Shown: piece by piece, positions 1 through 64,000 of the stretch
How the letters are laid out: each line of letters starts with the position of its first letter
Numbering within the stretch: the first letter of the stretch is position 1
Assembly (NCBI GenBank): GCA_947589645.1
Contig: CANQCG010000001.1
Coordinates: 19,179 to 83,178, forward strand
Length of the DNA stretch: 64,000 nt
Direction: 5' to 3'
Source of the DNA: an uncultured Clostridia bacterium
GTDB taxonomy: Bacteria > Bacillota > Clostridia > TANB77 > CAG-508
Position numbers and translations under genes: made by a program
The notes under the pieces: generated by a model
Seen by the model: the letters and a program-made list of their open reading frames with translations, nothing else
The model's database searches: none
What the model was told of the DNA's origin: nothing

Positions 1-455
1 TGTGTACTATAGAGATAATTTTTTAAATAATATAACTTTGAATTCTTCATATCAAATATAGCATATATTCCATTTTTATGATAATAATATAAATCCTCTC
101 TATCAAGTTCAGTAGTTTCTTTATCACTTTCTTCATAAAATCTCATCATAACATATTCATAAAATTTTTCCTTACTCCAAGAGTTAGTCCTTTCTAACAT
201 ATTTCTAATTTTATCTTTGTCTCCAAACATATTTAATTTATAAACTTTGTATATTGCAAAAGAATCTTCATCATATATTGTATAATAATCTATATTATAT
301 GCATGTAAATCTAATCCTAATTTTTGATAATCATTATCTGTTTTGAAAAACATTTTTAATATGAAAATATATATAATTAAAAAAGATATAACAATTATTG
401 ATATTATTAATCCAATAGTTTTTAGTTTTTCATTTCCCTTCAATGTAAACACCAT
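1..455 (-). CDS. hypothetical small membrane protein; its C-terminus is truncated by the window edge. N-terminus MVFTLKGNEKLKTIGLIISIIVISFLIIYIFIL...
   Basis: An uninterrupted minus-strand reading frame runs from ATG (453..455) to position 1. It is absent from the ORF track because it has no stop in the window. The N-terminus is a hydrophobic TM-like segment and the RBS is weak. Confidence 0.35.
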   Translation of the reverse strand, partial: MVFTLKGNEKLKTIGLIISIIVISFLIIYIFILKMFFKTDNDYQKLGLDLHAYNIDYYTIYDEDSFAIYKVYKLNMFGDKDKIRNMLERTNSWSKEKFYEYVMMRFYEESDKETTELDREDLYYYHKNGIYAIFDMKNSKLYYLKNYLYST

Positions 456-508
456 CCTATTTTTCAAATGTAATTGCAAAATAAACATAAATATATTTTA
501 ATTATATT

Positions 509-1762
509 TTATAAATCCAAACTTTTTTCATCTAAAAGGAAATTATATATTCCAATGGTGGTTATTCCATGATTGTCTCTTCTTGGCATAATATTTTCTT
601 TTACAACAATAATTTTTTTAAACGAATCATCAATATTTATAAGTGAATTTTTTTCTTGTTTTTCTTTTTCTTCACTATTCATATTAAATGCAGATTGAAT
701 ATAATATTTTTTACTTTCTTGTGTTGCAATAAAGTCAACTTCATAATCTTTTAATACAGTATTTCCATTAATATCTGTGTCAAAAACATGAACGATTCCC
801 ACATCTACATTATATCCTCGAATTTTAAGTTCATTATATATAATATTTTCCATTATATGATTTTCTTCAGTTTGTCTAAAATTTAGCCTTGCATTTCTTA
901 AGCCAATGTCTTCAAAATAAAATTTATAAGGAGAATTTATATATTTTTTTCCCTTTATATTATATCTTTTTGCTTTGTTTATTAAAAATGAATCTTCAAA
1001 ATAATCTATGTAATTTTTTATTGTTTTATCGCTAATAACTTTATTTTTTTCACTCTTATATGTTTTAGATAATTTTAATGGATTGGTAAATGAACCTATT
1101 GATGATGATAAAATATCCAAAAGTTCATCTAATTCCTCTTTATGTCTTACATTATGCCTTTCAATAATATCTGAGACATAAACTTTATCAAATAAAGATT
1201 GTAAATACGCTGATTTCTCTTGAGGAGTATTATATGATAGTACAAGAGGCATACCTCCATAAATAAAATATTCATCCCAAGCCTCTTCTTTTGTTCCTTC
1301 ATATACTGAGAAAAATTCTCTAAAACTTAATGGATAAACATGTATTTCATCTCCACGTCCCCTAAATTCTGTTATTACATCGGAAGATAGAAATTTTGAA
1401 TTACTACCCGTTACATAAATGTCTACATTATCAATATGCATTAAACTGTTTAAAACTTCTTCGAATCTTTCTAAATATTGAATTTCATCTAGCATAATAT
1501 AGTATAGATTGTCATCCACTATTTTTCCCTTTATAAAATCTAACATATTATATGGATTTCTTAGTTTTTCATTTGATAAATCGTCTAATGCTATAGAAAT
1601 AATGTGAGATTTTTCTATTCCATTTTCAATTAAATATTTTTTAAAAATATTAAACAATAGATACGACTTTCCTGACCTTCTAAGTCCAGTTATAACTTTA
1701 ACTAATCCATTGTTCTGCCTTGCTATTAGCTTATTTAAATAATCATTTCGTTTAATATCCAT
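509..1762 (-). CDS. AAA-family ATPase (AAA_14 N-terminal ATPase plus DUF4143-like C-terminal region)
   Basis: It has a Walker A-like motif GLRRSGKSYLL and a Walker B-like LDEIQY. The overall architecture is that of the COG1373 ATPases. The likely start is ATG 1762 (MDIKRN...), which sits 5 nt after a GAAGGGA RBS. The track start at 1780 is a TTG. Confidence 0.7.
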   Translation of the reverse strand: MDIKRNDYLNKLIARQNNGLVKVITGLRRSGKSYLLFNIFKKYLIENGIEKSHIISIALDDLSNEKLRNPYNMLDFIKGKIVDDNLYYIMLDEIQYLERFEEVLNSLMHIDNVDIYVTGSNSKFLSSDVITEFRGRGDEIHVYPLSFREFFSVYEGTKEEAWDEYFIYGGMPLVLSYNTPQEKSAYLQSLFDKVYVSDIIERHNVRHKEELDELLDILSSSIGSFTNPLKLSKTYKSEKNKVISDKTIKNYIDYFEDSFLINKAKRYNIKGKKYINSPYKFYFEDIGLRNARLNFRQTEENHIMENIIYNELKIRGYNVDVGIVHVFDTDINGNTVLKDYEVDFIATQESKKYYIQSAFNMNSEEKEKQEKNSLINIDDSFKKIIVVKENIMPRRDNHGITTIGIYNFLLDEKSLDL

Positions 1763-1814
1763 ATTATTCCCTTCTTTCAATTGAATTATATAAAATTGAT
1801 ATTATAAAGTCAAT

Positions 1815-1862
1815 ATTCTATTACGAATTTTTTTGGTTTTCCAAGTTTTTTCGTAATAGAAT
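1815..1862. promoter_or_regulatory. perfect 13-bp inverted repeat (ATTCTATTACGAA / TTCGTAATAGAAT) with a 22-nt spacer, in a divergent intergenic region
   Basis: Seen directly. The arms are 1815..1827 and 1850..1862, and the spacer contains an inner TTGGTTTTCCAA palindrome. It lies between the divergent AAA-ATPase and pcrA genes, so an operator is more likely than a terminator. Confidence 0.4.
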
Positions 1863-1889
1863 TTTTAAAAAGAAATATATTTTACTTAC

Positions 1890-1918
1890 TTGAAAAATGG
1901 AAAAAGATATAGTATAAT
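1890..1918 (+). promoter_or_regulatory. sigma-A-type promoter of pcrA (TTGAAA - 17 nt - TATAAT)
   Basis: The -35 is TTGAAA at 1890..1895 and the -10 is TATAAT at 1913..1918. It is ~30 nt upstream of the GGAG RBS of pcrA. Confidence 0.45.
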
Positions 1919-1950
1919 GCAAACACATATTTGAAAAAAAGGAGTAACAA

Positions 1951-4302
1951 ATGGAAGAAAAACTAAAAGAACTAAATGATAAACAATATGAAGCAGTAGT
2001 AAACACAGAAGGCCCATGCTTAGTAATAGCAGGTGCAGGAAGTGGAAAAACAAAAGTATTAACATATAAAATGGCATATCTTGTAGGCGAAAAAAAGGTA
2101 TTACCATGGAATATATTAGCAATTACATTTACAAATAAAGCAGCAAATGAAATGAGGGAAAGAGCAGAAGCCCTAGTAGGAGACGTAGTAAAAGATATCT
2201 GGATGGGAACATTCCACTCAATATGTGTAAGAATATTAAGAAAATTTATTAATAGATTAGGATATGATTCATCTTTTATTATATTTGATACGTCAGACCA
2301 AAAAACACTAGTAAAACAATGCATGAAGGAATTACAAATAGATGATAAAACATTTAGTGATAGAGCAGTTCTATCAGAAATAAGTAATGCAAAAAACGAA
2401 ATGCTAGGGCCAGAACAATATAGCATAAGAGTAGGCAATGATTTTAGAAAAGGCAAAATAGCAAAAGTTTATGAACTATATCAAAACAGATTAAAAGATA
2501 ATAATGCTATAGATTTTGATGACATAATAAATTTTACAGTTAAGATTTTAATGGACAATCCAGATGTCTTAGAATATTATGCAAATAAATTTAAATATAT
2601 TTTAGTAGACGAATATCAAGATACAAATAAAGCACAATTTAATTTAATAACGTTATTTGCATCAGTTCATGGAAATGTTACGGCAGTAGGAGATAATGAC
2701 CAAGGAATATATAGCTTTAGAGGAGCAGATATATCTAACATATTAAATTTCGAAAAAGATTTTCCAGGTACTAAAATAATAAAACTAGAACAAAATTATA
2801 GATGCACAGGCAATATCTTAAAAATAGCAAATGAAATAATAAAAAACAATGAAGTTAAATATGAGAAAAAGCTATGGACAAAAAACGAAGAGGGAAACTT
2901 GCCAAAAGTATATTCAGCAGATAATGAATATGATGAAGGCGCATATATAGCAGAGCAAATAGAACACCTAAAAAGGCAAGAATACTATAAATATTCAGAT
3001 TTTGCTGTATTATATAGAATGAATACACAATCAAGAGCAATAGAAGATATTTTTAGAAGAGAAAATATACCTTACAAAATAGTAGGTGGATTAAAATTCT
3101 ATGAAAGAAAAGAAATAAAAGACATAATTGCTTATTTAAGATTAATACAAAACCCAGCAGATAATTTAAGCTTAAATAGAATAATAAATGAGCCTAAAAG
3201 AGGAATTGGTAAGACAAGCTTAGATAATATTGAAGAAGTAGCAATACAAAATAATACATCAATGTATGAAATAATTAAAAATGCAGATCAATATGGTTTA
3301 AATAGAGTATACTTAAATTCTAGAGAATTTGTAGATACAATAGAAAGTCTAATATCTAAAAAAGATAGTTTGAAAGTTTCAGACTTAATTAAGCGAACAT
3401 TAAGCAAAACCGGCTATACAAAAGCTTTAGAACAAGAAAACACCGTAGAAGCAGAAAACAGAATAGCAAACTTAGAAGAATTTTTAACAGTAGCAATGGA
3501 ATTCGAGGAGGAATCAGCAGACAATAGTTTAAGCGAATTTTTGGAAGGAATAACATTATCTAGCGATATTGATAACACTGATGAAGAAGAAGTTTCCGTA
3601 ACTCTTATGACGCTACATAGTGCCAAAGGTCTAGAATTTCCAGTAGTTTTTTTAGTAGGAATGGAAGAAGGCATATTTCCTGGTTATCAGTCAATGCAAG
3701 AGCCAAAAGAATTAGAAGAAGAAAGAAGGCTATGTTATGTTGGAGTAACAAGAGCAAAAGAATATCTATATTTAACATGTGCAAAACAGAGAACTGTTTT
3801 TGGCTCAACTAGCTGTAATTTAACTTCTAGATTTTTAAATGAAATTCCAGCAGAGTTATTAGATGGAGCGGAAGAAGCACTTGGTGGTAAAAGCAAAATT
3901 CATATATTTGATAAAGAAGAGTATGTGGACTCTAAATATGCTTGGACTTATGGACGCCGTAGAGAAAATAATGAAGTTAAAACATATAGCATGCCTGATT
4001 TTGAAACAGTCGGAGTTGCAGCAAAGTCAAATACAAATTTAAGCTCAGAAAATAAAAACGAAACAGGTTTTGTATTTAAAAAGACGGCAGAAAGCTTTTT
4101 AAAATCACTAAATAAAGTAGAAAATAAAAATGTTGATTTTTCAGCATATAAAGAAGGCACGCGAGTATTCCATAAAAAATTCGGAGAAGGTACAATTAAT
4201 TATGTAGAAGCTGAAGGGGATGACTTAAAAGTAGATATAAACTTCGAAAAATTTGGACATAAACGTTTAATGGCTAAATTTGCAGGCTTAGAGATAATTT
4301 AA
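1951..4302 (+). CDS. pcrA: ATP-dependent DNA helicase PcrA (UvrD/Rep family)
   Basis: The protein is 783 aa with a GAGSGKT Walker A and the helicase motifs (TFTNKAANEMRER, VDEYQDTN, LEQNYRC). There is a C-terminal Tudor-like tail. An AAGGAG RBS precedes the start. Confidence 0.9.
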   Translation: MEEKLKELNDKQYEAVVNTEGPCLVIAGAGSGKTKVLTYKMAYLVGEKKVLPWNILAITFTNKAANEMRERAEALVGDVVKDIWMGTFHSICVRILRKFINRLGYDSSFIIFDTSDQKTLVKQCMKELQIDDKTFSDRAVLSEISNAKNEMLGPEQYSIRVGNDFRKGKIAKVYELYQNRLKDNNAIDFDDIINFTVKILMDNPDVLEYYANKFKYILVDEYQDTNKAQFNLITLFASVHGNVTAVGDNDQGIYSFRGADISNILNFEKDFPGTKIIKLEQNYRCTGNILKIANEIIKNNEVKYEKKLWTKNEEGNLPKVYSADNEYDEGAYIAEQIEHLKRQEYYKYSDFAVLYRMNTQSRAIEDIFRRENIPYKIVGGLKFYERKEIKDIIAYLRLIQNPADNLSLNRIINEPKRGIGKTSLDNIEEVAIQNNTSMYEIIKNADQYGLNRVYLNSREFVDTIESLISKKDSLKVSDLIKRTLSKTGYTKALEQENTVEAENRIANLEEFLTVAMEFEEESADNSLSEFLEGITLSSDIDNTDEEEVSVTLMTLHSAKGLEFPVVFLVGMEEGIFPGYQSMQEPKELEEERRLCYVGVTRAKEYLYLTCAKQRTVFGSTSCNLTSRFLNEIPAELLDGAEEALGGKSKIHIFDKEEYVDSKYAWTYGRRRENNEVKTYSMPDFETVGVAAKSNTNLSSENKNETGFVFKKTAESFLKSLNKVENKNVDFSAYKEGTRVFHKKFGEGTINYVEAEGDDLKVDINFEKFGHKRLMAKFAGLEII

Positions 4303-4544
4303 GCCTGCAATTCATTTTTTACTGTTTCGATTTCAGTAACTGTAGCTTTAGCTGCAGGTTTATAATAACCTTTGTTTTCAGCTACTTTATAAAGCTCATA
4401 TTGAAAACATTCATCACTATTTCTAATTTGCTGAAAAGTTTGCCTAAGTTGAGCATTAGAAGCTTCAGCAATAGCTTTTTGATAAGCTGATAAATCTGCT
4501 TTTACATTTTCTAATATGTCATTAACCATAGTTTTTTCGTTCAT
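4299..4544 (-). CDS. small spore-coat-F (Coat_F) domain protein, C-terminal-half type
   Basis: The 81-aa product has the QYELYKVAENKGYYKPA motif typical of Coat-F family proteins. An AGGAGG RBS precedes the start. Confidence 0.45.
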   Translation of the reverse strand: MNEKTMVNDILENVKADLSAYQKAIAEASNAQLRQTFQQIRNSDECFQYELYKVAENKGYYKPAAKATVTEIETVKNELQA

Positions 4545-4588
4545 TTTAACCTCCTAATTTAAAAATAATTTGCTAGAAATTATAAATT

Positions 4589-4777
4589 TTAAGAATTTAA
4601 GAAGCTCATCAATTTCTGCTTAGTATTTAACGCATCTTGAGCTGATTTTGTAAACATTTGCTTAATTTGAGGATCAACTGCTTGAGAAGCATAAGTATTT
4701 AATTTTTGATATACAGTTTCATGAGCACCAATTAAATGTCTTAAATTTTGTAATTCTGATTGATTTAAATCTGCCAT
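4589..4777 (-). CDS. small spore-coat-F (Coat_F) domain protein, N-terminal-half type
   Basis: The start is MADLNQSELQNLRHLIGAHETVYQKLNTYASQAVDPQIKQMF, with GGA 7 nt upstream of the ATG. The track ORF begins further upstream at an unlikely start. Confidence 0.45.
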   Translation of the reverse strand: MADLNQSELQNLRHLIGAHETVYQKLNTYASQAVDPQIKQMFTKSAQDALNTKQKLMSFLNS

Positions 4778-4989
4778 AAAAATCCATCCTTTCCAAACAT
4801 AACTTATATATGTAGTATTAATAAAAACTATAAATTTATACAAATAATTTTCAAAAATAAAAAAGCTAGTATAAAAGAGATAAAAGGAAAATAATAAAGG
4901 AAAAATATGAAAAACGATAGTTAATTATAATTGCAAAATAAAAAATATTTAATATAAAATAAAGACAATTATTATATGGAGGAAAAGTA

Positions 4990-5973
4990 ATGATAAAAAA
5001 TATCATGATGCTACTTCGAACATCTACTAGATTAATACTTTTAGTGATTATTGCTTTATTTATAAATATATGTGTAGTAGTAGCATTTTACAAACCAATA
5101 TATGAAGTAACAGTCGATGGAGAAATTATAGGATATAGTGAAGATAAAAGCGTTTTGCAAGCAAGAATTAATAATTATATGGAAGGTACAAATGAAGGAA
5201 ATGAAAATGTAGCTTTCAACCAAATAGACAAAATGCCTGAATATAAATTATGTTTATTAAAAAGAGATATAACTACAAATGATGATGAAATCTTTGCTAA
5301 GATAACAAATGATGGAGTAACATATTATAAATATTATTCTATATTAGATGATAAACAAGAAAAATTATATGTTGCAGATTTTACAAGTGCAGAATCAGTT
5401 GTTGAAGAATTAAAATCAAAAAATAGTAACAACATTAATGATATATCAATTGTAGAAGTATATGGAACAGAACAAAAAGAACTTACTTCAACAGATGAAG
5501 CAGTTACAAAATTGTATGAAGCAAAACCAGTAACAGTTGCAAAAGTACAGAAAACAAGTGTATCAAGCAAAATGTCATTTCAAAATTTACCAATTTCAAT
5601 ATCATTTATTAGACCAATTTCTGGAACTATAACTTCAAGATTTGCTTCAATAAGTAGTGTAAGAGTAGGAGCACATACAGGTCTAGATATTGCTACAAGA
5701 GCTGGAACGCCAATAGCTGCTGCTGCAAGCGGAGTTATTACATATGCAGGCAACCAAGGATCTTTAGGAAACTTAATTAAAATATCTCATGGAAACGGAA
5801 TAGAAACATATTATGGACACTGTAGTGTATTATATGGAAAAGTTGGACAACAAGTAAATCAAGGAGATATAATAGCAGCAGTTGGCTCAACAGGAAACTC
5901 AACAGGACCACATTTACATTTAGAAGTAAGAGTTAATGGGGTAGCGTATAATCCTCAAAACTATGTATATTAA
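4990..5973 (+). CDS. M23 (LytM) family metallopeptidase with an N-terminal TM anchor
   Basis: The C-terminal LytM domain has GAHTGLDIA...GSLGNLIKISHGNGIETYYGHC...STGPHLHLEVRVNG (the HxxxD and HxH zinc motifs). The N-terminus is hydrophobic. Confidence 0.8.
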   Translation: MIKNIMMLLRTSTRLILLVIIALFINICVVVAFYKPIYEVTVDGEIIGYSEDKSVLQARINNYMEGTNEGNENVAFNQIDKMPEYKLCLLKRDITTNDDEIFAKITNDGVTYYKYYSILDDKQEKLYVADFTSAESVVEELKSKNSNNINDISIVEVYGTEQKELTSTDEAVTKLYEAKPVTVAKVQKTSVSSKMSFQNLPISISFIRPISGTITSRFASISSVRVGAHTGLDIATRAGTPIAAAASGVITYAGNQGSLGNLIKISHGNGIETYYGHCSVLYGKVGQQVNQGDIIAAVGSTGNSTGPHLHLEVRVNGVAYNPQNYVY

Positions 5974-6017
5974 AATAATACCTGTGTTAATTACCATCAT
6001 AAGTTATTACGCGGGAC

Positions 6018-6054
6018 AAAAAAGCATACTGAAGTTAAATTTCAGTATGCTTTT
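6018..6054. terminator. bidirectional rho-independent terminator hairpin (AAAAAGCATACTGAA ... TTCAGTATGCTTTT)
   Basis: A perfect 14-15 bp stem with A/T runs on both sides lies between the convergent M23 peptidase and mecA-like genes. Confidence 0.6.
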
Positions 6055-6083
6055 ATACTATTATTGCATTTTAATATAAAATA

Positions 6084-6719
6084 TCATTTAACAAAAATAT
6101 TTATAGTATTAGGTATGGCATTCTTTTTAAAAATAGCTTTTCCGTGTTCAATAAGTTTTGCATCTAAATTCTTAAAATTATCAATTCTATCAGTAAATTC
6201 AGAAAGTATTGAAAAGAAAACTTTTAAATTTTTATAATCTACATTTATTCCAGAAAAGATTAAATAATATTTATTTTTGTAAAAATATAAAGAGGTATTT
6301 TTACAAATTGATTTTATGTTTTTATGTTGTAAAAACTCTATATGTAAAGCTTTGCAAAATTCACAAAATTCATCAAAGTTTTCAAATGAATATATGATGT
6401 TATCATCAATTTTAAAAGTTTTTTGCCTATTCTGGACCTTTTTTCTTGAAAAATTATTACATTTTGATGTTTTAGAAGGGGTTTTAGTAATTGTAAAAAC
6501 AAAAATTCCATCCATAGAAGCAAAAGCTTCGATTAAAATTTTGCAATCTTGAGTATAAAAACCAAGATCTTTTTCAGCCTGGTTAAGTATTGATAATATT
6601 AAGCTCTGAGTTTCTGGGGTATTATTTAGTACAGATTCAAAATCAATATTATTTGTTTCTAAATCTTCTGAATTTAAAACAATTCGTATTTTGTTTTCGG
6701 TTAATTTTTCAATTTTCAT
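6084..6719 (-). CDS. mecA: MecA-like adaptor protein (ClpC adaptor family)
   Basis: MKIEKLTENKIRIVLNSEDLE at the N-terminus aligns with MecA MEIERINEHTVKFYMSYGDIE. SLYFYKNKYYLIF and SILSEFTDRIDNF...LIEHGKAI further in resemble the corresponding MecA blocks. Confidence 0.6.
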   Translation of the reverse strand: MKIEKLTENKIRIVLNSEDLETNNIDFESVLNNTPETQSLILSILNQAEKDLGFYTQDCKILIEAFASMDGIFVFTITKTPSKTSKCNNFSRKKVQNRQKTFKIDDNIIYSFENFDEFCEFCKALHIEFLQHKNIKSICKNTSLYFYKNKYYLIFSGINVDYKNLKVFFSILSEFTDRIDNFKNLDAKLIEHGKAIFKKNAIPNTINIFVK

Positions 6720-6849
6720 ATGTAAAAAACCTCCTAAGACTGTAATTATATTATACTACTTATATCATTATATTTAAAGACACAAAATATGGTAATAAAA
6801 AAGACAAGTAAACTTTTAAATATTAACTACAAATAAATGTATAATATAC

Positions 6850-6878
6850 TTGAAAAAAACAATAAATCACGATATAAT
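6850..6878 (+). promoter_or_regulatory. sigma-A-type promoter for the radC-mreBCD-pbp-minC operon (TTGAAA - 17 nt - TATAAT)
   Basis: The -35 is at 6850..6855 and the -10 at 6873..6878, about 75 nt upstream of radC. Confidence 0.5.
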
Positions 6879-6954
6879 ACTAATGCGAAAATTTAATTTT
6901 CCGTAAAGGGTTTGAGGGCAAAATATTTTTTATATTTTAAAGGAGGAAAATATT

Positions 6955-7662
6955 TTGTCAATTAAAATGAAAGAATTACCCATTTCAGAAAGACCTTATG
7001 AAAAGCTGGAACTTTATGGAGCCAAAGCGTTATCAGAGGCAGAACTATTAGCAATAATAATAAAAACAGGAACCAAAGAGGAAACATCGGTAGAACTAGC
7101 CAAAAGAATTTTAAGTTTAAATGATAATATAGATGCAAACAACTTAAATTTCTTAAGGGATAAAAGCTTAGAAGAATTTATGAAAATAAAAGGCATAGGG
7201 AAAGTAAAAGCAATACAACTAAAAGCTCTATGCGAATTTGCAACAAGAATGAATAAGCCACTAGACTATAGAAAAATAAAGATAAGAACGCCAGGAGATA
7301 TTGCTAGAATCTTAACAGAAGAAATGAAGCACTTAAAACTAGAGGTACTAAAAGCAGTTATTTTAAATAATTCAAATGAAATATTAAAAATACAAGATGT
7401 AGCAGAAGGAAACTCTAACATAATGGTTGCAGATTCAAAAAACATTTTATCAGAGGTTATAAAAATGCAAGCACCAAAGATAATATTAATACATAATCAT
7501 CCAAGTGGAAACTTAGTACCAAGCCAAAACGACATAAACTTTACCAAAAGAATACAGAGTGCATGCGAAATTTTAGGGGTACAACTATTAGATCACATTA
7601 TAATAGCAGGGAATAATTATTTAAGTATATTACATGAGATGAATAAAAACATAAAAGATTAG
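6955..7662 (+). CDS. radC: RadC-like JAB-domain protein (UPF0758)
   Basis: It carries the HNHPSG JAMM motif and the helix-hairpin-helix ELLAIIIKTG. The TTG start at 6955 lies 9 nt after GGAGGA. Confidence 0.85.
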   Translation: MSIKMKELPISERPYEKLELYGAKALSEAELLAIIIKTGTKEETSVELAKRILSLNDNIDANNLNFLRDKSLEEFMKIKGIGKVKAIQLKALCEFATRMNKPLDYRKIKIRTPGDIARILTEEMKHLKLEVLKAVILNNSNEILKIQDVAEGNSNIMVADSKNILSEVIKMQAPKIILIHNHPSGNLVPSQNDINFTKRIQSACEILGVQLLDHIIIAGNNYLSILHEMNKNIKD

Positions 7663-7682
7663 TTAAGATAGGAGAAAACAAA

Positions 7683-8702
7683 ATGGCTTTTTTTAGTGGA
7701 AAAGATATAGGAATAGATTTAGGAACATCAAATATATTAGTAGCTATAAAAGGAAATGGAATTGTTTTAAATGAACCATCAGCAATAGCAATAGATAAAG
7801 AAACAGCAGAAACTTTAGCCGTTGGACATGAGGCAAAAGACATGTTAGGAAAAACTCCAACCAATATTACTGCAATAAGACCTTTAAAAGATGGAGTAAT
7901 TGCGGAGCTAACTGCTACTGGACTAATGTTGAAAGCTGTGTTAAAAAAAGTATGTAGAAAATATGGAATAGCTAGACCTAGAGTGGTAGTTGGAGTTCCA
8001 TCAGGAATAACTGAAGTAGAAGAGAGAGCTGTTGAAGAATCAGTGATGCAAGCAGGTGCGAAAGAGGTATATTTAATAGAAGAACCAATGGCAGCTGCAA
8101 TAGGTGCAAATATTGATATTGCAGAGCCAAGTGGAAATATAGTAGTAGACATAGGCGCAGGTACAACAGAAGTGGCTGTAATATCTTTAGGAGGAATAGT
8201 AATAAGTAATTCTTTAAGAATTGCAGGAGACGAATTAGACCAAGATATTATAAGTTTTGTAAAAAGAGAACTAGATTTAGTAATTGGAGAAAACACTGCA
8301 GAACAGATAAAAAAACAGGTTGGATGTGCTCTACCTTTAATGACAGAGCTAGAGATGAAAATAAAAGGAAGAGATGTAACAACTGGCTTACCTCGTGTAG
8401 ATAAATTTACTTCTACACAAGCAGAACTTGCAATGAGAGAATCAATTTGGAAAATAGTAGATTTGTTAAAAGTAACATTAGAAAAAACACCCCCTGAATT
8501 ATCATCTGACATAATGGAAAAGGGAATTGTTTTAACAGGTGGAGGAGCATTAATAAAAAATTTAGATAAATTATTAAGCATGGAAACTGGCATGCCAGTA
8601 TATTCTGCTGATGCACCTCTTGAATGTGTTGTAAAAGGAACAGAAAAGACATTAGAAAATATTGAGAAGTTAAGAAGTGTTTTATTAAATAAAAAAAAGT
8701 AA
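7683..8702 (+). CDS. mreB: rod-shape-determining actin homologue MreB
   Basis: The 339-aa product has the actin-fold motifs (IGIDLGTSN, VVGVPSG, DIGAGTTEVAV) and a TAGGAG RBS. Confidence 0.95.
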   Translation: MAFFSGKDIGIDLGTSNILVAIKGNGIVLNEPSAIAIDKETAETLAVGHEAKDMLGKTPTNITAIRPLKDGVIAELTATGLMLKAVLKKVCRKYGIARPRVVVGVPSGITEVEERAVEESVMQAGAKEVYLIEEPMAAAIGANIDIAEPSGNIVVDIGAGTTEVAVISLGGIVISNSLRIAGDELDQDIISFVKRELDLVIGENTAEQIKKQVGCALPLMTELEMKIKGRDVTTGLPRVDKFTSTQAELAMRESIWKIVDLLKVTLEKTPPELSSDIMEKGIVLTGGGALIKNLDKLLSMETGMPVYSADAPLECVVKGTEKTLENIEKLRSVLLNKKK

Positions 8703-8737
8703 TTTATAAAAACATTAAGATAGGAGATTAATGTTAA

Positions 8738-9553
8738 ATGTATAATCGCAAAGGTAATGGAATTTTAGGTATTATTATAACAATTATTATTTTAATAGTT
8801 TTAGTTATAGTAACCAATATGGAAACTAGTAAATTGTATAATGCCCAAAATATTATAAGCAAAGTAGTTTTACCAGTACAAAATGGTATAACATATCTAA
8901 AAAATAAAATTAGTAAAAACAATGCTTTTTTTGCCGATTTAGATAGCCTAAGACAAGAAAATCAAACTTTAAAAGACGAGAATAGTAAATTAGAGCAACA
9001 ATTAAGAGAGCTAGAAGTTATAAAAGCGGAAAATGAAACACTAAAACAATATCAGGCCTTAGCAGAAAAATATCAGAACTATAAAACAATGCCAGCCTAT
9101 GTAATAAATAGAGATATAAGTAACTATTCAAAAACAATAGTTATAAATGTAGGTAAAGATGATGGTATAAAAGAAAATATGACAGTAATAGCAGATGAAG
9201 GTTTAGTAGGTTATATTTTATCAGTCACAAGCAATACAGCCAAAGTGCAAACAATAATTGATAGTGCCAGTGCTACAAGTTGTATAACTAGTTCAACTAG
9301 AGATCTTATGGTATGCAAGGGAACAATAGATGGGACAAGCACATTAAAAGCATCATATATATCTATAGATTCAAACATAATAGAAGGAGATAGTGTAGAA
9401 ACTTCAGGAATGGGGGGCTTATATCCTAAAGGAATGCATATAGGAAGAGTAACAAAAGTTACTGAAGGTAAAAACAAAATAGACACAACTCTTGAAATAC
9501 AATCAGCCGTAAATTTTGACAAATTAGAAACTGTACTTATAATTACAAATTAA
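8738..9553 (+). CDS. mreC: rod-shape-determining protein MreC
   Basis: It has an N-terminal TM segment, a coiled coil (LKDENSKLEQQLRELE) and a C-terminal beta domain. It sits immediately after mreB. Confidence 0.85.
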   Translation: MYNRKGNGILGIIITIIILIVLVIVTNMETSKLYNAQNIISKVVLPVQNGITYLKNKISKNNAFFADLDSLRQENQTLKDENSKLEQQLRELEVIKAENETLKQYQALAEKYQNYKTMPAYVINRDISNYSKTIVINVGKDDGIKENMTVIADEGLVGYILSVTSNTAKVQTIIDSASATSCITSSTRDLMVCKGTIDGTSTLKASYISIDSNIIEGDSVETSGMGGLYPKGMHIGRVTKVTEGKNKIDTTLEIQSAVNFDKLETVLIITN

Positions 9554-9578
9554 AAGTAAAATAAGCGAAAGGAAAAAT

Positions 9579-10112
9579 ATGAAAAAGATTTTCATAAATA
9601 TAATCATAGTAATATCCTTTATATTTATATATTTACTGCAAGCCAATTTTTTCACTTGGTTTAAAATAGCAGGAGTAATGCCAAATTTATTCATAATATT
9701 AATGCTATATATAGGGCTATTTATGGGAAGAACTTCAGCCATAACCTATGGAATAATATTAGGTATGTTAGTAGATATATTTATAGGCAGAAGATTAGGA
9801 ATAAGTTCAATAATGTTAGCAGTTATAGGACTAATTGCCAACCTTTTTGACAAAAACTTTTCTAAAGACAATAGAATAACTGTTATGGCAATGGTAGGAA
9901 TATGTACTATTATATATGAGGCAGGAGCATACTTATTAAGTTCTTTAATTTTAGACATTAATTTAGAGATATTTGCATTTATAAAAATCTTAACAGTTGA
10001 AGCATTATATAATGTGATACTAACAATTATAATTTATCCAATAATGCAATTAACAGGTTATGATGTTGAAGAGGAGTATAAAGGAAGCAAAATATTAACA
10101 AAGTATTTTTAA
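9579..10112 (+). CDS. mreD: rod-shape-determining protein MreD
   Basis: A polytopic membrane protein of 177 aa in the canonical position after mreC. Confidence 0.7.
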   Translation: MKKIFINIIIVISFIFIYLLQANFFTWFKIAGVMPNLFIILMLYIGLFMGRTSAITYGIILGMLVDIFIGRRLGISSIMLAVIGLIANLFDKNFSKDNRITVMAMVGICTIIYEAGAYLLSSLILDINLEIFAFIKILTVEALYNVILTIIIYPIMQLTGYDVEEEYKGSKILTKYF

Positions 10113-10126
10113 AAGAAGGTGAAAAA

Positions 10127-12250
10127 TTGAGTAAAAGAATAACTAAAGAGCAAATAAATTTAAGATTCAATATAACAACTCTTCTTGTATATATATTAGG
10201 GGCAATACTAATAGTTCAATTACTCAATTTGCAAATAGTACATGGAGAGGAATATAGAGAGCAGTCTAATACAAGGTTAACAAGAATTTCTGATATAGAA
10301 GGCTCAAGAGGAGATATTTTAGACAGAAGCGGTAACAAACTAGCCACGGTAAGAGTTGCATATAATATAGAATTGTACAAGACCAATATTGAAACGCAAG
10401 AATTAAATAATGCTATTTTAGAGTTAATAAACTTATTACAAAAAAATGAAGAAAAATATACCGATACATTTCCAATAAAAATAGATCCTTTTGAATTTAC
10501 TATTTCAGATAGTAGCTTATCTTCATGGAAAGAAAAATATGATTTTGACCAAGATATAACAGCAGAAGAAGCTTTTTATAAATTTAAAGACAAATATAAA
10601 ATATCAAGCGAAAGCATTGAAGACATACGCAAGATAATTTGTATAAGATATAGAATAACCACAGAAGGTTATAGTAGTACAAAATCAATACAAATAGCAT
10701 CAGACGTTAAACCGGAAACAGTAGCAGAAATAAGCGAAAAGAATAGCATTTTTGCAGGAATAAATATAGCAGAATCATCAATAAGAACTTACACATCAGG
10801 TAGCCTAGCCTCACATATTATAGGCTATATAGGTAATATTAATGAGGATGAATACAAAAAGCTAAAAGATACCTATGGCAGAAATGATATAATAGGAAGA
10901 ACTGGAGTAGAAAGCTTATTTGAAAATTACCTAAAAGGTAAAAGAGGCGAAAAGCAAATAGATATGGCAGTAGATGGAACTACCACAGCAGAATATGTAA
11001 CAAAAGAAGCAATATCAGGCTCAAACATTGTACTTACAATAGATTCTAATTTGCAACGTATTGCAGAGAACACTTTAAAAAATACTATTAACAAAATAGC
11101 ATCAGGAGGTTTTGCAGAAACAATTGATACAAAAGCAGGAAGTGTAGTTGTAATGAAGGTGGATACGGGTGAAATATTAGCAATGGCAAGTTATCCTGAC
11201 TTCGAGCCAGAAAAATTTGTTGGAGGAATTTCACCGAGTGATTGGAACTCATATAGAAACAATGAAAGCAAGCCATTAATAAATAGAGCAATACAATCAC
11301 AATATGCACCAGGTTCAATTTTTAAGATGGTAACTGCTACGGCAGGACTAGAAACAGGCACAATTAATATTTGGGACAGAATAAATGACACAGGAGTTTA
11401 TAGATATTATAACGATTACCAGCCAACATGTTGGCTTTATACAAGTTATGGTAGAGGCCATGGATACTTAAATGTATCAGGAGCTATAAAAAATTCTTGC
11501 AATTATTTCTTTTATGAATTAGGTAATAGACTAGGAATTGATACAATATCAAAATATGCAAAATATTTTGGGTTGGGTGAAAAAACTGGAATTGAACTTC
11601 CAAGCGAATCATCAGGTACACTTGCTTCACGTGAAACAAAACAAAAAATATATGCAAATGAAGAAAACAGTAAAAAACAATGGAATGCAGGAGAAACATT
11701 ATCTGCAGCCATTGGACAAAGTTACAATAGTTTTACCCCTTTACAAATAGCAAAATATATAGCAACACTTGTAAATTCAGGAAAAGAGGTACATCCAACT
11801 ATTATAAAAACTATTTTAAATGCAGATGGAACAGAAGAGTCAAAAGAGAATATAAGAAACTTTTCAAATGAAGCATTGGGAATAACAAATGATGAAAATG
11901 AGGAAACACTTGAGATAAAACCAGAAAATTTATCAGCCATATTAGAGGGAATGAGATCAGTAACAAGCGAAACTGGTGGAACTGCATACTCAGTTTTTAG
12001 GAACTTTAACATTGAAGTAGGTGGAAAAACTGGATCTGCTCAAGCGGGTGAAAATGTAAATGCATGGTTTACAGGGTTTGCACCATTTGATAATCCAGAG
12101 GTTGTAGTAGTAGCCATGGTAGAAAAAGGCTCACATGGTAGTTATACTGCAGAAATAGCAAGAGATATATTAGCAGAATACTTTGGTATTAACTATAGAA
12201 ATGTTGAAGAGACCACGAATGCAATTCCATATGTAGAACAAGAAAGATAG
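10127..12250 (+). CDS. mrdA: class B penicillin-binding protein (PBP2/SpoVD-type transpeptidase)
   Basis: It has an N-terminal TM segment and the SxxK (SIFK), SxN (SCN) and KTGS/KTGT (KTGSAQ) transpeptidase motifs. It follows mreD. The start is TTG, after AAGGTGA. Confidence 0.85.
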   Translation: MSKRITKEQINLRFNITTLLVYILGAILIVQLLNLQIVHGEEYREQSNTRLTRISDIEGSRGDILDRSGNKLATVRVAYNIELYKTNIETQELNNAILELINLLQKNEEKYTDTFPIKIDPFEFTISDSSLSSWKEKYDFDQDITAEEAFYKFKDKYKISSESIEDIRKIICIRYRITTEGYSSTKSIQIASDVKPETVAEISEKNSIFAGINIAESSIRTYTSGSLASHIIGYIGNINEDEYKKLKDTYGRNDIIGRTGVESLFENYLKGKRGEKQIDMAVDGTTTAEYVTKEAISGSNIVLTIDSNLQRIAENTLKNTINKIASGGFAETIDTKAGSVVVMKVDTGEILAMASYPDFEPEKFVGGISPSDWNSYRNNESKPLINRAIQSQYAPGSIFKMVTATAGLETGTINIWDRINDTGVYRYYNDYQPTCWLYTSYGRGHGYLNVSGAIKNSCNYFFYELGNRLGIDTISKYAKYFGLGEKTGIELPSESSGTLASRETKQKIYANEENSKKQWNAGETLSAAIGQSYNSFTPLQIAKYIATLVNSGKEVHPTIIKTILNADGTEESKENIRNFSNEALGITNDENEETLEIKPENLSAILEGMRSVTSETGGTAYSVFRNFNIEVGGKTGSAQAGENVNAWFTGFAPFDNPEVVVVAMVEKGSHGSYTAEIARDILAEYFGINYRNVEETTNAIPYVEQER

Positions 12251-12264
12251 TGGAGGAAACCAAA

Positions 12265-12882
12265 ATGAGAAATATTAGTATAAACCTAAAAAAGAAAGAA
12301 AATATCATAAAAATAGAAGAAAATGCAGAACAAAAAAATATAATTAATGAGTTGAATGGTAAGCTACCAAACTTAAAAAGATTGTATAAGGATGAAAAAA
12401 CGCCAATTAGGGTTACAGGAAAAGCATTAAAAAATAGTGAAATGGACGAAATAGAAAATCTTATAAAAAAATATTTAGATGTAGAAATTAGATTTGATTT
12501 ACCAAAAGAGTTAGGCTTATCAGGGATAGTAAAAACTTTTAATCAAACAATAAAAACTTCTGAAACTAGGTTCTATAAAGGTTCTATACGTTCAGGTAAA
12601 AAACTAGAAGCTGAGGGCAGCATAGTAGTTCTAGGAGATGTAAACTCAGGCGCAGAAATTGTGGCAACAGACAATATTGTAGTTTTAGGTTCCTTAAGAG
12701 GCTTAGCACATGCTGGGGCTAAAGGAAACAAAGAGGCAGTTGTATCAGCAGGTAGTTTTGATGCAGTTCAAATAAGGATTGCTAATATTATCAAAGAGAT
12801 AGATAGAGAAGAACAAGAAACACAAATAACACATGCTTATATACATGTGGTGGATGATAAAATAGTAATAGAAGAATGCTAA
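12265..12882 (+). CDS. minC: septum site-determining protein MinC
   Basis: The C-terminal beta-helix repeat is present (GSIRSGKKLEAEGSIVVLGDVNSGAEIVATDNIVVLGSLRGLAHAG). ATG 12265 is placed 7 nt after GTGGAGGA. The track start at 12250 is a GTG inside that RBS. Confidence 0.85.
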   Translation: MRNISINLKKKENIIKIEENAEQKNIINELNGKLPNLKRLYKDEKTPIRVTGKALKNSEMDEIENLIKKYLDVEIRFDLPKELGLSGIVKTFNQTIKTSETRFYKGSIRSGKKLEAEGSIVVLGDVNSGAEIVATDNIVVLGSLRGLAHAGAKGNKEAVVSAGSFDAVQIRIANIIKEIDREEQETQITHAYIHVVDDKIVIEEC

Positions 12883-12888
12883 TAAAAT

Positions 12889-13269
12889 TTAACTAAGTAA
12901 AAGCAAAATAAGTACAATAAAAAGGCCATCATCTTTTACACCTTCTGAATATAGGCAATATATTAGGCTGACTAGTAAAACATCATCCGAATAGATTTTT
13001 AAACCAAATAAATCAAACAAATAATCATAATTTTTGTTTGATTTATTTTTTTGTTCACATTTTCTAAACTCTGCTTGATTACTCAAAGTAGGACCATCTT
13101 TTTGAACATTATTAGAATTTACAGGCACAGGAATTGTAGAGATAGTTTTATTTGTATTAGCCGTAGTTGAATTTTGAAAATCATGATATTTTGGTGGCGT
13201 TCTATAAAAAGGAAAAGGAAAGTTAAAATATGGAGGCCTAGGCATTATGTTGATTCTCCTTTTTGTCAT
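12889..13269 (-). CDS. hypothetical protein (Pro/aromatic-rich N-terminus, hydrophobic C-terminus)
   Basis: ORF from the track. It is convergent with minC and has no recognisable family. The start could be 13245 (MPRPPY). Confidence 0.4.
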   Translation of the reverse strand: MTKRRINIMPRPPYFNFPFPFYRTPPKYHDFQNSTTANTNKTISTIPVPVNSNNVQKDGPTLSNQAEFRKCEQKNKSNKNYDYLFDLFGLKIYSDDVLLVSLIYCLYSEGVKDDGLFIVLILLLLS

Positions 13270-13678
13270 TTTTCATAACTTCTGCAAGTTTAGTAAGATT
13301 AAGTAAATTAGAATATTGATCCACCTTGCTTTTTCTACTATCTCTAAGATATGGCTTCAAAGAATTTAATAAATTACTACCAGGATTGTCTTTTTGATTC
13401 ATAGCATTTATTACAGAGCTCATCTTCATAATTGTTTCTGCATCTAAGTTTAAATTATTATTTGATGAACTATTTGAATTATTATTTCCTTTTAACATAG
13501 AAGAGACATTATTAATCATTTCTGGAGAAACTTGAGAAAGCATGTCATTTAAAGTTTTATTAGAATCTCCATTCTTATTATTTATATTGTTAATCAAGTC
13601 TTGCATTTCACTTGGAATATTTCCGCTATCCACCATTTTCTTTAAAGTATTAAAAGCATCAGTTAAATTATCTGACAT
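13238..13678 (-). CDS. hypothetical Asn/Ser-rich protein
   Basis: The ORF is 146 aa with a low-complexity NNNSNSSSNNN core and an AGGAGG RBS upstream. Confidence 0.45.
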   Translation of the reverse strand: MSDNLTDAFNTLKKMVDSGNIPSEMQDLINNINNKNGDSNKTLNDMLSQVSPEMINNVSSMLKGNNNSNSSSNNNLNLDAETIMKMSSVINAMNQKDNPGSNLLNSLKPYLRDSRKSKVDQYSNLLNLTKLAEVMKNDKKENQHNA

Positions 13679-13938
13679 ATTAATTCCTCCTAAACTGATA
13701 ATATATTATATGTTTTTTTAATACTAATATGATATTCATTAAATTAAAAAGTGTTAAAAAGGTGTAGCCGTATAAAAAAAGACATATTTCTACATTCGAA
13801 TTTTAAAATTTATTTTTTAACAAGTAAGAAACGAGAAACAAAAACTTAACAAAAACGATATATTTTTGTAATATTTTGACGAAATGAGCTTCCGTAAGCA
13901 CAAATTAAGTGAAGCAAAAAAGCTTACAAATAGTTACA

Positions 13939-13966
13939 TTGACAATGAAAAGCCCAAGAGTATAAT
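13939..13966 (+). promoter_or_regulatory. sigma-A-type promoter for the A1-B1 operon (TTGACA - 16 nt - TATAAT)
   Basis: The -35 is TTGACA at 13939..13944 and the -10 is TATAAT at 13961..13966, about 30 nt upstream of the A1 start. Confidence 0.5.
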
Positions 13967-13996
13967 TTATTATAAATAAATATGTTTGGAGGAAAA

Positions 13997-16900
13997 GTTA
14001 TGAAAAACAAAGTATTAAAAATAGCAATAGCAATTGTGCTAATAATGGTTATGACCATGTCAGATTTTATTTTTCTCGGCATGAGTGTAATAGCATATGC
14101 TGAGCAAAATGGCAGTGATGCAACAAATCATGCAAACGTTAAGTTTAGCACGTATTTTAAAGCGGAGGAAAGAAAAGTATCACAGAGCAAAATACAGATG
14201 GATAGCCAAGATATGAAGTTATACATGAACGTATCAGTAAAAAATGAAGGATACTTTGATGGAGTAATAACTTTAGAAAGCAGCAATTTCAAGCTAAAAC
14301 CAGAGAAATTAAGTGAATGCATAAGTAGCATAGAAGGAAACAAAATTATTCTAAACCGTGTAAGAGCTGGCGAAAGCATAGAAATTGAAGTAGGAATAGA
14401 GCCTATAAGAGAAGAAAACTATGGCGAAAATATGCTAGAAAAGATAAGTAAAATAAAACTAACTGGAAGCTATAAAGATAGCACAGAGAAAACTATAAAC
14501 ATAGACGCAACAAAAAATGTAGTTTTAGATTTACTTACACCAAGTAATTTAGACACAGCTTTATCATCACAAGTAATAACAAACAAGATATTTAAAATTG
14601 GTGAAGAAGAAAAAAGAATAGTACAAGTAGAAATAGATTCTACAGTATTACAAAATGCATATCCAATAAAAACTACGAACTTCGAAGTGACATTACCAAA
14701 AGAGGCAGAAGATATAGAAGTAATAGCGAAAGAAACTTCAGCAACAGATGGAAATTTAGATAGAAAATTAAACAATAAAAATTATAGCTATGATAAAGAA
14801 AGTAGCTTGTTAAAACTAGCAATAGAAAACGAAGTAAAAGATGGTAAGATAGTATGGAAACAAGAAGCAAAAGATAGCATAATAGTTACATTTGTTTTGC
14901 CAGTAGAAAAAGAAATAACAGAAGAAGAATATTTAGTAAAATCAAAAGTTGATTTTTATGGTGAGGAACAAACAAAAATAGAGAAAGAAGCAAAATATAA
15001 TTTACAACAAGAGGCAAATGGAATAATAAGAACAGAAGTACAAAACAAAGAAGAGATATACAAAGGAAAAATATATTCAAGAGAAGAAAGAGAATATTTA
15101 ACCCAAACAAATATAGAAATAAACTATTCAAACTTAGTTGAAGGAAACACAGTTGTAGAAAATGTAACATATAAAACAGAAACAGAAGAAAAACAAGCAA
15201 ATATAGAATATAAAACAACTACAATTAATAAGGCAGAAATACAAAAGGTATTAGGAGAAGAAGGAACATTAACATTAAAAAATGGAGCAGAAATAATAGC
15301 AGAAATTACAAATAAGACTGAAGCTAATGAAGAAGGAAACATAGTAATAAATTACAACGCAGGAGTAAAAGAATTAACAATAGAAATTACAAAAGCAGTA
15401 GAAACAGGAATAATAAGATTAAAACATACAAAAGTGATAAAAGAAGAAGCATATACAAAAGATGAAATAGTAGCAATAAAAGGGCTTGTAGAGAGAGCAA
15501 GCGTAAATTACAATTTAGGAGAACAAACATTAGGATATAATTGCGAAAAAGTAACAGAATTAAAAGAAACAAAAACATTAACAGAATTGTCAGTAGCACC
15601 AACTAACTTATCAACAGCAGTAGTAAATGAAGAAGTAAAATTTGCATTAACATTAAAAACAGATAATGAAAAATATGATTTATATAAAAATCCTACAATA
15701 ACAATAAAATTACCAGACTATGTAAAAAATATAGAACTAAAGAAAGCTAATGCCTTATACTTAGAAAGCATGCAAGTGTCAAGATTTTATTATTTAAACA
15801 ATACAAAAGAATTAAAATTAGAATTACAAGGCGAACAAACAAAGTATAATGGAACCAACAATAACATATACATTGAAATTTTATTAAATATAGAATTAGA
15901 GGAAACTATACCAAGTAAAAAAGATGCTATAACATTAACATATACAAACGACAAAGCAGTTACGTATGAAAACGAAGGAAAAGTGCTTGTACCAATAAGT
16001 ATAACAGGAATAAATGGGTTAGTTTCATTTAATAAAATAACAAACTATAATGTAAAAACAAATTCAGTAACAAGTAAAGAAGAACAAATAGCAGATGTAG
16101 AAATGAATAGTATGGCAACTGAAGCAAATGCAGAAATAGCACTTGTAAATAATACTGGAACAAAATTAACAGATGTAAAAGTTTTAGGCAACTTACCAGT
16201 AGATGGAGAGTTTAAATTAGGGAACTATACATTTGAAAACACAATAGGAGCAACATTAAAAAATGGAATAAATGTGCAAAATGAGGCAGCAACTGTGTAT
16301 TATACAGCAAATGAAAATGCAACAAAAGACTTAGGTAATGCAGAAAACGGATGGACAACAAATTTAAATGAGGTAGCAAATCCAGTATTATACATGATAG
16401 TAATACCAAATATGGAAGTAGAAACAAACTTTATAGCAAACTATACAATGAAGGTACCAGCAAACTTACAATATAATAAAGATATGAAAACAACATATAC
16501 AGTAGATTATATAGTAAATGATTCAACTACAACAGTAAATGCAGTACCAGTAGGACTAGAAACAGGAAAAGTAGAAGTACAATTATTAGCAAGTGTAGGT
16601 GGAAACGTAATAGAAAATAACAGCATGGTAAGAGCAGGAGAAGTAATAAAATACACAATAAATGTAACAAATACAGGTAGTAACGATGTACAAAATGTGA
16701 AAGTATCAGCATCAGTACCAGATGGAACAGTATATATAGAGCCACTAGAAAATTCTGTGTATGTAGAACCACTAAACTTATATTATGAAGAAAATGCAGA
16801 AAAGGAAACAGTAGAAGCAACTTTCGAAAATATTAAGGTTAATGAAACAAAAACAGTAGAGTATGAAGTAAGAGTAAAATCTGATGTAACTGAAGAAACA

Positions 16901-18988
16901 GCCTTAAACCAAGCAACAGTTACATATAATGACAATGTGGAAGTAAAATCAAATGAGGTTACTAACTCTTTAAAAGAAGGAAAAGTAAGAATAACTGTAA
17001 AAAGAGGAACAGATACATCATTAGATCTTTTACAATCACAAAATATAGCATATTTTATAATAGTAGAAAATATATCAAACGAAGAAGTTAAAAACTTAGA
17101 AGTAAAAATAAACATACCAGAAGAACTTAAGTTATCTGAAGTTATAGATACAGATATAGAAAGCATATTACCTCTTTCAAATATAATACAAATTGATTCT
17201 ATAAAACCTGACGGAAATAAAGTATATAAAATATTTACGTGCGTAAATAAATCTGACGAAGCACAAAAAGCTACTAATATTACAGCAACAGTAGAACAAA
17301 AAGATGAGAGTATTGTTTATAGATCTAACTCATTTGATGAAATAGTTTATGGCTTTGATATTGATATTACAATGACAGGAACACGAGAAGGAGAATATTT
17401 AAAACCAGAAGATATAATAGAATTTGAAATAACAGTTGTAAATAATTCACTTATTAATGCAATAAACTATGAAGTAACAACTACAATACCAGAGCAATTA
17501 AGTATTAATAAAATAGAAGTTGACGGAGTAGAAGAAGAAAACATAATAGGAAATAATTTTTCAAAAGTATTAGGAGATTTACTTTCTGGCGAAACTATTA
17601 AAATAAAAATAGAAGCAATGGTAAATTATGATCCAACTAGAACAAAAATCGAAACTATTTCAACATCTGCAAATTTAATAAATTCAGGTGTTGTAGAAAA
17701 ACAAACAAATGCAATAGTACATTATTTAGAGGCAATTAAGAAACCTGGAGAGGAAGTGGTAGACCCAGATGACCCAGACAATCCACCAGTAGATCCGCCA
17801 ATAGATCCACCAGAAGACCCAGACAACCCACCAGTAGATCCAGATGATCCAGATAATCCAGATAAGCCACCAGTAGACCCAGATGATCCGGACAACCCAG
17901 ACAACCCAGATAACCCAGATAACCCTCCAACAGTTAATAAATACAGCATATCCGGTAAAGCATGGATAGATAGAAATCAAGATGGTGAACTAAATGAAGA
18001 TGATGCAGTTTTAAAAGATATAAAAGTAAGATTATTAGATTTAGCAACAAATCAATTCGTAAGAAATGATGAGGGAACAAAAGATTTAATTGTAGAAACT
18101 GATGATAATGGAGCATATATATTTGTAAATATAAAAGAAGGAAAATACATTGTAGTATTTGAATATGATACAAGTTTATATAAGCCAACAGATTATCAAA
18201 AACAAGGAGTACAAGAAGCTAATAATTCAAATGTAATTACAAAAACATTAGATATTAATGGCGAAGAACAAGAATATGCAACAACAAATGAAATCGAATT
18301 AAATCAAAACATAGCGAACATAAATATGGGCTTAGCATTTACAAAGAGATTTGATATACAAATAGATAAATATATAACAAAATTAATAGTACAAACTTCA
18401 CAAGGAACAACAACATATGATTATAAAGATAAAGATTTCGCAAGAGTAGAGATAAATGCAAAAAGAATAATAGGATCAAGTATATTAGTACAATATACAA
18501 TAAGGGCAACAAACACAGGAGATGTAGATGCATACATCAATTCACTAGTGGATTATATGCCAAATGACCTAAAATTTAACTCAGAATTAAATAAAGATTG
18601 GTATGAATTAAATGGCAATTTATATACAAGCAGTTTAATGAATACACCAATAGAACCAGGAAAGAGCAAAGAAGTTAATTTAATATTAACAAAGACAAAA
18701 ACAGATGGAAATGCGGAATTAATAAATAATATGGCAGAAATACAAGAAGCATATAACATATATGGAATAATAGATACAAACTCACAAACTGAAAATCAAA
18801 ATAAAGACGAAAACGATTTAGGATCAGCAGATTTATTAATAAGTATACAAACAGGTAGAGCATTTAGCTATATAACTTTAGTAATACTTATGATAGCAGT
18901 AATTGGAATTGCAACTTACTTAATAAATAAAAAATTATTGCATATAGACTCTAATGGAAAGGAGGAAGACATAAATGCAAAAAAATAA
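13997..18988 (+). CDS. giant surface protein A1. It has a signal peptide, DUF11 repeats, a Pro/Asp-rich linker, an SdrD-B-like domain, a further DUF11 repeat and a C-terminal SIQTG motif followed by a TM segment and a basic tail.
   Basis: ATG 13997 follows GGAGGA; the track start 13982 lacks an RBS. The DUF11 signature is VRAGEVIKYTINVTNTGSNDVQNVKVSASVPDGTVY. The SdrD-B-like block runs SGKAWIDRNQDGELNEDD...DDNGAYIFVNIKEGKYIVVFEYD. The C-terminus is ...LLISIQTGRAFSYITLVILMIAVIGIATYLINKK. Confidence 0.85.
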   Translation, partial: VMKNKVLKIAIAIVLIMVMTMSDFIFLGMSVIAYAEQNGSDATNHANVKFSTYFKAEERKVSQSKIQMDSQDMKLYMNVSVKNEGYFDGVITLESSNFKLKPEKLSECISSIEGNKIILNRVRAGESIEIEVGIEPIREENYGENMLEKISKIKLTGSYKDSTEKTINIDATKNVVLDLLTPSNLDTALSSQVITNKIFKIGEEEKRIVQVEIDSTVLQNAYPIKTTNFEVTLPKEAEDIEVIAKETSATDGNLDRKLNNKNYSYDKESSLLKLAIENEVKDGKIVWKQEAKDSIIVTFVLPVEKEITEEEYLVKSKVDFYGEEQTKIEKEAKYNLQQEANGIIRTEVQNKEEIYKGKIYSREEREYLTQTNIEINYSNLVEGNTVVENVTYKTETEEKQANIEYKTTTINKAEIQKVLGEEGTLTLKNGAEIIAEITNKTEANEEGNIVINYNAGVKELTIEITKAVETGIIRLKHTKVIKEEAYTKDEIVAIKGLVERASVNYNLGEQTLGYNCEKVTELKETKTLTELSVAPTNLSTAVVNEEVKFALTLKTDNEKYDLYKNPTITIKLPDYVKNIELKKANALYLESMQVSRFYYLNNTKELKLELQGEQTKYNGTNNNIYIEILLNIELEETIPSKKDAITLTYTNDKAVTYENEGKVLVPISITGINGLVSFNKITNYNVKTNSVTSKEEQIADVEMNSMATEANAEIALVNNTGTKLTDVKVLGNLPVDGEFKLGNYTFENTIGATLKNGINVQNEAATVYYTANENATKDLGNAENGWTTNLNEVANPVLYMIVIPNMEVETNFIANYTMKVPANLQYNKDMKTTYTVDYIVNDSTTTVNAVPVGLETGKVEVQLLASVGGNVIENNSMVRAGEVIKYTINVTNTGSNDVQNVKVSASVPDGTVYIEPLENSVYVEPLNLYYEENAEKETVEATFENIKVNETKTVEYEVRVKSDVTEETALNQATVTYNDNVEVKSNEVTNSLKEGKVRITVKRGTDTSLDLLQSQNIAYFIIVENISNEEVKNLEVKINIPEELKLSEVIDTDIESILPLSNIIQIDSIKPDGNKVYKIFTCVNKSDEAQKATNITATVEQKDESIVYRSNSFDEIVYGFDIDITMTGTREGEYLKPEDIIEFEITVVNNSLINAINYEVTTTIPEQLSINKIEVDGVEEENIIGNNFSKVLGDLLSGETIKIKIEAMVNYDPTRTKIETISTSANLINSGVVEKQTNAIVHYLEAIKKPGEEVVDPDDPDNPPVDPPIDPPEDPDNPPVDPDDPDNPDKPPVDPDDPDNPDNPDNPDNPPTVNKYSISGKAWIDRNQDGELNEDDAVLKDIKVRLLDLATNQFVRNDEGTKDLIVETDDNGAYIFVNIKEGKYIVVFEYDTSLYKPTDYQKQGVQEANNSNVITKTLDINGEEQEYATTNEIELNQNIANINMGLAFTKRFDIQIDKYITKLIVQTSQGTTTYDYKDKDFARVEINAKRIIGSSILVQYTIRATNTGDVDAYINSLVDYMPNDLKFNSELNKDWYELNGNLYTSSLMNTPIEPGKSKEVNLILTKTKTDGNAELINNMAEIQEAYNIYGIIDTNSQTENQNKDENDLGSADLLISIQTGRAFSYITLVILMIAVIGIATYLINKKLLHIDSNGKEEDINAKK
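17752..17930 (+). repeat. tandem short codon repeats encoding the (PDDPDNPPVD)n Pro/Asp linker of A1
   Basis: Reiterated gac cca gat gac cca gac aat cca cca gta units are seen directly. Confidence 0.7.
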
Positions 18989-21900
18989 AACACGAAGGAA
19001 ACTATTAGCAGTATTAGCTGTAACTCTAATTGTTATGGGATTACTAATTGGTAAAGTGTCTGCGGATTATGCGTTACCATGGGATGATGGCAACGGGATC
19101 TATTATAATCAAGCGGACTTTGGAGTAGATTATACTAAAACTGTAGATGGTCATGGACGTATATATATTTGGCAAGCTGGAAAAAACCTCCAAGATACAT
19201 GGCAACAATGGTCAATAGGACGACATGCTGCTATGACAGCCTGGACAGATAACTACATGGAGGATAATAGTTTAAAAAATAGCGCTGGCGTTTCATTGAG
19301 AAGGTATGCAAATGCAACAAAAGATGCAGATGGCAATTATGATGGTTATTATCGAACTAAGAGTGGTAGGTATGTATATGATTATTATGGATCATTTTTC
19401 CAACAACTGTTTAATAAAGATATATACTGTGCACAACAAGGACAGACATTAACTAGAAATGGTGTATGGGAATTAAAGTATAAGATTAAGATTGGAATAG
19501 ATGGCACTACTAAAGAACCTAAAATTACTGAAGCTATTAAAAAAGGTAATGGAGAAATAGTTGATCCAAAGTATACTGATGCAAATTTACCATACAACAC
19601 AACTGCAAATGCAACAAGAGCAAATAAAATTCTTATAGAATTAGTAAAAGAAGGAAAGGCACACGAAACAACCAGAAAAAGAACAATAGCTTCTGTTATA
19701 CATCAAGATATTTATCAACATGCAATATGGCAATATTTTGATCAGTGGAGAGATATTGTTTTTGGAACAGGTGTAATACCTGAGATAACAAAACCAGGAA
19801 CATATAAACATGAGGACTCTGGAACACAGTCAGGCTATGAACACGATGACAATTATGATGCCGGAGAAGAAATATTAGATGAAATAATTCGTCGAGTAGA
19901 TAATGGTATGACAAATTATGGACAACCTTATATTAATAGAGAAGATACTCAGGAAGATAGGTTAAAAACAACTGTTGATGGAACATATACAATTTTAGGA
20001 CCATTTAATTATACTTTTAATGGTAACATTTCATCAATTGATGTGTCTTATAATCAAAATGCTGACTACGAAACAAATAAAACATTTGGAACATTTGTAG
20101 GAAATACCTTTAAAAGCAAAAATATGTCAGACATAACCAGTGGAAATGACTTTTATGTTAGAATACCTACTGCAAACTTATCAGCACACAAAAAAATTTA
20201 TCTTAAAATAAAAGTAACGAATAATAATGTACCAAATGAAACAGCTATATACATATTTACAAATGATACCCAACAAACAATGGCATATATTGATCAAGAC
20301 TATATATCTGGTTCAGCAGAAAGTACAGAAGAATATATTTATGGAATAGAGCAATCAGTATCAATAATAAAGAAAAATGAAGCTGATTTACCTGTAGCAA
20401 ATATTATATTTGATATATATGATGGTAGCACTTATGTTGGAAGCTTGACTACAAGTAAAGAAGGAACAACAAAAACAATAGATCTAGAACCAGACAAAAA
20501 ATATACATTAAAAGAGAGATCTAATAGTGAATATGGATATAAAAACGCAAATATTGCATCTGCAACCATAACAAATGGAAAAATAACAGTATTGTCAGAT
20601 GGAACTGCTGAATTTACTATAACTAATAATAGTGTAATTACCATAAAAAATGAACCACAATTAGGAAATATTACAATCAAAAAGGTAGGAGAATCTGGAA
20701 AAGGATTAGCAAATGCAGAGTTTATAATTTGGAATGGATATGGTTACTTACAATTATTTACAAGTAGCGGAAGCGTTAGTAGTATAAATAAAAATGTAAC
20801 TATAAGCAAATCAAATACAGCAAGTGCATCAGAGTATAAGGCTGATTTCTCTTCTACTGAAAGAAATAAAGCAACGAGATTTGTAACAAATTCATCAGGA
20901 GAAATAGTAATTAACAATTTGGAAATATATTCAGGCAAAGGAACAACATATCCTTATACAATAGAAGAAATAGGCAACAATAATTACGGATATAGAGGAT
21001 TAGTATTGACAAATGCAACAGTTAGTGGAGCAACAAAAGATTCTGTAGATACAGACAAAAGACAAGTAAAAATATCAAATATAGGTAATAACAGTGTAAT
21101 TACGATAGAAAACTCAGAAGAATTAGTAAACATACATTTGAAAAAACAAGGAGATAATAAGAAAGATTTAAGTGATGTAGAATTTGTAGTAAAAAGAGAA
21201 GGAAATAATTCTTCAAACACAGGTTATTTAAGACTTAACAGTTCTACAGGACCTATAACAACTCAAAATTCAGGCCTAGATGTAAGAAAATATACAATAG
21301 ATTATGTAACTGATATAAACCAAGCAACCAGATTTAAGACAAATGAATCAGGAAATATAGTTATAAATGGCTTAGAAAAATACGAGTCTAAAGGAATAAA
21401 ATATACTTACAAAATCAAAGAAATAGCTAATAGTAATTACGGATATAACGGAATGATTTTAGAAAGTACAACAGATACAAAAGAAGCAAAAATAACAGAT
21501 GATATTAAAAATAGAGAAATTACTATTAAAAATTCAGAAGATGATGTAGAGTTAACAATAAACAACAAATCAGCTTTAGGAAATCTAGAACTTATAAAAG
21601 TAGATGAAGATTCACCATCTATAGTATTAGAAGGAGTTCAATTTAAAGTAACAAAAGATGGAAAATATCTACAACTTAAAAATAATAAGGACGAAGTACA
21701 ATCTACAGTAAAAGGAACAGTTACTATAAATAAAAATAATCAAGCAAATAATACAGAATATAAAGTAGAATATATAAATGATGCTAGCAAAGCAACAATA
21801 TTTGAAACAGGAGCAGACGGAAAAATAACCATAAACAATCTTGAAGTATATTCAGGAGTAAATTCAGCACAAAACCCAATACAATGCACATATGTATTTG

Positions 21901-24900
21901 AAGAGGTAGCTAACCCTATTTATGGTTATGTAATTGGACCAAATATAAGTGTAACAATAAAGCCAGATGTATTAAATAAAATAACTGCAACAAACAAGCA
22001 AAAATATATCAAATTAACAGGTTATGCATGGCTAGAGAAGCAAAATATAGACAAAGATAAAAAGTATAATTTGAGATATATAGAAGGTACAGGAAGCGTT
22101 GATAAAAAACTAAAAGACCTTTATAAATATGAAGGCGGAAAATTAGTAATAAATCCAGAAGCTGAGATACCAGTACAAATAAAATTAATACAGAAGAGTA
22201 CAGGAGCAGAAATAAAATCAAGCCCGGATGAGTTTGATTCAGATGGAAAATATACATTTACGAATGTAGAAACAGATAATCTTGCAGATTACGAAATACA
22301 ATTTGTATATAATGGCTTCTATTATACAACAATAAATGCAATAATATTTGAAAATGATGGTTCTATAGCCGAAAACACTTCAAAAGTTGCAGAAGATGCT
22401 CGTGATAGAGCGGACTTAAATAATAAATTTGGAGAGATAAATAAAGAGGGAATGACCTCAGTAGATGGAAAAAATAATTATGCAGTTAGCTATGAAAAAG
22501 TAGAAAATCAATCATATTTGAAAGGTTTTGACTTTAGCACAAATGTAAGAGCTACTACTACATTGGCTGGATATGATATGAATACAATTTATAGAGATTT
22601 AAAACAAAAAGGTCTAACAGATAGCATTAATTATATTAATTTAGGAATACTTGAAAAAGACCAACCAAGCATATCAATAAGCAGTGATATTAATAATGTA
22701 TTGGTAAACTTTGAAGGAAAAAGTTACAATTATGATTACGAACTAAGAAGAGAATATAGAGAAAGACATAGTGAAGAAGAAGTAGGCGTAAAATTCGAAG
22801 AAAAGAAAGTAACAAGATATACAAGAACAATGTATGCATCAGATATAGAAGCAATAGCAAAAGATGAGCATAAACCAATAGAAGTATTAATAACATATAA
22901 GATAACAATATCAAATCTTTCTTCAACATTAGAAGGAAAGACATCTACATTACGAGTAAATCCAATACAATTAAAGAATTACTTTGATAACAGGTATACA
23001 GTAGTGGCAGTAAGCCACAAGTTCGACAATAATCAAGCTAGTAAAACAGAAGAAAATTATGCAACTACAGAGCTAGAAAATACTACAGCAACAGTAGATG
23101 GTAGTTCAGATACTGTAGATTTTAAAACTATAGCAATAGACTATAATACATGGCTTAACCCAGGTGAAGTAGATAGCTTGTATATAACATTTGATGTGGA
23201 AAGACAAGCAATAGTTGACTTGTTAGATGAAAAATCTACATACCATAATGCAACAGAAATAGCAAAATATAAAACTGCATATGGTGATACAACTGGAAAA
23301 CAAGACAATAACTATATAATAACAGATCATACAGAAGCAGGAAGTATATATGCAGGTATAAATGCAGGATGTGCACCAGATAATATAGAATTGAAATTAA
23401 AAGATCATGAAAGTGGAGACGGAACAAAAATTTTCGAAACATCTGGATATGAACTTGATACAACATCATCACCATCATTAGTATTAGAAGCAAGTGATAC
23501 AGCAAGACAACTTGCAGGATCAATATGGGAAGATACAGATGATAATACATCAGATAACGAAAGACTAGGAAACGGAAAAATAGATACAAATGAAAAACCA
23601 ATAGCAGATGTTGTTGTGACATTACATAAGGTAAATGAAGATGGAACAATTAGCAAAGAACCAGCAATGTATTCTGATGGAATAACCAAGGCAGAAACAC
23701 GTACAGATCAACAAGGAAGATATGTATTTGGTTATGTAAAAGAAGAAGCTGGAAACAGAGAATATATAGGAGTATTGCCAGGCAATTATGTAGTTAAGTA
23801 TACATATAATGGTGAATCATATATTCATGATGCAGCAACAGGAAATAATACTTATATAGACGCTAATTACTATAAATCAACAATAATAACATCAACTGTT
23901 ATAGAAAATGCAATTGAAAACGAAGATATAACATATGAAGGAGTTACATACCCAACACGAAGATGGTATTTAATTAAAGAAGCAGATAGATATTCTGATG
24001 CAATAGATAATATGGATTTAAGAAAAGACTTAAATAACAACCCTGTAACAAATAAAACATATAATGAAAAATCAACGATAATAACATCAATGGATGCATA
24101 TACACCAGTTATGGATATAGGTATAGAATATACTAAAGATGATTCAGCAGAAGCAGTACAATTAGACAACGCAGGAGAAGTTGAAATAATAACATTTGTA
24201 GCTAATTGGGAAAATGTAGACTTTGGTATAATTAAGAGACCAATAATAGATATAACAATAGAAAAAGAAATAACAGGAATGCAAATAGTAGCACAAAATG
24301 GAGGAAATATTGTACCAAAAGGAAATCCTCAGGATGGCGGAATGAGATACATCAAAGCAGTAGGCAAACTAGTTTCTGGAGAAATAGATTTAAAATTATT
24401 GCAAGGCGCAAAATTAAATGAAGAATATACAGTTACTGTTGACAATAACTGCGAAGATGACTACTTAACAGATGGATATTATATTTACGGAAGAGATAAA
24501 AATACTCCAAGAGATTCAAAAGCAATCTTAGTAGTAGATTATCTTGATAGTACAATGTTATTAGATACAGAACAAGATAATAGTGCATGGGAAGAGAAAG
24601 ATGTACAATACCTAGTAGATAATGGACTTATAGAAGAAGGTGGAGATGTACATAGAGATTTACAATCTGGTGATTACAGAATATATGTAACACAAGAATT
24701 TGAAACTAAGGATGAAATAAAATTATATACAACAAGATATTTGGCAACAACAACAAATGATATTGTTGAAGAGAACAGAGTAGAAATAGTAGAACTAAAT
24801 GGAGGAAGAACAATAGAACGTTCAGTGCCAGGAAACTACATACCAAAAGAATCTAATCCTGATGATCCAGGAGAACCAGATGATTCTAGTGTTAAATTAA

Positions 24901-25019
24901 TAATCACACCACCAACTGGAAGCACAGTAAATAATGTACCATATCTAATAGCAGCAACAGTAACCTTTACGATACTAGTATTAGGAATAGTAGTAATCAA
25001 AAAGAGAATTGTTAAATAA
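18975..25019 (+). CDS. giant surface adhesin B1. It has a signal peptide, a thioester-domain-like N-terminal region, multiple SpaA/CnaB-type prealbumin-fold domains and a C-terminal PPTG sortase-type sorting signal.
   Basis: The start overlaps the A1 stop by 14 nt and follows AAAGGAGGA. Cys152 sits in IYCAQQGQ and Gln248 in YQHAIWQY, matching the TQxA(I/V)W pattern. Repeated LANAEFIIW / LSDVEFVVK / LEGVQFKVTKDG blocks are seen. The C-terminus is ITPPTGS followed by a hydrophobic stretch and KKRIVK. Confidence 0.85.
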   Translation: MQKNKTRRKLLAVLAVTLIVMGLLIGKVSADYALPWDDGNGIYYNQADFGVDYTKTVDGHGRIYIWQAGKNLQDTWQQWSIGRHAAMTAWTDNYMEDNSLKNSAGVSLRRYANATKDADGNYDGYYRTKSGRYVYDYYGSFFQQLFNKDIYCAQQGQTLTRNGVWELKYKIKIGIDGTTKEPKITEAIKKGNGEIVDPKYTDANLPYNTTANATRANKILIELVKEGKAHETTRKRTIASVIHQDIYQHAIWQYFDQWRDIVFGTGVIPEITKPGTYKHEDSGTQSGYEHDDNYDAGEEILDEIIRRVDNGMTNYGQPYINREDTQEDRLKTTVDGTYTILGPFNYTFNGNISSIDVSYNQNADYETNKTFGTFVGNTFKSKNMSDITSGNDFYVRIPTANLSAHKKIYLKIKVTNNNVPNETAIYIFTNDTQQTMAYIDQDYISGSAESTEEYIYGIEQSVSIIKKNEADLPVANIIFDIYDGSTYVGSLTTSKEGTTKTIDLEPDKKYTLKERSNSEYGYKNANIASATITNGKITVLSDGTAEFTITNNSVITIKNEPQLGNITIKKVGESGKGLANAEFIIWNGYGYLQLFTSSGSVSSINKNVTISKSNTASASEYKADFSSTERNKATRFVTNSSGEIVINNLEIYSGKGTTYPYTIEEIGNNNYGYRGLVLTNATVSGATKDSVDTDKRQVKISNIGNNSVITIENSEELVNIHLKKQGDNKKDLSDVEFVVKREGNNSSNTGYLRLNSSTGPITTQNSGLDVRKYTIDYVTDINQATRFKTNESGNIVINGLEKYESKGIKYTYKIKEIANSNYGYNGMILESTTDTKEAKITDDIKNREITIKNSEDDVELTINNKSALGNLELIKVDEDSPSIVLEGVQFKVTKDGKYLQLKNNKDEVQSTVKGTVTINKNNQANNTEYKVEYINDASKATIFETGADGKITINNLEVYSGVNSAQNPIQCTYVFEEVANPIYGYVIGPNISVTIKPDVLNKITATNKQKYIKLTGYAWLEKQNIDKDKKYNLRYIEGTGSVDKKLKDLYKYEGGKLVINPEAEIPVQIKLIQKSTGAEIKSSPDEFDSDGKYTFTNVETDNLADYEIQFVYNGFYYTTINAIIFENDGSIAENTSKVAEDARDRADLNNKFGEINKEGMTSVDGKNNYAVSYEKVENQSYLKGFDFSTNVRATTTLAGYDMNTIYRDLKQKGLTDSINYINLGILEKDQPSISISSDINNVLVNFEGKSYNYDYELRREYRERHSEEEVGVKFEEKKVTRYTRTMYASDIEAIAKDEHKPIEVLITYKITISNLSSTLEGKTSTLRVNPIQLKNYFDNRYTVVAVSHKFDNNQASKTEENYATTELENTTATVDGSSDTVDFKTIAIDYNTWLNPGEVDSLYITFDVERQAIVDLLDEKSTYHNATEIAKYKTAYGDTTGKQDNNYIITDHTEAGSIYAGINAGCAPDNIELKLKDHESGDGTKIFETSGYELDTTSSPSLVLEASDTARQLAGSIWEDTDDNTSDNERLGNGKIDTNEKPIADVVVTLHKVNEDGTISKEPAMYSDGITKAETRTDQQGRYVFGYVKEEAGNREYIGVLPGNYVVKYTYNGESYIHDAATGNNTYIDANYYKSTIITSTVIENAIENEDITYEGVTYPTRRWYLIKEADRYSDAIDNMDLRKDLNNNPVTNKTYNEKSTIITSMDAYTPVMDIGIEYTKDDSAEAVQLDNAGEVEIITFVANWENVDFGIIKRPIIDITIEKEITGMQIVAQNGGNIVPKGNPQDGGMRYIKAVGKLVSGEIDLKLLQGAKLNEEYTVTVDNNCEDDYLTDGYYIYGRDKNTPRDSKAILVVDYLDSTMLLDTEQDNSAWEEKDVQYLVDNGLIEEGGDVHRDLQSGDYRIYVTQEFETKDEIKLYTTRYLATTTNDIVEENRVEIVELNGGRTIERSVPGNYIPKESNPDDPGEPDDSSVKLIITPPTGSTVNNVPYLIAATVTFTILVLGIVVIKKRIVK

Positions 25020-25024
25020 TCAAA

Positions 25025-25060
25025 ATAAGAAAATGGGCTAGCCCATTTTCTTATTTTTTG
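25025..25060 (+). terminator. rho-independent terminator after B1
   Basis: Stem ATAAGAAAATGGGC / GCCCATTTTCTTAT, followed by TTTTTTG. Confidence 0.7.
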
Positions 25061-25209
25061 CCTATAAAAAGCAAATAAAAACCGAATTTAAGTAATATAT
25101 TTATAAAGATTTTATATTGTAATTTATAAAAGTTTTCAAAATGATTTATAACCATTGCTGAAAGTATGATAAAATACGCAAAAAATGATGTAAAAAATTG
25201 CTAAAATTG

Positions 25210-25238
25210 TTGAAAAATGTTTGAAAAAGTGCTATAAT
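25210..25238 (+). promoter_or_regulatory. sigma-A-type promoter with an extended -10 for the A2-B2 operon (TTGAAA - 17 nt - TGcTATAAT)
   Basis: The -35 is at 25210..25215 and the TGn-extended -10 at 25230..25238, about 55 nt upstream of the A2 start. Confidence 0.55.
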
Positions 25239-25291
25239 CAAATTATTGAGGAGTATTATAAATATCAATAAAAAATAATGGAGGAATAGTT

Positions 25292-28200
25292 ATGAAAAAC
25301 AAAGTATTAAGGATAAGCATAGCAATATTATTAATAATTGCAATGACAATATCTGATTTTGCATTTTTAGGTATGAATATAATAGCTTATGCTGCTGGAA
25401 ACGCAAGCGATTCAACAAATCATGAAAATGTAAAATTTGCTACGTATTTCAAAACAGACAAAGGAGAAAAAGTATCTGAAATTAAATATAACATAGATGA
25501 TACTAATATGAAACTATATATGGAAGTAGCAGTACAAAAACAAGGGTACTTTGATGGAGTAATAACTTTAAATAATAGCAACTTCAATATAAAACCACAA
25601 GTTTTAACTGATTCTATTAGCAAAATCGAAAACAATACTATAACTTTAAATCGTATTACTGCTGGTAATACAGCAAAGATTGAGTTATCTATAGAACCAA
25701 TAACAGTTGAAGACTATAATTTAAATTTATTAAATATGCAAAGCAATATAGCATTATCTGGAACATATAAAGATAGCACTGAAAAAGACATAAATATAAA
25801 AGCAGAAAAATCAGTGTCTTTAAATTTGGTAGCTCCAGAAAATTTGAGTACTAGCTTAGAAGCTAAATTAATAACTAATAGAATATATAAAATAGGCGAA
25901 GAAAGTAAAAGATTAGTACAAATTGAAGTAAAATCATCTGTTGTAGAAAGCGCTTTTCCAATAAAATCTTCTAGATTTGTAATAGAAGCTATACCAGGTT
26001 TAGAAAGTGTTCAAGTTTTATCAAAAGGAACTTATGCAACAAATGGTAAAGCTGAACAATTACTAGAATCTAATAGTTATCAATATGATTCTAATAATAA
26101 TACCGTATCTTTTACAATAGAAAACCAAGCTAATAATGGCAAAATATCTTGGAAAAAGGGTGGAGTAGACACTATAATAGTTACCTTTGTATTAGATGAT
26201 GAAGCTAACCTTCCAGAAAAAGAATATACAGTTAATTCATTAGTATCTTTTTACGGAGAATCAGAAAAAAAGATAGAAAACAATAAAACTTATACATTAC
26301 AAGAAGCAGATGGAATACTTAAAACAACAGTAACAAATGAAGAAACATATATGTATAAAGGTAAAATATATTCAAAACAAGAAAGAGAGTATAATACAAC
26401 AACAAATATAGAAGTTAACTATGCAAATTTAGCAAAAAATATACAAATTAATCAAACCACAGTATATGAAACAGAAGCAAACGAAAAAGCTTCAAATATA
26501 GAATATAAAACAACAACAATTTCTAAAGCAGAGCTTGAAAAAATATTAGGGTCTCAAGGGAAAATTACAATTAAAGATCAAAATGGCAATGTTATTAGAG
26601 AAATAACAGCAAGTTCAGAAGCAGACCAAAATGGAAATTTTGTTATAAATTATGCAGGAGGAGTAAAATCATTAAATATAGAAATGACAACACCTGTAAA
26701 TGTAGGAATACTTAGATTATCACATACAAAAGTAATAAAACCAGAAAATTATTCTAGAGCAGATATACAAGCATTTAATTCTTTAAACGAAAAAGTTGTA
26801 ACAAAATACAATTCTACTGCAAATGATACAACTGAAAATTTGGCAGAATACGAATATACAAGAAAAATGGGCTTAAATGAAACAAAAACACAAGTTGATG
26901 TAACAGTAGAACCAAGAACATTATCTACGGTTGCAACAAATGAACAAGTAAAAATAGCAATGACTTTAAGAACAAATGAGGAAAGATATGATTTATTTAA
27001 AAATCCTACCTTAACAATAAAACTACCAGACAGTGTAAAAGATGTTTCGAATATGACAGTAACACCACTATATTTAGATGGTTTTGAAATTCAAAGTAAT
27101 CAATATTTACCAGAAACTAGAGAAATAAAACTAGTACTTAAGGGTGAAAATCTACAATATACAACAAGCAATACACAAGGTTATATAGAAATACTTGCAG
27201 ATATAGATTTAGAAGAAACAACGCCAAATGGTCTAGATAAAATATCTCTTACTTATACTAACGAAAATGCAAGTACATATGATAATGACGGAAAAAAAGA
27301 AGTTACAGTACAAATATCAGGTTTAGCTGGCCTAATTGCTTATAACAATATAATATCAGAAAATATAAAGACAAACTCTTTCTTAACAACAGAAGAAAAA
27401 TTAGCAAATTTACCAGTTAATGCAGGAACAAAAAGATTGAGTTTCCAAACAATTTTATTAAATAACTCAGCATCAGCAATAACAAGCGTAACAGTAAAAG
27501 GTGTATTACCTTTAAAGGGAAAAACCGAGCTAGGAGAAAATAATATAGATAGTTCTTTAACTTCTAAAATTTTAGTAAACAACCCAGATGCAAAAGTTTA
27601 TTATACATCAAATGGAGAAGCGACTACAGATTTAGCTAATGAAAGTAATGGATGGAATGAAGATATAAATTCAGTTCAAAATCCGGTACTATATATGATA
27701 ATAATACCAGAAATTGCTTCAAGACAAAGAGTAGAAGCAACATATGAAATACAAATACCAGCAAGGCTAGAATATAATAAAACACTTAAAACATCATATA
27801 CTGTAGATTATTTGACTGACCAAGGACAAAGAAGAGTAGTATCAGCAGTAGTAGGGGCTACAACAGGAGTAGGCGCAGATTTAGTAGCAACATTAAATGC
27901 AACAGTAGGTGCAGATATACTAAATGAACAAAGTACAGTAAAAGCTGGAGAAGTAATTGAATATACAATGTCTGTTACAAATAAAGGAAATGCAGAAGCA
28001 CATAATGTAAAAATTGTGGGCTTAGTTCCTGAGGGAACAGTATATGTAAAACCAATGGAAGACTTTGTATATGCAAACCCTGTAAGTTTATATTATGATG
28101 AATTTGAAGATATAAAACAAATAGAGCAAATATTTGATAATATAGGTATAGGAGAAACAAAAACAGTAGTATATGAAGTAAGAGTAAAGTCAGATACAAC

Positions 28201-30217
28201 ATCAGGAGTAGCAGCAAATAAAGTAACTGCTACGGCTGATAATGCAATAGAAGTTTCATCAAATGAAATGTCTAATAAATTAGAAGCTGGTAACATTAGA
28301 GTAACAGTAAAAAGAAGAACAGATTTATCAGTTATACCAGTAAATAAGCAAATGATTCGTTATTTTGCTATAGTAGAAAATATATCAAATTCAGAAGCTA
28401 AAAATGTTGAATTACAATTAAATATACCAGAAGAGCTTAACTTGATACAAATAGATGATTCTTCAAATGGAGAAATAACTGAATCAGAATCTAAAATAAC
28501 TATTGATTCAATACCAGCAGGACAATCAAGAGTGTATGAGTTATATACCCAATTAAAAGATATTGAAGAATTAGAAAAATTACTTAATATTAATGCTATA
28601 GCAACATATAATGGTAGCCAATATAGATCAAATGCTTATAAAGAGATGGCTTATGGTTATGATGTTAAAATTACTATGACAGGAACACATGAGGGAGAAT
28701 ATTTAAAACCAGGAGATGTAATAGATTTTGATATAACCGTTATAAACAATTCGAAAGTATCATTGTCAGGTTATACAGTAGAAAGTACAATACCAGAGCA
28801 GTTATCAATAGAAAAAATACAAGTTGATAATATAGAACAAACTGTATTAGATCCAAACTATTTCACGATACAAGTAGGAGGATTAGAGGCAGGAAAGAGC
28901 ACAATAATAAAAATAACAGCAACAGTTAGAAATTCTTTAGATAGAAGCGAGGTAGAAAAAATTTCTACAGTAGCAAATTTAATGTATGCTGGTGAAATTG
29001 TACAAACTACAGAGCCACCAATAGTTCATTTCTTAGAGGCTATTAATGAGCAACAACCAGACATACCAGATTTACCAGAGAATCCAGACAACCCAGATAA
29101 TCCACCAGTAGATCCAGATGACCCAGACAATCCACCAATAGATCCAGATGATCCAGATAACCCACCAGTAAATCCTGAAAAGAATAAGTATAATATTTCA
29201 GGAAAAGCATGGGTAGACCAAGATAAAAATGGACATTTAGATAATAATGATACAATCTTATCAAATATAGTTGTTAGATTACTAAACATAGAAACAAATG
29301 AATTTGTACGCAATGATGACGGTAATAAAGACTTAACAGTAACTACAGACAAAGAAGGATTTTATAGCTTCGAAGGAATTGAAGAAGGAAAATATATAGT
29401 AGTATTTGAATATGATAATACATTATATAAACCAACCATGTACCAAAAATATGGCGTAGAAGAAAGTAAAAATTCAAATGTTGCATCAAAGACATTATCA
29501 ATAAATGGAGAAGAAAAAGAATATGCAACCACAGATGAATTAGAGTTAAATAAAAATATATCTAATATAAATTTAGGGCTAGTATTTATAAAACAATTTG
29601 ATATACAAATAGATAAATATGTAAGCAAAATAATAGTTCAAACAAGTAATGAAACAAGAACTTATGAGTACAATAATCAAGCAGAATTAGCAAGAGTAGA
29701 AATTTCAGCTAGAAGAATTGTGGGAGCAACAATAATTGTACAATATACTATAAAAGCAACAAACTTAGGGGATGTAGATGCTTATATTAATAGCTTAGTA
29801 GATTATGCACCAAATAGTTTAAAATTCAGCTCAGAATTAAATACTGATTGGTATGAATCAGAAGGCAATTTATATACAAATAGTTTAGCAAAAACAGCAA
29901 TAGCACCAGGACAAAGTAAAGAAGTAACATTAACATTAACTCAAACTAAAACAGATGGAAATGCAGAACTTATAAACAATACTGCAGAGATTCAAGAAGC
30001 TTATAATATATATGGAATTGCAGATATGAATTCAACTCAAGCAAATAAAAACTTAGATGAAAATGATTTAGGTTCAGCAGATGTACTTGTAAGTATACAA
30101 ACGGGTAGTGCATTTAATTATATTACATTAGTAATATCAATGCTTGCAGTAATTGGAGTTGGAGTATATTTAATAAATAAGAAAATATTACATTTTCATT
30201 TGCGTTGGAAATTTTAG
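25292..30217 (+). CDS. giant surface protein A2, a paralogue of A1 with the same DUF11 / linker / SdrD-B-like / SIQTG-TM architecture
   Basis: The N-terminus MKNKVLRISIAILLIIAMTISDFAFLGMNIIAYA parallels A1. DUF11 block VKAGEVIEYTMSVTNKGNAEAHNVKIVGLVPEGTVY, linker PDNPDNPPVDPDDPDNPPIDPDDPDNPPVNP and SdrD-B-like SGKAWVDQDKNGHLDNND... are present. The C-terminus is ...VLVSIQTGSAFNYITLVISMLAVIGVGVYLINKK. Confidence 0.85.
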   Translation: MKNKVLRISIAILLIIAMTISDFAFLGMNIIAYAAGNASDSTNHENVKFATYFKTDKGEKVSEIKYNIDDTNMKLYMEVAVQKQGYFDGVITLNNSNFNIKPQVLTDSISKIENNTITLNRITAGNTAKIELSIEPITVEDYNLNLLNMQSNIALSGTYKDSTEKDINIKAEKSVSLNLVAPENLSTSLEAKLITNRIYKIGEESKRLVQIEVKSSVVESAFPIKSSRFVIEAIPGLESVQVLSKGTYATNGKAEQLLESNSYQYDSNNNTVSFTIENQANNGKISWKKGGVDTIIVTFVLDDEANLPEKEYTVNSLVSFYGESEKKIENNKTYTLQEADGILKTTVTNEETYMYKGKIYSKQEREYNTTTNIEVNYANLAKNIQINQTTVYETEANEKASNIEYKTTTISKAELEKILGSQGKITIKDQNGNVIREITASSEADQNGNFVINYAGGVKSLNIEMTTPVNVGILRLSHTKVIKPENYSRADIQAFNSLNEKVVTKYNSTANDTTENLAEYEYTRKMGLNETKTQVDVTVEPRTLSTVATNEQVKIAMTLRTNEERYDLFKNPTLTIKLPDSVKDVSNMTVTPLYLDGFEIQSNQYLPETREIKLVLKGENLQYTTSNTQGYIEILADIDLEETTPNGLDKISLTYTNENASTYDNDGKKEVTVQISGLAGLIAYNNIISENIKTNSFLTTEEKLANLPVNAGTKRLSFQTILLNNSASAITSVTVKGVLPLKGKTELGENNIDSSLTSKILVNNPDAKVYYTSNGEATTDLANESNGWNEDINSVQNPVLYMIIIPEIASRQRVEATYEIQIPARLEYNKTLKTSYTVDYLTDQGQRRVVSAVVGATTGVGADLVATLNATVGADILNEQSTVKAGEVIEYTMSVTNKGNAEAHNVKIVGLVPEGTVYVKPMEDFVYANPVSLYYDEFEDIKQIEQIFDNIGIGETKTVVYEVRVKSDTTSGVAANKVTATADNAIEVSSNEMSNKLEAGNIRVTVKRRTDLSVIPVNKQMIRYFAIVENISNSEAKNVELQLNIPEELNLIQIDDSSNGEITESESKITIDSIPAGQSRVYELYTQLKDIEELEKLLNINAIATYNGSQYRSNAYKEMAYGYDVKITMTGTHEGEYLKPGDVIDFDITVINNSKVSLSGYTVESTIPEQLSIEKIQVDNIEQTVLDPNYFTIQVGGLEAGKSTIIKITATVRNSLDRSEVEKISTVANLMYAGEIVQTTEPPIVHFLEAINEQQPDIPDLPENPDNPDNPPVDPDDPDNPPIDPDDPDNPPVNPEKNKYNISGKAWVDQDKNGHLDNNDTILSNIVVRLLNIETNEFVRNDDGNKDLTVTTDKEGFYSFEGIEEGKYIVVFEYDNTLYKPTMYQKYGVEESKNSNVASKTLSINGEEKEYATTDELELNKNISNINLGLVFIKQFDIQIDKYVSKIIVQTSNETRTYEYNNQAELARVEISARRIVGATIIVQYTIKATNLGDVDAYINSLVDYAPNSLKFSSELNTDWYESEGNLYTNSLAKTAIAPGQSKEVTLTLTQTKTDGNAELINNTAEIQEAYNIYGIADMNSTQANKNLDENDLGSADVLVSIQTGSAFNYITLVISMLAVIGVGVYLINKKILHFHLRWKF
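29063..29175 (+). repeat. tandem short codon repeats encoding the Pro/Asp linker of A2
   Basis: Reiterated cca gac aac cca gat aat cca cca gta gat units are seen directly. Confidence 0.65.
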
Positions 30218-30235
30218 AGGAAAGGAGGGAAAAAT

Positions 30236-33200
30236 ATGAACAAAAGTAAGAAAAAATATTATTTAATTGTTATTTTAGTTATAGCTTTAATGATTATGGC
30301 AGCTTTAATTAATAGTGTTTCATCTACTAATTATGATACCGGAAAAGATAAAAATGGTAACCCATATATAAATAGTTTCGATTTAAGTACATGGATTATT
30401 GGAAGATATGCAGGAATTAATGCGTTTGATACGACTACAGATGGCAATACTTATGCAAAAGGCTTCCAAGTAGTAGATAATAAAAATTTCTTTTGTGCAG
30501 AACAAGGACAAAATTGGAAAAATGGAAGCTATCAATTAGTATCAAAGATAGTAATACATGGATCAAGCATTGCTAGTAGCGAATATGTTGGCACTCAATT
30601 AAAAACCAAAGAAAATGATGCTGCTGTTACTGCTAATAGAATTTTAACGGAAATAGTAAAAGAGGCAGAAGAATCAAAAAATGTAAGAAATAGATCAATA
30701 AGTGCTTATATAACAGAAGATGTTTTCCAACACGTTATATGGCAATATATGTCAGAATGGGCTGGAGCAAATTTCTCTTATTGGGGTAAAAACAATGATA
30801 ACAAATACGACTGGATAAGTGGTATACCATATATAACTCAAACTTCACAAAATTATGATAGTCAAGATTACGAACACAAGGAAGCTAGAGAACAAGGAAA
30901 GGCTAAGTTAAATGAAATAAAAACAAAGGTAGCAAATAGCAAGCCAGATGAAAAGGCTCAAATATCAGTTGTAAATAAAAAAGATGTATTACTTAATTCT
31001 AATGCAAACATAGAAGGTGAGAATACTATATTAGGACCTTTTAAATATTCTTATTCTGGAACAGTAACACAATTAGATATTTACTATAACAGCATAAATA
31101 ATAAGGCTACAGCTCAAATAGGAACATTTAATGGAACAACCTTTAAACCTATTGGTAATATTTCAAATTTACCTAATAATAAAGAAGTTTACATTAAAAT
31201 ACCTACTAAAGAGTTAAGTGGAAAACAAAATTTGAGTATACACATTAAAGTAGCAAGTACAACTATAGGAGCAACTACTACAGTATATATTTGGAGAAAT
31301 GAAGATGCCCCAGCGCAAAATATGATATATGTTGACCAAAAACCAGAAAATAGTGAAGCAGAAATTTCAGATGATTATAAATTAAGGTTAACAGAGCAAG
31401 TATCTATATTAAAACAAAATGAAAACAAAGAAGCTTTACCAGGAATAAAATTTGAAATATATGATGCAAACAATAAATTAGTCGGCACATTGACATCTGA
31501 AAAAGATGGAAAAACAAATGAACTAACACTACAAACTAACCAAGTATATCAATTAAGAGAAGTATCAGCAGATATATATGGTTATAGGAGACGTTCTATT
31601 GAAAAAGATAACATAAGTATTACAAATGGAGAAATAATAGAAGTAAGAAATGGCGTTGCAAACTTCAAAATAAAAGATAGCAGTGTAATAACTATAATAG
31701 ACGATAAATATATACGTGATATTGAAATAGCAAAAACAGATAAGCAAAATAAAAAAGGAATTGAAGATGTATCTTTTGTAATAAGAACCAATACAACTAT
31801 ATCTGGAAAAGAATATGCAGGTTTCTTATCATTATACAATAGTAAAGGAGAATTTGTACCTGAAGTAAAAGGCACAGTTACAATAAATAAAAATAATGTA
31901 GCAACAGATTCTAATGGTATTGAATACGAAGTAAGATATGAAAATATGGGAACGGAAAATTTAACCTTTGACAAATTACCTTTAGAAGATTTAGAAAGTG
32001 CTAAAATTACAGTATTTAAAACAGATTCTAATGGAAAAATAACAGTTAAAAATCTTGAAGTATATTCAGATTTAAATGCTACATATAATTACACAGCTTA
32101 TGAAATATCAAACCCAAATTATGGTTATGGAGCAATTACTAATAAATCACAAAGTGCTTCAACAGGATCATTAGTAAAAGGAAATGGTTCAATATCAATA
32201 ACTAATGATAGAAATTTAGGAAATATTTCAGTATTAAAAGTTGATGAACAAAATAAAGATATTACTCTAGCTAATGTTGGCTTTGTATTAGAAAATTATA
32301 CAGACACAAATAAATATGCTTATATAGCATTGTATGACACAAATGGTAAACTAGTATCAAGTATTACAGGAACTGCTACAATAAACGAAAAGAATGTGGC
32401 TACAAACAATGAGTATAGAGTTGAATATAAATCTTTTGCAGGAAAATCATATGCTGAATTATCAGATGATGAAAAAGCACAAATTACAACTTTTGTTACT
32501 GATGATAAAGGAAAAATTTTAATAAATAATTTGGAAAAATACTCATATATAGATGGAGCACAAATTACTTATAAATTAATAGAGGTTTCTAACCCTCATG
32601 CTGGATTTGAAGCAAGTGGGGCAGAGTTTGGCGATATTACAATAGAAAATGGCAAAACATTTGAAGCTATAGTACCAAATAAACAAAAATATATTAATTT
32701 ATCTGGTTATGTATGGATAGAAAAAACTTATGGTAAAGGAAATTCTTTTGATTTAGTTTATACAGAAAAAGACGAAAGTGGCAAAAAAATAGATATAAAA
32801 CTTACAGGAATTTATATTAAAGATGAAAGCGGTAAATTAATGCTAAATGAAAACTATTCAATAGAGGGCATTCCAACAAAAATCGAGATAAAATTAAGAG
32901 ATAAGACAACAGAAGAATATGTAAAAAATATTCCAGATGATTATGACACAAATGGAAAATATACATTTATTAATGTAGAAACCGATAAACTTAAGGACTA
33001 TGAGGTAGTGTTTATATATAATGGATTCTATTATACAACAATAACAGAAAATATAAATGTTGATAATGGTTCAAAGGTAAAAGAATCTGAAGCAGAAAGA
33101 AAAACCTTAAATGATAAATTTGGAGAAGTAACTAATGAAGGAATTACATCTGTAGACGGAAAAGAAAGATATGGAGTTATATATGATAAAGGTACACATG

Positions 33201-35623
33201 TATCAACATTATCAAGATTTGATGAAGAACTTGAAAAATATATAAATATAACAGCCAATACTACTTCTGCAAACTATTTAATAGACCAAAAGTATAATGA
33301 ATTAAAATCAAAGGGACCTGTATCAACAATTGATAATATTAATATGGGAATAGTTGTAAGAGAGCAACCTAATATATCAATTACTAGTGATATACACAAT
33401 GTAAAAGTTGGTTTTAATGGATATCAATATACATATTTATATGATAATAGGCGAGACCATTATGAAAATGTAGATGATATTGATATAGGTGTTAAATTTG
33501 AACAAGATTATCCATTACAAAGATATACAAGAACTGTATATGCTTCTGATATTGAAGCAGCAATACAAGAAAATAAAGAGATAACAGTTTCAGTAACATA
33601 CAGAATAGGAATTTCTAACTTATCAAGACAATTAAGAATGTTGCCAAAAGAAATAATAAATTACTTTGATAGTAGGTATGATATAAGAACTGTAGGAATG
33701 GGCTTAAATGAAAAATATGAGGTAACCGATGCACTTGGTTATACAACGCCACAAGATGTTGAGGGCTTACCATATAAATCAACAGTAATAACCTTCAATC
33801 AATTATTATATGCAAAAGATGAGGCAGAAGGAGAACCTACTACAACAATAAAGAACATGTATATAACATTTGATATACAATGGGAAGCAATAAAAGATTT
33901 ACTAAATAATAATTCAACATATCATAATGCAACAGAAATATGTAGTTATACAACTTATTATGGAAGTTTAACGACTTATTCAGATGGACAACAATTTATG
34001 ACAGATCACAGTGTAGCAAATACTGTATATGCAGGTATTGATAAAATGTCACAACCAGGAAATATGACATTAAAATTAATAAATCACCCAGAAGAAGAAG
34101 GTACACAAATTCTAGATACATCTGATTATGAACTTGATACAGATTCAGCACCATCATTATTATTAGATGCAAATGGAGAAAGAACTATATCAGGAACAGT
34201 TTGGGAAGATGCAATTACTAATACTATTGATAACCAAAAACTAGGTAATGGTATATTTGAAGCTAGTGAAAAAACCGTAACAAATGTTACAGTAGAACTA
34301 CACAATATAAATAGTGATGGAACTATTGGAGATATAGCAAAATTCTCTGATGGATCACCAGCTACAGCAATTTCAGGAGAACAAGGTAATTACAAATTTG
34401 GTGGTTATAATGAAGAAACTAACAAACATGTCGGAATATTACCTGGTAGATATGTCATAAGATACATTTATAATAATGATTCTAAAGTTGTAGATAAAAA
34501 AATAAATGTTAATGAATACAAATCAACAATAATAGTATCAGATACAATTAAAAATGCATTTGAATCTGGAAATGAAAAATGGTATGCAATTAAAGATTCT
34601 ACTAGATATTCAGATGCAAGGGATAATATATATTTAAGACCTGAATATAACTCTAATATTGATAAAAACAATATAACAGTTAAAAATTCATCATATAGTG
34701 ACATATCATTAAGTGAAATGCAAGCTAATACACCAGTTATGGATATTGGGCTAGAGTTTACGGAAAGTAATGTAATAGATGCTATAGCAGAACAAACACA
34801 AGGTGGTCTTGAAAATGTAGATTTTGGTATAGTAGAAAGACCAGACATAGATATAACAGTTGAAAAGAAAATAACTTCATTAGAGATATTAGCTCAAAAT
34901 GGAACAGTAATTGTACCAAAAAATGATCCTTCAAATAAAGATGTTGTAATGAAATATGTAAGAACAGGTTTAAAAGGAATAGTACCAGTAGAAATGGATG
35001 TAAGTCTATTACAAGGTGCTAAGCTAAACTTAGATTACACTATTTCTATACAAAATAGTAGTGACAAAGATTATGAAGAACAAGAATACTATTATTATGG
35101 AACTGGAGGAAAGACTCTAAGAGTAACAAAAGTTCTAACATTAGTAGATTATCTTGATGAATCAATGACATTAGATGCTAATAATACAAGTTGGGAAGAA
35201 AGCACACCAGAATATTTATTAGAAAATGGACTAATAAGTAGTGACATATATGATTTGATGAAAGATTCAGGAAATGTTAATGTGTTAATAACACATGCAT
35301 TTGAAGAAGATGGTGTTGATGAAGTTAAATTATATACAACTAAATATTTAGCAGTATCAGAATCTATTAGGGAAACAAATGATGTTGAAATAGTAGAATT
35401 ATCAGGAGTGAGAAGCATAAAAGAATCAGTACCTGGAAACTATGACCCAACTAGATCATCAGTTACAATAACAGATGAACGTGATGACGATAAAGTAGAC
35501 TTTACAATTACTCCTCCAACTGGTACGAATGTAAATTATGCACCATATATAATAGCAACAACAGTAACATTAATAATACTAGTATTTGGAGTAGTCATTA
35601 TTAAAAAGAAAATGACAAAATAA
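30236..35623 (+). CDS. giant surface adhesin B2, a paralogue of B1. It has a thioester-domain-like N-terminus, prealbumin-fold repeats and a PPTG sorting signal.
   Basis: Cys87 is in NFFCAEQGQ and Gln165 in VFQHVIWQY. LPGIKFEIYDANNKL-type domains are present. The C-terminus is ITPPTGT followed by a hydrophobic stretch and KKKMTK. The central and C-terminal regions are collinear with B1 (for example GINAGCAPDNIELKLKDHESGDG versus GIDKMSQPGNMTLKLINHPEEEG). Confidence 0.85.
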   Translation: MNKSKKKYYLIVILVIALMIMAALINSVSSTNYDTGKDKNGNPYINSFDLSTWIIGRYAGINAFDTTTDGNTYAKGFQVVDNKNFFCAEQGQNWKNGSYQLVSKIVIHGSSIASSEYVGTQLKTKENDAAVTANRILTEIVKEAEESKNVRNRSISAYITEDVFQHVIWQYMSEWAGANFSYWGKNNDNKYDWISGIPYITQTSQNYDSQDYEHKEAREQGKAKLNEIKTKVANSKPDEKAQISVVNKKDVLLNSNANIEGENTILGPFKYSYSGTVTQLDIYYNSINNKATAQIGTFNGTTFKPIGNISNLPNNKEVYIKIPTKELSGKQNLSIHIKVASTTIGATTTVYIWRNEDAPAQNMIYVDQKPENSEAEISDDYKLRLTEQVSILKQNENKEALPGIKFEIYDANNKLVGTLTSEKDGKTNELTLQTNQVYQLREVSADIYGYRRRSIEKDNISITNGEIIEVRNGVANFKIKDSSVITIIDDKYIRDIEIAKTDKQNKKGIEDVSFVIRTNTTISGKEYAGFLSLYNSKGEFVPEVKGTVTINKNNVATDSNGIEYEVRYENMGTENLTFDKLPLEDLESAKITVFKTDSNGKITVKNLEVYSDLNATYNYTAYEISNPNYGYGAITNKSQSASTGSLVKGNGSISITNDRNLGNISVLKVDEQNKDITLANVGFVLENYTDTNKYAYIALYDTNGKLVSSITGTATINEKNVATNNEYRVEYKSFAGKSYAELSDDEKAQITTFVTDDKGKILINNLEKYSYIDGAQITYKLIEVSNPHAGFEASGAEFGDITIENGKTFEAIVPNKQKYINLSGYVWIEKTYGKGNSFDLVYTEKDESGKKIDIKLTGIYIKDESGKLMLNENYSIEGIPTKIEIKLRDKTTEEYVKNIPDDYDTNGKYTFINVETDKLKDYEVVFIYNGFYYTTITENINVDNGSKVKESEAERKTLNDKFGEVTNEGITSVDGKERYGVIYDKGTHVSTLSRFDEELEKYINITANTTSANYLIDQKYNELKSKGPVSTIDNINMGIVVREQPNISITSDIHNVKVGFNGYQYTYLYDNRRDHYENVDDIDIGVKFEQDYPLQRYTRTVYASDIEAAIQENKEITVSVTYRIGISNLSRQLRMLPKEIINYFDSRYDIRTVGMGLNEKYEVTDALGYTTPQDVEGLPYKSTVITFNQLLYAKDEAEGEPTTTIKNMYITFDIQWEAIKDLLNNNSTYHNATEICSYTTYYGSLTTYSDGQQFMTDHSVANTVYAGIDKMSQPGNMTLKLINHPEEEGTQILDTSDYELDTDSAPSLLLDANGERTISGTVWEDAITNTIDNQKLGNGIFEASEKTVTNVTVELHNINSDGTIGDIAKFSDGSPATAISGEQGNYKFGGYNEETNKHVGILPGRYVIRYIYNNDSKVVDKKINVNEYKSTIIVSDTIKNAFESGNEKWYAIKDSTRYSDARDNIYLRPEYNSNIDKNNITVKNSSYSDISLSEMQANTPVMDIGLEFTESNVIDAIAEQTQGGLENVDFGIVERPDIDITVEKKITSLEILAQNGTVIVPKNDPSNKDVVMKYVRTGLKGIVPVEMDVSLLQGAKLNLDYTISIQNSSDKDYEEQEYYYYGTGGKTLRVTKVLTLVDYLDESMTLDANNTSWEESTPEYLLENGLISSDIYDLMKDSGNVNVLITHAFEEDGVDEVKLYTTKYLAVSESIRETNDVEIVELSGVRSIKESVPGNYDPTRSSVTITDERDDDKVDFTITPPTGTNVNYAPYIIATTVTLIILVFGVVIIKKKMTK

Positions 35624-35642
35624 AAAGTCTATAATGTAGAAA

Positions 35643-35679
35643 ATGAAAGTAGATAAAAAATCTACTTTCATTTTTTTTC
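35643..35679 (+). terminator. rho-independent terminator after B2
   Basis: Stem ATGAAAGTAGAT / ATCTACTTTCAT followed by TTTTTTTT. Confidence 0.7.
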
Positions 35680-35859
35680 GGCAAAATATTGCGTTTTGAA
35701 ACGATATATAATAAAATAAAGAAAATAATTTGCCAAAAACGAATTATTTATATCACATTATGTAAAAAACTTTTTAATAGCAAGTTACTAAAATAGACAA
35801 AAAAATCAAAAGACAAATAATACAATATTACCAAATAAAAGTTTTAAGAGGTGGTAGGG

Positions 35860-38301
35860 ATGTTTCAAAATGTGCAATATGAAGAATTACGACAAGAAAA
35901 TAACAAAATATATAGTGTGCAAGATTTACTAAAAAATGTTTTTACAGTTAAAAATATAGTTTTATATATAGTAACTTTTATGACTTCAATGGTTGGACTA
36001 GCTAGTGAAGTTTCACCATTTAGCTTAGCAATAGTAACGGCGTGTTTCTCCTGCGGAATACCAGCGTTTGGAATAATTATTATTTCTATAATTGGAAATA
36101 TAATTGGCTTTGGAGCAACAGGAGGAGCAAATTACATATTAACTTTACTAGTTTTGATGGTGACATTTATATTAAAAAAACCAATATATAACGATGAAAT
36201 AAAAAATGAGAAAATAAAATTATCAAAAAGATTATTTATAAGTGTTTTATTAGTATCAATATTTAGATATATGCTAGGAGCTTTTACGATTTATAATCTG
36301 CTAGTAAATGTTACAAATGCAATTATAGTTGTAATATTTTATAAAATAGCAGTAAATTCTTTAAATGTATTAGAGGAAATAAATGTTAGAAAAGCTTTCT
36401 CACTAGAAGAGGTAATGGGTGCAAGTTTAATTTTAGCAATTGCAATTTCAGCTTTTGGCAATTTCCAAGTTTTAGGTTTTTCATTAAGAAATATACTTAG
36501 CATTCTTCTTGTTCTTATATTAGGATGGAAAAATGGCGTTTTAATTGGGACAACCTCAGGGGTAACTATAGGAGCTACACTTGGTATAATTGCTGAATAT
36601 GAGCCAAGTATGGTGGCAGCTTTTGCAATTTCTGGAATGCTTGCAGGACTTTTAAATAGATTCGGAAAAGCAGGAGTAATAATAGGTTTCGTTATAGGAA
36701 ATATAATATTAGCCTATATTTCTAATGGAACCACAATTGATGTGCAAATTTTAAAAGAAATAATTATTGCATCTGTTGCACTTTTAGCTGTTCCTTCTAA
36801 AATTAACATTCCAATAGAAGAACTTATAGGCAAATCTAAGTTTTTACCATCTTTTATGGGAAACAGCTTAACTCAAGGAAAGGAAACAGCAAATAAATTA
36901 AATGTAGTTTCTCAAACAATTCAAAGCATGGCAGAAACATATAATGAAAAGGAAGAAAAGGTAGACACTAATTCGGCTGAAGATGATAAAAATATATTTA
37001 TATCTGAATTACTAAACAATTTAGATAATATAAAAGATAATATATTATATGATGATTTGGCCAAAACAGAAAGCAAACTTGTAAATGATATATTTTTATT
37101 TCTTTTAGAAAAGCAAGAAATTACAAGAAAAGAGTTATTAGAAATTTTTGCAAAAAATAATAGCTATATAGTAGGTGCTAATGATGAAAAGGTAAGCCCA
37201 TACTTAGAAAATAACATCAAAGAGGCACTAAATGCAATAAATTCAGCATTTAGAGTAGGCAAGGCCAATTTTGTGTGCAAAGAAAAAATAAAAGAAAATA
37301 AGAAAACAATGAAAACACAGCTAGGTCAAATATCTAAGGCAATATCAGATATTGCAGTTCAGATAGAAGAAAATAACTTAGAAGAAAACAAATTCATAGA
37401 AGAAAAAAAGAAAATATTATATTTATTAGCTCAAAAAGAAATTAAGATAGAAGAAATTACCATTAACAAGAAAAAGGGCGAGAGATTTTTTATAAATATA
37501 TATATGGACATTATAAATCAAGGAATAATCAATAATGACATAGATAGAATAGAAAAAATACTTACGGATGTACTAAAAGAAGACATTGTACTAAATCAAA
37601 AAGCTTCAAAGCTAAATGGGCAAAAGAGCTTAGTAAGTTTTGTATCTGCGGATAAATTTAAGGTACAAATAGGAATGGCAAATGGAATAAAAACAAATAG
37701 CTCAGTTTCTGGAGATTCAATATTAAATATTAGATTAAAAGATGGAAAAAACTTAATTGCCATAAGTGATGGAATGGGTTCAGGCCCAGAAGCAAGAAAA
37801 AGTAGCCAAATAGCAGTAAAAATGCTAGAAAGGTTATTAACATCTGGATTTAATAAACAGACATCAATAGAGTTAATAAATAATGCTATATTAAATAGCA
37901 ATGAGGAAATATATGCTACTTTAGATATAGCAATATTAGACTTATACAAAGGCAACATAGAATTTATAAAAAATGGAGCTTGTCCAACTTATATAAAAAA
38001 TAGAAAGAGAGTTCAAACATTAAAAACAATCTCATTACCAGCCGGGGCATTAGAAGAAATTAAATTAACTACGTATGACAAAGATCTTGAATCTGGCGAT
38101 ATATTCTTAATGTGTAGTGACGGTGTATTAGATTCTAATGTTGAATATAAAAATAAAGAACTATGGCTTAGATATTTACTAGAAGATATGGAGCCACAAA
38201 ATCCTCAAAAAATGGCAGATATTATTTTGCAAGAAGCGGTTGATAATAACTATGGAATAAATAAAGATGACATGAGCGTAATAGTTTGTCAAATTAAATA
38301 A
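35860..38301 (+). CDS. spoIIE: stage II sporulation protein E (SpoIIE, PP2C-type phosphatase with a polytopic membrane domain)
   Basis: About 10 TM helices at the N-terminus are followed by a PP2C domain (AISDGMGSGPEARKSS ... LMCSDGVLD) in a protein of ~810 aa. ATG 35860 lies 6 nt after GAGGTGG. The track start 35851 is a GTG. Confidence 0.85.
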   Translation: MFQNVQYEELRQENNKIYSVQDLLKNVFTVKNIVLYIVTFMTSMVGLASEVSPFSLAIVTACFSCGIPAFGIIIISIIGNIIGFGATGGANYILTLLVLMVTFILKKPIYNDEIKNEKIKLSKRLFISVLLVSIFRYMLGAFTIYNLLVNVTNAIIVVIFYKIAVNSLNVLEEINVRKAFSLEEVMGASLILAIAISAFGNFQVLGFSLRNILSILLVLILGWKNGVLIGTTSGVTIGATLGIIAEYEPSMVAAFAISGMLAGLLNRFGKAGVIIGFVIGNIILAYISNGTTIDVQILKEIIIASVALLAVPSKINIPIEELIGKSKFLPSFMGNSLTQGKETANKLNVVSQTIQSMAETYNEKEEKVDTNSAEDDKNIFISELLNNLDNIKDNILYDDLAKTESKLVNDIFLFLLEKQEITRKELLEIFAKNNSYIVGANDEKVSPYLENNIKEALNAINSAFRVGKANFVCKEKIKENKKTMKTQLGQISKAISDIAVQIEENNLEENKFIEEKKKILYLLAQKEIKIEEITINKKKGERFFINIYMDIINQGIINNDIDRIEKILTDVLKEDIVLNQKASKLNGQKSLVSFVSADKFKVQIGMANGIKTNSSVSGDSILNIRLKDGKNLIAISDGMGSGPEARKSSQIAVKMLERLLTSGFNKQTSIELINNAILNSNEEIYATLDIAILDLYKGNIEFIKNGACPTYIKNRKRVQTLKTISLPAGALEEIKLTTYDKDLESGDIFLMCSDGVLDSNVEYKNKELWLRYLLEDMEPQNPQKMADIILQEAVDNNYGINKDDMSVIVCQIK

Positions 38302-38467
38302 TTTTAAAAAACCTATTAGCAAGAGTAACTGCTGATAGGTTTTTTAATTTCTACAAAATACATTTTTATAAATTACAAAATTACACACTAAATTACAAAT
38401 TACACTTGTAATTTTAGCATATTTTATGATATAGTATAAATTGTAAAAATATAATTGGAGGAAAACT

Positions 38468-39997
38468 ATGGAACAAAATAAGCCTAGAGGAAGAAGATAT
38501 TCAGAAGATTCTAAACTAAATTATGCAAAAATATTAGCAGTAGTTGTTGCAATAGCAGTAGTTATAATGTTTGTGCTAGCAATTAAAATGTTACTTTCAT
38601 ATGACATAACAAAACTAAGAGTAAAAAAAGAATATTTTCCAGTATATACAGAAGAAAAATGGGGTGTAATAGATTCATCAGGTAATACAGTAATACCACC
38701 ATCATATGCTGAGATGATAGTTATACCAGACACTACCAAAGATGTATTTTTATGTATGTATGATGTAAATGTTGCAGATGGAACATATAAAACAAAAGCA
38801 ATAAATTCAAAAAACAAGGAAATTTTTACAGAATATGAGCAAATAGAAGTATTAGAAAATTATGATAAAAACCAAAATGTTTGGTATGAAGAAAATGTAC
38901 TTAAAGTAAAAAAAGATGGTAAATATGGTTTAGCTAATTTAAAAGGCAAGTTAATTTTAAATTGTGAATATGACGATATATATACTCTTAAAGGAATAAA
39001 AAATAGCTTGATTGTTCAAAAAAATGATAAAATAGGCTTAGTAGACGATAATGGCAGAGTAGTTATTGAAGCTATTTATACAGATATTCAGCCACTAGGA
39101 ACAGAAGCCTTAGATGGTTACATTGTAAAAAATGAAGCTGGAAAATATGGGGTAATAGGTGCAAATAAAGATGTTAAACTAGACATGCAATACGAAAAGG
39201 TTGAACAAATAGTAGGTAACAACTTATATGTAATTACAGAGGATGGTAAGCAAAAACTAGTAAATTCTAAAGGTACACCAATACTTACAGAAGGTTTTGA
39301 TACTATAGAGCAAATACTAAAAGATTCTGAAGGAGTAATATTTAAAAAAGATGGCTTATATGGAACAATGAACACTGATGGAACAGTTACAATTCCAAAT
39401 ACTTATCAAGAATTAAAGCAGATAGAAAATGGCTATATAATAGCTAAAAATGAGGGTAGATATGGAATTATAGACACACAAAACACAGTAAATTTATACT
39501 TTAATTACACTACTATTAGTTATAATAAAGCACTAGATGTTTATGTTGCAGATGATGCAGATTTTAGAACATCAGTTATAGATAAAAAATTTGAAGTAAA
39601 ACTAATTGGTATTTTATCAGAATTAAATGAAAATTTAAAATATATTAAAATGAGAATAAATGATGATTATAAATACTATAATTTAAACTTTGAAGAAAAA
39701 CCAAATACAGAGCTTCTAAAAGGTAATACATTATTCTTAAGTAAAAAGAATGGTAAGTATGGCTATGTAAATGCAAAAGGAGAAGTTGTAGTAGATTATA
39801 CATATGATGATGGAACAGAGCAAAATAAATTTGGATATGTAGCTGTACAAAAGAGCGGAAGATGGGGCTCAATTGATTCAAAAGGACAAGTAGTAGTTAG
39901 ACCGACATATACATTAGATAACAACATAATTATAAATTTCATTGGTAAATGGCATTTAGGTGAAGACGTAAATATGAATTATTATTGTGAGAAATAA
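38468..39997 (+). CDS. membrane-anchored WG-repeat protein
   Basis: An N-terminal TM segment is followed by about eight repeats of GKYG(L/V)xNxxGxxVIxxxYD (WG-containing beta-repeat pattern, for example GRWGSIDSKGQVVV). GGAGGA RBS. Confidence 0.6.
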   Translation: MEQNKPRGRRYSEDSKLNYAKILAVVVAIAVVIMFVLAIKMLLSYDITKLRVKKEYFPVYTEEKWGVIDSSGNTVIPPSYAEMIVIPDTTKDVFLCMYDVNVADGTYKTKAINSKNKEIFTEYEQIEVLENYDKNQNVWYEENVLKVKKDGKYGLANLKGKLILNCEYDDIYTLKGIKNSLIVQKNDKIGLVDDNGRVVIEAIYTDIQPLGTEALDGYIVKNEAGKYGVIGANKDVKLDMQYEKVEQIVGNNLYVITEDGKQKLVNSKGTPILTEGFDTIEQILKDSEGVIFKKDGLYGTMNTDGTVTIPNTYQELKQIENGYIIAKNEGRYGIIDTQNTVNLYFNYTTISYNKALDVYVADDADFRTSVIDKKFEVKLIGILSELNENLKYIKMRINDDYKYYNLNFEEKPNTELLKGNTLFLSKKNGKYGYVNAKGEVVVDYTYDDGTEQNKFGYVAVQKSGRWGSIDSKGQVVVRPTYTLDNNIIINFIGKWHLGEDVNMNYYCEK

Positions 39998-40009
39998 AGG
40001 TGGTAATAA

Positions 40010-41239
40010 ATGGAGCTAAAGACAAAGTATCAATATACATATTTTTTACATCCTTTTATGGTAAAGGAGAATAGGTACTTAAGATATATACTAAAGTTAT
40101 TAAAAAATCCAAATTGTAAATTAAAAATATTCCAAAAAGAAAAAGATTTGGGAATATATACTTATTTTATTCCCAAAATTAGAAATTATATGTTTAGCAC
40201 ATTTACTTTTAGCAAAGCCAAAATAAAAAAATTTCAAGAGTTAAGTGTAGATACAAAGGCTGCTGTGCTTGCAAAAATGCCTTGTACAATGTTCGAATAT
40301 ACTTTTCCAAGAGATATTCAAGGTAAAGCAGATGGAGGCGAAGGAATATTTTTTACAATACAAAAAATAGATATAATTTGTTTTAATACAGGAATTTGCT
40401 TTCTAAGTATTAAAACTAACATTGAAAACAGTGAAAAATTTGCAGATGTATTAAATTTTAATTATAAATTTAGAAGCCTAACAGCTGAAGAACACTTAAA
40501 TAGCTATGATAATATAAGAATTCAAATAGATAAATTTGATGATGTTAAAATGTTAAAAACATTTGTTAAGGAAATAACAGGACAAAATGAGTTAGAAATA
40601 AAAAACCTTAATATAGATACCGAAAGATTCCTTACATATTCATATACTTGTATTGATCAAGAACATTGGAAAACAGAAGAAGACTTTAATAGCATTAAAC
40701 CTTTATTTGCAAAGTATATGAAGGTTTTGCCAAATGATGATAATACTTCGTATAATACTGATGAAAGCAAAGTTCTGACAAATTGGAATTATTCAAAATT
40801 GGGCATTACAAAAGCAGGCAGCACATTATTTACATCATCTGCAGACATGAACAACTATACAATTCTTCCACATGAATACGAGAATGAATACTTGTATACA
40901 TACATATTAGCCTTATATATGAAAATTTATATAAAATTAATCAATCTTGAATTAAAACAAGGAGTAGAAGTAAAAAAAGCAAGAAAAAAATTTATAGACT
41001 TTACTAAAAATTTGTGGATACAAGAAATTACAATTGACGAAATTGGGACATTATTTTATCATAACTTAAGAAATGTCTTAGAACTTGATAATTTATACAT
41101 AGAAACTAAAAATAAATATGATGTTTTATACAAAGAAATGAACATAGAGAAAAATACAACTGCAAACAAAGTTATAATTTTTATTTTATTAGTTTCACTA
41201 ATAATTAATATATTAAACTTTATTACTTTACTGGGATAA
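40010..41239 (+). CDS. hypothetical protein with a C-terminal TM helix
   Basis: A 409-aa ORF with a GGTGG RBS and no recognisable family. Confidence 0.45.
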   Translation: MELKTKYQYTYFLHPFMVKENRYLRYILKLLKNPNCKLKIFQKEKDLGIYTYFIPKIRNYMFSTFTFSKAKIKKFQELSVDTKAAVLAKMPCTMFEYTFPRDIQGKADGGEGIFFTIQKIDIICFNTGICFLSIKTNIENSEKFADVLNFNYKFRSLTAEEHLNSYDNIRIQIDKFDDVKMLKTFVKEITGQNELEIKNLNIDTERFLTYSYTCIDQEHWKTEEDFNSIKPLFAKYMKVLPNDDNTSYNTDESKVLTNWNYSKLGITKAGSTLFTSSADMNNYTILPHEYENEYLYTYILALYMKIYIKLINLELKQGVEVKKARKKFIDFTKNLWIQEITIDEIGTLFYHNLRNVLELDNLYIETKNKYDVLYKEMNIEKNTTANKVIIFILLVSLIINILNFITLLG

Positions 41240-41266
41240 ATATAGCCAAAGGAGAATAGCCTAAAA

Positions 41267-41641
41267 ATGAAAATAAAGTGTGGTACAGACATAATAGAAA
41301 TAGATAGAATAAAAGAAAGCATAGAAAACTTAGGGCAAAAATTTTTAAACAAAATATTTACAGATAAAGAAATACAATATTGTGAAAGTAAAAAAGAACA
41401 AAAATATCAACACTATGCTGCAAGATTTGCGGCAAAAGAGGCAGTATTTAAAGCAATATCTGAGAGCTTACCAGATAAATTTGCATTAGATTGGACAGAC
41501 TATGAAATATTAAATGATAAAGAGGGTAAGCCAATAGTTACATTAACAGGTTTTGATATGTCTAATATAGAAAATATAGATTTAAGTATTTCGCATTGCA
41601 AGCAATATGCAATGGCAACAGCAGTGGTTATTTACAAGTAA
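41267..41641 (+). CDS. acpS: holo-[acyl-carrier-protein] synthase (4'-phosphopantetheinyl transferase)
   Basis: GTDIIEIDRI plus AARFAAKEAVFKA plus SISHCKQYAMATAVV in a 124-aa protein. Confidence 0.85.
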   Translation: MKIKCGTDIIEIDRIKESIENLGQKFLNKIFTDKEIQYCESKKEQKYQHYAARFAAKEAVFKAISESLPDKFALDWTDYEILNDKEGKPIVTLTGFDMSNIENIDLSISHCKQYAMATAVVIYK

Positions 41642-41653
41642 AGGAGCAAGCTA

Positions 41654-42436
41654 ATGGAATTTTTTGATTCACATGCACACTATGATGACGAAAAATTTAA
41701 TAGTGATAGAGACGAGGTTATTTCTTCATTGAAAGATGAAGGAATAACCCGTTTAGTATCAGTAGGGTATAATATAGAATCTTCTAAATATGCCCAAAAG
41801 CTTTCAGATAAATATGGCTTTATATATAATTCTTGTGGTATTTCTCCAAATGATATTCCACAAAACAAGGAAGAATTGTGGAAAGACTTGCAAGAAATTT
41901 ATGAAATTGCAAAGCAAAAGCATAAAAAATTAGTAGCAATAGGAGAGATTGGTTTAGATTATTATGGGAATAAAGAAAATATGGACTTGCAAAAGGAGGC
42001 TTTTATAGAACAAATAAAGCTTGCAAACAACTTAAACCTACCAATAATAATACATACTAGAGAGGCAGTTTCAGACACATTAGATATTTTAAAAAATAAG
42101 CAAAAGGCTTTAAATACAGGTATATTCCATTGTTGCCCACTAAATAGAGAATTAGTTAAAGAAGCTCTAAAGCTAGGGTATTATATATCTTTTGCAGGGC
42201 CAGTAACTTTTAAAAATTCAAAAAATGCAGATGAAATTATACAAATGGTTCCATTAGATAAAATTTTAATAGAAACGGACAGCCCTTATTTGTCACCAGA
42301 GCCAAACAGAGGAAAAAGAAACGATTCACGAAATGTAAAATATATTGCACAAAAAGTAGCAGATGTAAAAAGCGTACCAATAGACGAAATAGCAAAAATT
42401 ACTTATGAAAATGCAAATAGAATATTTAAGTTATAA
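41654..42436 (+). CDS. tatD: TatD-family metal-dependent hydrolase/DNase
   Basis: FDSHAHYD, AIGEIGLDYY, IIHTREA and ETDSPYLSP motifs in a 260-aa protein. Confidence 0.85.
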   Translation: MEFFDSHAHYDDEKFNSDRDEVISSLKDEGITRLVSVGYNIESSKYAQKLSDKYGFIYNSCGISPNDIPQNKEELWKDLQEIYEIAKQKHKKLVAIGEIGLDYYGNKENMDLQKEAFIEQIKLANNLNLPIIIHTREAVSDTLDILKNKQKALNTGIFHCCPLNRELVKEALKLGYYISFAGPVTFKNSKNADEIIQMVPLDKILIETDSPYLSPEPNRGKRNDSRNVKYIAQKVADVKSVPIDEIAKITYENANRIFKL

Positions 42437-42499
42437 AAAATTTTAGAAATATTATCACAAAAACATGCAAAACAACAGATGTAGCAAGAGGTGAATAAA

Positions 42500-43051
42500 A
42501 TGTTTGATAACTGGGAAGAACTAGAAAAAAGTATAGAAAATTGTCAAAAATGTAAGTTATGCCAAACTAGAAACAATATTGTATTTGGCGTAGGAAAAAA
42601 AGATGCAGATATAATGTTTATTGGAGAAGGCCCTGGAGCTGACGAGGATGCAAAGGGAGAGCCTTTTGTAGGAAAAGCAGGGAAACTTATGGATATGGCT
42701 TTTACATTGCTTGGAATTAAGCGAGAAGAAGTATATATAGCCAATGTCGTAAAGTGTAGGCCTCCATTTAATAGAAACCCAGAACAAGACGAAGAACAAG
42801 CATGCCTTGATTATTTAAGAAACCAAGTACTATTAGTAAAGCCTAAAATAGTTGTTTTATTAGGTAGTGTGGCTTTAAAAAATATATTAGGTAGCGAATA
42901 TGGAATAACTTCAGCAAGGGGAAAATGGGTAGAAAAGAAGGGAATATATTATATGCCAACATGGCATCCGGCAGCTCTTTTAAGGGATGAAAATAAAAAG
43001 ATAGATTTTATTAAAGATTTAGAAATGGTATTAGAAAAAGCAAAGATTTAA
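42500..43051 (+). CDS. udg: uracil-DNA glycosylase, family 4
   Basis: CQKCKLCQTRNNIVFGVGKKDADIMFIGEGPGADED ... PFVGKAGKLM ... HPAALLR. ATG 42500 lies 6 nt after GAGGTG. The track start is a GTG. Confidence 0.8.
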   Translation: MFDNWEELEKSIENCQKCKLCQTRNNIVFGVGKKDADIMFIGEGPGADEDAKGEPFVGKAGKLMDMAFTLLGIKREEVYIANVVKCRPPFNRNPEQDEEQACLDYLRNQVLLVKPKIVVLLGSVALKNILGSEYGITSARGKWVEKKGIYYMPTWHPAALLRDENKKIDFIKDLEMVLEKAKI

Positions 43052-43126
43052 TCTTTGCTTTTATATTTTTTTACAATCTATAACCATAACTTGTTAATGG
43101 CAAACCCATTAACACAGCTATTTATA

Positions 43127-44221
43127 TTAATCTTTAGATTCTATATGAGTGCCATTTTTTAATATGATATTTTTTAATTTAGTTATTAATAAAATAAATT
43201 TATTAGTTTTGTTTGCAGAAACAGCAGTTTCGATTTCACCATTTTCTAACATATTAGATTTATGCTCTAACGCACACATTTTTTCTATGTAATAGTTATC
43301 AAAAAAGAAGTAACCTTCATGTTTACAAATTATATTTTTAAAACTTTCTAATTTTCTTCTATAGTTATCTAAATCTTCTAGGTGGGTAATTCTAGAAAAT
43401 GATTTATCAAAATAACTAGAAATTATCAAATCTTGAGCTTTCATAAATATAGAAGTTATTTTTTCTTTATAATTATTGATTTTGTGAGTTATGCTTTTAC
43501 AAGCTTTGTCAGAAATATTATCTTCTTCTAAAGAATTTGTAAGTTTAGAAATCTTTTCTTCGTATTTTAAGATAGAGTCAATAGATTCTTGAATTTCTAA
43601 AAAATCTTTTTCTGAAGTAGCTTGGATAAATGTATTTTTAAAATTATCATTGCTATTAAATGTGCTTTCATACAAAACATCATAGCTAGTAACAAAGGCC
43701 ATTTCCTCAACGAGCTGGCATTCCATAGGATAATATGATGGACTAGAAGATTTAAACTCTATTCCATAATATTTAACAAAATCAGGTGCTATACCAATAA
43801 TTTTAGATGTCATTAATTGAACAGCAGCCTCATTTATTCCCATACCAATTGGAGCTAATGCATTAAACTTACAAAGTCCCATACGAACCAATTTATTTTG
43901 CTTAGTTTTGATTGCTTGCAAGTGGTGGATACATTCATGTATAGCGAATTCTTCTAAGTCTTCAAATTCAATTTTTTCATTGAAGTATATTGAAGAATTT
44001 TTATAAAAATAATTAGCTTCTGCAATTCCATCTGGTATAGAAGCTTTATACATATCTATTCTGGCTAATTTTATAAATAAATCTGTTTCATCAAAATTTA
44101 ATTGTGGAAAAGTTGCAACTATTTTTTTGGCAATGTTTCTAGCAATATTATTAACTACTAATGTATCTAATTTTGAAACAACTGTGATTCCATCTTTTCT
44201 TAAATCTGATTCGATACTCAT
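43127..44221 (-). CDS. hypothetical protein with an HExxH motif (putative zinc-metallopeptidase-like)
   Basis: A 364-aa ORF with an AAGGAG RBS. It has HECIHHLQ but no signal peptide. Family not recognised. Confidence 0.45.
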   Translation of the reverse strand: MSIESDLRKDGITVVSKLDTLVVNNIARNIAKKIVATFPQLNFDETDLFIKLARIDMYKASIPDGIAEANYFYKNSSIYFNEKIEFEDLEEFAIHECIHHLQAIKTKQNKLVRMGLCKFNALAPIGMGINEAAVQLMTSKIIGIAPDFVKYYGIEFKSSSPSYYPMECQLVEEMAFVTSYDVLYESTFNSNDNFKNTFIQATSEKDFLEIQESIDSILKYEEKISKLTNSLEEDNISDKACKSITHKINNYKEKITSIFMKAQDLIISSYFDKSFSRITHLEDLDNYRRKLESFKNIICKHEGYFFFDNYYIEKMCALEHKSNMLENGEIETAVSANKTNKFILLITKLKNIILKNGTHIESKD

Positions 44222-44432
44222 TAATTTACTCCTTGTGACATAATATACTTTAATTATACAATATTTTTGGAATTAAAGTAAAGATTAAAAAGCAAAAATA
44301 TTTATTACATTTCTATTACAAAAAAGTATAAACATTTTATAAAAAACACTTGTATATAAATTTAAAAATATATTATACTAATAAATAGCAAAATTAGATT
44401 TTAAGCCAAATACTTTAGAAAGGAAAGAAAAA

Positions 44433-45695
44433 ATGAAAACACAAGAAATTAAGCAAGGAATAAAACTTCATACAATCAATACAAATAGATTTAAAACAAA
44501 TTTGGTAGCTGTATTTTTAAGTATACCAATAACAAGAGAAAATGTGACTTTTAATTCGGTAATATCTTCTGTATTAAGAAGAGGAAGCAAAAATATGCCG
44601 ACTCAAGAGCAGATAAGTAAAGAACTAGAAAGTATGTATGGAGCAAGTTTTGATTGCGGAATTGATAAAACAGGAGACAATCACATATTAAAATTTTATT
44701 TAGAATCAATTAATGATAGATTTCTTCCACAAGATAGTGAAAATATGTTAAAAAAGACTATCGAAAAATTACTTGAGATTGTATTTAACCCATTAGTAGA
44801 AAACGGTAGCTTTAAACAAGAGTATGTAGATCAAGAAAAAAATAATATACAAAGAAGAATAGAAGGAAAAATTGATAATAAGGCAAAATATGCAATAGAA
44901 AGATGTACCGAAGAAATGTATAAAGGTGAGGCATATGGTTTATATAAATATGGTTATATTGAAGACTTAGAAAAAATTGATGCGCAAAATTTATATAAAC
45001 ATTATCAAGACTTAATAGATACATGCAAAATAGACATATTTGTATCTGGAAAGATTGATGAGGAAATATCAAATTTACTTGAGCAAAATGAAAATGTCAA
45101 AAATTTAAAACCTAGAATACCAAATTTTGTGCAAACTGGTAACATAGAAAAACAAAAAGTAGAAGAAAAGCAAGTTTCTGAATCAATGGAAGTAACCCAA
45201 GGAAAACTTATAATTGGAATGGACATTAATGTTAAAGACGAAAATCAAAAATACAAGATTAGTGTATATAATACACTTTTGGGTGGATCTGCAAACTCAA
45301 AATTATTCCAAGAAGTTAGAGAAAAAGCAAGTTTAGCTTATAGTGCAAGTTCTAGTTTTATACGCCATAAAGGAAACATTATTATAAGTTGCGGTATAGA
45401 AATTAAAAATTACGAGAAGGCACTAGAGATAATAAGGAAACAATTAGAAGATATGAAACAGGGAAACTTTACTGATGAAGATTTAGAAAATGGTAAGAAA
45501 GGTATTATATCTGCAATAAAAGGAATTGAAGATGAACAAGACACAGAAATTACTTATTATTTTGGCCAAGAGCTCTCTCAAAATGAGGTAAGTGTAGAAG
45601 AATATATAGAAAAAATCTCACAAGTATCAAGAGAGGATGTAGTTAATATTGCAAATTCAGTAAATATAAATACAATTTATTTCTTAAAAGACTAA
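44433..45695 (+). CDS. M16-family (insulinase-like) peptidase, non-catalytic partner type
   Basis: The fold and length match the M16 family, but the HxxEH zinc motif is missing. It pairs with the next gene, as in YmfF/YmfH-type pairs. Confidence 0.65.
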   Translation: MKTQEIKQGIKLHTINTNRFKTNLVAVFLSIPITRENVTFNSVISSVLRRGSKNMPTQEQISKELESMYGASFDCGIDKTGDNHILKFYLESINDRFLPQDSENMLKKTIEKLLEIVFNPLVENGSFKQEYVDQEKNNIQRRIEGKIDNKAKYAIERCTEEMYKGEAYGLYKYGYIEDLEKIDAQNLYKHYQDLIDTCKIDIFVSGKIDEEISNLLEQNENVKNLKPRIPNFVQTGNIEKQKVEEKQVSESMEVTQGKLIIGMDINVKDENQKYKISVYNTLLGGSANSKLFQEVREKASLAYSASSSFIRHKGNIIISCGIEIKNYEKALEIIRKQLEDMKQGNFTDEDLENGKKGIISAIKGIEDEQDTEITYYFGQELSQNEVSVEEYIEKISQVSREDVVNIANSVNINTIYFLKD

Positions 45696-45749
45696 AATTT
45701 AAATAGCTCCAAAATTAAGAGAAATTTGCAAGAAAGGAAAGGTTTTAAG

Positions 45750-47018
45750 ATGCAATTAATAGAAAACTTAAAGATAGAAGAAAAAGTCTACAAGGAGAAA
45801 TTAGACAATGGAATGACTGTAATGATAATACCAAGAGAAAATACTCAAAAAAAGTACATTATATGGGGAACTCATTATGGCTCTAATGAAAGTAAATTTA
45901 TAGTTCCAGGAGAAGAAGCTGTTACAGAAGTTCCAAAAGGAGTAGCACATTTTTTAGAACATAAAATGTTTGAACAGGCTAATGGTACAAATAGTTTAGA
46001 TGTTTTAACAGCTTTAGGAGTAGAGGCAAATGCATATACTACAAATGACCATACAGCTTATTTATATGAATGTACAGATAAATTTTATGAGGCTTTAGAT
46101 GAATTTATGGACTATGTCCAACATCCATATTTTACTGACCAAAATGTTGAAAAAGAAAAGGGGATAATTGGTCAAGAAATTATGATGTATGATGATTATC
46201 CAGAATGGAAGGTATATTTAAACACACTAGAAGCAATGTATCATAAGCATCCGGTTAAGCTTGATATTACAGGAACTATTGAGACAATAAGCCATATAGA
46301 TAAAGATATTTTATATAAATGTTATAATACATTTTACAACCCATCTAATATGGCACTTGTGGTATGTGGAGATTTTAAACCAGAAGAAATTTTAGAGGAA
46401 ATCAAAAAAAGGTTAGTTCCTAAAAATTCAGCAGGAGAGATAAAAAGATTATATCCAGAAGAGCCTGCAAACGTAGTTAAAAACTATGTAGAACAAAAAA
46501 TGGAAGTAAGTATGCCTTTATTTACAATAGGAATAAAGGATGTACCTTCAGAAGAAAAGGTAAAAAAGCATATTGCTATAGAAATATTATTAAATATAAT
46601 TTTAGGTAGAAGTTCAAAATTATATAAAGACTTATATAACAAGGGAATAATTTTGTCACAACCAAGCTTAGAGTATGAATTTACTGAAGGATATGCACAT
46701 ATTTTAATTACTGGTCAAGCAACAGACCCAAATGTCGTATTTGAAGGCTTTAAATCTGAGATAGCAAGTTTAAAGCAAAATGGGCTAGATGAAGATGAAT
46801 GGAGTAGAATTAGAAAAATGATATATGGAGGCTATGTAAAAGAGTATAATGATGTTGCAGAAACAGCTAGAATGTTTTTGGCGGATTTCTTTAAAGGAAT
46901 TAATAGCTTTGATTATATTGATGAAATAGAGAGTGTAAAATCAGAATATGGTCTTCAAGTTTTAAAAGAGACTTTTAAAGAAGAAAATATGGTACTTTCT
47001 GTAGTGAAAAAAGCATAA
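45750..47018 (+). CDS. M16-family zinc peptidase (catalytic subunit, HxxEH)
   Basis: HFLEHKMFE provides the inverted zinc-binding motif. ATG 45750 lies 7 nt after AAAGGAAAGG. The track start is further upstream. Confidence 0.75.
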   Translation: MQLIENLKIEEKVYKEKLDNGMTVMIIPRENTQKKYIIWGTHYGSNESKFIVPGEEAVTEVPKGVAHFLEHKMFEQANGTNSLDVLTALGVEANAYTTNDHTAYLYECTDKFYEALDEFMDYVQHPYFTDQNVEKEKGIIGQEIMMYDDYPEWKVYLNTLEAMYHKHPVKLDITGTIETISHIDKDILYKCYNTFYNPSNMALVVCGDFKPEEILEEIKKRLVPKNSAGEIKRLYPEEPANVVKNYVEQKMEVSMPLFTIGIKDVPSEEKVKKHIAIEILLNIILGRSSKLYKDLYNKGIILSQPSLEYEFTEGYAHILITGQATDPNVVFEGFKSEIASLKQNGLDEDEWSRIRKMIYGGYVKEYNDVAETARMFLADFFKGINSFDYIDEIESVKSEYGLQVLKETFKEENMVLSVVKKA

Positions 47019-47022
47019 AATA

Positions 47023-47084
47023 AGTAAAATTGCGAAATTTAGATTTTTTAGTGATGTATTTGCTTATAAAATCTAAATTTCGTA
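47023..47084 (+). terminator. hairpin plus T-tract after the M16 peptidase gene
   Basis: CGAAATTTAGATTTT ... AAAATCTAAATTTCG has 15-bp arms and a 20-nt loop, followed by TATTTTATTTTT. Confidence 0.4.
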
Positions 47085-47314
47085 TTTTATTTTTAAAAAA
47101 AATTTAAATATATATAAAATGCTAGATGTAAGTAATTGTAGTATAATATCGAAACTTGAAGTTATTAAAATAAAAATGTCGCAATACTTAAAAATAAAGG
47201 TAAAAATGTCATACAAAAATCGCAAAAAATAATAAAATATTCTTGACGCAGTTGTAAAAATATGGTACTTTATAGACATACGAAAGATAAATGTGAAAAA
47301 AGGGGAGATGTGTT

Positions 47315-47488
47315 TTGTTAAATGATGAAATATGTAAATTAAGAGATAAATTAAATAATAGTATTGCATCTGGTGAAGACTATAGCGTCATATATAAAAT
47401 TAGTGTTGAACTAGATGAATTAATTGCAGAATATTATAGACGCAAAAAGGAGTGTTCCAAGCTCGGAAGAGTAAGTTTGTGTTATTAG
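47315..47488 (+). CDS. Spo0E-like sporulation regulatory protein (small, 57 aa). It is not in the supplied ORF track.
   Basis: Translation gives LLNDEICKLRDKLNNSIASGEDYSVIYKISVELDELIAEYYRRKKECSKLGRVSLCY. The Spo0E-family pattern (I..LR..L...........S..LD.LI..YY) is present. A TTG start follows AAAAAGGGGAGA by 6 nt, and a terminator follows the gene. Confidence 0.55.
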   Translation: MLNDEICKLRDKLNNSIASGEDYSVIYKISVELDELIAEYYRRKKECSKLGRVSLCY

Positions 47489-47496
47489 AATAAAAA

Positions 47497-47528
47497 ATAC
47501 AGATTGTGCTATGCAATCTGTATTTTTG
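47497..47528 (+). terminator. rho-independent terminator after the Spo0E-like ORF
   Basis: Stem ATACAGATTG / CAATCTGTAT with a TGCTATG loop, followed by TTTTTGG. Confidence 0.65.
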
Positions 47529-47606
47529 GCGTTTGGAGGCGTACTCCGGTTTGATGTTTTTATAAAGTTAGTAGTATCAATGCTTACAAGGCATAGAATG
47601 CAAAAA

Positions 47607-47631
47607 TTAATGTATTGTTAATGTAGTTTTT
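47607..47631. repeat. direct-repeat cluster TTAATGTATTG-TTAATGTAGTTTTT (left copy)
   Basis: Seen directly. It matches the cluster at 50226..50270. Confidence 0.6.
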
Positions 47632-47645
47632 AAAAGTAATTTTTA

Positions 47646-48803
47646 TCATTTTTCATTAACAAATATTTTATTAAAAATTGTTTTTACAAATTCATTATCA
47701 TTCATTTTATTTTCTAAATACTTGTTGAAATTATCTTCATTTATCTCATTACTTTTTATATCATTATAATTAGGATATAAGTTTTCAATTTGTTTTCTAT
47801 TTACTTTATATGAATTACTACTAAAATTAAAAGTAATATCCTGAACATTATCAATTAAAGAAAATATAGATACAGTATTATACAATAAACATTTTTCTAA
47901 ATATTGATTTTCATTTATATACCAGTCTGTAATATGATAATCAATAGTTAATCCTAAATTTTCTGAATCTATTTCAAACACATATCCATACTCTGAAAGA
48001 GGCAAACTATCTATTAAATGGCTATCATTACTATTATTTCCTACATATTGATTTTTAAATTTTATAATGTTGTCAATTCCTGATTTATCTCTGTCAAATG
48101 GAGTTACAGGAACAGTATCTTCTGTATATATTTTCTTTGTATCAACTATATAATATTCATTTTTTGTATTTCTATTTATTCTATAGACATTACAAAGTGG
48201 AGCTTTATAAATAATCATATTTTCTGTTGTTGTTGTTAAGTATGAAAATCTTGGTGCTACATTATTCAATTTTACATTTATATAGTCTATTCCTATTAAT
48301 AATGCTACCCCTAGTATGAAATATCCTAAATTTAAAAATAGTCTTTTTATATATGATTTTTTCTTGTTAAATTTAGAAAAACCTATTAAAGATATAATTA
48401 ATCCAACTATAGAATAAATTGAACCCCAACTGCTTTCTGAAGGAAATAAGACAAATGCAGTAAAAGTAAGTCCAAGTCCAAAAAACATTAAAATTTCTGC
48501 AATTACTTTATTTTTTTCATACACTTTTTTATTTGTATAATCTATTGTACTAATAATGTTTTCTTCCAATTTTTCTTGATAATGCTCTTTATCTACTTTT
48601 TCTCCACTAATTAAATCATTTAATGTAACACCTAATTCTTCACTTAATGGTTTTAGCAAAGAAATATCTGGCATATAATTTCCATTTTCCCATCTTGAAA
48701 TTGTTTTTGATGTTACTCCTAGTTTTTCTGCCAAGCCTTCTTGTGTTAATTTTTTTTCTTTTCTTTTTTCCGCTATAAATTTTCCAATTTTAATAATATC
48801 CAT
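47646..48803 (-). CDS. membrane-bound XRE-family HTH regulator (N-terminal HTH, 2 TM helices, C-terminal extracytoplasmic domain)
   Basis: LTQEGLAEKLGVTSKTISRWENGNYMPDISLLKPLSEELGV is an XRE helix-turn-helix. Two hydrophobic helices (ILMFFGLGLTFTAFVLF, IVGLIISLIGF) are followed by a ~230-aa domain. GGAGG RBS. Confidence 0.7.
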   Translation of the reverse strand: MDIIKIGKFIAEKRKEKKLTQEGLAEKLGVTSKTISRWENGNYMPDISLLKPLSEELGVTLNDLISGEKVDKEHYQEKLEENIISTIDYTNKKVYEKNKVIAEILMFFGLGLTFTAFVLFPSESSWGSIYSIVGLIISLIGFSKFNKKKSYIKRLFLNLGYFILGVALLIGIDYINVKLNNVAPRFSYLTTTTENMIIYKAPLCNVYRINRNTKNEYYIVDTKKIYTEDTVPVTPFDRDKSGIDNIIKFKNQYVGNNSNDSHLIDSLPLSEYGYVFEIDSENLGLTIDYHITDWYINENQYLEKCLLYNTVSIFSLIDNVQDITFNFSSNSYKVNRKQIENLYPNYNDIKSNEINEDNFNKYLENKMNDNEFVKTIFNKIFVNEK

Positions 48804-48990
48804 AATTTTTTACTCCTTCCATATTAAAAATAACAAAAAAAATAAAAAATTAACACCCCACAAATAGCGAATTGCTATTTTTTTACTAGACGCAAATAGT
48901 GAGTGCTGTTTAATAGTAATTTACAATAGTTTTAAACTATATAAATATTTAATATCTCGAAAAACAAAGTATCTATTTTATATAAAGGTA

Positions 48991-50017
48991 TTAAAAATTA
49001 ATTAGTTTATTTATATTTTCTATAAAATCTATTCCTTCTATCTTATTAATCCCAAAGCATTTTTTACCTAAGTCTTTGAGTGATGCTCCACAATGATAAA
49101 GCTCTTTATTATCTATAATAATAAATCTATCATGGAATTTATCTGTCTTTACTATTTTTAATGCTCCATATTGTTCATTAAATTTCTTAATATCTAGCTT
49201 TGTTATATTACAATTTTGTGAAGTTAAAATAATTGCTTGCACACCTCTGTTTTTCTTTTGTAGCATTTTAAGAATAGTATCATCTATATAATTATCTATT
49301 ATTACTATTTTACTTTGTGCTGTTTTTATAATATCAATTACTAGTTCATAGGCATCATATATTTGTCCCTTAAAAAATATTTTTTGCTTAAATTCTTGTT
49401 CTTTATTCTTTTGTAATTCATTAAATACTTGATTGAATTTATTATCATGTTCCAATAATCTATATTCAACATTTGTTAATCTTTCAAAAACTTGTCCATT
49501 TATGGAAATAAATTTTCTCATTTCAACAAATGCATTCATTATGTTTATACTCACTTGAACTGCGATGTCACTTCTTAATAGACCTGAAAGCATTGCTATA
49601 CCTTGCTCTGTAAAAACATATGGCAAATATTTACGGTGTCTGCCTCTACCCTCATTTGCGTTTAAGGTCACAAATTGTGACCTTAAAAAATTTATTTCAG
49701 TTTCTTCATTATTGCTGTTCTCTTTTTTCTCATGCAGTCGCAAATTGCGACCGCATATCTTCGTTTTCCAATAAGGTCGCAGTTTGCGACCTTAAACATA
49801 AAAATTCATATTCTGCTAATTGAAAGCAAAAATTTTGTGGAAATCTTTCAATATTTCTTTTTACTGTTTGATTTATTTTTTTCGTTTCATAATGATATAA
49901 CATTGCTACATCACTATCTAGCATAACTTGTTTTCCTCTAATGCAATAAATTAAATTCTTAATATCTATTGTTTCATATTTTACTAAATTTAAGTCATTA
50001 TTAGTGTGATTATTCAT
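48991..50017 (-). pseudogene. ORF6N-domain gene, disrupted: the N-terminal part (49730..50017) and the C-terminal part (48991..49743) lie in different frames
   Basis: The upstream frame has IRGKQVMLDSDVAMLYHYETKKINQTVKRNIERFPQNFCFQLAEYEF (ORF6N N-terminal half) and ends RSQFATA*. The downstream frame continues LRSQFVTLNANEGRGRHRKYLPYVFTEQGIAMLSGLLRS (ORF6N second half) and a C-terminal domain. Three palindromic copies of the LRSQFVT-coding motif sit at the junction. Confidence 0.55.
49662..49795. repeat. three copies of a palindromic element (TTAAGGTCACAAATTGTGACCTTAA; GTCGCAAATTGCGAC; TAAGGTCGCAGTTTGCGACCTTAA)
   Basis: Seen directly at 49662..49686, 49737..49751 and 49772..49795. Each encodes an (L)RSQ(F/T)(V/A)T peptide on the minus strand. 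Confidence 0.7.
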
Positions 50018-50225
50018 AAATAAATTATTCCTTTCCTGTGTAAACTTTGCCTATATTATAGAACAAAAGTTTGCATATGTCAATATATTTATACGAATAA
50101 ATTATATTAAATATTCCATAAAAAATATTAAAATTAAAACCAAGCATACGAACTGGAGGATTAATTTTTTATATAAAAAAACATTATTCCAAAAGTGCTT
50201 ATTTGTTAATATTTGTAAGAAATGC

Positions 50226-50270
50226 TAATGTAGTTTTTATGAAAAGTTAATGTAGTGTTAATGTAGTTTT
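50226..50270. repeat. direct-repeat cluster CTAATGTAGTTTTT ... TTAATGTAGTG-TTAATGTAGTTTT (right copies)
   Basis: Seen directly. It lies about 210-250 nt upstream of the ORF6N gene start. Confidence 0.6.
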
Positions 50271-50345
50271 GGAAAATTGAAGAAAACAAAAAGAAATCAT
50301 AAAAAAATTGAAATGCTTGATATAAAAAGCTTTCGACAGTTATGA

Positions 50346-50380
50346 AAATTCCACAGAATTTTTAAAAATCTGTGGAATTT
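50346..50380 (-). terminator. hairpin downstream of tRNA-Cys (AAATTCCACAGA / TCTGTGGAATTT)
   Basis: A 12-bp inverted repeat with an 11-nt loop lies immediately 3' of the tRNA pair on the minus strand. The T-tract is short. Confidence 0.4.
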
Positions 50381-50390
50381 GAAAATACTA

Positions 50391-50464
50391 TGGAGGCGAC
50401 ACCCGGATTCGGACCGGGGATCAGAGTTTTGCAGACTCGTGCCTTACCACTTGGCTATGTCGCC
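50391..50464 (-). tRNA. tRNA-Cys (anticodon GCA), CCA encoded
   Basis: The reverse complement GGCGACATAGCCAAGTGGTAAGGCACGAGTCTGCAAAACTCTGATCCCCGGTTCGAATCCGGGTGTCGCCTCCA folds as a cloverleaf. The acceptor stem is GGCGACA/TGTCGCC, the T-loop is TTCGAAT and the anticodon loop is CTGCAAA. Confidence 0.8.
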
Positions 50465-50488
50465 ATATTTTTGATATATAAAAAAATA

Positions 50489-50564
50489 TGGAGCGGGAAA
50501 CGGGGCTCAAACCCGCGACCTCTGCCTTGGCAAGGCAGCGCTCTATCAACTGAGCTATTCCCGC
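50489..50564 (-). tRNA. tRNA-Gly (anticodon GCC), CCA encoded; the D-loop and T-loop are atypical
   Basis: The reverse complement is GCGGGAATAGCTCAGTTGATAGAGCGCTGCCTTGCCAAGGCAGAGGTCGCGGGTTTGAGCCCCGTTTCCCGCTCCA. The anticodon stem is CTGCC/GGCAG with loop TTGCCAA. The T-loop is TTTGAGC (U at position 56) and the D-loop is AGTTGATA. Confidence 0.7.
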
Positions 50565-50580
50565 AAATCCTAGCTTAATT

Positions 50581-50609
50581 ATAATAACAAAATATTATAA
50601 AAAAGTCAA
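50581..50609 (-). promoter_or_regulatory. putative promoter for the tRNA-Gly/tRNA-Cys pair (TTGACT - 17 nt - TATTAT on the minus strand)
   Basis: The reverse complement reads TTGACTTTTTTATAATATTTTGTTATTAT about 15 nt upstream of the tRNA-Gly 5' end. Confidence 0.35.
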
Positions 50610-50660
50610 GAGTTAAGGATAATATTATAAAAATTATATGCACTAATATGAAAAAAAGTA

Positions 50661-51923
50661 CTACAAATTAAATATTGTTTCAAGATAATAGCAATAATTT
50701 CTTAAGAAATTATCAAAGTAAGAAAGAGAGTCTTTTTTAAAAATAGAACTTTCGCAGTAAATATTAAGACTACAAATTTCATTATCGCCTACATAACATT
50801 TCAAAACACCCATATTAGTATTTCTAAGTAAAGGAGCTTCAAAATAGTAGTTACAACTAATATCAATGTTAATATCTTTTATATTTTGGCTATTAATTGG
50901 ATATTTATCATAAGGAAATTCATCCATATATGTAGCAACAGTATTAGAAATACCTTTATTTATATTAAACTGATTTGCTGTTTGCAATTTCCAATTTGAA
51001 AAATTCTCTTTTATTATAGATTTAACATCTACCATTTTAAAATTGGCAAATGCATATTCTATAAGCTTAATGCTATCTTGAGTACGAAATTTTTTAGTAT
51101 CAGCACCTAAAACCACGCAAATAATATCTAAGTCGCCTCGTTTGCAAGCTGTTACTAAACAACGATTAGCACCATTTGTAAATCCTGTTTTTACGCCGTA
51201 AACACCACTTAAATAGCCCAAAAGTTCATTTGTATTATTAATACTTTTTGGAGAACCATTTATATATACTAAATGACTTTTTGTTCCCACAATGCTAGTA
51301 AATTGTTTGTTGTTAAGTGCATATTTAGTAAGAAGCGCAAGCTCATAAGCAGTAGTATAATGTTTATCATTATCTAGACCATGTGGAGTTACAAAATGTG
51401 TATTAGTAAGTCCCAAAATTGAGGCTTTCTTATTCATTAAATTTGCAAAACCCTCAATGTCTCCTCCAACAAATTCGGCTAAAGCAACTGCTGCATCATT
51501 ACCTGAGCATAAAAGCAAGCCATATAGTAAGTCTCGAACTGTAATTTTTGCATTAGAAGTTAGGCCAAGCCTAGATCCACCAGTTCCAGCAGCTTTGGAA
51601 GATACTGTTACAACGGTAGATAGGTCTTTAACATTTTCTAACACAACAATAGAAGTCATAATTTTAGTAGTTGAAGCCATCTTTCTAACATCATTTTCAT
51701 TTTTTCCAAATAAAATAGCTCCAGTAGATTTTTCTATAATAATTGCAGCTCTTGAATTGATATCAGGTATGGAATTTGTTGGAGATACAACTTCTAGAGT
51801 GTCTAAATCTACATCGTCTGAATAATCAATGTCGTCTGCATAACAGACATCAAATAAAAAAGAAAAAATAGACAAAATTAAGCATGCAAATATAAAAATT
51901 GCGTTTAACTTTTTGAAATTCAT
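50661..51923 (-). CDS. D-alanyl-D-alanine carboxypeptidase (S11 family, DacB/DacF-like)
   Basis: It has a signal peptide and the SxxK motif (ASTTKIM). The SGN (CSGN) and KTG (KTGFT) motifs are present, and there is a C-terminal beta domain. RBS AGGTGA. Confidence 0.85.
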   Translation of the reverse strand: MNFKKLNAIFIFACLILSIFSFLFDVCYADDIDYSDDVDLDTLEVVSPTNSIPDINSRAAIIIEKSTGAILFGKNENDVRKMASTTKIMTSIVVLENVKDLSTVVTVSSKAAGTGGSRLGLTSNAKITVRDLLYGLLLCSGNDAAVALAEFVGGDIEGFANLMNKKASILGLTNTHFVTPHGLDNDKHYTTAYELALLTKYALNNKQFTSIVGTKSHLVYINGSPKSINNTNELLGYLSGVYGVKTGFTNGANRCLVTACKRGDLDIICVVLGADTKKFRTQDSIKLIEYAFANFKMVDVKSIIKENFSNWKLQTANQFNINKGISNTVATYMDEFPYDKYPINSQNIKDINIDISCNYYFEAPLLRNTNMGVLKCYVGDNEICSLNIYCESSIFKKDSLSYFDNFLRNYCYYLETIFNL

Positions 51924-52021
51924 TAATAGGTCACCTAAAAAAATTATATAATATACTGTTAAAAAATATGATATAAAAAAACAGATACATCAATAAAGCC
52001 TAGAAAAAGCTGAAAAAACTG

Positions 52022-52050
52022 TTGATTTTGTAACAAAAATGTAATATAAT
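52022..52050 (+). promoter_or_regulatory. sigma-A-type promoter for the third giant adhesin gene (TTGATT - 17 nt - TATAAT)
   Basis: The -35 is at 52022..52027 and the -10 at 52045..52050. It is followed by a ~150-nt leader with a second candidate promoter (TTGACT ... TAAAAT near 52150). Confidence 0.4.
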
Positions 52051-52207
52051 TATATTATGAGTGTAAAAAAACACGGTGGGTTCATAAACTAGTTTCCGTA
52101 AAGAAATTTAAAACACAAAAAAACACATGAAAAATAGTTCAAATAAGCATATTGACTAAGTATAAATATATAGTAAAATATTAATTAGTAAAAAAGGAGT
52201 AATTAGT

Positions 52208-55200
52208 ATGAAAAAACAAACGGTATTCAAAAAATTATTATCAAGCATAATAGTAGCAATTATTGTCTTGGGAAACTTTAGTAGCTATAGATTAATATCT
52301 GATGCTGCATTAATAACTACTGAAGGTGATGGACCATTATATTTATCATTATCACCAACTAACGAACATGATAATGGATATGCTATTGCAGTAGACCAAG
52401 GAGAAATTATTTGGAACATTGTATCACATAGTAATGAAGAAGGCTCAAACTCAACATTTGCCTCAAACTTATATTGTATAAAGGCTCATGATGGTGGAAC
52501 TTGGTCAGGAGGAGACTCAATAGGAACACCTTCAAGTGTAATTAAGTACAATAAAAGATATAATGTACCACTAGGTGAAGAATTAATAAAAATTAATGGG
52601 GATGCAATTGCATTACAAGGAAAATATAAAAATGAATTACTTTGGTTAATAGACCACTTATTTGTAGAAGGTGAATCAGATTTAATACAATTTTTGGCCC
52701 AAGCTGATATATTCCCAGATCCAGATGAAGGAGAAGGTTATTATTACTTTAAGTCTTATAACCATGAAGATTATGGAGGAAATTATAATTCTGATGCGTA
52801 CCAAGAAACAGCCACAGAAGAGGATATATTAGCAATACAACAAGCAGCTATTTGGTATTTTACAAACTATGGGCTAAATTCTCAGCATTTTAACCAAATA
52901 CATCATGGAGCAGAGTGGCTTGAAATTGCAACAAAACAACAGTTAGAACAAACTCCAAATAAATATACTTTACTTTCTAATTACCCTAATCCAAAAGAAC
53001 ACGAAGGTAGAGCAATGCATTGCAATGCTATATACAATTACTTAATAGATGAAGCTACTAAAGTAGCTGCTGAATATAATAAAAGAGGAGAAACATATCA
53101 ACTAAAAAATTCAACAGCAACATTATGGCTATCTGCAGATGAAAATGGAAATATTAAACAAGAACAACCAGTTATAGAAGTACATAAAACTCCAAAACAA
53201 TTCGATTTAGCATTAAGAAAAGCAATAGTATCAGTTGAAAATGGCACAGTTATAAATGAAACTGGAGAAGATGCCAAAAGAAATATCGAAATAGATGAAA
53301 CAACATTAAATAATGGAGATGGAGATACAAAAACAGACACAGCAACATACAAACATAGAAAAGACCCAGTACTTGTAGAAAAAGATGATATAGTAACTTA
53401 TTCAATAACAATATACAATGAGGGAGAGCAAGATGGATATGCATCAGAAATAATAGACCAATTACCATTAGGTTTAAGATTACTAGATAATCAACCTCAA
53501 ACGGTAACCTCAACTTTAAAAAATGAATATAAGGTAGAATATATGGCATCAGAGCATAAGATAAAAATTACTAATCAAGAAACGCCAAAAACAATACCAG
53601 CATATAATGGAGTAACATTATCATCAGATTCAATACAAATAAAATGCAAAGTAGAAACAGAACCAGAAGATCTAGATTCTACTGAAAAAATTACTCTAAC
53701 TAATATAGCATATATCTCAAAAGAATATAATTCAGAAACAGGGCAAACTATTGAAAAACAGCCTGACTTAGATAGAGATTCAGAGCCAGGTACAGCACCA
53801 ACTAAAACTTATACTGATTTAAGAACCACTGGAAACGACAAAGGTTATATAGGAAATAGTGAAAATCAAAGCTTAAGATTATCAGACCCAAATGCATATT
53901 TCAAAGGTGAACAAGACGATGATGATTTTGAAAAATTAGTAATATTACCTAAAGACACATATAATTTACAAATAATAAAAGTAGATAGCAAAGATGAAGG
54001 CAAAAAGTTAGCAGGGGCAAAATTTACCATTACAGTAAATGGAGAAGATCCACAAACTTTAACAACAGATTCAGATGGTTTAATAACATTAAATGGTTTG
54101 AAATTATCAACAAAAGGAACACAAACAATAGTTATAGATGAAATTCAAGCACCAAATGGTTATAATAAAATATTAACCGAAGCAATAACAATAGAAGTAA
54201 CAGTAGACTTAGTAGATGGAAAATATACAGTAACAAGTGCTGTACAAAAAAATTCTACTTCTACAGGAGAAAAAGTTACATTAATTAATGGAACAATAAA
54301 AACAATAAAAGTAACAATACCAAATGAAAAGATAACAGGTTCATATAACATAAAAGTTGTAAAAGAGGACTTAAAAGGAAACAAATTAGCAGGAGCTAAA
54401 TTTAAAATAGAGCAAATAGATGTGGCAAATGGTAATGTACTTAAAACATATGATAATCTAACTACAACAGACGACGGAATAGTAGAAACAGGAAATATCG
54501 AAATACCTGCAGAAGGAACATATAGATATAAAATTACAGAGTTACAAGCACCAAACCATTATATTAATAAAGGTGTACCTACAATAATAGATGTAACAGC
54601 AACTATAGTAGGTGGAGCATATCAGGTTACATATAAAGAAGTATCTGGAGAAGAAAAAGCAATAGTAAAAGAAGGAAATACTATTCAAATAACAATAGAT
54701 AATACACCAATTTTTGATTTAAGTTTAAGAAAATATATAAGAGAAGTTGACGGAATTCCAGTAGAAAATAGCAGAGTACCACGCATTGATACAACAAAAT
54801 TACAAGAGGTAACAGATACAACAGCAGAATATAAACATAGAAAAGATGCTGTTTTAGTAGAAAATGGAAGTGTTGTAACATATAACATAAGTATTTATAA
54901 CGAAGGCTACATGGACGGAATTGCAAGCGTAATAAAAGACCAATTACCAACAGGTCTAGTACTAGATTTAATAAGTTTACAATCTGAAACAGTACAAGGA
55001 AAATTGCAATATTACGTAACAACCTCAAAAGGTAATAAATACATAGTAACTTATGATGAAAGTACAAATTTAGTAACATTTACATTAGATACTAACACAA
55101 CAGCTAAAAACTTAAAAGCTTACGATGATGGAAATACTTTAGATTCAGATACAATCGCAATCAAATGCATAGTAAATCAAGTAGCAGATACACAAAAAAA

Positions 55201-58108
55201 TATATATTTAACAAATATAGCATATATATATGAAGCAAAAGATGAGCAAGGAACCATAATAAAAGATCAAAAAGGAAAAGACAGAGATTCAGAACCATAT
55301 ACACATCCAGGTGAAACAGCAGATGATTTAAAGAAAGTTGGAGATGACAAAGAGGAGCAAGAAGGTTATATAGGAAATACTGATAACGAAGATTTAGAAC
55401 AAAAAGATCCTGATTCATACTTTAAAGGTGAACAAGATGACGATGACTTTGAAAAATTAGTAATTGTACCAAAAACATTTGATTTAAAACTAATAAAATT
55501 CATAGCAGCTGTAAATGGCGAATCAACTGGAAACAGAGTATTAAGTGTAGATACATCAAATTTAGGAAACGGAGAAAATGGAACCGAAACAACAGCTAAA
55601 TATATACTAGAGAAAAAACCAGTAGGAGTTAAAGCAGGAGATTTTGTAACATACACAATAAGAGTTTACAACGAAGGTGATTATGACGGATATGCTACAG
55701 AAATTTCAGAGGATATACCACAAGGATTAGAATTTATAGTAGTAACAGACGGAAATATACTTTACTCTTGGGATGGAAAGACACAAACTGATATTACAGA
55801 TCAAATTAAAGATTCAGATATGTATGAAGAAATAATTAGAGTAAACTCAAATTGGGGTTCAGATTTTAAATCTACAATAATTACAACTAAAGCATTAAGC
55901 GAAGATTTAATAAAAGGTTTTGGACAAAAAGATGTACAATATGCTGATAGCGAAAACAAAATAGACTACAAAGAAATACAAGTAATATTTAGAGTAAAAG
56001 ATGATGTAGAACCTAATGTTACAATAAGAAATGAAGCAGCAATATCAGAAGATAAAGCTGTACAAAATAATCAAGAAGTAGACATAGACGACAGAGATTC
56101 AACACCTGGAAATACAGATGACACATGGAAAAAAGAAGACTCTGACAAACATTATGATAAAGAAGAAAAATGGCCTATATATGAAGAAGATGATGAAGAT
56201 TATGATAATATTATAACTAAATCATTTGACTTAAGTTTAAGAAAGCAAATTGTAAAAATAAATGATGCAATTTATACAAACAGATTTGCAAAATTAGATG
56301 AAAAAGGCGAATATGATGATACATTATATGATTATTATGATGTATATGCACACACACCAAAAGTAAAAGCAGGAGATATAGTTACTTATTCAATAAAAGT
56401 ATACAATGAAGGCGAAATAGATGGATATGCTTCATTAATAGTAGACGAATTACCATCTGGCTTAGAATTTTATTCAAGCATATATAATGATATAGATTAT
56501 GGTTGGACATTAGTAGAAGGAAGCAAAAACTTATATCAAACAGATTATCTATCATACGAAAATGATGTAAAAAGAGGAACTATAGGAACAAAAGATTCAA
56601 CATTATTAAAAGCTTATACAGGAGAAGGAGAGGCTTCATACCAAGAAATCTTTATAGTATGTAAGGTAAAAGATGATGTAACAAAGAACGACTCATTACT
56701 AAATGTTGCACAAATAGCAGATGATAGTGATGAAAATGGAAAACCAATAAAAGATAAAGATTCAGAGCCAGGTAATAAAGACGACGAGAAACAATGGAAA
56801 GATGAAGACGACCTAGATATAGAAAACTTAGAGTTACAAGAATTCGATTTAGCATTAAGAAAATTCATAACTAAAGTAGAAAATGGAGAAAACGTAAAAG
56901 ATGTAACAACAAGAATTCCACAAGTAAGTTATGATAAAGATAAGCAACAATTAGTATATACACATCCAAAAGATGCTTTAGTAGTACATGTAGGAGATAC
57001 AGTAATATATACAATAAGAGTATATAATGAAGGTGACATAGATGGATATGCTGCAGAAGTTAAAGATGATTTACCAGAATATCTAGAATATTTACCAGAA
57101 CATAATACAAACAAAAAATATGAATGGGTAATGTATGATAAAGACGGAAATGTTACAGAAAATGTAGCAGACGCAGTATGCATAAGAACCACATATTTAG
57201 CAAAGGGAAATGGAGCAGAGAAAGAACAAGAAAATGCAAACTTATTAAAAGCATTTGATCCAAATGCAGAAATAAGTGATAATAACCCAGATTATAGAGA
57301 CATAGAAGTAGCTTTCAAAGTAAAAGACCCAAATAGTAGTGAATATGAAATAGTAAACTTTGCAGAAATATCAGAAGACACAGACAAAGATGGAGAGCCA
57401 ATAAAAGACAAAGACTCAGATACAGATAACGGAGATGGAGAGCCAAAAGAAGACGACGAAGATATTGAAAAAGTAAAAGTTGAGTATTTCGATTTAAGCT
57501 TACTAAAATATGTAACAAAAGTATTAGTAAATGAAAACGGTGTAGAGAGAACAATGGAAACAGGCAATACCGGAAATGACGAAACCGACATTATACCACA
57601 TGTACAAATAAACAAGAAAAACATAGATAAAACAGTAGTAAAATTTGTATATACAATAAAAATAACGAATGAAGGACAAATAGCAGGTGAGGCTACAGAA
57701 ATAACAGACTATGTACCAGCAGGTTTAAGATTTGTGGCAGAAGACAATGAATTGTGGACAGATGAAGGAAATAATATAATATCAACAAGGCAATTAGAAG
57801 GTACTATATTACAGCCAGGAGAAAGTGCAGAAGTAGAAGTTGTATTAAGATGGATAAATGGTGATGATAATTTAGGACCAAAAACTAACGTAGCAGAAAT
57901 ATCAGAAGACCATAATGATGAAGATGTACCAGATAAAGACTCAACACCAGATAATGAAGAACCAGGAGAAGACGATATAGATGATGCAACAGTACTATTA
58001 TCAGTAAATCAAGGTGGGGGAATCCAAAGCATATATACAAACTTAATAGTAACTTTCTTAGTAATAATATTAGTTGGAGGAATTCTAATTAAGAGATTTG
58101 TATTATAA
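52208..58108 (+). CDS. giant surface adhesin C. It has a signal peptide, an N-terminal thioester domain (TED) signature, six DUF11 repeats each ending in a KDKDSEPGN-type motif, two SpaA/CnaB-type domains and a C-terminal SVNQGGG motif followed by a TM segment and a basic tail.
   Basis: Cys90 is in NLYCIKAHDG and Gln211/212 in LAIQQAAIWYFTNYG. DUF11 blocks look like FDLALRKAIVSV...KDDIVTYSITIYNEGEQDGYASEIIDQLPLGLRLL. Prealbumin blocks look like KLAGAKFTITVNGEDPQTLTTDSDGLITLNGL. The C-terminus is ...VLLSVNQGGGIQSIYTNLIVTFLVIILVGGILIKRFVL. AAGGAG RBS. Confidence 0.85.
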   Translation: MKKQTVFKKLLSSIIVAIIVLGNFSSYRLISDAALITTEGDGPLYLSLSPTNEHDNGYAIAVDQGEIIWNIVSHSNEEGSNSTFASNLYCIKAHDGGTWSGGDSIGTPSSVIKYNKRYNVPLGEELIKINGDAIALQGKYKNELLWLIDHLFVEGESDLIQFLAQADIFPDPDEGEGYYYFKSYNHEDYGGNYNSDAYQETATEEDILAIQQAAIWYFTNYGLNSQHFNQIHHGAEWLEIATKQQLEQTPNKYTLLSNYPNPKEHEGRAMHCNAIYNYLIDEATKVAAEYNKRGETYQLKNSTATLWLSADENGNIKQEQPVIEVHKTPKQFDLALRKAIVSVENGTVINETGEDAKRNIEIDETTLNNGDGDTKTDTATYKHRKDPVLVEKDDIVTYSITIYNEGEQDGYASEIIDQLPLGLRLLDNQPQTVTSTLKNEYKVEYMASEHKIKITNQETPKTIPAYNGVTLSSDSIQIKCKVETEPEDLDSTEKITLTNIAYISKEYNSETGQTIEKQPDLDRDSEPGTAPTKTYTDLRTTGNDKGYIGNSENQSLRLSDPNAYFKGEQDDDDFEKLVILPKDTYNLQIIKVDSKDEGKKLAGAKFTITVNGEDPQTLTTDSDGLITLNGLKLSTKGTQTIVIDEIQAPNGYNKILTEAITIEVTVDLVDGKYTVTSAVQKNSTSTGEKVTLINGTIKTIKVTIPNEKITGSYNIKVVKEDLKGNKLAGAKFKIEQIDVANGNVLKTYDNLTTTDDGIVETGNIEIPAEGTYRYKITELQAPNHYINKGVPTIIDVTATIVGGAYQVTYKEVSGEEKAIVKEGNTIQITIDNTPIFDLSLRKYIREVDGIPVENSRVPRIDTTKLQEVTDTTAEYKHRKDAVLVENGSVVTYNISIYNEGYMDGIASVIKDQLPTGLVLDLISLQSETVQGKLQYYVTTSKGNKYIVTYDESTNLVTFTLDTNTTAKNLKAYDDGNTLDSDTIAIKCIVNQVADTQKNIYLTNIAYIYEAKDEQGTIIKDQKGKDRDSEPYTHPGETADDLKKVGDDKEEQEGYIGNTDNEDLEQKDPDSYFKGEQDDDDFEKLVIVPKTFDLKLIKFIAAVNGESTGNRVLSVDTSNLGNGENGTETTAKYILEKKPVGVKAGDFVTYTIRVYNEGDYDGYATEISEDIPQGLEFIVVTDGNILYSWDGKTQTDITDQIKDSDMYEEIIRVNSNWGSDFKSTIITTKALSEDLIKGFGQKDVQYADSENKIDYKEIQVIFRVKDDVEPNVTIRNEAAISEDKAVQNNQEVDIDDRDSTPGNTDDTWKKEDSDKHYDKEEKWPIYEEDDEDYDNIITKSFDLSLRKQIVKINDAIYTNRFAKLDEKGEYDDTLYDYYDVYAHTPKVKAGDIVTYSIKVYNEGEIDGYASLIVDELPSGLEFYSSIYNDIDYGWTLVEGSKNLYQTDYLSYENDVKRGTIGTKDSTLLKAYTGEGEASYQEIFIVCKVKDDVTKNDSLLNVAQIADDSDENGKPIKDKDSEPGNKDDEKQWKDEDDLDIENLELQEFDLALRKFITKVENGENVKDVTTRIPQVSYDKDKQQLVYTHPKDALVVHVGDTVIYTIRVYNEGDIDGYAAEVKDDLPEYLEYLPEHNTNKKYEWVMYDKDGNVTENVADAVCIRTTYLAKGNGAEKEQENANLLKAFDPNAEISDNNPDYRDIEVAFKVKDPNSSEYEIVNFAEISEDTDKDGEPIKDKDSDTDNGDGEPKEDDEDIEKVKVEYFDLSLLKYVTKVLVNENGVERTMETGNTGNDETDIIPHVQINKKNIDKTVVKFVYTIKITNEGQIAGEATEITDYVPAGLRFVAEDNELWTDEGNNIISTRQLEGTILQPGESAEVEVVLRWINGDDNLGPKTNVAEISEDHNDEDVPDKDSTPDNEEPGEDDIDDATVLLSVNQGGGIQSIYTNLIVTFLVIILVGGILIKRFVL

Positions 58109-58124
58109 TAATTTGCCTAAAATG

Positions 58125-58158
58125 AAAAAAGAAAAGTGAGCAATCACTTTTCTTTTTT
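58125..58158 (+). terminator. rho-independent terminator after adhesin C
   Basis: Stem AAAAAAGAAAAGTGA / TCACTTTTCTTTTTT with loop GCAA. Confidence 0.7.
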
Positions 58159-58217
58159 GCATTTTAAAAAAGTTAAATACAATTTTTAAAAATCTTGAGA
58201 GCGTTTTTTAAATTTAA

Positions 58218-58246
58218 TTGACTACAAAAAATGGTTATGATATAAT
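58218..58246 (+). promoter_or_regulatory. consensus sigma-A promoter (TTGACT - 17 nt - TATAAT)
   Basis: The -35 is at 58218..58223 and the -10 at 58241..58246. It is followed by GAGGTG and a 15-codon uORF, then the membrane-protein gene. Confidence 0.55.
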
Positions 58247-58300
58247 CAATTTCAGTAAAATGTAAGAGGTGAAAGTACATGAATCAAATTCTTGATACAA

Positions 58301-58993
58301 ATGAAAACAAGCGGGAAAAAGCATAGAAAAATGGTAGATTCTCAAAAAATAATTATATTTTTTGCAATTTTTATTGTTATATTTGCAATATGTTTAATTG
58401 GAATAGGTGCCAATTTACTTATGAAGGTACGTAGTAATGAGCCTAAAAACGAAGGCAATATTACACAAGAACCTAATACTCCACAAGAAAATCCAACTGA
58501 ACCAAACATAAACATAACATTTGAAGGTGGAGAGCCAGGACAAGTAAAAGTAATTGTAGCAAGCGATAAAGATATACAAAATATAGATTATTGGTGGGAT
58601 GATGAAGCTCCAACAACAGTACAACCAAATGATAAAAAATACGAAATGGTAATTTCTTCTAAACAAGGAACTCATAAATTAAATGTAGAAGTTACAGATA
58701 TAGATGGCAACAAAAAAACGTCAGACCAGCTTGTTATAGGTGATTCAGTACCTGAACTACAACTAGGAGTAGATGGAGTAAGTAATTATGTAATTAAAGC
58801 AACTGATGACGAACAAATTAAAAAGATAGTAATAGTGCTAAATGGAGAAACTCAAGAAATCGAAGTTAATGAGAAAGAATTTGAATATAAAGTGCCAATA
58901 CCAGAAGGAGACAGTGTAATAGAAGTTACTGCTTATAATTTAAATGGATTATCAGTTAATAAAAAAGGTAAAGTAAATAACTTTAGACGTTAA
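58301..58993 (+). CDS. hypothetical membrane-anchored protein with two beta-sandwich-like repeats. The start is ambiguous (ATG 58301 or ATG 58331; the track shows TTG 58292).
   Basis: Its N-terminal TM segment (IIIFFAIFIVIFAICLIGIGANLL) is followed by a ~190-aa extracytoplasmic region. The strong RBS upstream instead serves a 15-codon uORF (58279..58326, MNQILDTNENKREKA) in another frame. Confidence 0.55.
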   Translation: MKTSGKKHRKMVDSQKIIIFFAIFIVIFAICLIGIGANLLMKVRSNEPKNEGNITQEPNTPQENPTEPNINITFEGGEPGQVKVIVASDKDIQNIDYWWDDEAPTTVQPNDKKYEMVISSKQGTHKLNVEVTDIDGNKKTSDQLVIGDSVPELQLGVDGVSNYVIKATDDEQIKKIVIVLNGETQEIEVNEKEFEYKVPIPEGDSVIEVTAYNLNGLSVNKKGKVNNFRR

Positions 58994-59006
58994 AATAGGA
59001 GGAAAT

Positions 59007-59939
59007 ATGCTAAAAGAAATTTATATAATAGATGATGATGAAACTTCTCTAGTGGTGTTTAAATCATTATTTAAAAATGACGAAGATTATAAATTTATTA
59101 GTGTAAAATCAGAACAAATAGATGTTGCACTTAATAACATACCATCATTAATAATAATAAATGAAGATGCAATAAAACGTGATATAGTAGAATTATGCAA
59201 GCAAATAAGAAGAAATGAAGATAATAATATTACTCCAGTTATAGTTGTTTCTTCAAACTTAGAAAAAAGTCATAGATTACAAATATTGCAAGAATCTATA
59301 GAATATTATATAAAAAAACCAGTAGATGAAGAATATTTATATCATACAATTAAAAATTTAGAAAGATTATTATCAATAAATAGAACAATAAGCCCATTAA
59401 CAGGTTTGCCAGGAAATGTACAAATACATGCAGAATTAAAAAAGAGACTAACTAAGAAAGAAGAATTTGCAGTATTATATATAGATTTAGACAATTTTAA
59501 AGCTTATAATGATGCATATGGCTTCTTAAAGGGAGATCAAATTATACAATTTACTGCTGACACTATTTTAAGTTCAATTCATAATTTCTATACAGAAGGA
59601 ACATTTATTGGACATATTGGAGGCGATGATTTTATTGCAATCACGCCATATAAAAGTATTGACAGTCTATGCCAAACAATTATAGCTACATTTGATGTTG
59701 GGGTTAAAAAATTTTTTACAAAGGAAGACCAAGAAAAAGGTTATATTGAAGTAGCAAATAGAAAGGGAGTCATTGAACAATTCCATTTAACTTCAGTTTC
59801 AATAGCAGTAGTTGTAGCCGATAAAGATAGATTTAATAATATATTGGAAATAGGAGAAGTAAGCACACAGGTAAAACATTTAGCTAAGTCTATTTCAGGA
59901 AGTAGTTATGCAATAGATAGAAGAAGAGAATACGAATAA
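59007..59939 (+). CDS. pseudo-receiver plus GGDEF-domain protein with a GGDDF motif and no I-site
   Basis: The REC-like N-terminus has Asn at the phospho-acceptor position (SLIIINED). The GGDEF domain is recognisable from PLTGLPGN, AVLYIDLDNFKAYNDAYGFLKGDQII and GHIGGDDFIAI. RBS AGGAGGA. Confidence 0.75.
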   Translation: MLKEIYIIDDDETSLVVFKSLFKNDEDYKFISVKSEQIDVALNNIPSLIIINEDAIKRDIVELCKQIRRNEDNNITPVIVVSSNLEKSHRLQILQESIEYYIKKPVDEEYLYHTIKNLERLLSINRTISPLTGLPGNVQIHAELKKRLTKKEEFAVLYIDLDNFKAYNDAYGFLKGDQIIQFTADTILSSIHNFYTEGTFIGHIGGDDFIAITPYKSIDSLCQTIIATFDVGVKKFFTKEDQEKGYIEVANRKGVIEQFHLTSVSIAVVVADKDRFNNILEIGEVSTQVKHLAKSISGSSYAIDRRREYE

Positions 59940-59969
59940 AACATTTACATATAAAACAAGAATAAATAT

Positions 59970-60016
59970 AAAAAGCTTTCATATAAATATATTATATATT
60001 TATATGGAGGCTTTTT
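59970..60016 (+). terminator. long imperfect hairpin (23-nt arms) ending in GCTTTTT immediately before the cwlD ATG. The cwlD GGAGG RBS lies inside its 3' arm.
   Basis: AAAAAGCTTTCATATAAATATAT / ATATATTTATATGGAGGCTTTTT. It acts as a terminator for the GGDEF gene, but it sequesters the cwlD Shine-Dalgarno. Confidence 0.5.
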
Positions 60017-60730
60017 ATGATTATATTAAGTAAAAGAAGAATCACATTAATTTTAACTTGTGTACTTGTAGGAATTTGTGCATTTATGCTAAAAAGTTCG
60101 CAAACAGATTTAGATGTAGTTCCTACAGTTACACTTCCTGTAAGCGGAAAAACTATAGTTATAGATGCAGGACATGGAAAACCGGATGAAGGTGCAGAAA
60201 GTTCTCAAGGAACGACAGAAGCGCAAACTAATCTAGCCATAGCATTAAAATTGCAAAATTTACTAGAGAGTAGTGGATGTACCGTAATATTAACTAGGTC
60301 AGATGAAAATGCAATCTATGATATAGATAGCAAAACATTGAGACAAAAAAAGATATCAGACATACATAATAGAGTAAAAATAGGAAATGAAAGCCAAGCT
60401 GATATTTTTGTATCCATACATTTAAATAAAATTCCTCAGCAACAATATTATGGTTGGCAATGTTTCTACAAAGAAGGAAATGCAGAGGGGCAAAAATTAG
60501 CCGTTTCAATACAGGAAAATTTAAATAATGCAATTCAAAAACAAAATAATAGAGTTGCACACACAATAGATAATGTATATATAATAAAACATGTTGAGAT
60601 ACCTACAACTATAGTTGAATGTGGATTTTTATCAAATCCAGAAGAAGAAAAACAATTATTAAGTGATGACTACCAAAATAGATTAGCTTGGGGAATATAT
60701 AATGGAATAATAAATTATTTTTATAAATAA
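60017..60730 (+). CDS. cwlD: germination-specific N-acetylmuramoyl-L-alanine amidase CwlD (Amidase_3)
   Basis: A 237-aa protein with an N-terminal TM segment, VIDAGHGKPDEGA, LTRSDEN and ADIFVSIHLN motifs. Its size and architecture match CwlD. Confidence 0.8.
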   Translation: MIILSKRRITLILTCVLVGICAFMLKSSQTDLDVVPTVTLPVSGKTIVIDAGHGKPDEGAESSQGTTEAQTNLAIALKLQNLLESSGCTVILTRSDENAIYDIDSKTLRQKKISDIHNRVKIGNESQADIFVSIHLNKIPQQQYYGWQCFYKEGNAEGQKLAVSIQENLNNAIQKQNNRVAHTIDNVYIIKHVEIPTTIVECGFLSNPEEEKQLLSDDYQNRLAWGIYNGIINYFYK

Positions 60731-60785
60731 ATTACAAATAAAATGATAACTTCTCCGATTTATTTACAAAATTTTGCTTGAAGCA

Positions 60786-60814
60786 TTGACTTTTTGGCAC
60801 TTTGAGTATATTAT
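60786..60814 (+). promoter_or_regulatory. sigma-A-type promoter for minD-minE-rodA (TTGACT - 17 nt - TATTAT)
   Basis: The -35 is at 60786..60791 and the -10 at 60809..60814, 40 nt upstream of the minD ATG. Confidence 0.5.
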
Positions 60815-60855
60815 TATATAGAAAAAGTGTTGAAAAAATCCTAAGGAGGGAAATT

Positions 60856-61647
60856 ATGGGAGAAGTTATAGTTATTACATCAGGAAAAGGCGGAGTAGGA
60901 AAAACAACAACAACAGCAAATTTAGGGTCAAGCTTAGCACTTGAAGGAAAAAAAGTCGTATTAATAGATACAGATATAGGTCTTCGTAATTTAGATGTAG
61001 TTATGGGACTTGAAAACAGAATAGTATACGACATAGTAGACGTTGTTGAAGGTAAATGTAAATTAAGACAAGCTCTTATAAAAGATAAAAGGTTCAAAGA
61101 GCTTTATTTATTACCAGCCGCACAAACACGAGATAAAAGCGCAGTAAATGAGGAACAAATGAGAGAACTTACAAGTAAATTAAAAGAAGAGTTTGATTAC
61201 ATACTTGTAGATTGCCCAGCAGGAATTGAACAAGGGTTTAAAAATGCTATAGCAGGAGCAAATCGCGCAATAGTAGTAACTACAGCGGAAATATCATCAA
61301 TTAGAGATGCTGACAGAATAATAGGATTGCTAGAATCTTCAGATATAAAAAATCCAGAATTAGTTGTAAATAGAATCAGACCTAATATGGTAAAAAAGGG
61401 TGAAATGATGGATGTTGATGACATAGTTGATTTACTATCTATAGATTTAATAGGAGTTATACCAGATGACGAATATATAATAACCCAGACTAATAAAGGT
61501 GAACCAGTAATTCAAAACAAAAAAGCCCCATCAGGAAAGGCATACTTAGAAATAGCCAAAAGAGTTTTAGGTGAAAATATTGAAGTTAGTATACCTGGAA
61601 GAGAAAAAGGTTTTTTCTCAAAAATTAAAAGTATATTCAAAAAATAA
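60856..61647 (+). CDS. minD: septum site-determining ATPase MinD
   Basis: MGEVIVITSGKGGVGKTT is the deviant Walker A, with a C-terminal amphipathic helix (KGFFSKIKSIFKK). ATG 60856 follows AAGGAGGG. The track start is further upstream. Confidence 0.9.
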   Translation: MGEVIVITSGKGGVGKTTTTANLGSSLALEGKKVVLIDTDIGLRNLDVVMGLENRIVYDIVDVVEGKCKLRQALIKDKRFKELYLLPAAQTRDKSAVNEEQMRELTSKLKEEFDYILVDCPAGIEQGFKNAIAGANRAIVVTTAEISSIRDADRIIGLLESSDIKNPELVVNRIRPNMVKKGEMMDVDDIVDLLSIDLIGVIPDDEYIITQTNKGEPVIQNKKAPSGKAYLEIAKRVLGENIEVSIPGREKGFFSKIKSIFKK

Positions 61648-61686
61648 CATAGATTTGGGGGTATAAAAACAATGTGGGAGAGCATA

Positions 61687-62229
61687 ATGAATTTTATAAA
61701 AAAAATTACTAGAAAAGAGGACCAATCACTAAATTCTAAAGATGCAGCTAAAGAAAGATTACACTTAGTTTTAATGCAAGATAGGGCTAATGTGTCAGCT
61801 GATTTCTTAGAATTAATGAAACAAGAAATTATAGAAGTAATAAAAAAATATATAGATGTAGATGAAACAGCTATAGATGTTAGACTTACTAATAAAGACA
61901 ATGGAGACGGAACGAAAGGTGCTCCTGCGTTATATGCAAATATTCCAATTGTGAACATAAAAGATGAAGTTAGACAAAAAGCTACAACTAATACACAAAC
62001 CACATTAGATACTAATTCATCAAAAGATACTCAAAAAACAAAAGTGGAAGATGCTACTAACAAAGAAGAAGTTCAAGAAAAGCAAGATGAGCAAGAAAAT
62101 AACATTAATGAAAGTAATAAAAATTCAGAAGATGGAGAAAATATAATAGCATCAGAAGAATCTAAGAGTGATGACCAAAAAGAGCAAGATGAAAAAGTAG
62201 TAGAGCAAAAGGCAGAGGATAACAAATAA
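61687..62229 (+). CDS. minE: cell-division topological specificity factor MinE with a ~90-aa acidic/Gln-Lys-rich C-terminal extension
   Basis: MNFIKKITRKED...AKERLHLVLMQDRANVSADFLELMKQEIIEVIKKYIDVDETAIDVRL...ANIPIVNIK matches MinE. The start could be 61672 or 61687. The tail TNTQTTLDTNSSKDTQKTKVEDATNKEEVQEKQDEQENN... is low-complexity. Confidence 0.8.
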   Translation: MNFIKKITRKEDQSLNSKDAAKERLHLVLMQDRANVSADFLELMKQEIIEVIKKYIDVDETAIDVRLTNKDNGDGTKGAPALYANIPIVNIKDEVRQKATTNTQTTLDTNSSKDTQKTKVEDATNKEEVQEKQDEQENNINESNKNSEDGENIIASEESKSDDQKEQDEKVVEQKAEDNK

Positions 62230-62241
62230 AAGAGTGATCAT

Positions 62242-63348
62242 ATGAAAAAAAGAAATTTAAAAAACATGGAATGGTGGATAGTAATATGGGGAATAGCGCT
62301 AAGTATAATAGGCTTAATAGCGCTATTTTCTGCTACTTCAGAAAGTAACTACAATGAATTTATAAAACAAGTAATATGGTTAATTGTAAGTATTGTTGCA
62401 ATGATAGTAGTTATGTTAATAGATTATAACATGTTAGTAAAATTATCACCAATACTATATGGAGTCTCTATTATTTTACTTATTTTAGTATTATTTACTG
62501 AGCCAATAAATGGAGCATCAAGTTGGTTTTCAATAGGAGATTTTGCCTTTCAACCTTCAGAGTTTGCTAAAATTGCAGTAATACTTTTTATATCCTTTGC
62601 TATGGCAAAGTTGCAAGAAAGTGGTAAAAACGAAATAAATAAACCATGGAAATTATTTATTATATTGGCCATTGTTGCATTGCCATTATTGCTTATAGTT
62701 AAGCAACCTGACTATGGTACAGCAATTGCATATTTACTAGCATTAGCTTTTATGTTATTTGCAGCAGGGCTAGATAAAAAATATATAATTGTAACATTTT
62801 TACTTATAGCAATACTTGCTCCAATTATATATATTTATGTTCTTCCTGAACATGCCAAAACAAGAATAGAAATTTTTATGCATCCAGAGTCAGATCCAAG
62901 AGGAGCAGGCTATAATGTAATACAATCTAAACTAGCAATAGGAGCGGGACAACTTACAGGGATGGGGCTTTTTAAAGGCAATCAAACTCAACTAGGGTAT
63001 TTGTACCCAAAAACTACTGATTTTATATTTTCGGTAATTGGTGAGGAAATGGGCTTTATAGTATCAAGTATTGTAATAATTCTATATGTCTTAATAATAA
63101 CAAAAATAATATATATAGCAAAAACTGCAAAAGATGATGAAGGCTCATATATTTCTATTGGAATTGCAGGAATATTTTTATTTCATATGCTCGAAAATAT
63201 AGGAATGACAATGGGTTTACTACCAATCACAGGTGTTCCATTATTATTTGTAAGCTATGGTGGTAGTTCAATGATAATAAGCTTTATATCTTTAGGAATA
63301 TTATTAAATATTAGTGGAAAAAGACAGAAAACAATATTTGTTAAATAG
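62242..63348 (+). CDS. rodA: peptidoglycan glycosyltransferase RodA (SEDS family; FtsW/RodA/SpoVE)
   Basis: A 368-aa polytopic membrane protein with the SEDS motifs (QPSEFAKIAVILF, GDFAFQP; the ORF track's reading of the last residue is GDFAFQP) in the canonical position after minE. Confidence 0.85.
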   Translation: MKKRNLKNMEWWIVIWGIALSIIGLIALFSATSESNYNEFIKQVIWLIVSIVAMIVVMLIDYNMLVKLSPILYGVSIILLILVLFTEPINGASSWFSIGDFAFQPSEFAKIAVILFISFAMAKLQESGKNEINKPWKLFIILAIVALPLLLIVKQPDYGTAIAYLLALAFMLFAAGLDKKYIIVTFLLIAILAPIIYIYVLPEHAKTRIEIFMHPESDPRGAGYNVIQSKLAIGAGQLTGMGLFKGNQTQLGYLYPKTTDFIFSVIGEEMGFIVSSIVIILYVLIITKIIYIAKTAKDDEGSYISIGIAGIFLFHMLENIGMTMGLLPITGVPLLFVSYGGSSMIISFISLGILLNISGKRQKTIFVK

Positions 63349-63356
63349 GAGAAAAA

Positions 63357-64000
63357 ATGTACCTAAAAAAATTAAAAATAGGAGATGTAGAACTAGAAAA
63401 TAATTTAATATTAGCACCTATGGCAGGTATAACAGACCTGCCTTTTCGTAGTATCTGTAAAGAATTCGGACCAGGCTTAGTATGCACAGAAATGGTAAGT
63501 GCAAAGGCAATATTTTATGGTGACGAAAAAACTAATTTACTACTTAAAACATATGGAGAAAAAAGGCCTATTTCAATGCAAATTTTTGGAAGTGATGAAG
63601 AATCAATGGGGTATGCGGCAGAAAAAATCAGTAAAATTGCAGATATTATAGACATTAATATGGGATGTCCTGCTCCAAAGGTGGTTAAAAATGGTGATGG
63701 TAGCAAATTATTATTAGACTTAGATAAGGCTGAAAAAATAATAAAAGCAGTTGTACAAAATTCAACAGTACCAGTAACAGTAAAATTTAGAAAAGGTTGG
63801 AATAGCCAAAATATAGTTGCTTGTGATTTGGCTAAAATTGCAGAAAAATGTGGAGCAAAAGCAATAACTATACATGGTAGAACTAGAGAAGAATATTATA
63901 GCGGGAAGGTCGATTTAGATGCAATAAAAAAAGTTAAAGAAAGTGTTTCAATTCCGGTAATAGGAAACGGAGATATAGACTCTGAAGAATCAGCATTAAA
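63357..64000 (+). CDS. dusB: tRNA-dihydrouridine synthase (DusB-like), 3' end truncated by the window
   Basis: MYLKKLKIGDVELENNLILAPMAGITDLPFRSICKEFG...CTEMVSAKAIFYGDEKT ... DINMGCPAPKVVKNGDGSKLL. RBS TAGGAGA. It runs off the window end, so it is not in the track. Confidence 0.8.
   Translation, partial: MYLKKLKIGDVELENNLILAPMAGITDLPFRSICKEFGPGLVCTEMVSAKAIFYGDEKTNLLLKTYGEKRPISMQIFGSDEESMGYAAEKISKIADIIDINMGCPAPKVVKNGDGSKLLLDLDKAEKIIKAVVQNSTVPVTVKFRKGWNSQNIVACDLAKIAEKCGAKAITIHGRTREEYYSGKVDLDAIKKVKESVSIPVIGNGDIDSEESAL

Follow-up and report, generated by a model that had tools for sequence, protein, structure and literature searches.

The minC gene and the minD-minE-rodA genes are physically separated in the stretch of DNA analysed here (64 kb at full length, referred to below as the window): minC ends at position 12882, minD starts at position 60856, and the 47,973 bp between them include genes on the minus strand. 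Within the sequence compared, this split is common to at least 80 related species, and we consider it probable (about 0.8) that it reflects an old chromosomal rearrangement, with an interval that was later remodelled lineage by lineage, rather than the arrival of a recent island. A contiguous minC-minD-minE order, which is typical of the Min system without defining it, is absent from the window. The first-pass annotation had described minC as closing a radC-mreB-mreC-mreD-PBP2-minC string that ends at 12882, and minD-minE-rodA as resuming at 60856, about 48 kb further on; Pfam and NCBIfam matches and the measured gap confirm this geometry.

Features of the window from radC to the Dus-like ORF, with the matches or properties on which each entry rests
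Feature	Position	Strand	Evidence or remark
radC-mreB-mreC-mreD-PBP2 (elongasome operon, minC last)	6955..12250	+	Pfam RadC, MreB_Mbl, MreC, MreD, PBP_dimer+Transpeptidase
RadC	6955-7662	+	Pfam/NCBIfam
MreB	7683-8702	+	Pfam/NCBIfam
MreC	8738-9553	+	Pfam/NCBIfam
MreD	9579-10112	+	Pfam/NCBIfam
PBP2	10127-12250	+	Pfam/NCBIfam
minC	12265..12882 (ATG, 205 aa); alternative GTG start 12250	+	MinC_C, TIGR01222
s126	12889..13269	-	small ORF convergent on minC; called gene, 118 aa, in L177-L179
s146	13238..13678	-	small convergent ORF adjoining minC
Adh1	13982-18988	+	giant surface protein
Adh2	18975-25019	+	giant surface protein
Adh3	25292-30217	+	giant surface protein
Adh4	30236-35623	+	giant surface protein
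spoIIE	35851-38301	+	Pfam
WG-repeat protein	38468-39997	+	Pfam
h409	40010-41239	+	core block
acpS	41267-41641	+	Pfam
tatD	41654-42436	+	Pfam
UDG (uracil-DNA glycosylase)	42491-43051	+	Pfam
h364	43127-44221	-	core block
M16 (insulinase-type) peptidase pair	44433..47018	+	Peptidase_M16, M16_C
Phage-like remnant, ~3 kb	47073..50017	-	h98, HTH_3+DUF4825 regulator, split ORF6N; Pfam, PHROG
HTH_3+DUF4825 regulator	47646-48803	-	Pfam
ORF6N anti-repressor-like gene, split into two overlapping ORFs	48991-49743 + 49730-50017	-	Pfam
tRNA-Cys(GCA)	50391-50464	-	ARAGORN; Rfam RF00005
tRNA-Gly(GCC)	50489-50564	-	ARAGORN; Rfam RF00005
Peptidase S11 D-Ala-D-Ala carboxypeptidase (dac)	50661..51923	-	Peptidase_S11 E=8e-65
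Adh5 (1966 aa, 5-6 internal DUF11 repeats)	52208..58108	+	DUF11 E=5e-32, 5 stretches; repeat families D2, D3
h233	58292-58993	+	right-hand part of interval
Response regulator-GGDEF (RR_GGDEF)	59007-59939	+	Pfam
cwlD	60017-60730	+	TIGR02883 spore_cwlD 224.2 bits, cutoff 221.55
Predicted sigma-A-type promoter of minD-minE-rodA	60786..60814	+	TTGACT 60786-60791, 17 nt, TATTAT 60809-60814
minD	60856-61647	+	AAA_31, CbiA, ParA, MipZ matches
minE	61672-62229 (185 aa)	+	PF03776, TIGR01215
rodA	62242-63348	+	Pfam/NCBIfam
dus (Dus-like ORF)	from 63358	+	after rodA

The two halves of the min locus

The minC product matches PF03775 (MinC_C, E=3.3e-31) over residues 108-208, the C-terminal beta-helical MinD-binding domain, and scores 99.4 bits against TIGR01222 (cutoff 95.25). 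Public gene calls (L177-L179) start at the ATG at 12265, giving 205 aa, and a GGAGG ribosome-binding site that overlaps the PBP2 stop lies 8 nt before this codon. Across 80 species-level relatives MinC is 60-74% identical over its full length, which argues for purifying selection. No intrinsic terminator was detected on the plus strand just after minC. Of the two small genes that converge on minC, s126 encodes a proline-rich N-terminus and a hydrophobic C-terminus, was found by tblastn in 31 of the 80 relatives, and gave no family match in Pfam, NCBIfam or PHROG searches. The other, s146, has 1427 homologs, none of which carries a Pfam domain; its N- and C-terminal segments are conserved and its AF2 model is all-helical (pLDDT 61). 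Judged by its homologs and this model, s146 is a clade-specific conserved small protein with a predicted helical structure.

At the other end, the N-terminus of MinD (MGEVIVITSGKGGVGKTTTTA) is that of a ParA/MinD-type ATPase with a deviant Walker A motif, and relatives that are 86-96% identical are named MinD by their sources. MinE is recognised by PF03776 (E=3e-23, residues 22-93) and by TIGR01215 (63.5 bits, cutoff 49.3), and it ends in an atypical E/K-rich tail of about 90 aa; it measures 185 aa, against a median of 197 aa for the clade. All related loci keep the minD-minE-rodA(-dus) module.

The TTGACT-17-TATTAT sequence that had been proposed as a minD promoter matches the consensus at 10 of 12 positions in a motif scan, with a spacing inside the 17 +/- 1 nt expected of a sigma-A promoter, and it would start transcription near position 60821, about 35 nt before the ATG. 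Of 78 related loci, 76 have a TTGACT-17-TAnnnT motif in front of minD, against a background rate of 2.9% of 220-nt windows. Its position is mostly 64-118 nt before the minD ATG, and it is retained despite differing upstream genes (cwlD, ksgA, LamG, spoIIE and others); in L084, L087 and L090 terminator-like hairpins precede it. This conservation indicates that minDE-rodA very probably has its own promoter, from which the genes would actually be transcribed. The idea that minD acquired this promoter through an insertion found no support, the motif being clade-wide and, on its distribution, as old as the clade rather than a recent acquisition. A read-through transcript from minC into minD is implausible because minus-strand genes lie between them.

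Contents of the interval

Everything that the first-pass annotation had listed for the interval, namely convergent small ORFs, five giant adhesin genes, tRNAs and a disrupted ORF6N gene, is present. It had overlooked spoIIE, acpS, tatD, the UDG gene, the M16 pair, the S11 D-Ala-D-Ala carboxypeptidase gene and cwlD. The five giant proteins measure 1641-2014 aa, and four of them match DUF11, SdrD_B or SpaA. Adh1-Adh4 (13982..35623) form two diverged tandem pairs with a repeat spacing of about 11.3 kb (amino acid identity 49% for Adh1/Adh3 and 40% for Adh2/Adh4); they have signal peptides and, at the C-terminus, TM anchors. A pair resembling Adh1 plus Adh2 occurs in 62 of 70 relatives and is missing from the remaining 8. 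The run spoIIE-WG-h409-acpS-tatD-UDG-h364 (35851..44221) is, judging from gene order in other genomes, a clade-conserved core block. The phage-like remnant shows PHROG repressor and anti-repressor matches and the lowest GC of the interval (0.21-0.27); no integrase was found within 47073..50017. For dac, the Dac-family NCBIfam matches all fall under their equivalog cutoffs. The right-hand part, h233-RR_GGDEF-cwlD (58292..60730), is common to the closest relatives only, with h233-RR_GGDEF-...-cwlD-minD in L097 and L103 and cwlD-minD in L099, L100 and L104. Across the interval, variability seems confined to the giant surface-protein genes and the phage-like remnant. Horizontal acquisition may account for two sub-parts, the adhesin genes and the ORF6N/HTH segment, though their composition shows no sign of this.

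Gene order in relatives and origin of the split

The related genomes come from records labelled, for example, 'Clostridium sp. CAG:343', '28_17' and '26_22'. The flanks compared extend up to 10 kb from minC or minD in each direction. In all 80 relatives the order is UvrD-M23-mecA-radC-mreBCD-PBP2-minC followed by s146 on the minus strand, and minD, minE and rodA were found downstream of minC in none of them (at least 9 kb examined in 68). After s146 come adhesins in 62 of 70 relatives and directly spoIIE-WG-h409-acpS-tatD-UDG in 8 of 70, as in L049, L055, L060, L068, L074, L081 and L083. Seen from the minD side, none of more than 85 loci with a MinD 86-96% identical has minC in the up to 10 kb examined upstream. 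The gene just upstream of minD varies (cwlD, ksgA, LamG, adh_short, M23+M50, OGG, SDF, spoIIE), the M23 and M50 peptidase genes, which resemble spoIVFA/spoIVFB, being found there in about 20 related contigs. Four separate lineages link minD to genes of the post-minC block, with the same orientation throughout: spoIIE abuts minD directly upstream in L155, UDG and h364 lie 3-6 kb upstream in L164, acpS-tatD lies 8.7 kb upstream in L145, and the window is the fourth.

We propose that minC was parted from minD-minE-rodA by a rearrangement that dates to the common ancestor of a large group of uncultured gut Clostridia with low GC content. The minC gene would have kept its place at the end of the mreBCD-PBP2 operon, in tight coupling with PBP2, while minD-minE-rodA would have become, or would already have been, an independent unit under a sigma-A-type promoter that is conserved. 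Parsimony favours a colinear ancestral order (minC, s126/s146 on the minus strand, spoIIE and further core genes, minD), as the four lineages suggest, one of which (L155) does not have minC next to s126. The interval would afterwards have expanded, shrunk or broken in different lineages. In the window the 48-kb interval is a composite of a clade-conserved core (s126/s146, spoIIE, WG, h409, acpS, tatD, UDG, h364), of genes for housekeeping, sporulation and the envelope (M16 pair, tRNAs, dac, RR-GGDEF, cwlD), of genes for giant sortase-type surface proteins that are duplicated in tandem and vary between lineages (about 27 kb altogether), and of the phage-like remnant of about 3 kb.

The interval had first been read as an accessory island inserted into a division operon, that is, as roughly 48 kb of horizontally acquired DNA that recently came between minC and minD, after which minD gained a promoter. 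Several of its features are frequent in islands, namely the genes for five giant surface proteins, the pair of tRNAs, the split ORF6N gene and the HTH regulator, and the adhesin block is missing from some relatives; nonetheless, we regard this origin as highly improbable. The same annotation had named a shared arrangement among relatives as the outcome that speaks against insertion, and this is what the comparison returned: within the sequence compared, minC leads to s146 and never to minD, an 'empty' minC-minD site occurs in 0 of 80, and only the adhesin sub-block varies. Much of the interval consists of core genes in conserved order, and its composition is native. The GC content is 0.282 in the interval, 0.282 in the left flank and 0.307 in the right flank, per-gene GC3 and synonymous-usage distances overlap those of flank genes, and GC skew climbs continuously save for a dip at about 47-53 kb, over the minus-strand gene cluster; codon usage, which together with skew had been suggested for comparison, thus matches that of the flanks. 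No integrase, recombinase or transposase was matched by Pfam, NCBIfam or PHROG among interval ORFs of at least 80 aa. A repeat search over 12000-62000 found no direct repeats bracketing 12882 and 60856, and yielded only adhesin-internal repeats and chance AT-rich inverted pairs. The tRNAs, at 50.4-50.6 kb, lie inside the interval and not at its boundary, and the clade-wide promoter motif also argues against a promoter gained after insertion.

It is unlikely that minD-minE-rodA(-dus) is instead a mobile-like module that left minC by translocation and then moved repeatedly, so that the 48-kb spacing and the orientation seen here are coincidental. Relatives with a MinD 87-95% identical show at least eight upstream contexts of minD, the minC side is invariant, and with its own promoter the module could work anywhere. 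However, the placement of minD downstream of post-minC block genes in one orientation in four lineages would be unlikely if these moves were independent, and no mobility genes flank the module. The window might also be a chimeric contig in which assembly or binning joined two unrelated regions, given that the lineage is known from metagenome assemblies only and that repeated adhesin genes are prone to misassembly. We give this next to no credence: the left junction (PBP2-minC-s126-s146-Adh1) recurs in three independent same-species metagenome assemblies (L177-L179), and so does the right junction (RR-GGDEF-cwlD-minD-minE; L001-L003), and the junctions are therefore not an assembly artefact. 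Moreover, the s146-adhesins and spoIIE-...-UDG-h364 orders are reproduced in dozens of other MAGs, and minD follows minC in no relative within the sequence compared.

With an old rearrangement as the preferred reading, our result is chiefly a correction: the apparent 48-kb 'island' is most probably a lineage-wide ancient change of gene order, with an interval made up largely of core genes, and does not belong in a catalogue of mobile DNA. Expression of minC with the elongasome and of minDE with rodA may have a physiological effect, or the consequence of the split may be nil. It seems quite unlikely that the Min system has been rewired throughout an order-level clade of uncultured, spore-forming gut Clostridia, possibly GTDB TANB77. 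If it had, the sole source of minC expression would be its position at the end of the mreBCD-PBP2 operon, minDE would be expressed together with rodA from a promoter of their own that is strongly conserved, MinE would bear a long, disordered E/K-rich tail, and spoIIE and the clade-specific s146 would be placed between the min halves. The cell could then vary its MinC:MinDE ratio, for instance relieving polar MinC inhibition during asymmetric sporulation septation, and MinDE might gain a MinC-independent role. Three testable peculiarities, namely the separation of the min genes, the long tail of MinE and the minC-adjoining s146, are to be considered in work on division and sporulation in these abundant uncultured gut bacteria.

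Comparison with known systems

Like tRNA-associated genomic islands and integrative elements, the interval has large surface-protein genes, tRNAs and a repressor/anti-repressor pair; unlike them, it is without a recombinase, att repeats or compositional deviation, its tRNAs are internal, and it is not patchy as a whole. Contiguous minCDE genes adjoin mreBCD in C. beijerinckii (PMC6362236), and C. difficile has minCDE with possible polarity onto rodA (PMC12548448). The window shares with the canonical clostridial radC-mreBCD-(PBP2)-minCDE-rodA-mgsA cluster the same genes in the same order and orientation on either side of the break, with PBP2 immediately preceding minC and rodA immediately following minE. 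The canonical comparator L093 (PBP-minC-minD-minE-rodA-mgsA) is a distant one, with a MinC 37% identical, and part of it is misassembled; in L093 the distance from minC to minD is 27 nt versus 47,973 nt in the window, MinE has 94 aa versus 185 aa, and rodA is followed by mgsA where the window has dus. The B. subtilis order is mreBCD-minCD-spoIVFA-spoIVFB, with minC and minD adjacent and minE absent. As in B. subtilis, the Min genes of the window are set among morphogenesis and sporulation genes, but their order relative to spoIVF-like genes differs. The reference for B. subtilis minCD is Lee & Price 1993, cited in PMC12548448.

A split between minC and minDE is already documented in Helicobacter, where minC occupies a locus separate from minD-minE and the interaction of MinC with MinD is retained (Chiou et al. 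2013, PMC3731275). In that Gram-negative epsilonproteobacterium the min genes have unrelated neighbours (nlpD/lpxC, ilvC/dprA), whereas in the window minC is last in the mreBCD-PBP2 operon, minDE is still joined to rodA, both halves lie on one 64-kb stretch, and MinC, which passes the TIGR01222 cutoff, is not unusually divergent. In both cases all three Min proteins are present with minC unclustered from minDE, and the arrangement and its flanking genes are conserved lineage-wide, which argues for an old, stable rearrangement. The window thus adds another case of a known arrangement, a second, Gram-positive and spore-forming example of minC uncoupled from minDE, in which the uncoupled minDE-rodA unit keeps a strongly conserved predicted promoter.

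Separation of minC from minD-minE-rodA

The ORF listing and family searches recovered, on the plus strand of the window, the gene string radC-mreB-mreC-mreD-PBP2-minC and, 47,973 bp beyond minC, the module minD-minE-rodA. The most probable start of minC is an ATG with GGAGG 8 nt 5' of it, overlapping the PBP2 stop; the identical protein of 205 aa begins at this ATG in public gene calls, which is why an exact-protein look-up of MinC begun at the GTG at 12250 gave no match. MinC, MinD and MinE each pass their own family tests, and contiguity is the only feature of a Min system that is missing. At 185 aa, MinE has about double the usual length; 75 related ORFs have a median of 197 aa (range 65-238; loci L094-L176). 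Its tail after residue ~95 is of low complexity, with many E, K, N and D residues.

Features of the window
Feature	Position	Strand	Basis or remark
radC	6955-7662	+	family search
PBP2	10127-12250	+	family search
minC	12265-12882	+	family search; start at ATG 12265 probable
s126	12889-13269	-	small ORF convergent on minC
s146	13238-13678	-	small ORF beside minC
Promoter-like sequence	13939-13966		TTGACA-16-TATAAT, 12/12 match, immediately 5' of Adh1
Adh1-Adh2/Adh3-Adh4 tandem duplication	13982-35623		repeat search; period ~11.3 kb
PDDPDNP-type repeats in Adh1	17735-17908		proline/aspartate repeats
PDDPDNP-type repeats in Adh3	29054-29194		proline/aspartate repeats
Phage-like remnant	47073-50017	-	no integrase
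Frameshift in ORF6N gene	49730-49743		in an A-run
Promoter-like sequence	58218-58246		11/12 match with extended TG, 5' of h233
Palindrome	59962-60024		31 nt, near-perfect, 87% complementary, 1 nt between arms
minD promoter motif	60786-60814		TTGACT-17-TATTAT
minD	start 60856	+	N-terminus MGEVIVITSGKGGVGKT...
minE	61672-62229	+	after minD
rodA	62242-63348	+	after minE
dus-like ORF		+	after rodA

Both junctions were found again in other, independent assemblies from metagenomes of this species, three for the minC side (L177-L179) and three for the minD side (L001-L003), and an assembly chimera was rejected on this ground. A remnant pseudogene of minD or minC was likewise rejected for both junctions, since s126/s146 occupy the minC side and a 125-nt promoter region the minD side. 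The split described in the first-pass annotation was thereby confirmed in its gene string, gap and junctions, together with the listed contents of the interval: the pair of convergent small ORFs, five proteins 1641-2014 aa long, the tRNA genes for Cys and Gly, and a split ORF6N gene.

The stop codons of minC and s126 are 6 nt apart. The small s146 product is specific to the clade and has 1427 homologs, in which N- and C-terminal helices are strongly conserved (including ...LLxSLKPYLRDSRKxKxDQYxNLLN...) around a variable N/S-rich linker; an AlphaFold2 model based on a 38-sequence alignment was all-helical, with low confidence (pLDDT 61, pTM 0.22). Conservation of s126 is far weaker.

Gene order around minC and minD in related genomes

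The first-pass annotation had interpreted the interval as an accessory island inserted into a minCDE operon, and had named the same arrangement in related genomes as the outcome that speaks against an insertion. A MinC scan of GTDB representatives, one genome for each species, yielded 80 loci with MinC identities of 60-74%, all from uncultured gut Clostridia MAGs of human, chicken, goat, roe deer and rabbit (labels including Clostridium sp. CAG:343, 28_17 and 26_22), which we take to belong to GTDB order TANB77, family CAG-508. All window proteins were compared with these loci by tblastn, and up to 10 kb was read to each side of the two genes, minC and minD. The upstream order (UvrD-M23-mecA)-radC-mreBCD-PBP2-minC was present in 80/80 loci, as was s146 on the opposite strand, convergent on minC and 200-860 nt after it. 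None of the 80 loci, 68 of which extend at least 9 kb, contained minD, minE or rodA downstream of minC, which is the outcome that the first-pass annotation had set as refuting an insertion. Where at least 6 kb of downstream sequence was available, an Adh1-like and then an Adh2-like gene came next in 62 of 70 loci, and the remaining 8 continued directly with spoIIE-WG-h409-acpS-tatD-UDG, in the same order as the window.

The contexts of minD were collected by exact-protein look-ups and from 80 metagenome loci, with up to 10 kb of upstream sequence, in which minC was never found. The minD-minE-rodA(-dus) module is constant across the related loci (MinD identity 86-96%), and the gene 5' of minD is not: the closest relatives (L097, L099, L100, L103, L104) have cwlD there, and others have ksgA (L084-L089), a LamG protein beside POR genes (L090, L091), adh_short (L096), OGG with acpS-tatD 8.7 kb upstream (L145), or an SDF symporter, the latter with UDG and h364 at 3-6 kb upstream (L164). 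An M23 peptidase gene occupies the same position ~3 kb upstream of minD in about 20 related contigs (L108, L110-L114, L117, L127, L129-L131, L133, L134, L136, L142-L144, L150, L154, L156, L158), followed in the two contigs examined (L111, L136) by M50 and one unassigned gene before minD. In several relatives from independent assemblies (L084-L089, ~11460-12640), rodA was annotated as two ORFs, the one of 181 or 225 aa and the other of 128 aa, which may reflect either a real frameshift or split or an assembly error that recurs.

The order PSP1 / s126(-) s146(-) spoIIE(+) minD(+), without minC, was found in L155 (1-10800), where spoIIE appears frameshifted. There, RR-HK-signal peptidase-holB-PSP1 occupy the place that minC has in other lineages, so the break lies between minC and s126. 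Altogether, four separate lineages, including that of the window, have minD downstream of genes of the post-minC block in the same orientation, and the simplest history would therefore start from a clade ancestor with a colinear minC-[s126 s146 spoIIE ...]-minD order, with lineage-specific gains, losses and further breaks of the interval occurring later. The minC-minD distance in other species, the exact ancestral order and the node of the split are matters that we infer from relatives read over at most 10 kb per side.

Transcription of minD and nature of the interval

The 220 nt upstream of minD were scanned in 78 loci for TTGAC(N)-16..18-TAnnnT. The pattern was present in 76 of them, nearly always as TTGACT-17-TAT(T/G/C)AT and mostly 64-118 nt before the minD ATG, whatever the upstream gene, compared to a frequency of 2.9% among all windows of 220 nt in these loci. 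Because the motif is clade-wide, the minD promoter would go back to the origin of the clade instead of having been acquired recently. Strong comparative evidence points to minD-minE-rodA being transcribed in the whole clade as a separate unit of sigma-A type, and a clear terminator-like hairpin precedes the motif in L084, L087 and L090. The proposal that minD has its own promoter and is expressed independently of minC accordingly gains support from this conservation, and stands as a prediction. The terminator scan detected no plus-strand intrinsic terminator after minC; co-transcription of minC and minD would be implausible with eight minus-strand genes and 48 kb between them.

The interval is more than accessory DNA. 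Beyond s126/s146, the four giant genes for surface proteins are succeeded by spoIIE, the genes of a WG-repeat protein and of the 409-aa protein h409, then acpS, tatD and uracil-DNA glycosylase (UDG), then the 364-aa protein h364 (minus strand) and an M16 peptidase pair. A short minus-strand cluster follows (h98, an HTH_3+DUF4825 regulator and the ORF6N anti-repressor-like gene in two pieces), and then both tRNAs, a D-Ala-D-Ala carboxypeptidase of family S11, the fifth giant protein (with DUF11), h233, a response regulator with GGDEF, and cwlD (TIGR02883, 224 bits, cutoff 221.55). Searches of Pfam, NCBIfam, PHROGs and PDB sequences gave no match for h409, h364, h98, h233, s126 or s146. The palindrome in the gap from the RR-GGDEF gene to cwlD reaches into the region of the cwlD start codon and was scored as a 20-pair terminator-like hairpin.

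None of the testable features that define an island was found. No interval ORF of at least 80 aa encodes an integrase, transposase or recombinase, and the repeat search revealed no direct repeats bracketing the interval, the only long repeats being the Adh tandem duplication and repeats inside genes. The composition check of the block against its flanks, as suggested earlier, showed no deviation: GC is 0.282 in both the interval and the left flank (window ~28%), genes of the interval and of the flanks overlap in GC3 and in synonymous codon usage, and GC skew climbs steadily through the window except for a dip at ~47-53 kb. Nor is the distribution patchy, and an island spanning the whole interval was consequently rejected. 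Since island features are absent and the Min proteins pass their tests, we classed the locus as belonging to a lineage with a split min locus. The phage-like remnant comprises the HTH_3+DUF4825 regulator and the broken ORF6N gene (PHROG 4792), adjoins tRNA-Cys/tRNA-Gly and has the lowest GC within the interval.

The Adh duplication is old: paralogues share 49% (Adh1/Adh3) and 40% (Adh2/Adh4) amino acid identity, with 70-80% nucleotide identity in patches. The Adh C-termini, in which SIQTG... or ITPPTG... precedes a TM helix and a tail of K/R residues, resemble clostridial sortase sorting signals. An Rfam gathering scan of the window returned the two tRNAs only; no riboswitch, of the c-di-GMP or any other class, was found 5' of the adhesin genes. 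The pilus cluster described for TANB77, an abundant uncultured gut clade, is a different one, for which no link to these adhesins was found (PMC11680825).

Comparison with known min loci

The canonical order PBP-minC-minD-minE-rodA-mgsA is found in L093, where minC and minD are 27 nt apart, compared to 47,973 bp in the window, and MinE has 94 aa instead of 185. The best-scoring MinD match, P0001 (L093 3287-4507, GCA_029782595.1), is a distant, 406-aa ORF with internally duplicated MinD segments, probably in part a misassembly, and minC in this contig lies in two ORFs; P0001 was kept only as a comparator of gene order. The M23+M50 pair upstream of minD in relatives resembles spoIVFA/spoIVFB and recalls the minCD-spoIVFAB neighbourhood of B. 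subtilis. Effects of the split on the MinC:MinDE ratio, a link to spoIIE and sporulation, and roles for s146 and the long MinE tail would all be speculative.

A contiguous cluster is the norm in Clostridia, as in C. beijerinckii, with minCDE beside mreBCD (PMC6362236), and C. difficile, with minCDE and possible polarity onto rodA (PMC12548448); we found no description of a split min locus for Clostridia in the literature. In all Helicobacter species, minC is conservedly located apart from minDE (PMC3731275), and this kind of arrangement is therefore already known.

Follow-up and report, generated by a model that had tools for sequence, protein, structure and literature searches.

Four giant genes stand in a row as two consecutive pairs, A1-B1 and A2-B2, in a 64-kb stretch of DNA (the whole of which is called the window here), and the question raised by this locus is what the two kinds of protein are and whether they work together. 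The A-B operons come from a lineage of uncultured, low-GC gut Clostridia. With moderate confidence, we interpret them as two old paralogous A-then-B operons for giant exported surface proteins, in which B is a TIE-type adhesin and A is its co-displayed partner; overall, we judge the module to be a variant of the known Gram-positive fibrillar (TIE-type) adhesins.

All four ORFs lie where an earlier note on this DNA had placed them, except that A1, previously given as 1663 aa from position 13997, was reassigned to the ATG at 14000 (1662 aa) on the basis of the spacing of a GGAGG ribosome-binding site (RBS) 7 nt before it (Table 1). The coupling or adjacency of each A gene to its B gene was also confirmed: the ATG of B1 is located within the end of A1, with a 14-nt overlap and an AAGGAGG 8 nt upstream, and the A2-B2 junction is an 18-nt gap, with B2 having its own GGAGG. 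The claim that each copy has its own promoter and terminator agrees with the promoter-like sites and with the z-scores of the hairpin/U-run structures. The A1-B1 site, 34 nt 5′ of the A1 start, was the top-scoring promoter-like site between positions 13300 and 25400, and the A2-B2 site was the top-scoring one between 24900 and 36000. An Rfam scan of the window gave two tRNAs only, and no riboswitch (c-di-GMP or other) was found upstream of A1 or A2. The idea that the locus is a recent genomic island between minC and minD was rejected because related metagenome-assembled genomes (MAGs) share the minC-A-B synteny.

Table 1. Features of the A1-B1 and A2-B2 operons, with positions counted from the first letter of the window
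Feature	Position	Strand	Evidence or remark
Promoter of A1-B1 operon, sigma-70-like	13939..13966	+	TTGACA-16-TATAAT, 12/12 matches
A1 gene	14000..18988	+	ORF list, translation; 1662 aa; stalk-type giant surface protein
A1 signal peptide	14000..14101	+	MKNKVLK...IAYA/E, read from sequence
A1 N-terminal array, ~8 beta-sandwich domains (aa 35-870)	14102..16609	+	Without Pfam family
A1 DUF11/CLIPPER (CnaA-like) repeats	16616..17749	+	PF01345 E 6.4e-14, TIGR01451 E 1.2e-14
A1 Pro/Asp-rich spacer	17750..17929	+	60 aa, DPDNPP-type, read from sequence
A1 SdrD_B	17948..18259	+	PF17210 E 1.1e-8, 35.6 bits vs cut-off 29.7
A1 membrane-proximal CLIPPER-like domain	18320..18841	+	Sub-threshold DUF11, E 4.3e-4
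A1 sorting-signal-like tail	18842..18985	+	SIQTG + TM + basic tail
B1 gene	18975..25019	+	ORF list; 2014 aa
B1 Cys/Gln (TED-like) domain	19065..20306	+	Cys152, QHAIW, Gln434; motif level
B1 Cys152	19428-19430	+	Motif site
B1 QHAIW helix motif	19716-19730	+	Motif site
B1 Gln434	20274-20276	+	Motif site
B1 SpaA/CnaB-like repeats, four	20352..21941	+	Each ends ...E(I/V)xNxxYGY
B1 conserved core, ~990 aa	21942..24905	+	SdrD_B/CarboxypepD_reg-like, CLIPPER-like beta-sandwiches
B1 sorting-signal-like tail	24906..25016	+	TPPTG + TM + KKRIVK
Intrinsic terminator after B1	25022..25057	+	16-bp stem + U-run; -18.6 kcal/mol, z -5.6
Promoter of A2-B2 operon, sigma-70-like	25210..25238	+	TTGAAA-17-TG-TATAAT, 11/12, extended -10 TG
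A2 gene	25292..30217	+	ORF list, translation; 1641 aa
A2 DUF11, best stretch	27929-28264	+	E 7.9e-20
A2 Pro/Asp spacer	29075-29188	+	Read from sequence
A2 SdrD_B	29204-29503	+	E 6e-11, 43.0 bits vs cut-off 29.7
A2 SIQTG-TM tail	30092-30214	+	Read from sequence
B2 gene	30236..35623	+	ORF list, translation; 1795 aa
B2 TED-like domain	30317-31348	+	Cys87, QHVIW, Gln361; motif level
B2 Cys87	30494-30496	+	Motif site
B2 QHVIW	30728-30742	+	Motif site
B2 Gln361	31316-31318	+	Motif site
B2 SpaA	31397-31636, then two more repeats	+	SpaA E 9.4e-8
B2 core	32627-35509	+
B2 TPPTG-TM tail	35510-35620	+	Read from sequence
Intrinsic terminator after B2	35638..35680	+	17-20 bp hairpin + U8; -18.3 kcal/mol, z -5.8

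From N- to C-terminus, protein A has a signal peptide, an array of about eight beta-sandwich domains, and the DUF11/CLIPPER repeats, followed by a Pro/Asp spacer, an SdrD_B domain, a CLIPPER-like domain, and a tail. Because DUF11 and SdrD_B scored above the curated Pfam cut-offs in both A1 and A2, and the Pro/Asp linker and SIQTG-TM tail were present, the domain architecture that the earlier note had read for A was borne out. In the literature, DUF11 is now named CLIPPER and is an isopeptide stalk domain, and the Lys-Asn isopeptide triad is absent from some DUF11 domains. More than 541 homologues of A1 with a similar length (mostly about 1,580–1,780 aa) were found. In the family alignment, the AYA site of the signal peptide was almost invariant, the Pro/Asp spacer was of low complexity and variable, and the TG dipeptide of the tail (T1618/G1619) was invariant across the aligned sequences. 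The membrane-proximal CLIPPER-like domain is the best-conserved part of A, with 69–76% identity between A1 and A2. As a separate observation, this domain of A1 shares 30% identity with the C-terminus of protein C. Like A, the known CLIPPER (DUF11)/SdrD-B adhesin stalks combine DUF11 repeats and SdrD_B in a long beta-sandwich stalk; however, A has no recognizable adhesive head domain, ends in [S/G]ΦxTG, and is obligately linked to B, and it is collinear, with a nearly fixed length (mostly about 1,600–1,700 aa), in hundreds of species, whereas rapid variation is usual among fibrillar adhesins.

Protein B begins with a signal peptide and a Cys/Gln domain, continues with three or four SpaA/CnaB-like repeats and a conserved core of ~1000 aa, and ends in a tail. 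The prealbumin-fold (SpaA/CnaB-like) domains that had been claimed for B were corroborated by the score of SpaA (PF17802) in B2 (32.5 bits against a cut-off of 23.1) and by a profile of the B-family N-terminal part, which matched the PDB entries 4oq1, 9lty, and 6fwv and SpaA chains (E 2e-13 to 1e-9). In B1 alone, the SpaA/CnaB Pfam matches were sub-threshold; among 34 B-family members, 14 matched SpaA/CnaB Pfam models (best E 2.9e-27) and 25 matched SdrD_B (best E 1e-15). Of the domains named in the earlier note, therefore, DUF11 and SdrD_B in A1 and A2 and SpaA in B2 were recovered by HMM searches above the cut-offs, whereas the TQXA/TED models (Pfam, NCBIfam) matched none of A1, B1, A2, and B2, either whole or as fragments at relaxed E-values, and B1 gave SdrD_B at a sub-threshold level only (16.6–23.7 bits). 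The core was matched by 1470 cluster representatives and was located at the C-terminus in every one. Searches of the full proteins against PDB sequences gave no matches, a word-index search with the first 460 aa of B1 found no homologues, and a metagenome scan with B-core patterns, which were very specific ones, found no relatives.

The nature of the N-terminal Cys/Gln domain of B was then considered against the known thioester domains (TEDs). The TED motifs are [YFL]CΦζ, a TQXXΦW helix adjacent to the bond, and a weak ΦQζΦΦ towards the C-terminus of the domain; only the Cys and Gln that form the bond are universal, the Gln and Trp of TQXXΦW being non-essential (PMC6194298). The motif Cys, the motif Gln, and the helix motif were all found in B. 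Every B N-terminus (69/69) has the Cys, which lies within [YF(L)]C[VMAI][EQ] (YCAQ in B1 and FCAE in B2), and in 65 of these 69 sequences a Gln in ΦQ(N/R)ΦΦ (yQNLI-type) follows 135–300 aa after the Cys; at the QxxΦW motif, Q was present in 48, A in 50, and W or Y in 68. The absence of this Gln from about a quarter of the B relatives counts against a TED, although the residue is dispensable in TEDs. The Cys-Gln spacing falls into two size classes (about 135–170 aa and about 225–300 aa), the longer of which has an inserted beta-sandwich. When compared by hhalign, the invariant Gln of B fell on the invariant thioester Gln256 of TIEpLS20, a validated class II TED adhesin, and SGxxFYIxxP of B was aligned to GGxxFYLTAP of the class II TED. 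These alignments with TIEpLS20 and class II TEDs were local (49 columns) and non-significant (E 0.013–0.016, probability about 3%), including that with an eight-sequence class II TED profile (E 0.016, probability 2.8%). Pfam TQXA matched 0/34 B members and, with the E-value relaxed to 10, still missed both B1 and B2; the NCBIfam thioester-domain model matched none of 65 B-family sequences; a TED-only profile retrieved nothing from the PDB at E ≤10; and a B-tip profile gave only short, non-significant local alignments with the tip of protein C. The TED-like N-terminus proposed earlier is upheld as a putative, motif-level assignment by the conserved Cys, Gln, and QxxΦW motifs; none of the HMM, profile, and fold comparisons with known TEDs gave a significant result.

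It is conceivable, although on balance unlikely, that the Cys/Gln domain is not a thioester domain but another kind of tip, for instance a module that binds non-covalently or an enzyme-like fold that depends on the Cys, in which case B would be an ordinary isopeptide-stalk adhesin. This would explain why no homology or fold test against known TEDs reached significance; however, a single Cys and a single Gln are the sole universal residues of the domain, and their motifs and order agree with those published for TEDs, and its two size classes, the longer with an inserted beta-sandwich, are as in class II TEDs. An AlphaFold2 model of the B2 tip, built from a five-sequence alignment, was poor (pLDDT 47), and a Foldseek search with it, which returned nothing at E <0.001, was uninformative because of this low pLDDT. 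The TED fold is a beta-barrel with a three-helix bundle, into which class II TEDs have a beta-sandwich inserted. In the weak model, strands are followed by three helices, the second of which carries QxxΦW, and then by a beta-sandwich and the Gln strand; this order is compatible with a class II TED and would likewise count against the non-thioester reading. A papain- or transglutaminase-like Cys enzyme, which would need a His or Asp, was rejected because neither is conserved beside the Cys. The TIE proteins (BaTIE 6FWV, SaTIE, CpTIE, and TIEpLS20) resemble B in having an N-terminal tip with [YFL]CΦζ, QxxΦW, and ΦQζΦΦ, in their two size classes, the larger with an inserted beta-sandwich (class II TEDs), and in the CnaB/SpaA-type stalk domains that follow the tip and precede a C-terminal motif, TM, and basic tail. 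In contrast to them, B did not match any known TED significantly in sequence, profile, or fold, its conserved core of ~1000 aa is without a counterpart in described TIE proteins, it is always partnered by an upstream A, and its tail is TPxTG rather than LPXTG.

Both proteins are collinear between the two operons, A1 and A2 sharing 53.3% identity over 1628 aligned residues and B1 and B2 42.5% over 1719. The A2 protein is closer to the A protein of locus L005 (57.6% identity) than to A1 (53.4%), and B2 is closer to the B protein of L006 (54.1%) than to B1 (46.8%). Because A2 and B2 are nearer to the orthologues of other species than to A1 and B1, the duplication that produced the two operons is old and predates species splits, in agreement with the ancient tandem duplication that had been proposed. 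Furthermore, the A-B pair has been duplicated as a unit more than once, the L015 and L041 lineages showing separate duplications of it. The N-terminal ~250 aa of B, previously taken for its most divergent part, are not uniquely so: conservation is lower throughout the N-terminal ~900 aa (29–38% identity between B1 and B2) than in the core (40–54%), and the lowest identity, together with the largest indel, occurs among the SpaA-like repeats, of which B1 has four and B2 three.

To what extent A and B belong together was examined in 78 loci from MAGs of uncultured gut Clostridia, which contained 69 evaluable A genes. A B gene was present downstream of A in 69/69 cases, 61 as clear B ORFs directly downstream (median gap 20 nt) and 8 as weaker B-core matches, and the three divergent B genes P0002, P0006, and P0007 all had an A-type C-terminal module immediately upstream (3/3). 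In at least 17 cases (P0004, P0005, P0008, and 14/147 B-core cluster representatives), A and B were fused in frame, with the A xxTG-TM, a short basic loop, and the B signal peptide retained. The A-B synteny sought in other genomes was therefore found, in the order A then B and with recurrent fusions. The pair usually lies right after mreBCD-pbp-minC and often beside spoIIE; A was present in at least 251 species-representative genomes, with humans, rabbits, mice, and sheep as hosts, and the pair accounts for about 0.7–1.4% of a 1.55-Mb genome. These results support A-B as a conserved functional gene pair by the genomic-context criteria of adjacency and order, fusion (Rosetta stone), and co-duplication. 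Alternatively, A and B could be independent fibrillar adhesins that are merely co-transcribed, without physical or functional cooperation, and indeed each carries everything needed for its own secretion and anchoring, adhesin genes are often clustered, and A is near-constant in length while B varies from about 1,200 to 2,300 aa. We nevertheless consider such independence improbable, given the invariable adjacency among genomes whose A proteins are only about 30–35% identical, the joint duplication of the two genes, the fusions in independent cluster representatives, and the A module upstream of even the divergent B genes; a linkage this strong is unusual for unrelated adhesins.

All four proteins have an N-terminal signal peptide and a tripartite sorting-type C-terminus (a TG-ending motif, a hydrophobic segment, and a basic tail), and the tails described earlier, SIQTG-TM in A and a PPTG signal in B, were read again from the sequence. 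Two distinct xxTG motifs are separately conserved, ΦΦΦ[S/G]Φ[R/K/Q]TG in A (79 sequences) and ΦΦΦTP[P/S/N/A]TG in B (67 sequences), and the B1 and B2 tails have KK(R/K) after the TM. The [S/G]ΦxTG of A is without the Pro of LPXTG-type signals, and its SIQTG form resembles the NVQTG of CbpA of Clostridioides difficile, which is not cleaved by SrtB in vitro. The TPxTG of B is one residue from the (S/P)PXTG of C. difficile SrtB substrates, with which it shares a non-LPXTG xPxTG motif followed by a TM and basic residues. No sortase gene was detected in the 64-kb window (Pfam scans) or in 1.84 Mb of related loci, and no TLxTC-type ORF or SrtA tblastn match occurred within ±10 kb of the A-B pair in 86 loci.

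The two separately conserved xxTG motifs, like those of tip and base pilins, would suit a covalent two-subunit fibre (a minimal pilus), in which a sortase joins the Thr of the B TPxTG to a Lys on A, so that B would sit at the tip and A below it as base or stalk, with the [S/G]ΦxTG of A serving for wall anchoring; alternatively, the B thioester would attack a nucleophile on A. The strict gene order and tight junctions, the recurrent A-B fusions, and the invariant Lys residues in the A N-terminus (e.g., K355 in IYKGK) are consistent with such a fibre, and pilus shafts tipped by a TED adhesin have a precedent in Streptococcus pyogenes, where the thioester adhesin Cpa is borne on an FctA/Spy0128 shaft. 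The Cpa-FctA pili also resemble the A-B pair in that a thioester-type tip gene lies beside a stalk or shaft gene, each with its own sorting-type signal. However, sortase-assembled pilus loci normally include a sortase gene, whereas no sortase of any type was found beside the pair in any of the roughly 80 loci searched; no canonical pilin motif was found in A or B; both are 5–10 times the size of pilins; and the stalk gene comes first and the tip gene second. The fusions place B C-terminal to the A TM, which is compatible with the fibre without demanding it, and we give this arrangement little weight. A more far-reaching proposal, which we regard as similarly doubtful, is that A and B are the two subunits of an undescribed, lineage-defining surface organelle in a large clade of uncultured gut Clostridia, a covalent heteromeric fibre without a pilus-type sortase whose B tip would represent a third TED class beyond the current HMMs; the coupling could be via the B thioester or by joining of the B TPxTG to a conserved nucleophile on A. 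The earlier suggestion that the pairing had never been described holds to the extent that this sortase-less, two-giant-gene module appears undescribed in the literature searched, whereas the pairing of a thioester tip with a shaft has a precedent in Cpa-FctA. Finally, a lineage-specific structural envelope or spore-surface layer would accord with the fixed position of the pair beside mreBCD-pbp-minC and often spoIIE, the near-constant length and collinearity of A over at least 251 species, and the share of the genome taken, but is very unlikely, since the promoters are sigma-70-like and not obviously of sporulation type, the domains (CLIPPER, SdrD_B, SpaA/CnaB, a TED-like tip, and a CWSS-like tail) are the set found in fibrillar adhesins, and the variation in the tip and in the number of repeats points to diversification driven by ligands or hosts.

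On the reading that we favor, in which B is a TIE-type adhesin and A its co-displayed partner, both proteins would be Sec-exported and held by their C-terminal segments, and a sortase whose gene lies outside this locus would probably then transfer them to peptidoglycan. B would act as a covalent adhesin, the internal Cys-Gln thioester of its tip reacting with a nucleophile of the ligand, and A, made in a fixed proportion to B, would act with it at one surface site, displayed alongside it as a scaffold, spacer, or co-adhesin. The near-constant length of A, set against the variable length of B, argues against a strictly side-by-side fibre. The conserved membrane-proximal parts may face the envelope or each other, while B may diversify distally, in its tip and in its number of repeats, and the duplication would provide each cell with two variants differing in their tips and lengths.

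If this interpretation is correct, a large group of uncultured gut Clostridia, comprising at least 251 species-level genomes, would rely on one conserved two-protein surface module, which would cost roughly 1% of a ~1.5-Mb chromosome and whose tip probably binds targets covalently. From the naturally occurring in-frame fusions, A and B are predicted to be partners in a 1:1 ratio. The current TED models would then miss a large family, so that surveys of covalent adhesins would undercount, and the module would offer new thioester-like and isopeptide-type domains for protein-ligation tools, as well as a concrete handle on how these Clostridia attach in the gut.

Four very long open reading frames (ORFs) occupy 13.9–35.7 kb of the plus strand in this low-GC (~28%) window, and encode the stalk-type giant surface proteins A1 and A2 and their respective partners, B1 and B2. 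Aligned over its full length, A1 is 53.3% identical to A2; B1 and B2 share 42.5%. The mechanical ORF of A1 starts at 13982, and an ATG at 14000 stands 7 nt after a GGAGG and gives 1662 aa; the earlier note had this ORF in the right place, with a start (13997, 1663 aa) that we correct here. The first 14 nt of B1 lie within A1, and an AAGGAGG precedes its start by 8 nt; A2 and B2 are separated by 18 nt, B2 having its own GGAGG. Of all sigma-70-like matches in the stretch, the two that score best are found shortly before A1 (TTGACA-16-TATAAT, 12/12) and A2 (TTGAAA-17-TATAAT with TG, 11/12); promoter-like matches overall were not above chance in number, and only the position and score of these two sites count. 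Strong hairpins with a U-run were found 3′ of B1 and B2 (z −5.6 and −5.8 against shuffles). The ORFs, junctions, promoter-like sites, and terminator hairpins therefore bear out the earlier note: two A-B operons follow each other, each with its own signals.

Coordinates of the A-B genes, neighbouring features, and related loci
Feature	Sequence	Position	Strand	Remark
A1	window	14000–18988	+	ORF list, translation
B1	window	18975–25019	+	ORF list, translation
A2	window	25292–30217	+	ORF list, translation
B2	window	30236–35623	+	ORF list, translation
minC	window	12250–12882
126-aa ORF	window	12889–13269	−	between minC and A1
146-aa ORF	window	13238–13678	−	between minC and A1
HTH/DUF4825 and ORF6N-domain genes	window	47646–49743, 50394–50564	−	beside two tRNA genes
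Protein C	window	52208–58108	+	1966 aa
233-aa protein and response-regulator-GGDEF gene	window	58292–59939		after protein C
minD, minE-position ORF, rodA	window	60802–63348
A-B-associated GGDEF region	L001 (metagenomic)	17279–19830		extra CmpB-like gene
A-B-associated GGDEF region	L085 (metagenomic)	9049–11542		extra CmpB-like gene
Fusion junction	P0004 (A-B fusion protein)	aa 1335–1395		xxTG + TM, basic loop, signal peptide
Fusion junction	P0005 (A-B fusion protein)	aa 1385–1440		xxTG + TM, basic loop, signal peptide
Fusion junction	P0008 (A-B fusion protein)	aa 1350–1400		xxTG + TM, basic loop, signal peptide

The domain order proposed for the A proteins was upheld: DUF11 (PF01345) and SdrD_B (PF17210) exceeded the curated Pfam cut-offs in both A1 and A2, and NCBIfam also found the DUF11-type repeat. 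DUF11, recently renamed CLIPPER, was shown to be a stalk domain similar to CnaA, in many cases with an intramolecular isopeptide bond (PMC12617251). The CLIPPER repeats are followed by a Pro/Asp spacer of 38–60 aa, SdrD_B, a membrane-proximal CLIPPER-like domain with a sub-threshold DUF11 match, and a C-terminus of SIQTG, a hydrophobic segment, and a basic tail. The B proteins consist of a signal peptide, a 350–420-aa N-terminal domain (the tip), SpaA/CnaB-like repeats (four in B1, three in B2) each closing on an E(I/V)xNxxYGY-type motif, a conserved C-terminal core of ~1000 aa, and the tail (I/T)TPPTG + TM + KK(R/K). The prealbumin-fold domains suggested earlier for B are recovered in B2, which alone passes the Pfam SpaA cut-off, and in a profile of 69 B N-termini, which matches solved pilin SpaA/CnaB domains (E 2e−13); B1 falls under the Pfam cut-off. 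In the core, Pfam found only SdrD_B/CarboxypepD_reg-like pieces, sub-threshold in B1 and present in 25/34 family members. At 50% identity, the core family falls into 1470 clusters, 723 of them matching at E ≤1e−30, and the core lies C-terminally in every cluster match.

Both families end on a consensus, ΦΦΦ[S/G]Φ[R/K/Q]TG in A and ΦΦΦTP[P/S/N/A]TG in B (Φ, hydrophobic), after which come a hydrophobic stretch of ~25 residues and a tail of Lys/Arg; sortase substrates have the same three-part layout. Clostridioides difficile SrtB cleaves a (S/P)PXTG signal, from which the B motif is one residue off, whereas NVQTG, which the A motif resembles, was uncleaved in vitro (PMC4155245). No sortase gene was found in the window or in the ~10 kb flanking the pair in any of 86 loci (1.84 Mb altogether). 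We infer wall attachment via a sortase encoded elsewhere, although plain membrane anchoring may occur instead.

The strongest result of the analysis is that A and B are a unit by genomic context. More than 541 A homologues of similar length were found, mostly ~1,580–1,780 aa, and a pattern scan with one genome per species located relatives in at least 251 genomes. We examined 78 loci, all from uncultured Clostridia-type MAGs of human, rabbit, mouse, and sheep gut, one being from a complete 1.55-Mb chromosome. The A-B synteny recurs throughout: a B gene follows in 69/69 cases where A is complete and enough sequence lies beyond it, as a clear ORF directly after A in 61 (median gap, 20 nt) and as a weaker match, in the most divergent clade, in eight. 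Conversely, each of the three most divergent B proteins with readable contigs (P0002, P0006, and P0007) is directly preceded by an A-type C-terminal module. In 44/58 loci, mreB-mreC-mreD-pbp-minC and a small, conserved ORF on the minus strand stand immediately before the first pair, indicating that the position of the pair is inherited chromosomal synteny and not an island; spoIIE follows in 17 loci. Furthermore, A and B are fused in P0004, P0005, P0008, and 14 of the 147 best representatives of B-core clusters; these single ORFs of 2,700–3,500 aa have A in front and B at the back, and their junction retains the A xxTG and TM, a basic loop of 5–10 residues, and the B signal peptide. This predicts a plausible topology with both halves extracellular and joined by a TM hairpin or, alternatively, post-translational separation at both sites. 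Because use of the sortase-type and signal-peptidase sites would cut the fusion into A and B, the fusions show tolerated 1:1 co-production, not necessarily an A-B complex. A covalent two-subunit, minimal-pilus-like fibre is improbable. Equally doubtful are two independent adhesins merely sharing an operon, a reading hard to square with the 69/69 adjacency and the fusions.

A2 has 57.6% identity to the only A of the related locus L005 but 53.4% to A1, and B2 is nearer to the B genes of L006 and L004 (54.1% for L006_14903) than to B1 (46.8%), so the duplication is older than the divergence of these species-level genomes, in line with the ancient module duplication suggested earlier. Two pairs also occur in L004 and L006. 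Separate module duplications are indicated for L015 and L041, in whose lineages each pair is the closest relative of the other; at least two A-like genes occur in 31/78 loci. In many related loci (L011, L012, L014, L016, L018, L034, L051, L052, L053, L060, and L072), a third, longer A-like gene (~1,800–1,900 aa; ~27–32% identity to the first A) stands right after A-B. The best conserved parts of A and B are membrane-proximal. The N-terminal ~250 aa had been named the most divergent part of B1 and B2; their divergence is concentrated in the distal half, namely in tip insertions and repeat number.

The thioester domain (TED)-like N-terminus proposed for B has its motifs conserved, and no TED model or profile matched it. 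The Pfam TED model had no match on the B1 or B2 tip at E up to 10, nor in any of 34 family members; NCBIfam had no thioester-domain match among 65 B relatives, and a TED-only profile had none against the PDB. In an alignment of 69 tips from related loci, a Cys is invariant ([YF]C[VMAI][EQ]), a Gln in a yQNLI-type motif follows 135–300 residues later in 65/69, and these two are essentially the sole universal residues; a QxxΦW helix motif lies between them (W/Y in 68/69). TEDs are defined by [YFL]CΦζ, ΦQζΦΦ, and TQXXΦW, with only the bonding Cys and Gln universal (PMC6194298), so the tip resembles them in all three motifs. The tips also fall into two size forms, of which the longer has an inserted beta-sandwich (GPFxWxFxG region); such an insertion separates class II from class I TEDs. 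Alignment by hhalign with TIEpLS20, a validated TED adhesin of class II, and with seven plasmid relatives was not significant (E 0.013–0.016, probability ~3%); this sole alignment set the B Gln on the invariant thioester Gln256 of TIEpLS20, and SGxxFYIxxP on GGxxFYLTAP. An AlphaFold2 tip model from five sequences only had a pLDDT of 47, too poor for a meaningful fold search. At the motif level, the tip is thus probably a divergent TED; that it is no TED, a reading that cuts across all the others, is the less likely case.

Protein C, a third giant surface protein, opens with the TED-type motifs YCIKAHD and IQQAAIW, undetected by Pfam TQXA, and continues with SpaA-like domains and five DUF11/CLIPPER repeats, each closing on an acidic DSEPG...EDDD linker. 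Its C-terminal domain has 30% identity to the A C-terminus, and it ends on LSVNQGGG + TM + KR, without TG. The response-regulator-GGDEF gene behind it shares 72–74% identity with genes after the A-B pair in L001 and L085, so A-B-type genes occupy two different conserved chromosomal slots, one beside a c-di-GMP regulator. The ~48 kb between minC and minD hold the A/B genes, spoIIE, acpS, tatD, udg, M16 peptidases, and two tRNAs, among others; the minC-A-B junction is common to related MAGs, so the separation is more readily read as synteny specific to the lineage than as a recent insertion. The two small ORFs before A1 lack Pfam matches; most related loci have a homologue of the 146-aa ORF at this position, and some have one of the 126-aa ORF. 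The HTH/DUF4825-ORF6N stretch, with reversed GC skew (48–50 kb), may be what is left of a small mobile element or phage.

The building blocks (CLIPPER, SdrD_B, SpaA/CnaB, and TED-like tips) are well known, and the idea of a stalk bearing a thioester tip is likewise familiar from thioester-isopeptide-ester (TIE) proteins; Cpa on Streptococcus pyogenes pili is another example. In the searched literature we found no description of this module, in which two giant proteins are encoded in strictly conserved order, A before B, with no sortase gene found nearby, and which has a ~1000-aa B core, recurrent fusions, a fixed chromosomal site, and a tip family invisible to TED models. A structural envelope or spore layer is very unlikely. 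On balance we lean toward a co-expressed pair of fibrillar surface proteins, in which A, as scaffold, spacer, or co-adhesin, would be the obligate partner of B, a putative covalent adhesin of the TIE type, and the duplication would supply two tip and length variants.

Follow-up and report, generated by a model that had tools for sequence, protein, structure and literature searches.

A conserved x-T-G module at the C-termini of giant CLIPPER-domain surface proteins in uncultured gut Clostridia

Prediction, engineering and targeting of the surface proteins of Gram-positive bacteria depend mainly on sortase signals, and present annotation models for these signals demand Leu-Pro or x-Pro. The LAxTG signals of class E sortases in Actinobacteria set a precedent, in that their position 2 holds an aliphatic residue other than proline. 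A distance of 17-45 residues between the motif and the C-terminus has been used as a criterion for sortase substrates (PMC4155245). In C. difficile, the surface protein CbpA (CD3145) carries a proline-less NVQTG, after which come a hydrophobic segment and a basic tail (VGQNVQTGDQSNIMLDLALMFISLFFLIKNLTNKYLRRK; PMC4155245), and this motif was left uncleaved by SrtB, the only sortase of that species, in two independent in vitro assays (PMC4155245, PMC4371152). The CLIPPER domain (DUF11, PF01345; PDB 9IFR), an isopeptide domain, has been described as a stalk repeat (PMC12617251).

We analyzed a 64-kb stretch of DNA (64,000 nucleotides, hereafter the window) from an uncultured Clostridia bacterium, in which rodA and uvrD lie near the two ends. 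An earlier sequence-only reading had drawn attention to five of its large genes, designated A1, B1, A2, B2 and C, whose products end in motifs resembling sortase signals. The features on which the analysis rests are as follows, with positions counted from the first nucleotide of the window.

13982-18988, + strand: gene A1, 1668 aa, secreted surface protein (ORF list, translation, Pfam DUF11/CLIPPER and SdrD_B)
18458-18865, + strand: A1 terminal CLIPPER/DUF11-type domain, aa 1493-1628 (terminal-module HMM, E = 6e-53, profile positions 2-138)
18842-18856, + strand: A1 motif S-I-Q-T-G, aa 1621-1625
18872-18925, + strand: A1 hydrophobic segment ITLVILMIAVIGIATYLI (translation)
18926-18985, + strand: A1 basic tail NKKLLHIDSNGKEEDINAKK (translation)
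18975-25019, + strand: gene B1, 2014 aa (ORF list, translation), its start overlapping the end of A1 by 14 nt
24906-24920, + strand: B1 motif T-P-P-T-G, in the same register as SIQTG (the HMM aligns 'viisiktG' to 'KLIITPPTG')
25292-30217, + strand: gene A2, 1641 aa, paralogue of A1
30092-30106, + strand: A2 motif S-I-Q-T-G (translation)
30122-30175, then 30176-30214, + strand: A2 helix and tail (translation)
30236-35623, + strand: gene B2, 1795 aa, paralogue of B1
35510-35524, + strand: B2 motif T-P-P-T-G (HMM E = 4.5e-11, reaching profile position 138)
52208-58108, + strand: gene C, 1966 aa, several CLIPPER repeats
57611-58018, + strand: C terminal CLIPPER domain, aa 1802-1937 (HMM E = 9e-55)
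58001-58015, + strand: C motif S-V-N-Q-G, with Gln for Thr relative to [ST]-[IV]-x-T-G
58019-58105, + strand: C short linker, membrane helix (AlphaFold2, query residues 204-230) and conserved tail ILIKRFVL

The true start of A1 is probably the ATG at 14000, from which the translation opens with MKNKVLK, as in A2.

The C-terminal module of A, B and C

Translation placed SIQTG in A1 and A2, SVNQG in C and PPTG in B1 (24909-24920) and B2 (35513-35524) exactly where the sequence-only reading had located them. The tripartite layout it described also held, in that all five motifs are followed by about 18-20 hydrophobic residues and then by a tail rich in Lys and Arg. In a six-frame translation of the window, S[IV][QN][TQ]G occurred exactly three times, in each case in the tail of A1, A2 or C. 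The window motifs end 30-43 residues from the stop codon, and their distance, hydrophobic segment and positively charged C-terminal tail all agree with what is expected of a sortase substrate. An additional SIRTG at nt 50143 was discarded as a chance match, as it falls in a 42-codon ORF without a hydrophobic segment. By inspection, the N-termini of all five proteins have the basic n-region, hydrophobic core and AxA-like site of a signal peptide. With signal peptides and with CLIPPER, SdrD_B, SpaA and thioester domains, the proteins have the make-up of typical sortase cargo.

The domain that carries the motif was assigned to PF01345 well above the gathering threshold of 24.6 (52.7, 71.7 and 111 bits for A1, A2 and C, respectively), and PF01345 was also precomputed on C-terminal fragments of close A homologues. 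Protein C contains five DUF11 stretches (E = 5e-32), the best-scoring of which is the terminal copy (aa 1812-1906), and a weak match to a thioester domain (TED; E = 0.005). The Lys of 'FDLxLxK' and the Asn before 'AEI' ('NxAEI') were invariant or nearly so in 82 sequences. In the A1 translation, the last beta-strand of the domain (ADLLI) leads directly into SIQTG, and TG was found at this position in 13 of 13 close homologues.

An AlphaFold2 model of the C tail, built from 82 sequences with a pLDDT of 90, is a beta-sandwich with IDDATVLLSVN as its last strand. The first three motif residues (S-V-N) lie within this strand, and three residues later the helix begins; on this model, a sortase would need to peel the strand off a domain that is probably locked by an isopeptide bond. 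For the A1 tail, the predicted helix starts at query residue 188, in a model of such low confidence as to be unusable (13 sequences, pLDDT 52). Foldseek against the PDB returned generic Ig-like matches only (integrin alpha, RhoGDI, and 9IFR at rank 14), which are uninformative on processing.

The modeled geometry is in line with an explanation in which these proteins would have a plain type I membrane anchor. The helix would be kept, [ST]-[IV]-x would be a longer final strand, T-G would be a conserved hinge, and IKKxVL would act in the cytoplasm, for example in pairing A with B, with no cleavage taking place. The integrin alpha ectodomains among the top structural matches are likewise Ig-like domains adjoining a membrane helix. 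We regard this explanation, the main rival to the sortase reading given below, as possible but less likely than not, in light of the conservation data that follow.

The B motif had been read as the (S/P)PxTG type, and the presence of two signals in one gene pair had been taken to suggest two processing enzymes. A profile of the A/C terminal module nevertheless matched the B tails (E = 6.7e-11 for B1 and 4.5e-11 for B2), a homology recovered only by a local profile with the HMMER filters off; when the final 250 residues of B1 were used to look for homologues, nothing appeared at E <= 1e-3. SIKTG aligns with TPPTG residue for residue. The earlier register was off by one residue, and across 54 B orthologues the motif is an LPXTG-like pentapeptide, [T/I/M/L]-P-[S/P/A/N]-T-G. 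Position 1 is T in 36, I in 10, L in 3 and M in 3 of these proteins, position 2 is Pro in 51, Thr is retained in 50, and Gly is present in all 54, including the four in which Thr is replaced by Phe or Pro. Relative to LPXTG, TPPTG keeps Pro, Thr and Gly with Thr in place of Leu, SIQTG is without Leu and Pro, and SVNQG is also without Thr. Neither group conforms to the (S/P)PxTG of clostridial SrtB, as position 1 in the B proteins is never Ser or Pro (n = 54) and position 2 in A-type tails is I, V or L.

Proline at position 2 does occur in a few A/C-type tails (7/264), and at one related locus (L064) the terminal motifs of three neighboring paralogues are APKTG, SVKTG and AVKTG. Because the A/C profile matches the B tails in register, and because P and V interchange in paralogues, the claim of two enzymes is unsupported. 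Judging from these alignments, A1, A2, B1, B2 and C share one homologous C-terminal anchoring module, and the A and B motifs are forms of a single module that is polymorphic (P/I/V) at position 2. The order of its parts is a terminal CLIPPER (DUF11) Ig-like domain, [S/T/G/A]-[I/V/L/P]-x-T-G, 1-9 variable residues, a hydrophobic helix of about 20 residues, and a basic tail, [I/N]KKxV[L/I].

Conservation of the motif across the homologue family

Among 272 homologous tails from public data, 264 had T-G at the aligned position and all 272 had the G; A orthologues collected from genomes had TG in 60 of 60 cases. Thr was missing only from C, the five nearest relatives of C, and two other sequences. 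The unified pattern S-[IV]-[QN]-[TQ]-G proposed from the window must accordingly be revised: the family consensus is [STGA]-[IVL]-x-T-G, N-Q-G reflects a rare loss of Thr limited to C and its five nearest relatives, and by sequence comparison SVNQG is a degenerate form that stands apart in one small clade.

The same domain also occurs internally, where its copies run directly on to the next domain ('FDLAL.K'). With both counts anchored on the EDD motif, TG followed 258 of 267 terminal copies and none of 179 internal copies. The absence of TG after internal copies indicates that the domain fold does not need it. These sequence comparisons support strong selection on the motif, specific to the domain copy preceding the membrane helix.

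A1 and A2 are paralogues with 71% identity in the tail region, and their shared SIQTG alone is not independent information; the SVNQG of C shares with it only S, a hydrophobic residue and G. Taken by themselves, the window tails could be ascribed to chance resemblance or to the recent A1/A2 duplication. This explanation is refuted on three counts: the motif persists in at least 2866 clusters of proteins at 50% identity, 97% of the tails examined have TG, and the motif follows terminal domain copies only. We assign the explanation a negligible probability.

The residues right after G are the most variable of the region (3.1 bits vs 1.0 for the domain), as expected beside a cleavage site, and they also vary in number, with 1-9 residues between motif and helix. 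The tail IKK[YF]VL (entropy 0.70 bits) exceeds the domain in conservation, and Y209 and G223 within the helix are strongly conserved. Across 262 homologues, G was followed by 27-43 residues (median 31), which falls within the 17-45 residue limits for sortase substrates (PMC4155245), and the charged tail had a median of 6 residues. A relative of 70% G+C (L065) carries SIVRTG after a Thr/Pro-rich linker, not on a beta-strand, followed by the helix and RRR.

These observations bear on the membrane-anchor explanation in both directions. The strong conservation of IKK[YF]VL, Y209 and G223 is consistent with a retained helix and tail, as is a Gly that is invariant while Thr can be exchanged for Gln, Phe or Pro. 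However, a hinge leaves unexplained the 97% conservation of Thr across sequences down to about 30% identity, the full x-P-x-T-G kept by 51 of 54 B partners, and the motif that follows a disordered Thr/Pro linker in L065. Residues after G that are hypervariable in kind and number are contrary to a fixed structural hinge, and the tail is always short, like that of sorting signals.

Locus context and candidate processing routes

The sequence-only reading had reported that the window holds no sortase gene, and our searches agree. Among ORFs of at least 100 residues there was no credible TLxTC-type signature, and Pfam Sortase matched no plausible ORF of at least 150 aa, the three unscanned ORFs of this size being on the strand opposite to known genes that they overlap. 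Two loose matches to [TS][LIVM]x[TS]C were rejected, as they fall in short minus-strand ORFs overlapping A1 and the minD/minE genes. At 64 related loci, which together span about 1.2 Mb, the 10 kb around each homologue likewise revealed no sortase.

The genome scan for related loci used a 13-sequence alignment, a 30-sequence alignment being too diverse. Orthologues of A, of about 1600 aa, occupy a conserved locus in about 50 species, with the A-B pair conserved in almost all related loci. This pair of giant envelope proteins occupies a fixed core-genome position, minC / A-B / spoIIE, in about 50 species of uncultured gut Clostridia. No peptidase is among the genes that keep their position beside A-B in related loci, and the peptidase-family genes of the window (M23, M16 and S11) are ordinary cell-wall or processing types that are not tied to A, B or C.

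In agreement with the earlier view that the motif lies outside known signals, no curated sorting-signal model was matched above threshold. The matches, which ran from x-T-G to the end of the protein, fell just below it, at 13.2-14.1 bits against a cut-off of 15.9 for TIGR01167 and 14-16.4 against 20 for PF00746; the A1, B1 and C tails had no match at all to either model. The QVPTGV-class model TIGR03065 gave 12.9 bits for one homologue tail, against a cut-off of 21.35, and no match to the window tails. Seven tails gave no match at E up to 10 to PEP-CTERM, GlyGly-CTERM, Firmicu-CTERM and similar NCBIfam models, in a scan whose HMMER filters can discard very weak matches.

The explanation we favor, at about even confidence, is that the module is a sortase-type sorting signal in a variant form that lacks proline, and that an enzyme encoded at an unlinked locus processes it. 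The protein would be exported by Sec and stay in the membrane through its helix and basic tail. A transpeptidase of the sortase family, encoded at another place in the genome, would then cut after Thr, and the last CLIPPER domain would be joined to peptidoglycan, making the string of Ig-like domains a wall-spanning stalk. What the sequences establish is the module with its conservation, its confinement to terminal copies of the domain, the register common to the A and B motifs, and a sortase-like geometry; we infer the cleavage, the enzyme and the attachment. In favor of this reading are the conserved T-G that is confined to terminal domain copies, the hypervariable residues that follow it, the tail length, the near-threshold matches to the LPXTG models, the in-register x-P-x-T-G of the B tails, the occasional Pro at position 2 in A/C-type tails, the SIVRTG of L065 and the cargo-like make-up of the proteins. 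Given its loss of Thr (N-Q-G), C of this organism may be poorly cleaved or retained in the membrane.

Several observations count against the sortase reading. There is no linked sortase at any locus examined, and SrtB left the NVQTG of CbpA uncut in vitro (PMC4155245, PMC4371152), both of which also favor a plain membrane anchor. Leu and Pro are absent at positions 1-2, the curated cut-offs were failed, and the first three motif residues lie in the last strand of the pLDDT 90 model. Thr is replaceable (by Gln in the clade of C, or by Phe or Pro in B) while Gly is fixed, and in a disposable signal one would not usually expect a tail, IKK[YF]VL, whose conservation surpasses that of the domain.

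A second alternative is a dedicated non-classical system: motif, helix and tail would be read by a rhomboid-type protease, another intramembrane or juxtamembrane protease, or a new transpeptidase, comparable to PEP-CTERM/exosortase or GlyGly-CTERM/rhombosortase. Consistent with this alternative, the whole tripartite region including the tail is conserved as a unit, like known dedicated sorting domains, the module is common to three otherwise different protein families of one genome, it exceeds the threshold of no curated model, and the analogous NVQTG is uncut by C. difficile SrtB (PMC4155245). Rhomboid proteases recognize sites with a hydrophobic P4 and a small P1, a rule that I-x-T-G would also fit. 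Neither the window nor the conserved neighborhood of A-B supplied a candidate enzyme, however, and the T-G dipeptide with its P-x-T-G variant points specifically to sortase chemistry. We consider a dedicated system of this kind quite improbable.

A broader proposal, which we consider unlikely, is that the module is the recognition domain of a new C-terminal sorting system, one that would act in uncultured gut Clostridia on surface proteins ending in CLIPPER, of which there are thousands. Its enzyme would be either a new class of sortase that accepts a beta-branched aliphatic residue for Pro or a non-sortase enzyme. The choice of P or I/V at position 2 would set the fates of A and B, for example wall linkage for B, with A either staying in the membrane or being processed by a second enzyme, and the same system would also explain the anchoring of CbpA (NVQTG).

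This conserved tail drops just under annotation models that demand Leu-Pro or x-Pro. If the tails are processed, they make up a large class of wall-anchored proteins, so far unannotated, in the gut microbiota of humans and animals, together with a sortase specificity or a new enzyme. If they are not, T-G tails of LPXTG-like form can serve as stable membrane anchors, which would call for caution in predicting sortase substrates.

Comparison with known anchoring systems

The motif-bearing domain is a CLIPPER domain by Pfam, and 9IFR is among its structural matches; it differs from CLIPPER as published (PMC12617251), where no terminal copy fused to an x-T-G membrane-anchor tail is described. A literature search for SIKTG, SISTG, SVKTG, SIQTG, SVSTG and GVKTG motifs returned nothing relevant, and a published study of TANB77 deals with a type IV-like pilus that has no connection with these tails.

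The LPXTG signal (TIGR01167, PF00746) has the same tripartite layout, in which T-G stands 27-43 residues before the end of the protein and a hydrophobic helix of about 20 residues is followed by a K/R tail. It shares with the present proteins a cargo of large adhesin-type proteins with Ig-like repeats and signal peptides, and the B proteins carry x-P-x-T-G. In contrast, A and C have [S/T/G/A]-[I/V/L] where LPXTG has Leu-Pro, scores lie under both cut-offs, the motif abuts the last beta-strand without a linker, the basic tail has a conserved sequence, and searches of the neighborhood revealed no sortase.

In the B proteins, TPPTG, TPSTG and TPATG resemble the SPKTG and SPSTG of the C. difficile SrtB (S/P)PxTG class in that Pro at position 2 is preceded by a hydroxyl residue at position 1, whereas position 1 across the 54 B proteins is Thr, Ile or Met and never Ser or Pro. 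The LAxTG of class E sortases offers a possible analogy for a non-proline position 2, one that the IVRTG following a Thr/Pro-rich linker in L065 may echo; it belongs to another phylum, however, has Ala where Ile or Val is found here, and no class E sortase was identified in this study.

The closest described case is the NVQTG of CbpA, which has x-[V/I]-Q-T-G without proline in a clostridial surface adhesin. The sequence-only reading had suggested that the SIQTG class might be an undescribed specificity; this published analogue (PMC4155245, PMC4371152) leaves that suggestion only partly correct. NVQTG is isolated in one protein and is not preceded by an EDDxDxAxVxV CLIPPER end, whereas here the motif is family-wide; if processed, the A/B/C tails would also provide a comparative context for the attachment of CbpA in C. 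difficile.

C-terminal tails and their motif

The window (28% G+C) carries five very large genes, all on the plus strand, which encode giant surface proteins: the paralogues A1 and A2, the paralogues B1 and B2, and C. The tails read from the ORF list and translation agree in sequence and coordinates with those of the sequence-only reading.

Surface-protein genes and their C-terminal tails, from the ORF list and translation
13982-18988, plus strand, A1; tail ...DLLISIQTGRAFSY-ITLVILMIAVIGIATYLI-NKK..., SIQTG at nt 18842-18856
18975-25019, plus strand, B1; tail ...ITPPTG..., PPTG at nt 24909-24920
25292-30217, plus strand, A2; tail ...VLVSIQTG..., motif at nt 30092-30106
30236-35623, plus strand, B2; tail ...ITPPTG..., PPTG at nt 35513-35524
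52208-58108, plus strand, C; tail ...VLLSVNQGGGIQS...KRFVL, motif at nt 58001-58015

A six-frame translation of the window contains just three matches to S[IV][QN][TQ]G, 30-43 residues ahead of the stop codons of A1, A2 and C. Used as query in a word-indexed search, the A1 tail returned 11 relatives at identities of at most 75%; the C tail returned 245, and a full HMMER profile search returned 2866 clusters at 50% identity (1334 at E <= 1e-30), most of them proteins of ~1600-1700 aa with the module at their extreme end. Among the proteins retrieved whose C-terminus includes a hydrophobic segment, the aligned position holds G in 272/272 and T-G in 264/272, within a family consensus of phi-phi-phi-[S 142, T 48, G 30, A 29]-[I 131, V 98, L 16, P 7]-x-T-G. 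Eight tails depart from T-G: C and its five closest relatives (all SVNQG), plus SVQPG and TVALG. Because tails lacking T-G are so few and SVNQG belongs to the C clade, the single pattern S-[IV]-[QN]-[TQ]-G, into which A1, A2 and C had been merged, combines the consensus of the family and an uncommon degenerate variant.

Further upstream in A1, a proline/aspartate-rich repeat (PDDPDNPPVDPPIDPPEDPDNPPVDPDDPDNPDKPPVDP...; aa ~1275-1320, window ~17800-17950) immediately precedes the SdrD_B domain and might serve as a spacer, either flexible or spanning the wall.

The terminal CLIPPER domain

Pfam and NCBIfam assign DUF11 (PF01345, now named CLIPPER; TIGR01451) to A1, A2 and C, and the ~135 residues preceding the motif form one such domain. 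A profile of the terminal module (last CLIPPER domain, pentapeptide, membrane helix and basic tail) matches A1 aa 1493-1628 (E = 6e-53), A2 aa 1473-1608 and C aa 1802-1937 (E = 9e-55). Where a protein has several repeats, the internal domain copies close with ...EDDxDxAxVxV and pass straight to the following domain ('FDLAL.K'); TG comes after 0/179 internal versus 258/267 terminal copies, which indicates that the pentapeptide is an extension found only where a membrane helix comes next.

Tails of A at related loci read [S/G]-[I/V/L]-[R/K/Q]-T-G in 60/60. The PPTG ascribed to B1 and B2 is present, but in too short a register: position-by-position counts over 54 B tails, [T 36, I 10, L 3, M 3]-P(51/54)-[S/P/A/N]-T(50/54)-G(54/54), make the motif an x-P-x-T-G pentapeptide, one residue longer (TPSTG, TPPTG, TPATG, IPSTG; rarely LPPFG, IPPPG). 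With HMMER filters off, the A/C profile matches B1 (E = 6.7e-11) and B2 (E = 4.5e-11), pairing 'viisiktG' with 'KLIITPPTG', and at the related locus L064 (29% G+C) three adjacent thioester/CLIPPER paralogues close with IIVAPKTG, FIVSVKTG and IIIAVKTG. The register of the B tails and these endings show that A, B and C carry one homologous anchoring module, polymorphic (P/I/V) at position 2. Two anchoring signals served by two enzymes had been proposed; given a shared module, the sequence data need no second system.

Genomic setting

A genome scan found 55 related loci, every one from uncultured gut Clostridia MAGs (sources include Clostridium sp. CAG:343, CAG:389 and 28_17). The gene order in nearly all is mreBCD - pbp2 - minC - (small reverse ORF) - A - B - (more A or A-B copies) - spoIIE - WG-repeat gene, which makes A-B a conserved pair with a fixed place in the core genome. 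Copy number is one to three of A or A-B; the window shows a tandem duplication of the pair (13982-35623). The 14-nt overlap between the end of A1 and the start of B1 and the 18-nt gap from A2 to the start of B2 suggest translational coupling.

Upstream of A1, two divergent minus-strand ORFs (126 and 146 aa; 12889-13678) lack a Pfam match; the 146-aa ORF keeps its position in almost every related locus (identity 33-65%). At 38468-41239, a 509-aa WG-repeat protein is followed by a 409-aa protein without a Pfam match; at many related loci both keep synteny with spoIIE. The radC-mreBCD-pbp2-minC cell-shape/division cluster lies ~48 kb apart from minD-minE-rodA, and A1-B1-A2-B2, spoIIE, C and further genes fill the stretch between:

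12250-12882, minC
60802-63348, minD, minE and rodA

Since ~50 related species share the left-hand junction (minC, small reverse ORF, A-B, spoIIE), this separation is a clade-wide arrangement, not a recent insertion.

C has a weak thioester-domain match (aa 187-283; PF08341, E = 0.005), and proteins with the same kind of tail at L064 (10001-17184) have clear ones and, like C, precede minD-like and rodA genes by a few genes; C may thus be a thioester-type covalent adhesin. Directly 3' of C (58292-59939) are a 233-aa protein with weak Ig-like matches and a GGDEF-domain response regulator. As cyclic di-GMP controls surface display of sortase substrates in C. difficile (PMC5569036), a regulatory link is possible by analogy. 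Many C-family entries listed in databases as 'proteins' are C-terminal fragments (loci L061 and L059/L060; many C-tail matches of 200-400 aa). At L061 (4485-10846), an 1808-aa ORF ends at 9911 and a 281-aa gene is the end of a longer reading frame displaced by one base. Assembly errors, pseudogenes or programmed frameshifting are possible causes.

Possible processing of the tail

As first reported, the window holds no sortase gene: its ORFs of at least 100 residues contain no credible TLxTC-type signature, and no plausible ORF of at least 150 aa gave a sortase match in Pfam scans. The loose pattern [TS][LIVM]x[TS]C matched only twice, in short minus-strand ORFs overlapping A1 and the minD/minE genes. 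Neither the signature nor an S. aureus SrtA match occurred in 1.07 Mb (the window and 58 related loci), and annotated flanks of six further loci include no sortase. As housekeeping sortase genes often lie apart from those of their substrates, what this absence shows is a lack of linkage only.

The distance from G to the C-terminus (27-43 residues, median 31; charged tail, median 6) falls inside the 17-45 residue criterion applied to sortase substrates (PMC4155245). In the C family, variability is 3.1 bits after G (hypervariable), 1.9 in the helix (moderate) and 0.70 in the final IKK[YF]VL, lower than the 1.03 of the domain. From x-T-G on, LPXTG anchor models align with the tails of A2, B2 and homologues, below threshold (TIGR01167, 13.2-14.1 bits versus 15.9; PF00746, 14.0-16.4 versus 20); TIGR03065 (QVPTGV class) gave one match (12.9 versus 21.35), and other C-terminal sorting-domain models did not match the tails.

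The motif is real, under strong selection and bound to the anchor, and the description that suits it best is an LPXTG-like signal lacking proline, fused to the terminal CLIPPER domain. The sequence-only reading is thus supported in part; its merged pattern, PPTG register and two systems are not supported. Chance resemblance is excluded. We favour, at roughly even probability, processing by an unlinked sortase-family enzyme, because Thr-Gly is conserved only ahead of the helix, the tail geometry is canonical, and proline forms occur, in register, in partner B and some paralogues. A lesser but substantial possibility, and the main rival, is a membrane anchor that stays uncleaved and has a conserved hinge. 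The C tail as modelled by AlphaFold2 (82 homologues, pLDDT 90) speaks for it: a beta-sandwich whose final strand, IDDATVLLSVN, leads through Q-G-G into a helix reaching the C-terminus. So do the conserved cytoplasmic tail and the fact that Gly is invariant whereas Thr is not. Action of a non-sortase sorting enzyme on the tail is a third, less likely possibility.

We found no literature on the family's commonest pentapeptides. The nearest described case, and a precedent for the uncleaved anchor, is NVQTG of C. difficile CbpA, a proposed sortase motif that two independent in vitro assays found uncleaved by SrtB, the sole C. difficile sortase; the conclusion drawn there is that another mechanism may attach CbpA (PMC4155245, PMC4371152, PMC5569036). 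At locus L065 (10001-17518; GCA_964268175.1, 70% G+C), a 2505-aa multi-CLIPPER protein of a high-G+C organism ends in a Thr/Pro-rich linker, SIVRTG, a helix and RRR. Its V-x-T-G, separate from the beta-strand, resembles the LAxTG signals of Actinobacteria.

Follow-up and report, generated by a model that had tools for sequence, protein, structure and literature searches.

Gene C lies on the forward strand of the window (the whole 64,000-nucleotide stretch of DNA that was analysed) and encodes a very large, probably exported protein, here called protein C. The gene and the features of its 5' end and head region are as follows:

52194..52200, forward strand: ribosome-binding site AAAGGAG of gene C, 7 nt 5' of the ATG
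52208..58108, forward strand: gene C, an open reading frame of 1966 aa with a thioester domain (TED), six CLIPPER repeats, two SpaA domains and a C-terminal membrane anchor
52208..52309, forward strand: probable Sec signal peptide, residues 1-34 (KK..KK, hydrophobic core, ...SDAA), called from the sequence alone
52310..53200, forward strand: predicted TED, residues 35-331, Class I-like (without a beta-sandwich insert between alpha3 and strand P)
52469..52483, forward strand: C-motif LYCIK, of the form [YFL]C-Phi-zeta; Cys90 (TGT, 52475-52477) is the predicted thioester cysteine
52838..52864, forward strand: T-motif QQAAIWYFT (TQxx-Phi-W type) on helix alpha2; Gln212 (CAA, 52841-52843) and Trp216 (52853-52855)
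53162..53182, forward strand: Q-motif EQPVIEV; Gln320 (53165-53167), where the last strand begins, is the predicted thioester-forming Gln

A scan for promoters and terminators around gene C gave nothing better than shuffled versions of this AT-rich DNA. The gene is flanked by cell-wall and cell-division genes and is syntenic in related MAGs L001-L004. The surrounding 48 kb, described in the first-pass annotation as an adhesin island, does not merit that name, since spoIIE, tatD, udg, M16 peptidases and dacA occupy the same interval. Compared with L001 and L002, minD is 96% identical, the protein C stalk 68% and the TED 44-45%. By these identities the head is evolving faster than either the stalk or the neighbouring genes, a pattern that fits changing target specificity.

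On the modelled fold, residues 35-331 are a real but divergent TED. The absence of a TED-like fold in structure prediction had been named beforehand as the observation that would count against this assignment. When the prediction was run, the head (residues 35-331) modelled as a beta-barrel with a three-helix bundle similar to solved TEDs, and the assignment stands. Foldseek returned weak matches between the model and TEDs (E 0.09-0.12), and a single-sequence AlphaFold prediction of residues 28-345 was uninformative (pLDDT 34.6). Protein C itself falls below the curated thresholds, scoring 17.6-19.9 bits against a cutoff of 22 for PF08341 (TED) and 14.8 against 30.4 bits for NCBIfam TIGR03934 (TQXA); Pfam TED matches are present in 24 of 28 family members (E<=0.01), the best at 7.6e-13. 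Querying a word-indexed protein library with one sequence produced one match, and recovery of the family required exhaustive search of representatives: among 1.84 billion of these, phmmer found 156 matches at E<=1e-3, nearly all containing YC[ILV][KR] and QQxA[IL]WYFTN. One relative carries the NCBI name 'Cys-Gln thioester bond-forming surface protein'. Searched against PDB sequences, the N-terminus gave no match with phmmer, and the 28-sequence family profile aligned solely over the T-motif region of Cpa and FNE; hence the Q-motif was not mappable by sequence alignment.

TEDs possess three motifs, and the glutamine that enters the bond is that of the last beta-strand (PMC4450167, PMC6194298). 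In solved structures, the Gln and Trp of TQxx-Phi-W only hydrogen-bond the backbone of the Cys, and the bond can form without them (PMC4450167, PMC6194298). Cys and both Gln are the only residues conserved throughout published alignments (PMC4450167). In protein C, the sequence NLYCIKAHDG begins at residue 87; its Cys90 (model C63) ends model strand 61-63 and is the invariant C-motif Cys of the family (28/28 sequences), which upholds its earlier designation as the TED cysteine. The positions reported for Cys90 and Gln212 (52475-52477 and 52841-52843) are likewise correct. The stretch AIQQAAIWYFTNYG begins at residue 209, and Gln212 (model Q185), Trp216 (model W189) and model N193 are all invariant in the 28-sequence alignment, the first two lying within model helix 177-192. 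The invariance of Cys90, Gln212 and Trp216 goes beyond chance. Gln320 (model Q293) is followed directly by model strand 295-300. Its motif, xQP[VIL][VIM], occurs in 78 of the 80 relatives with enough sequence (Pro at +1 in 78/79) and is kept in the orthologues of protein C. Gln212 had been put forward as the partner of Cys90; given its helical motif, non-bonding in solved TEDs, it is probably not. We predict instead, from the model and by analogy, that Cys90 bonds with Gln320 at the canonical last-strand site. The choice between Gln320 and Gln212 matters in practice, since any mutagenesis or protein-ligation use depends on the right partner.

Beyond the head, the stalk is assembled from the following units:

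53201..53791, forward strand: CLIPPER/DUF11 repeat 1, residues 332-528 (Lys338, Asp417, Asn499)
53792..53953, forward strand: linker 1, residues 529-582, ...YIGN...YFKGEQDDDDFEKLVILPK, with an acidic terminal strand
53954..54712, forward strand: two SpaA/CnaB-type prealbumin domains, residues 583-835 (Pfam SpaA E 1.9e-21, 2 stretches)
54713..55300, forward strand: CLIPPER/DUF11 repeat 2, residues 836-1031 (Lys842, Asp911, Asn1003)
55301..55477, forward strand: linker 2, residues 1032-1090, a second copy YIGN...YFKGEQDDDDFEKLVIVPK (DNA repeat D10)
55478..56110, forward strand: CLIPPER/DUF11 repeat 3, residues 1091-1301 (Lys1097, Glu1168-Asp1169, Asn1275)
56225..56773, forward strand: CLIPPER/DUF11 repeat 4, residues 1340-1522 (Lys1346, Asp1413, Asn1499)
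56843..57427, forward strand: CLIPPER/DUF11 repeat 5, residues 1546-1740 (Lys1552, Asp1620, Asn1717)
57488..57952, forward strand: CLIPPER/DUF11 repeat 6, residues 1761-1915 (Lys1767, Asp1834, Asn1894)

The current name of DUF11 is CLIPPER, an isopeptide domain with crystal structure 9IFR (PMC12617251). The six DUF11 units originally counted in protein C are borne out by two profiles, Pfam PF01345 (6 stretches, E 5e-32, 111 bits against a cutoff of 24.6) and NCBIfam TIGR01451 (6 stretches, 124.6 bits). Across the repeats, the Lys of FDLxLxK (K7) and the Asn of NxAxI (N134) are invariant (6/6), and the Asp of DxLPxGL is present in five of six, with Glu-Asp in repeat 3. A six-repeat profile searched against the PDB aligned the DxLP acid with Asp748 of 9IFR, over the Asp region only and with a weak E of 0.19; repeat 6 alone gave no PDB match. 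We infer that the conserved Lys and Asn are equivalent to Lys715 and Asn806 of 9IFR. The motif xNxAxISEDxDxxGxPIKDKDSEPGN, said to close every unit, survives as a full string only in repeats 4 and 5, and what all six share is the shorter core N-x-A-x-I ... D-x-D-S ... D-D-x-D. The related suggestion of an intramolecular bond within KDKDSEPGN loses ground, as its Asn is missing from repeats 1 and 2; an isopeptide bond between the FDLxLxK Lys and the NxAxI Asn, as in the CLIPPER triad, appears more likely. The PGN Asn of DKDSEPGN was rejected as isopeptide Asn on this count.

The likeness to 9IFR extends to profile membership, the putatively equivalent Lys and Asn, the acid weakly aligned to Asp748 and the tandem arrangement in a fibrillar-adhesin stalk. 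In contrast to the ~100-120 aa of 9IFR, however, the repeats of protein C span 155-211 aa, with a ~35-aa insert after strand A, long middle inserts and an invariant D-x-D-S ... DD-x-D acidic tail. Furthermore, 9IFR derives from a Gram-negative adhesin, whereas the organism here is of Gram-positive type.

The prealbumin domains noted previously are indeed present, as two copies at residues 583-835. The pair belongs to the PF17802 profile, and pattern matching yields putative triads at Lys591/Glu645/Asn706 and Lys719/Glu778/Asn832. The pair is absent from the L001 and L002 orthologues, and by this comparison is a lineage-specific insertion. The linker YFKGEQDDDDFEKLVI[LV]PK does occur twice, at residues 564 and 1071, as first described; both copies sit inside a duplicated module of ~250 aa that is 47% identical (E 4e-60).

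The C-terminus comprises two elements:

57965..58021, forward strand: C-terminal motif GEDDIDDATVLLSVNQGGG, family consensus EDDIDDAPVxLS[IV]xTG
58022..58105, forward strand: hydrophobic transmembrane segment, residues 1939-1961, with basic tail KRFVL

Protein C thus ends in ...LLSVNQGGG, the transmembrane segment and KRFVL, with no xPxTG or LPXTG motif found at its C-terminus. Its end aligns to those of A1 (E 1e-23) and A2 (E 6e-28), in agreement with the earlier view of an A-type terminus without PPTG; TPPTG is present in B1 and B2. Across the family, the end module runs from EDDIDDAPVxLS[IV]xTG through a transmembrane helix to LIKK[YF]V[LI]. In protein C and its orthologues the motif takes the variant form ...ATVLLSVNQGGG, and in A1 and A2 it reads LxSIQTG. 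Motif, transmembrane segment and KK tail, again without xPxTG, close 54 of 76 long relatives, and C-terminal tails searched against Pfam and NCBIfam gave no meaningful match. Despite this common module, the N-termini of A1 and A2 are unrelated. It is tempting to speculate that the module is an undescribed tripartite sorting signal, through which a dedicated enzyme would attach CLIPPER-stalk adhesins to the envelope in parallel to the sortase TPPTG of B1 and B2, although we regard this as rather unlikely.

We consider it probable that protein C, from an uncultured, low-GC gut member of the Clostridia, is a giant fibrillar surface adhesin of the thioester-isopeptide (TIE) class, in which a divergent TED forms the tip of a stalk of cross-linkable Ig-like domains. 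As such it is an already known type of protein, and the known mechanism is unchanged. Following export by its putative Sec signal peptide, protein C would fold with Cys90 in a barrel strand and Gln320 in the last one, and the two are predicted to join in an internal Cys-Gln thioester, releasing NH3. In the helical QQAAIW, Gln212 and Trp216, equivalent in topology and motif to their counterparts in solved TEDs, are predicted to pack against the thioester and not to form it. By analogy with the SfbI-fibrinogen pair, a target nucleophile (usually the amine of a Lys) could then attack the thioester, which would leave the target joined covalently to Gln320. The head would be carried on Ig-like domains, six of the CLIPPER/DUF11 type and two of the SpaA/CnaB type; in each, a putative Lys/acid/Asn triad is expected to provide a stabilising intramolecular isopeptide bond. 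Speculatively, the stalk may gain stiffness, perhaps through Ca2+, from the invariant acidic D-x-D-S and DD-x-D clusters where domains meet. Retention at the cell would fall to the C-terminal transmembrane helix and basic tail and not to an LPXTG sortase signal.

The target need not be a host protein. Other candidates, if on balance unlikely, are a different bacterium, a mating partner or a polymer of dietary or mucus origin; such an adhesin would depart from the one outlined above in its target only. The family, as sampled here, is confined to MAGs of uncultured gut Clostridia from humans, rabbits, chickens and deer, and its 313 loci in species-representative genomes often include several paralogues per genome, both of which suit a non-host target. 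There is also a published precedent, a Class II TED adhesin reported to be needed for efficient conjugation in Bacillus subtilis (PMC8092201). However, the locus of gene C, with its cell-wall and cell-division neighbours, offers no pointer to conjugation.

That the head keeps a TED-like fold without a thioester, binding non-covalently or capping the stalk in the manner of a periscope or steric-regulator protein, seems to us improbable. The scores below the Pfam and NCBIfam thresholds would be compatible with such a loss, as would the size of the domain. Class I TEDs of TIE proteins (SfbI-TED 5A0L, CpTIE-TED 5A0G, PnTIE-TED 5A0N, Cpa 2XI9, FNE 5DCQ), to which the TED of protein C is 9-17% identical, measure 175-215 aa, against ~297 aa here; the ~90 additional residues include low-confidence inserts, and model residues 139-176 and 198-234 are extra relative to these structures. 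Moreover, the Q-motif deviates from the published Phi-Q-zeta-Phi-Phi in having Pro at the zeta position. Nevertheless, Cys and both Gln are conserved across the family although identity between its members is otherwise only 20-50%, which implies selection on the chemistry.

Most improbable of all is the original reading of a Cys90-Gln212 thioester in a recent hybrid, put together by local shuffling of modules, DUF11 from the A type and TED and prealbumin from the B type, inside a 48-kb adhesin island: both residues are indeed invariant, DUF11 units and C-terminal anchor are common to C, A1 and A2, SpaA domains occur in C as in B2 and the SpaA pair is an insertion missing in orthologues, but Gln212 sits on a helix in a dispensable motif while a second conserved Gln holds the canonical last-strand position, TED followed directly by CLIPPER/DUF11 is the family norm (67/79 members), gene C is syntenic in L001-L004, housekeeping genes share the interval, and no DNA repeat was found linking gene C to any A or B gene; the A and B products are ~26% and ~22% identical to protein C, respectively, as befits family-level homology.

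Three TED proteins had been counted in the interval. Protein C is supported as one by fold prediction; B1 and B2 are candidates on motifs only, and tests of them by Pfam, NCBIfam, hhalign against the 28-sequence family alignment (probability <1%), homologue search and PDB profile search were all negative.

Thioester adhesins bind covalently to their targets, and work on them has, to our knowledge, dealt almost entirely with Gram-positive pathogens. The family of protein C, from uncultured gut Clostridia, is large and evolves fast. Curated profiles mostly miss this family, so its members are likely annotated merely as DUF11 proteins. Machine learning and AlphaFold have revealed divergent TED clusters that Pfam misses (Monzon and Bateman 2022, PMC9210967). 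Set against Class I TIE proteins, in which the T-motif begins with T, the protein C family opens this motif with Q or E and has a Q-motif of the form xQP-Phi-Phi; and whereas Class I TIE stalks consist of CnaB or ester domains, that of protein C is mainly CLIPPER and lacks LPXTG.

Class II TEDs of TIE proteins (BaTIE 6FWV, EfmTIE86 6FWY, SaTIE 6FX6) differ in bearing a ~75-residue beta-sandwich between alpha3 and strand P (slipknot). Protein C has none, its model leaving ~8 residues between helix 235-266 and strand 275-281. The Q-motif accordingly lies 45 aa from the alpha3 start in protein C, as against 120-157 aa in insert-bearing relatives, in which the insert would be a beta-sandwich. The occurrence within one family of members with and without an insert at the Class II position suggests that the split between Class I and Class II is evolutionarily labile.

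Protein C, the giant surface protein encoded by gene C, has the predicted structure and the motifs of the thioester domain (TED) family, yet scores under the curated profile cutoffs (Pfam TED, 17.6 bits where 22 is required; NCBIfam TQXA, likewise sub-threshold). All the features that the first-pass annotation listed for the gene were found: Cys90 (codon 52475-52477, fixed by NLYCIKAHDG), Gln212 (codon 52841-52843, fixed by AIQQAAIWYFTNYG), six DUF11 stretches (Pfam, E 5e-32; six TIGR01451 repeats in NCBIfam) and the linker YFKGEQDDDDFEKLVI[LV]PK, present at residues 564 and 1071.

52194-52200, + strand: ribosome-binding site AAAGGAG, upstream of gene C
52208..58108, + strand: gene C ORF, 1966 aa
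Residues 583-835 of protein C: two SpaA/CnaB (prealbumin-type) domains, E 1.9e-21

Searching 1.84 billion representatives with residues 28-345 (phmmer) returned 156 matches at E<=1e-3, nearly all carrying YC[ILV][KR] ~80-100 residues into the protein and QQxA[IL]WYFTN ~110-130 residues further on. Cys90, Tyr114, Gln212, Trp216 and Asn220 are invariant columns of a 28-sequence TED-family alignment (20-48% identity to protein C), 24 members of which are Pfam TED matches at E<=0.01, the strongest at 7.6e-13; one relative bears the NCBI name "Cys-Gln thioester bond-forming surface protein". The TED call also survived structure prediction, the refuting check originally set for it: AlphaFold2 returned pLDDT 86.1 and pTM 0.89 from the alignment, and pLDDT 34.6 from the single sequence. 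Divergent TED families missed by Pfam have previously been described (PMC9210967). In its mode of action, protein C is predicted from sequence and model to be a TIE-type covalent adhesin.

The identity of the bond-forming glutamine required correction, which is one useful outcome of this work. TEDs are defined by three motifs (Walden et al. 2015, PMC4450167; Miller et al. 2018, PMC6194298). The strand-borne [YFL]C-Phi-zeta motif supplies the bond cysteine, while the Gln and Trp of TQxx-Phi-W, on helix alpha2, hydrogen-bond to the Cys backbone and are dispensable for bond formation (PMC4450167, PMC6194298). The third, Phi-Q-zeta-Phi-Phi, carries the bond glutamine, which in solved TEDs is on the last strand. 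By alignment the T-motif glutamine of Cpa is residue 512, whereas the published bond is Cys426-Gln575. Gln212 had been proposed as the partner of Cys90; in the TED model (protein C numbering minus 27), QQAAIW is a helical T-motif within helix 177-192. After a long helix (235-266) come strands 275-281 and 295-300, with Gln320 (model residue 293, EQPVIEV) at the start of the last. The motif xQP[VIL][VIM]x[IV]x[KR] follows alpha3 in 78 of the 80 family members with enough sequence, and proline directly follows its glutamine in 78/79; this search pattern was devised within the present analysis, with chance matches roughly estimated at ~0.1 per 200 residues. Orthologues of protein C at two related-genome loci, L001 and L002, retain YCIK, QQA[VA][LI]W and EQPVIEVHK. 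Because of the published role of the T-motif, the position of Gln320 at the last model strand and the retention of the Q-motif across the family, we assign the predicted thioester, on topology and conservation, to Cys90-Gln320, with Gln212 and Trp216 in a supporting role.

As modelled, the protein C domain is Class I-like, because only ~8 residues separate alpha3 from the next strand. The same short gap occurs in 33/80 relatives, and 45/80 carry a ~95-aa insert (NYIVGPI...DFYISVP) exactly where the beta-sandwich of Class II TEDs sits; we infer that this insert, which protein C lacks, is itself a beta-sandwich.

The DUF11 domain of the stalk has been renamed CLIPPER, and its crystal structure, 9IFR, contains a Lys715-Asn806 isopeptide bond with Asp748 catalytic; the TED is among the domains of example architectures in a supplementary figure of the CLIPPER survey (PMC12617251). 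All six repeats of protein C retain the FDLxLxK lysine and the NxAxI asparagine. The DxLPxGL acid is present in five, with Glu-Asp in repeat 3, and aligns at E 0.19 with the LNDTLGQGL aspartate of 9IFR, identified as Asp748 by counting residues along the chain. A 26-residue end motif had been ascribed to every repeat; it is complete in repeats 4 and 5 only, and what is invariant in all six is the core FDLxLxK ... YxIxxxNEG ... NxAxI ... DxDS ... DDxD. The ...PGN asparagine is a poor isopeptide candidate, since repeats 1 and 2 lack it. The D-x-D-S and DD-x-D clusters, invariant at the repeat junctions, may bind cations. Prealbumin domains, as previously claimed, are present: the two SpaA/CnaB domains, each with a putative Lys/Glu/Asn triad located by pattern. 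The proposed linker-based duplication also holds: repeats 1 and 2, each taken with its linker, share 47% identity (E 4e-60), on sequence a true internal duplication, and an old one because the orthologues too have six FDLxLxK starts.

An A-type C-terminus in place of PPTG had rightly been recognised. The xPxTG motif is absent from the C-terminus of protein C, which ends in GEDDIDDATVLLSVNQGGG, a hydrophobic segment and KRFVL, akin to the LxSIQTG, TM segment and NKK of the A1 and A2 giants; B1 and B2 carry sortase-type TPPTG. Among long relatives, 54/76 end in ...EDDIDDAPVxLS[IV]xTG, a TM segment and LIKK[YF]V[LI], of which SVNQGGG is the variant in protein C and its orthologues.

57965-58105: C-terminal module of protein C
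~18850-18988: C-terminal module of A1
~30080-30217: C-terminal module of A2

No Pfam or NCBIfam model matches this tail, which in sequence resembles a sorting signal. This unmodelled motif, common to the C family, A1 and A2, is the most novel thread of the analysis. A1 and A2 also contain a Pro/Asp-rich PDDPDNPPVDP repeat tract (17735-17908 and 29054-29194).

The window (28% G+C) contains a split mre/min cell-shape cluster, with ~48 kb between minC and minD holding five giant surface-protein genes and others.

7.7-12.9 kb: mreB-mreC-mreD-PBP-minC (minC, 12250-12882)
13971-25019: unit A1-B1
25263-35623: unit A2-B2
60.8-63.3 kb: minD-minE-rodA (minD, 60802-61647)

The interval comprises the A1-B1-A2-B2 giants, spoIIE, a WG-repeat protein, tatD, udg, two M16 peptidases, an HTH protein, an ORF6N protein and dacA; Pfam gave nothing for the ORFs at 40010-41239 and 43127-44221. 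The HTH_3/DUF4825 and ORF6N-domain genes (47646-49743, - strand), flanked by the M16 peptidases and dacA, may have been left behind by a mobile element.

Scanning genomes for the C-type TED gave 313 loci, several per genome in some cases; the 77 distinct loci kept are all in Clostridia or Bacillota assemblies from gut or faeces, nearly all of which carry an uncultured or MAG label. The dacA-TED-...-minD-minE-rodA segment is conserved in related MAGs: L001 and L002 share the order dacA(-), TED giant, ~230-aa membrane Ig-like protein, GGDEF response regulator, amidase, minD, minE and rodA, and two further loci, L003 and L004, likewise have dacA(-) upstream of the TED gene.

L001, 1830-6926: protein C orthologue, 1698 aa
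L002, 9210-14372: protein C orthologue, 1720 aa

By these comparisons gene C is resident and orthologous, and its head is evolving fast, because identity to the window falls from 96% (minD) through 80-91% (rodA, amidase, GGDEF regulator) and 68% (C stalk) to 44-45% (C TED). Its sole real module change, judged by sequence, is the SpaA pair (253 aa; window 53954-54712), missing from both orthologues; at 22% identity, recent copying from a B gene is rejected as its source.

These data bear on the claim that gene C is a local A/B hybrid formed by domain shuffling, whose rejection is a second useful correction. A TED followed directly by CLIPPER is standard (67/79 family members), the gene is syntenic, and no DNA repeats join it to A1, A2, B1 or B2; protein C is ~26% identical to A and ~22% to B. 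A1-B1 and A2-B2 are themselves one two-gene unit duplicated in tandem (70-80% nucleotide identity, spacing 10.7-11.3 kb).

Of the three TED proteins originally proposed, protein C is borne out; B1 and B2 offer motif resemblance only.

18975-20300: B1 C-motif IYC152AQ, T-motif YQHAIW at residue 247, Q-motif TQQTMAYID at residue 432
30236-31340: B2 C-motif FFC87AE, T-motif FQHVIW at residue 164, Q-motif PAQNMIYVD at residue 359

Both have the three motif types in TED order and a TILGPF...FY[VI][RK]IP stretch like the Class II-position insert of protein C relatives; profile, homologue and PDB searches for B1 and B2 as TEDs were all negative. Three TED proteins in the window are thus plausible from sequence but not established.

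Directly 3' of gene C lies a 233-aa single-pass membrane protein (58292-58993) with weak Ig-like matches (Big_13, Glucodextran_B). It occupies the same position in L001 and L002 (55-58% identity), has a match 3' of the L003 TED gene (42%) and is a possible partner for the adhesin.
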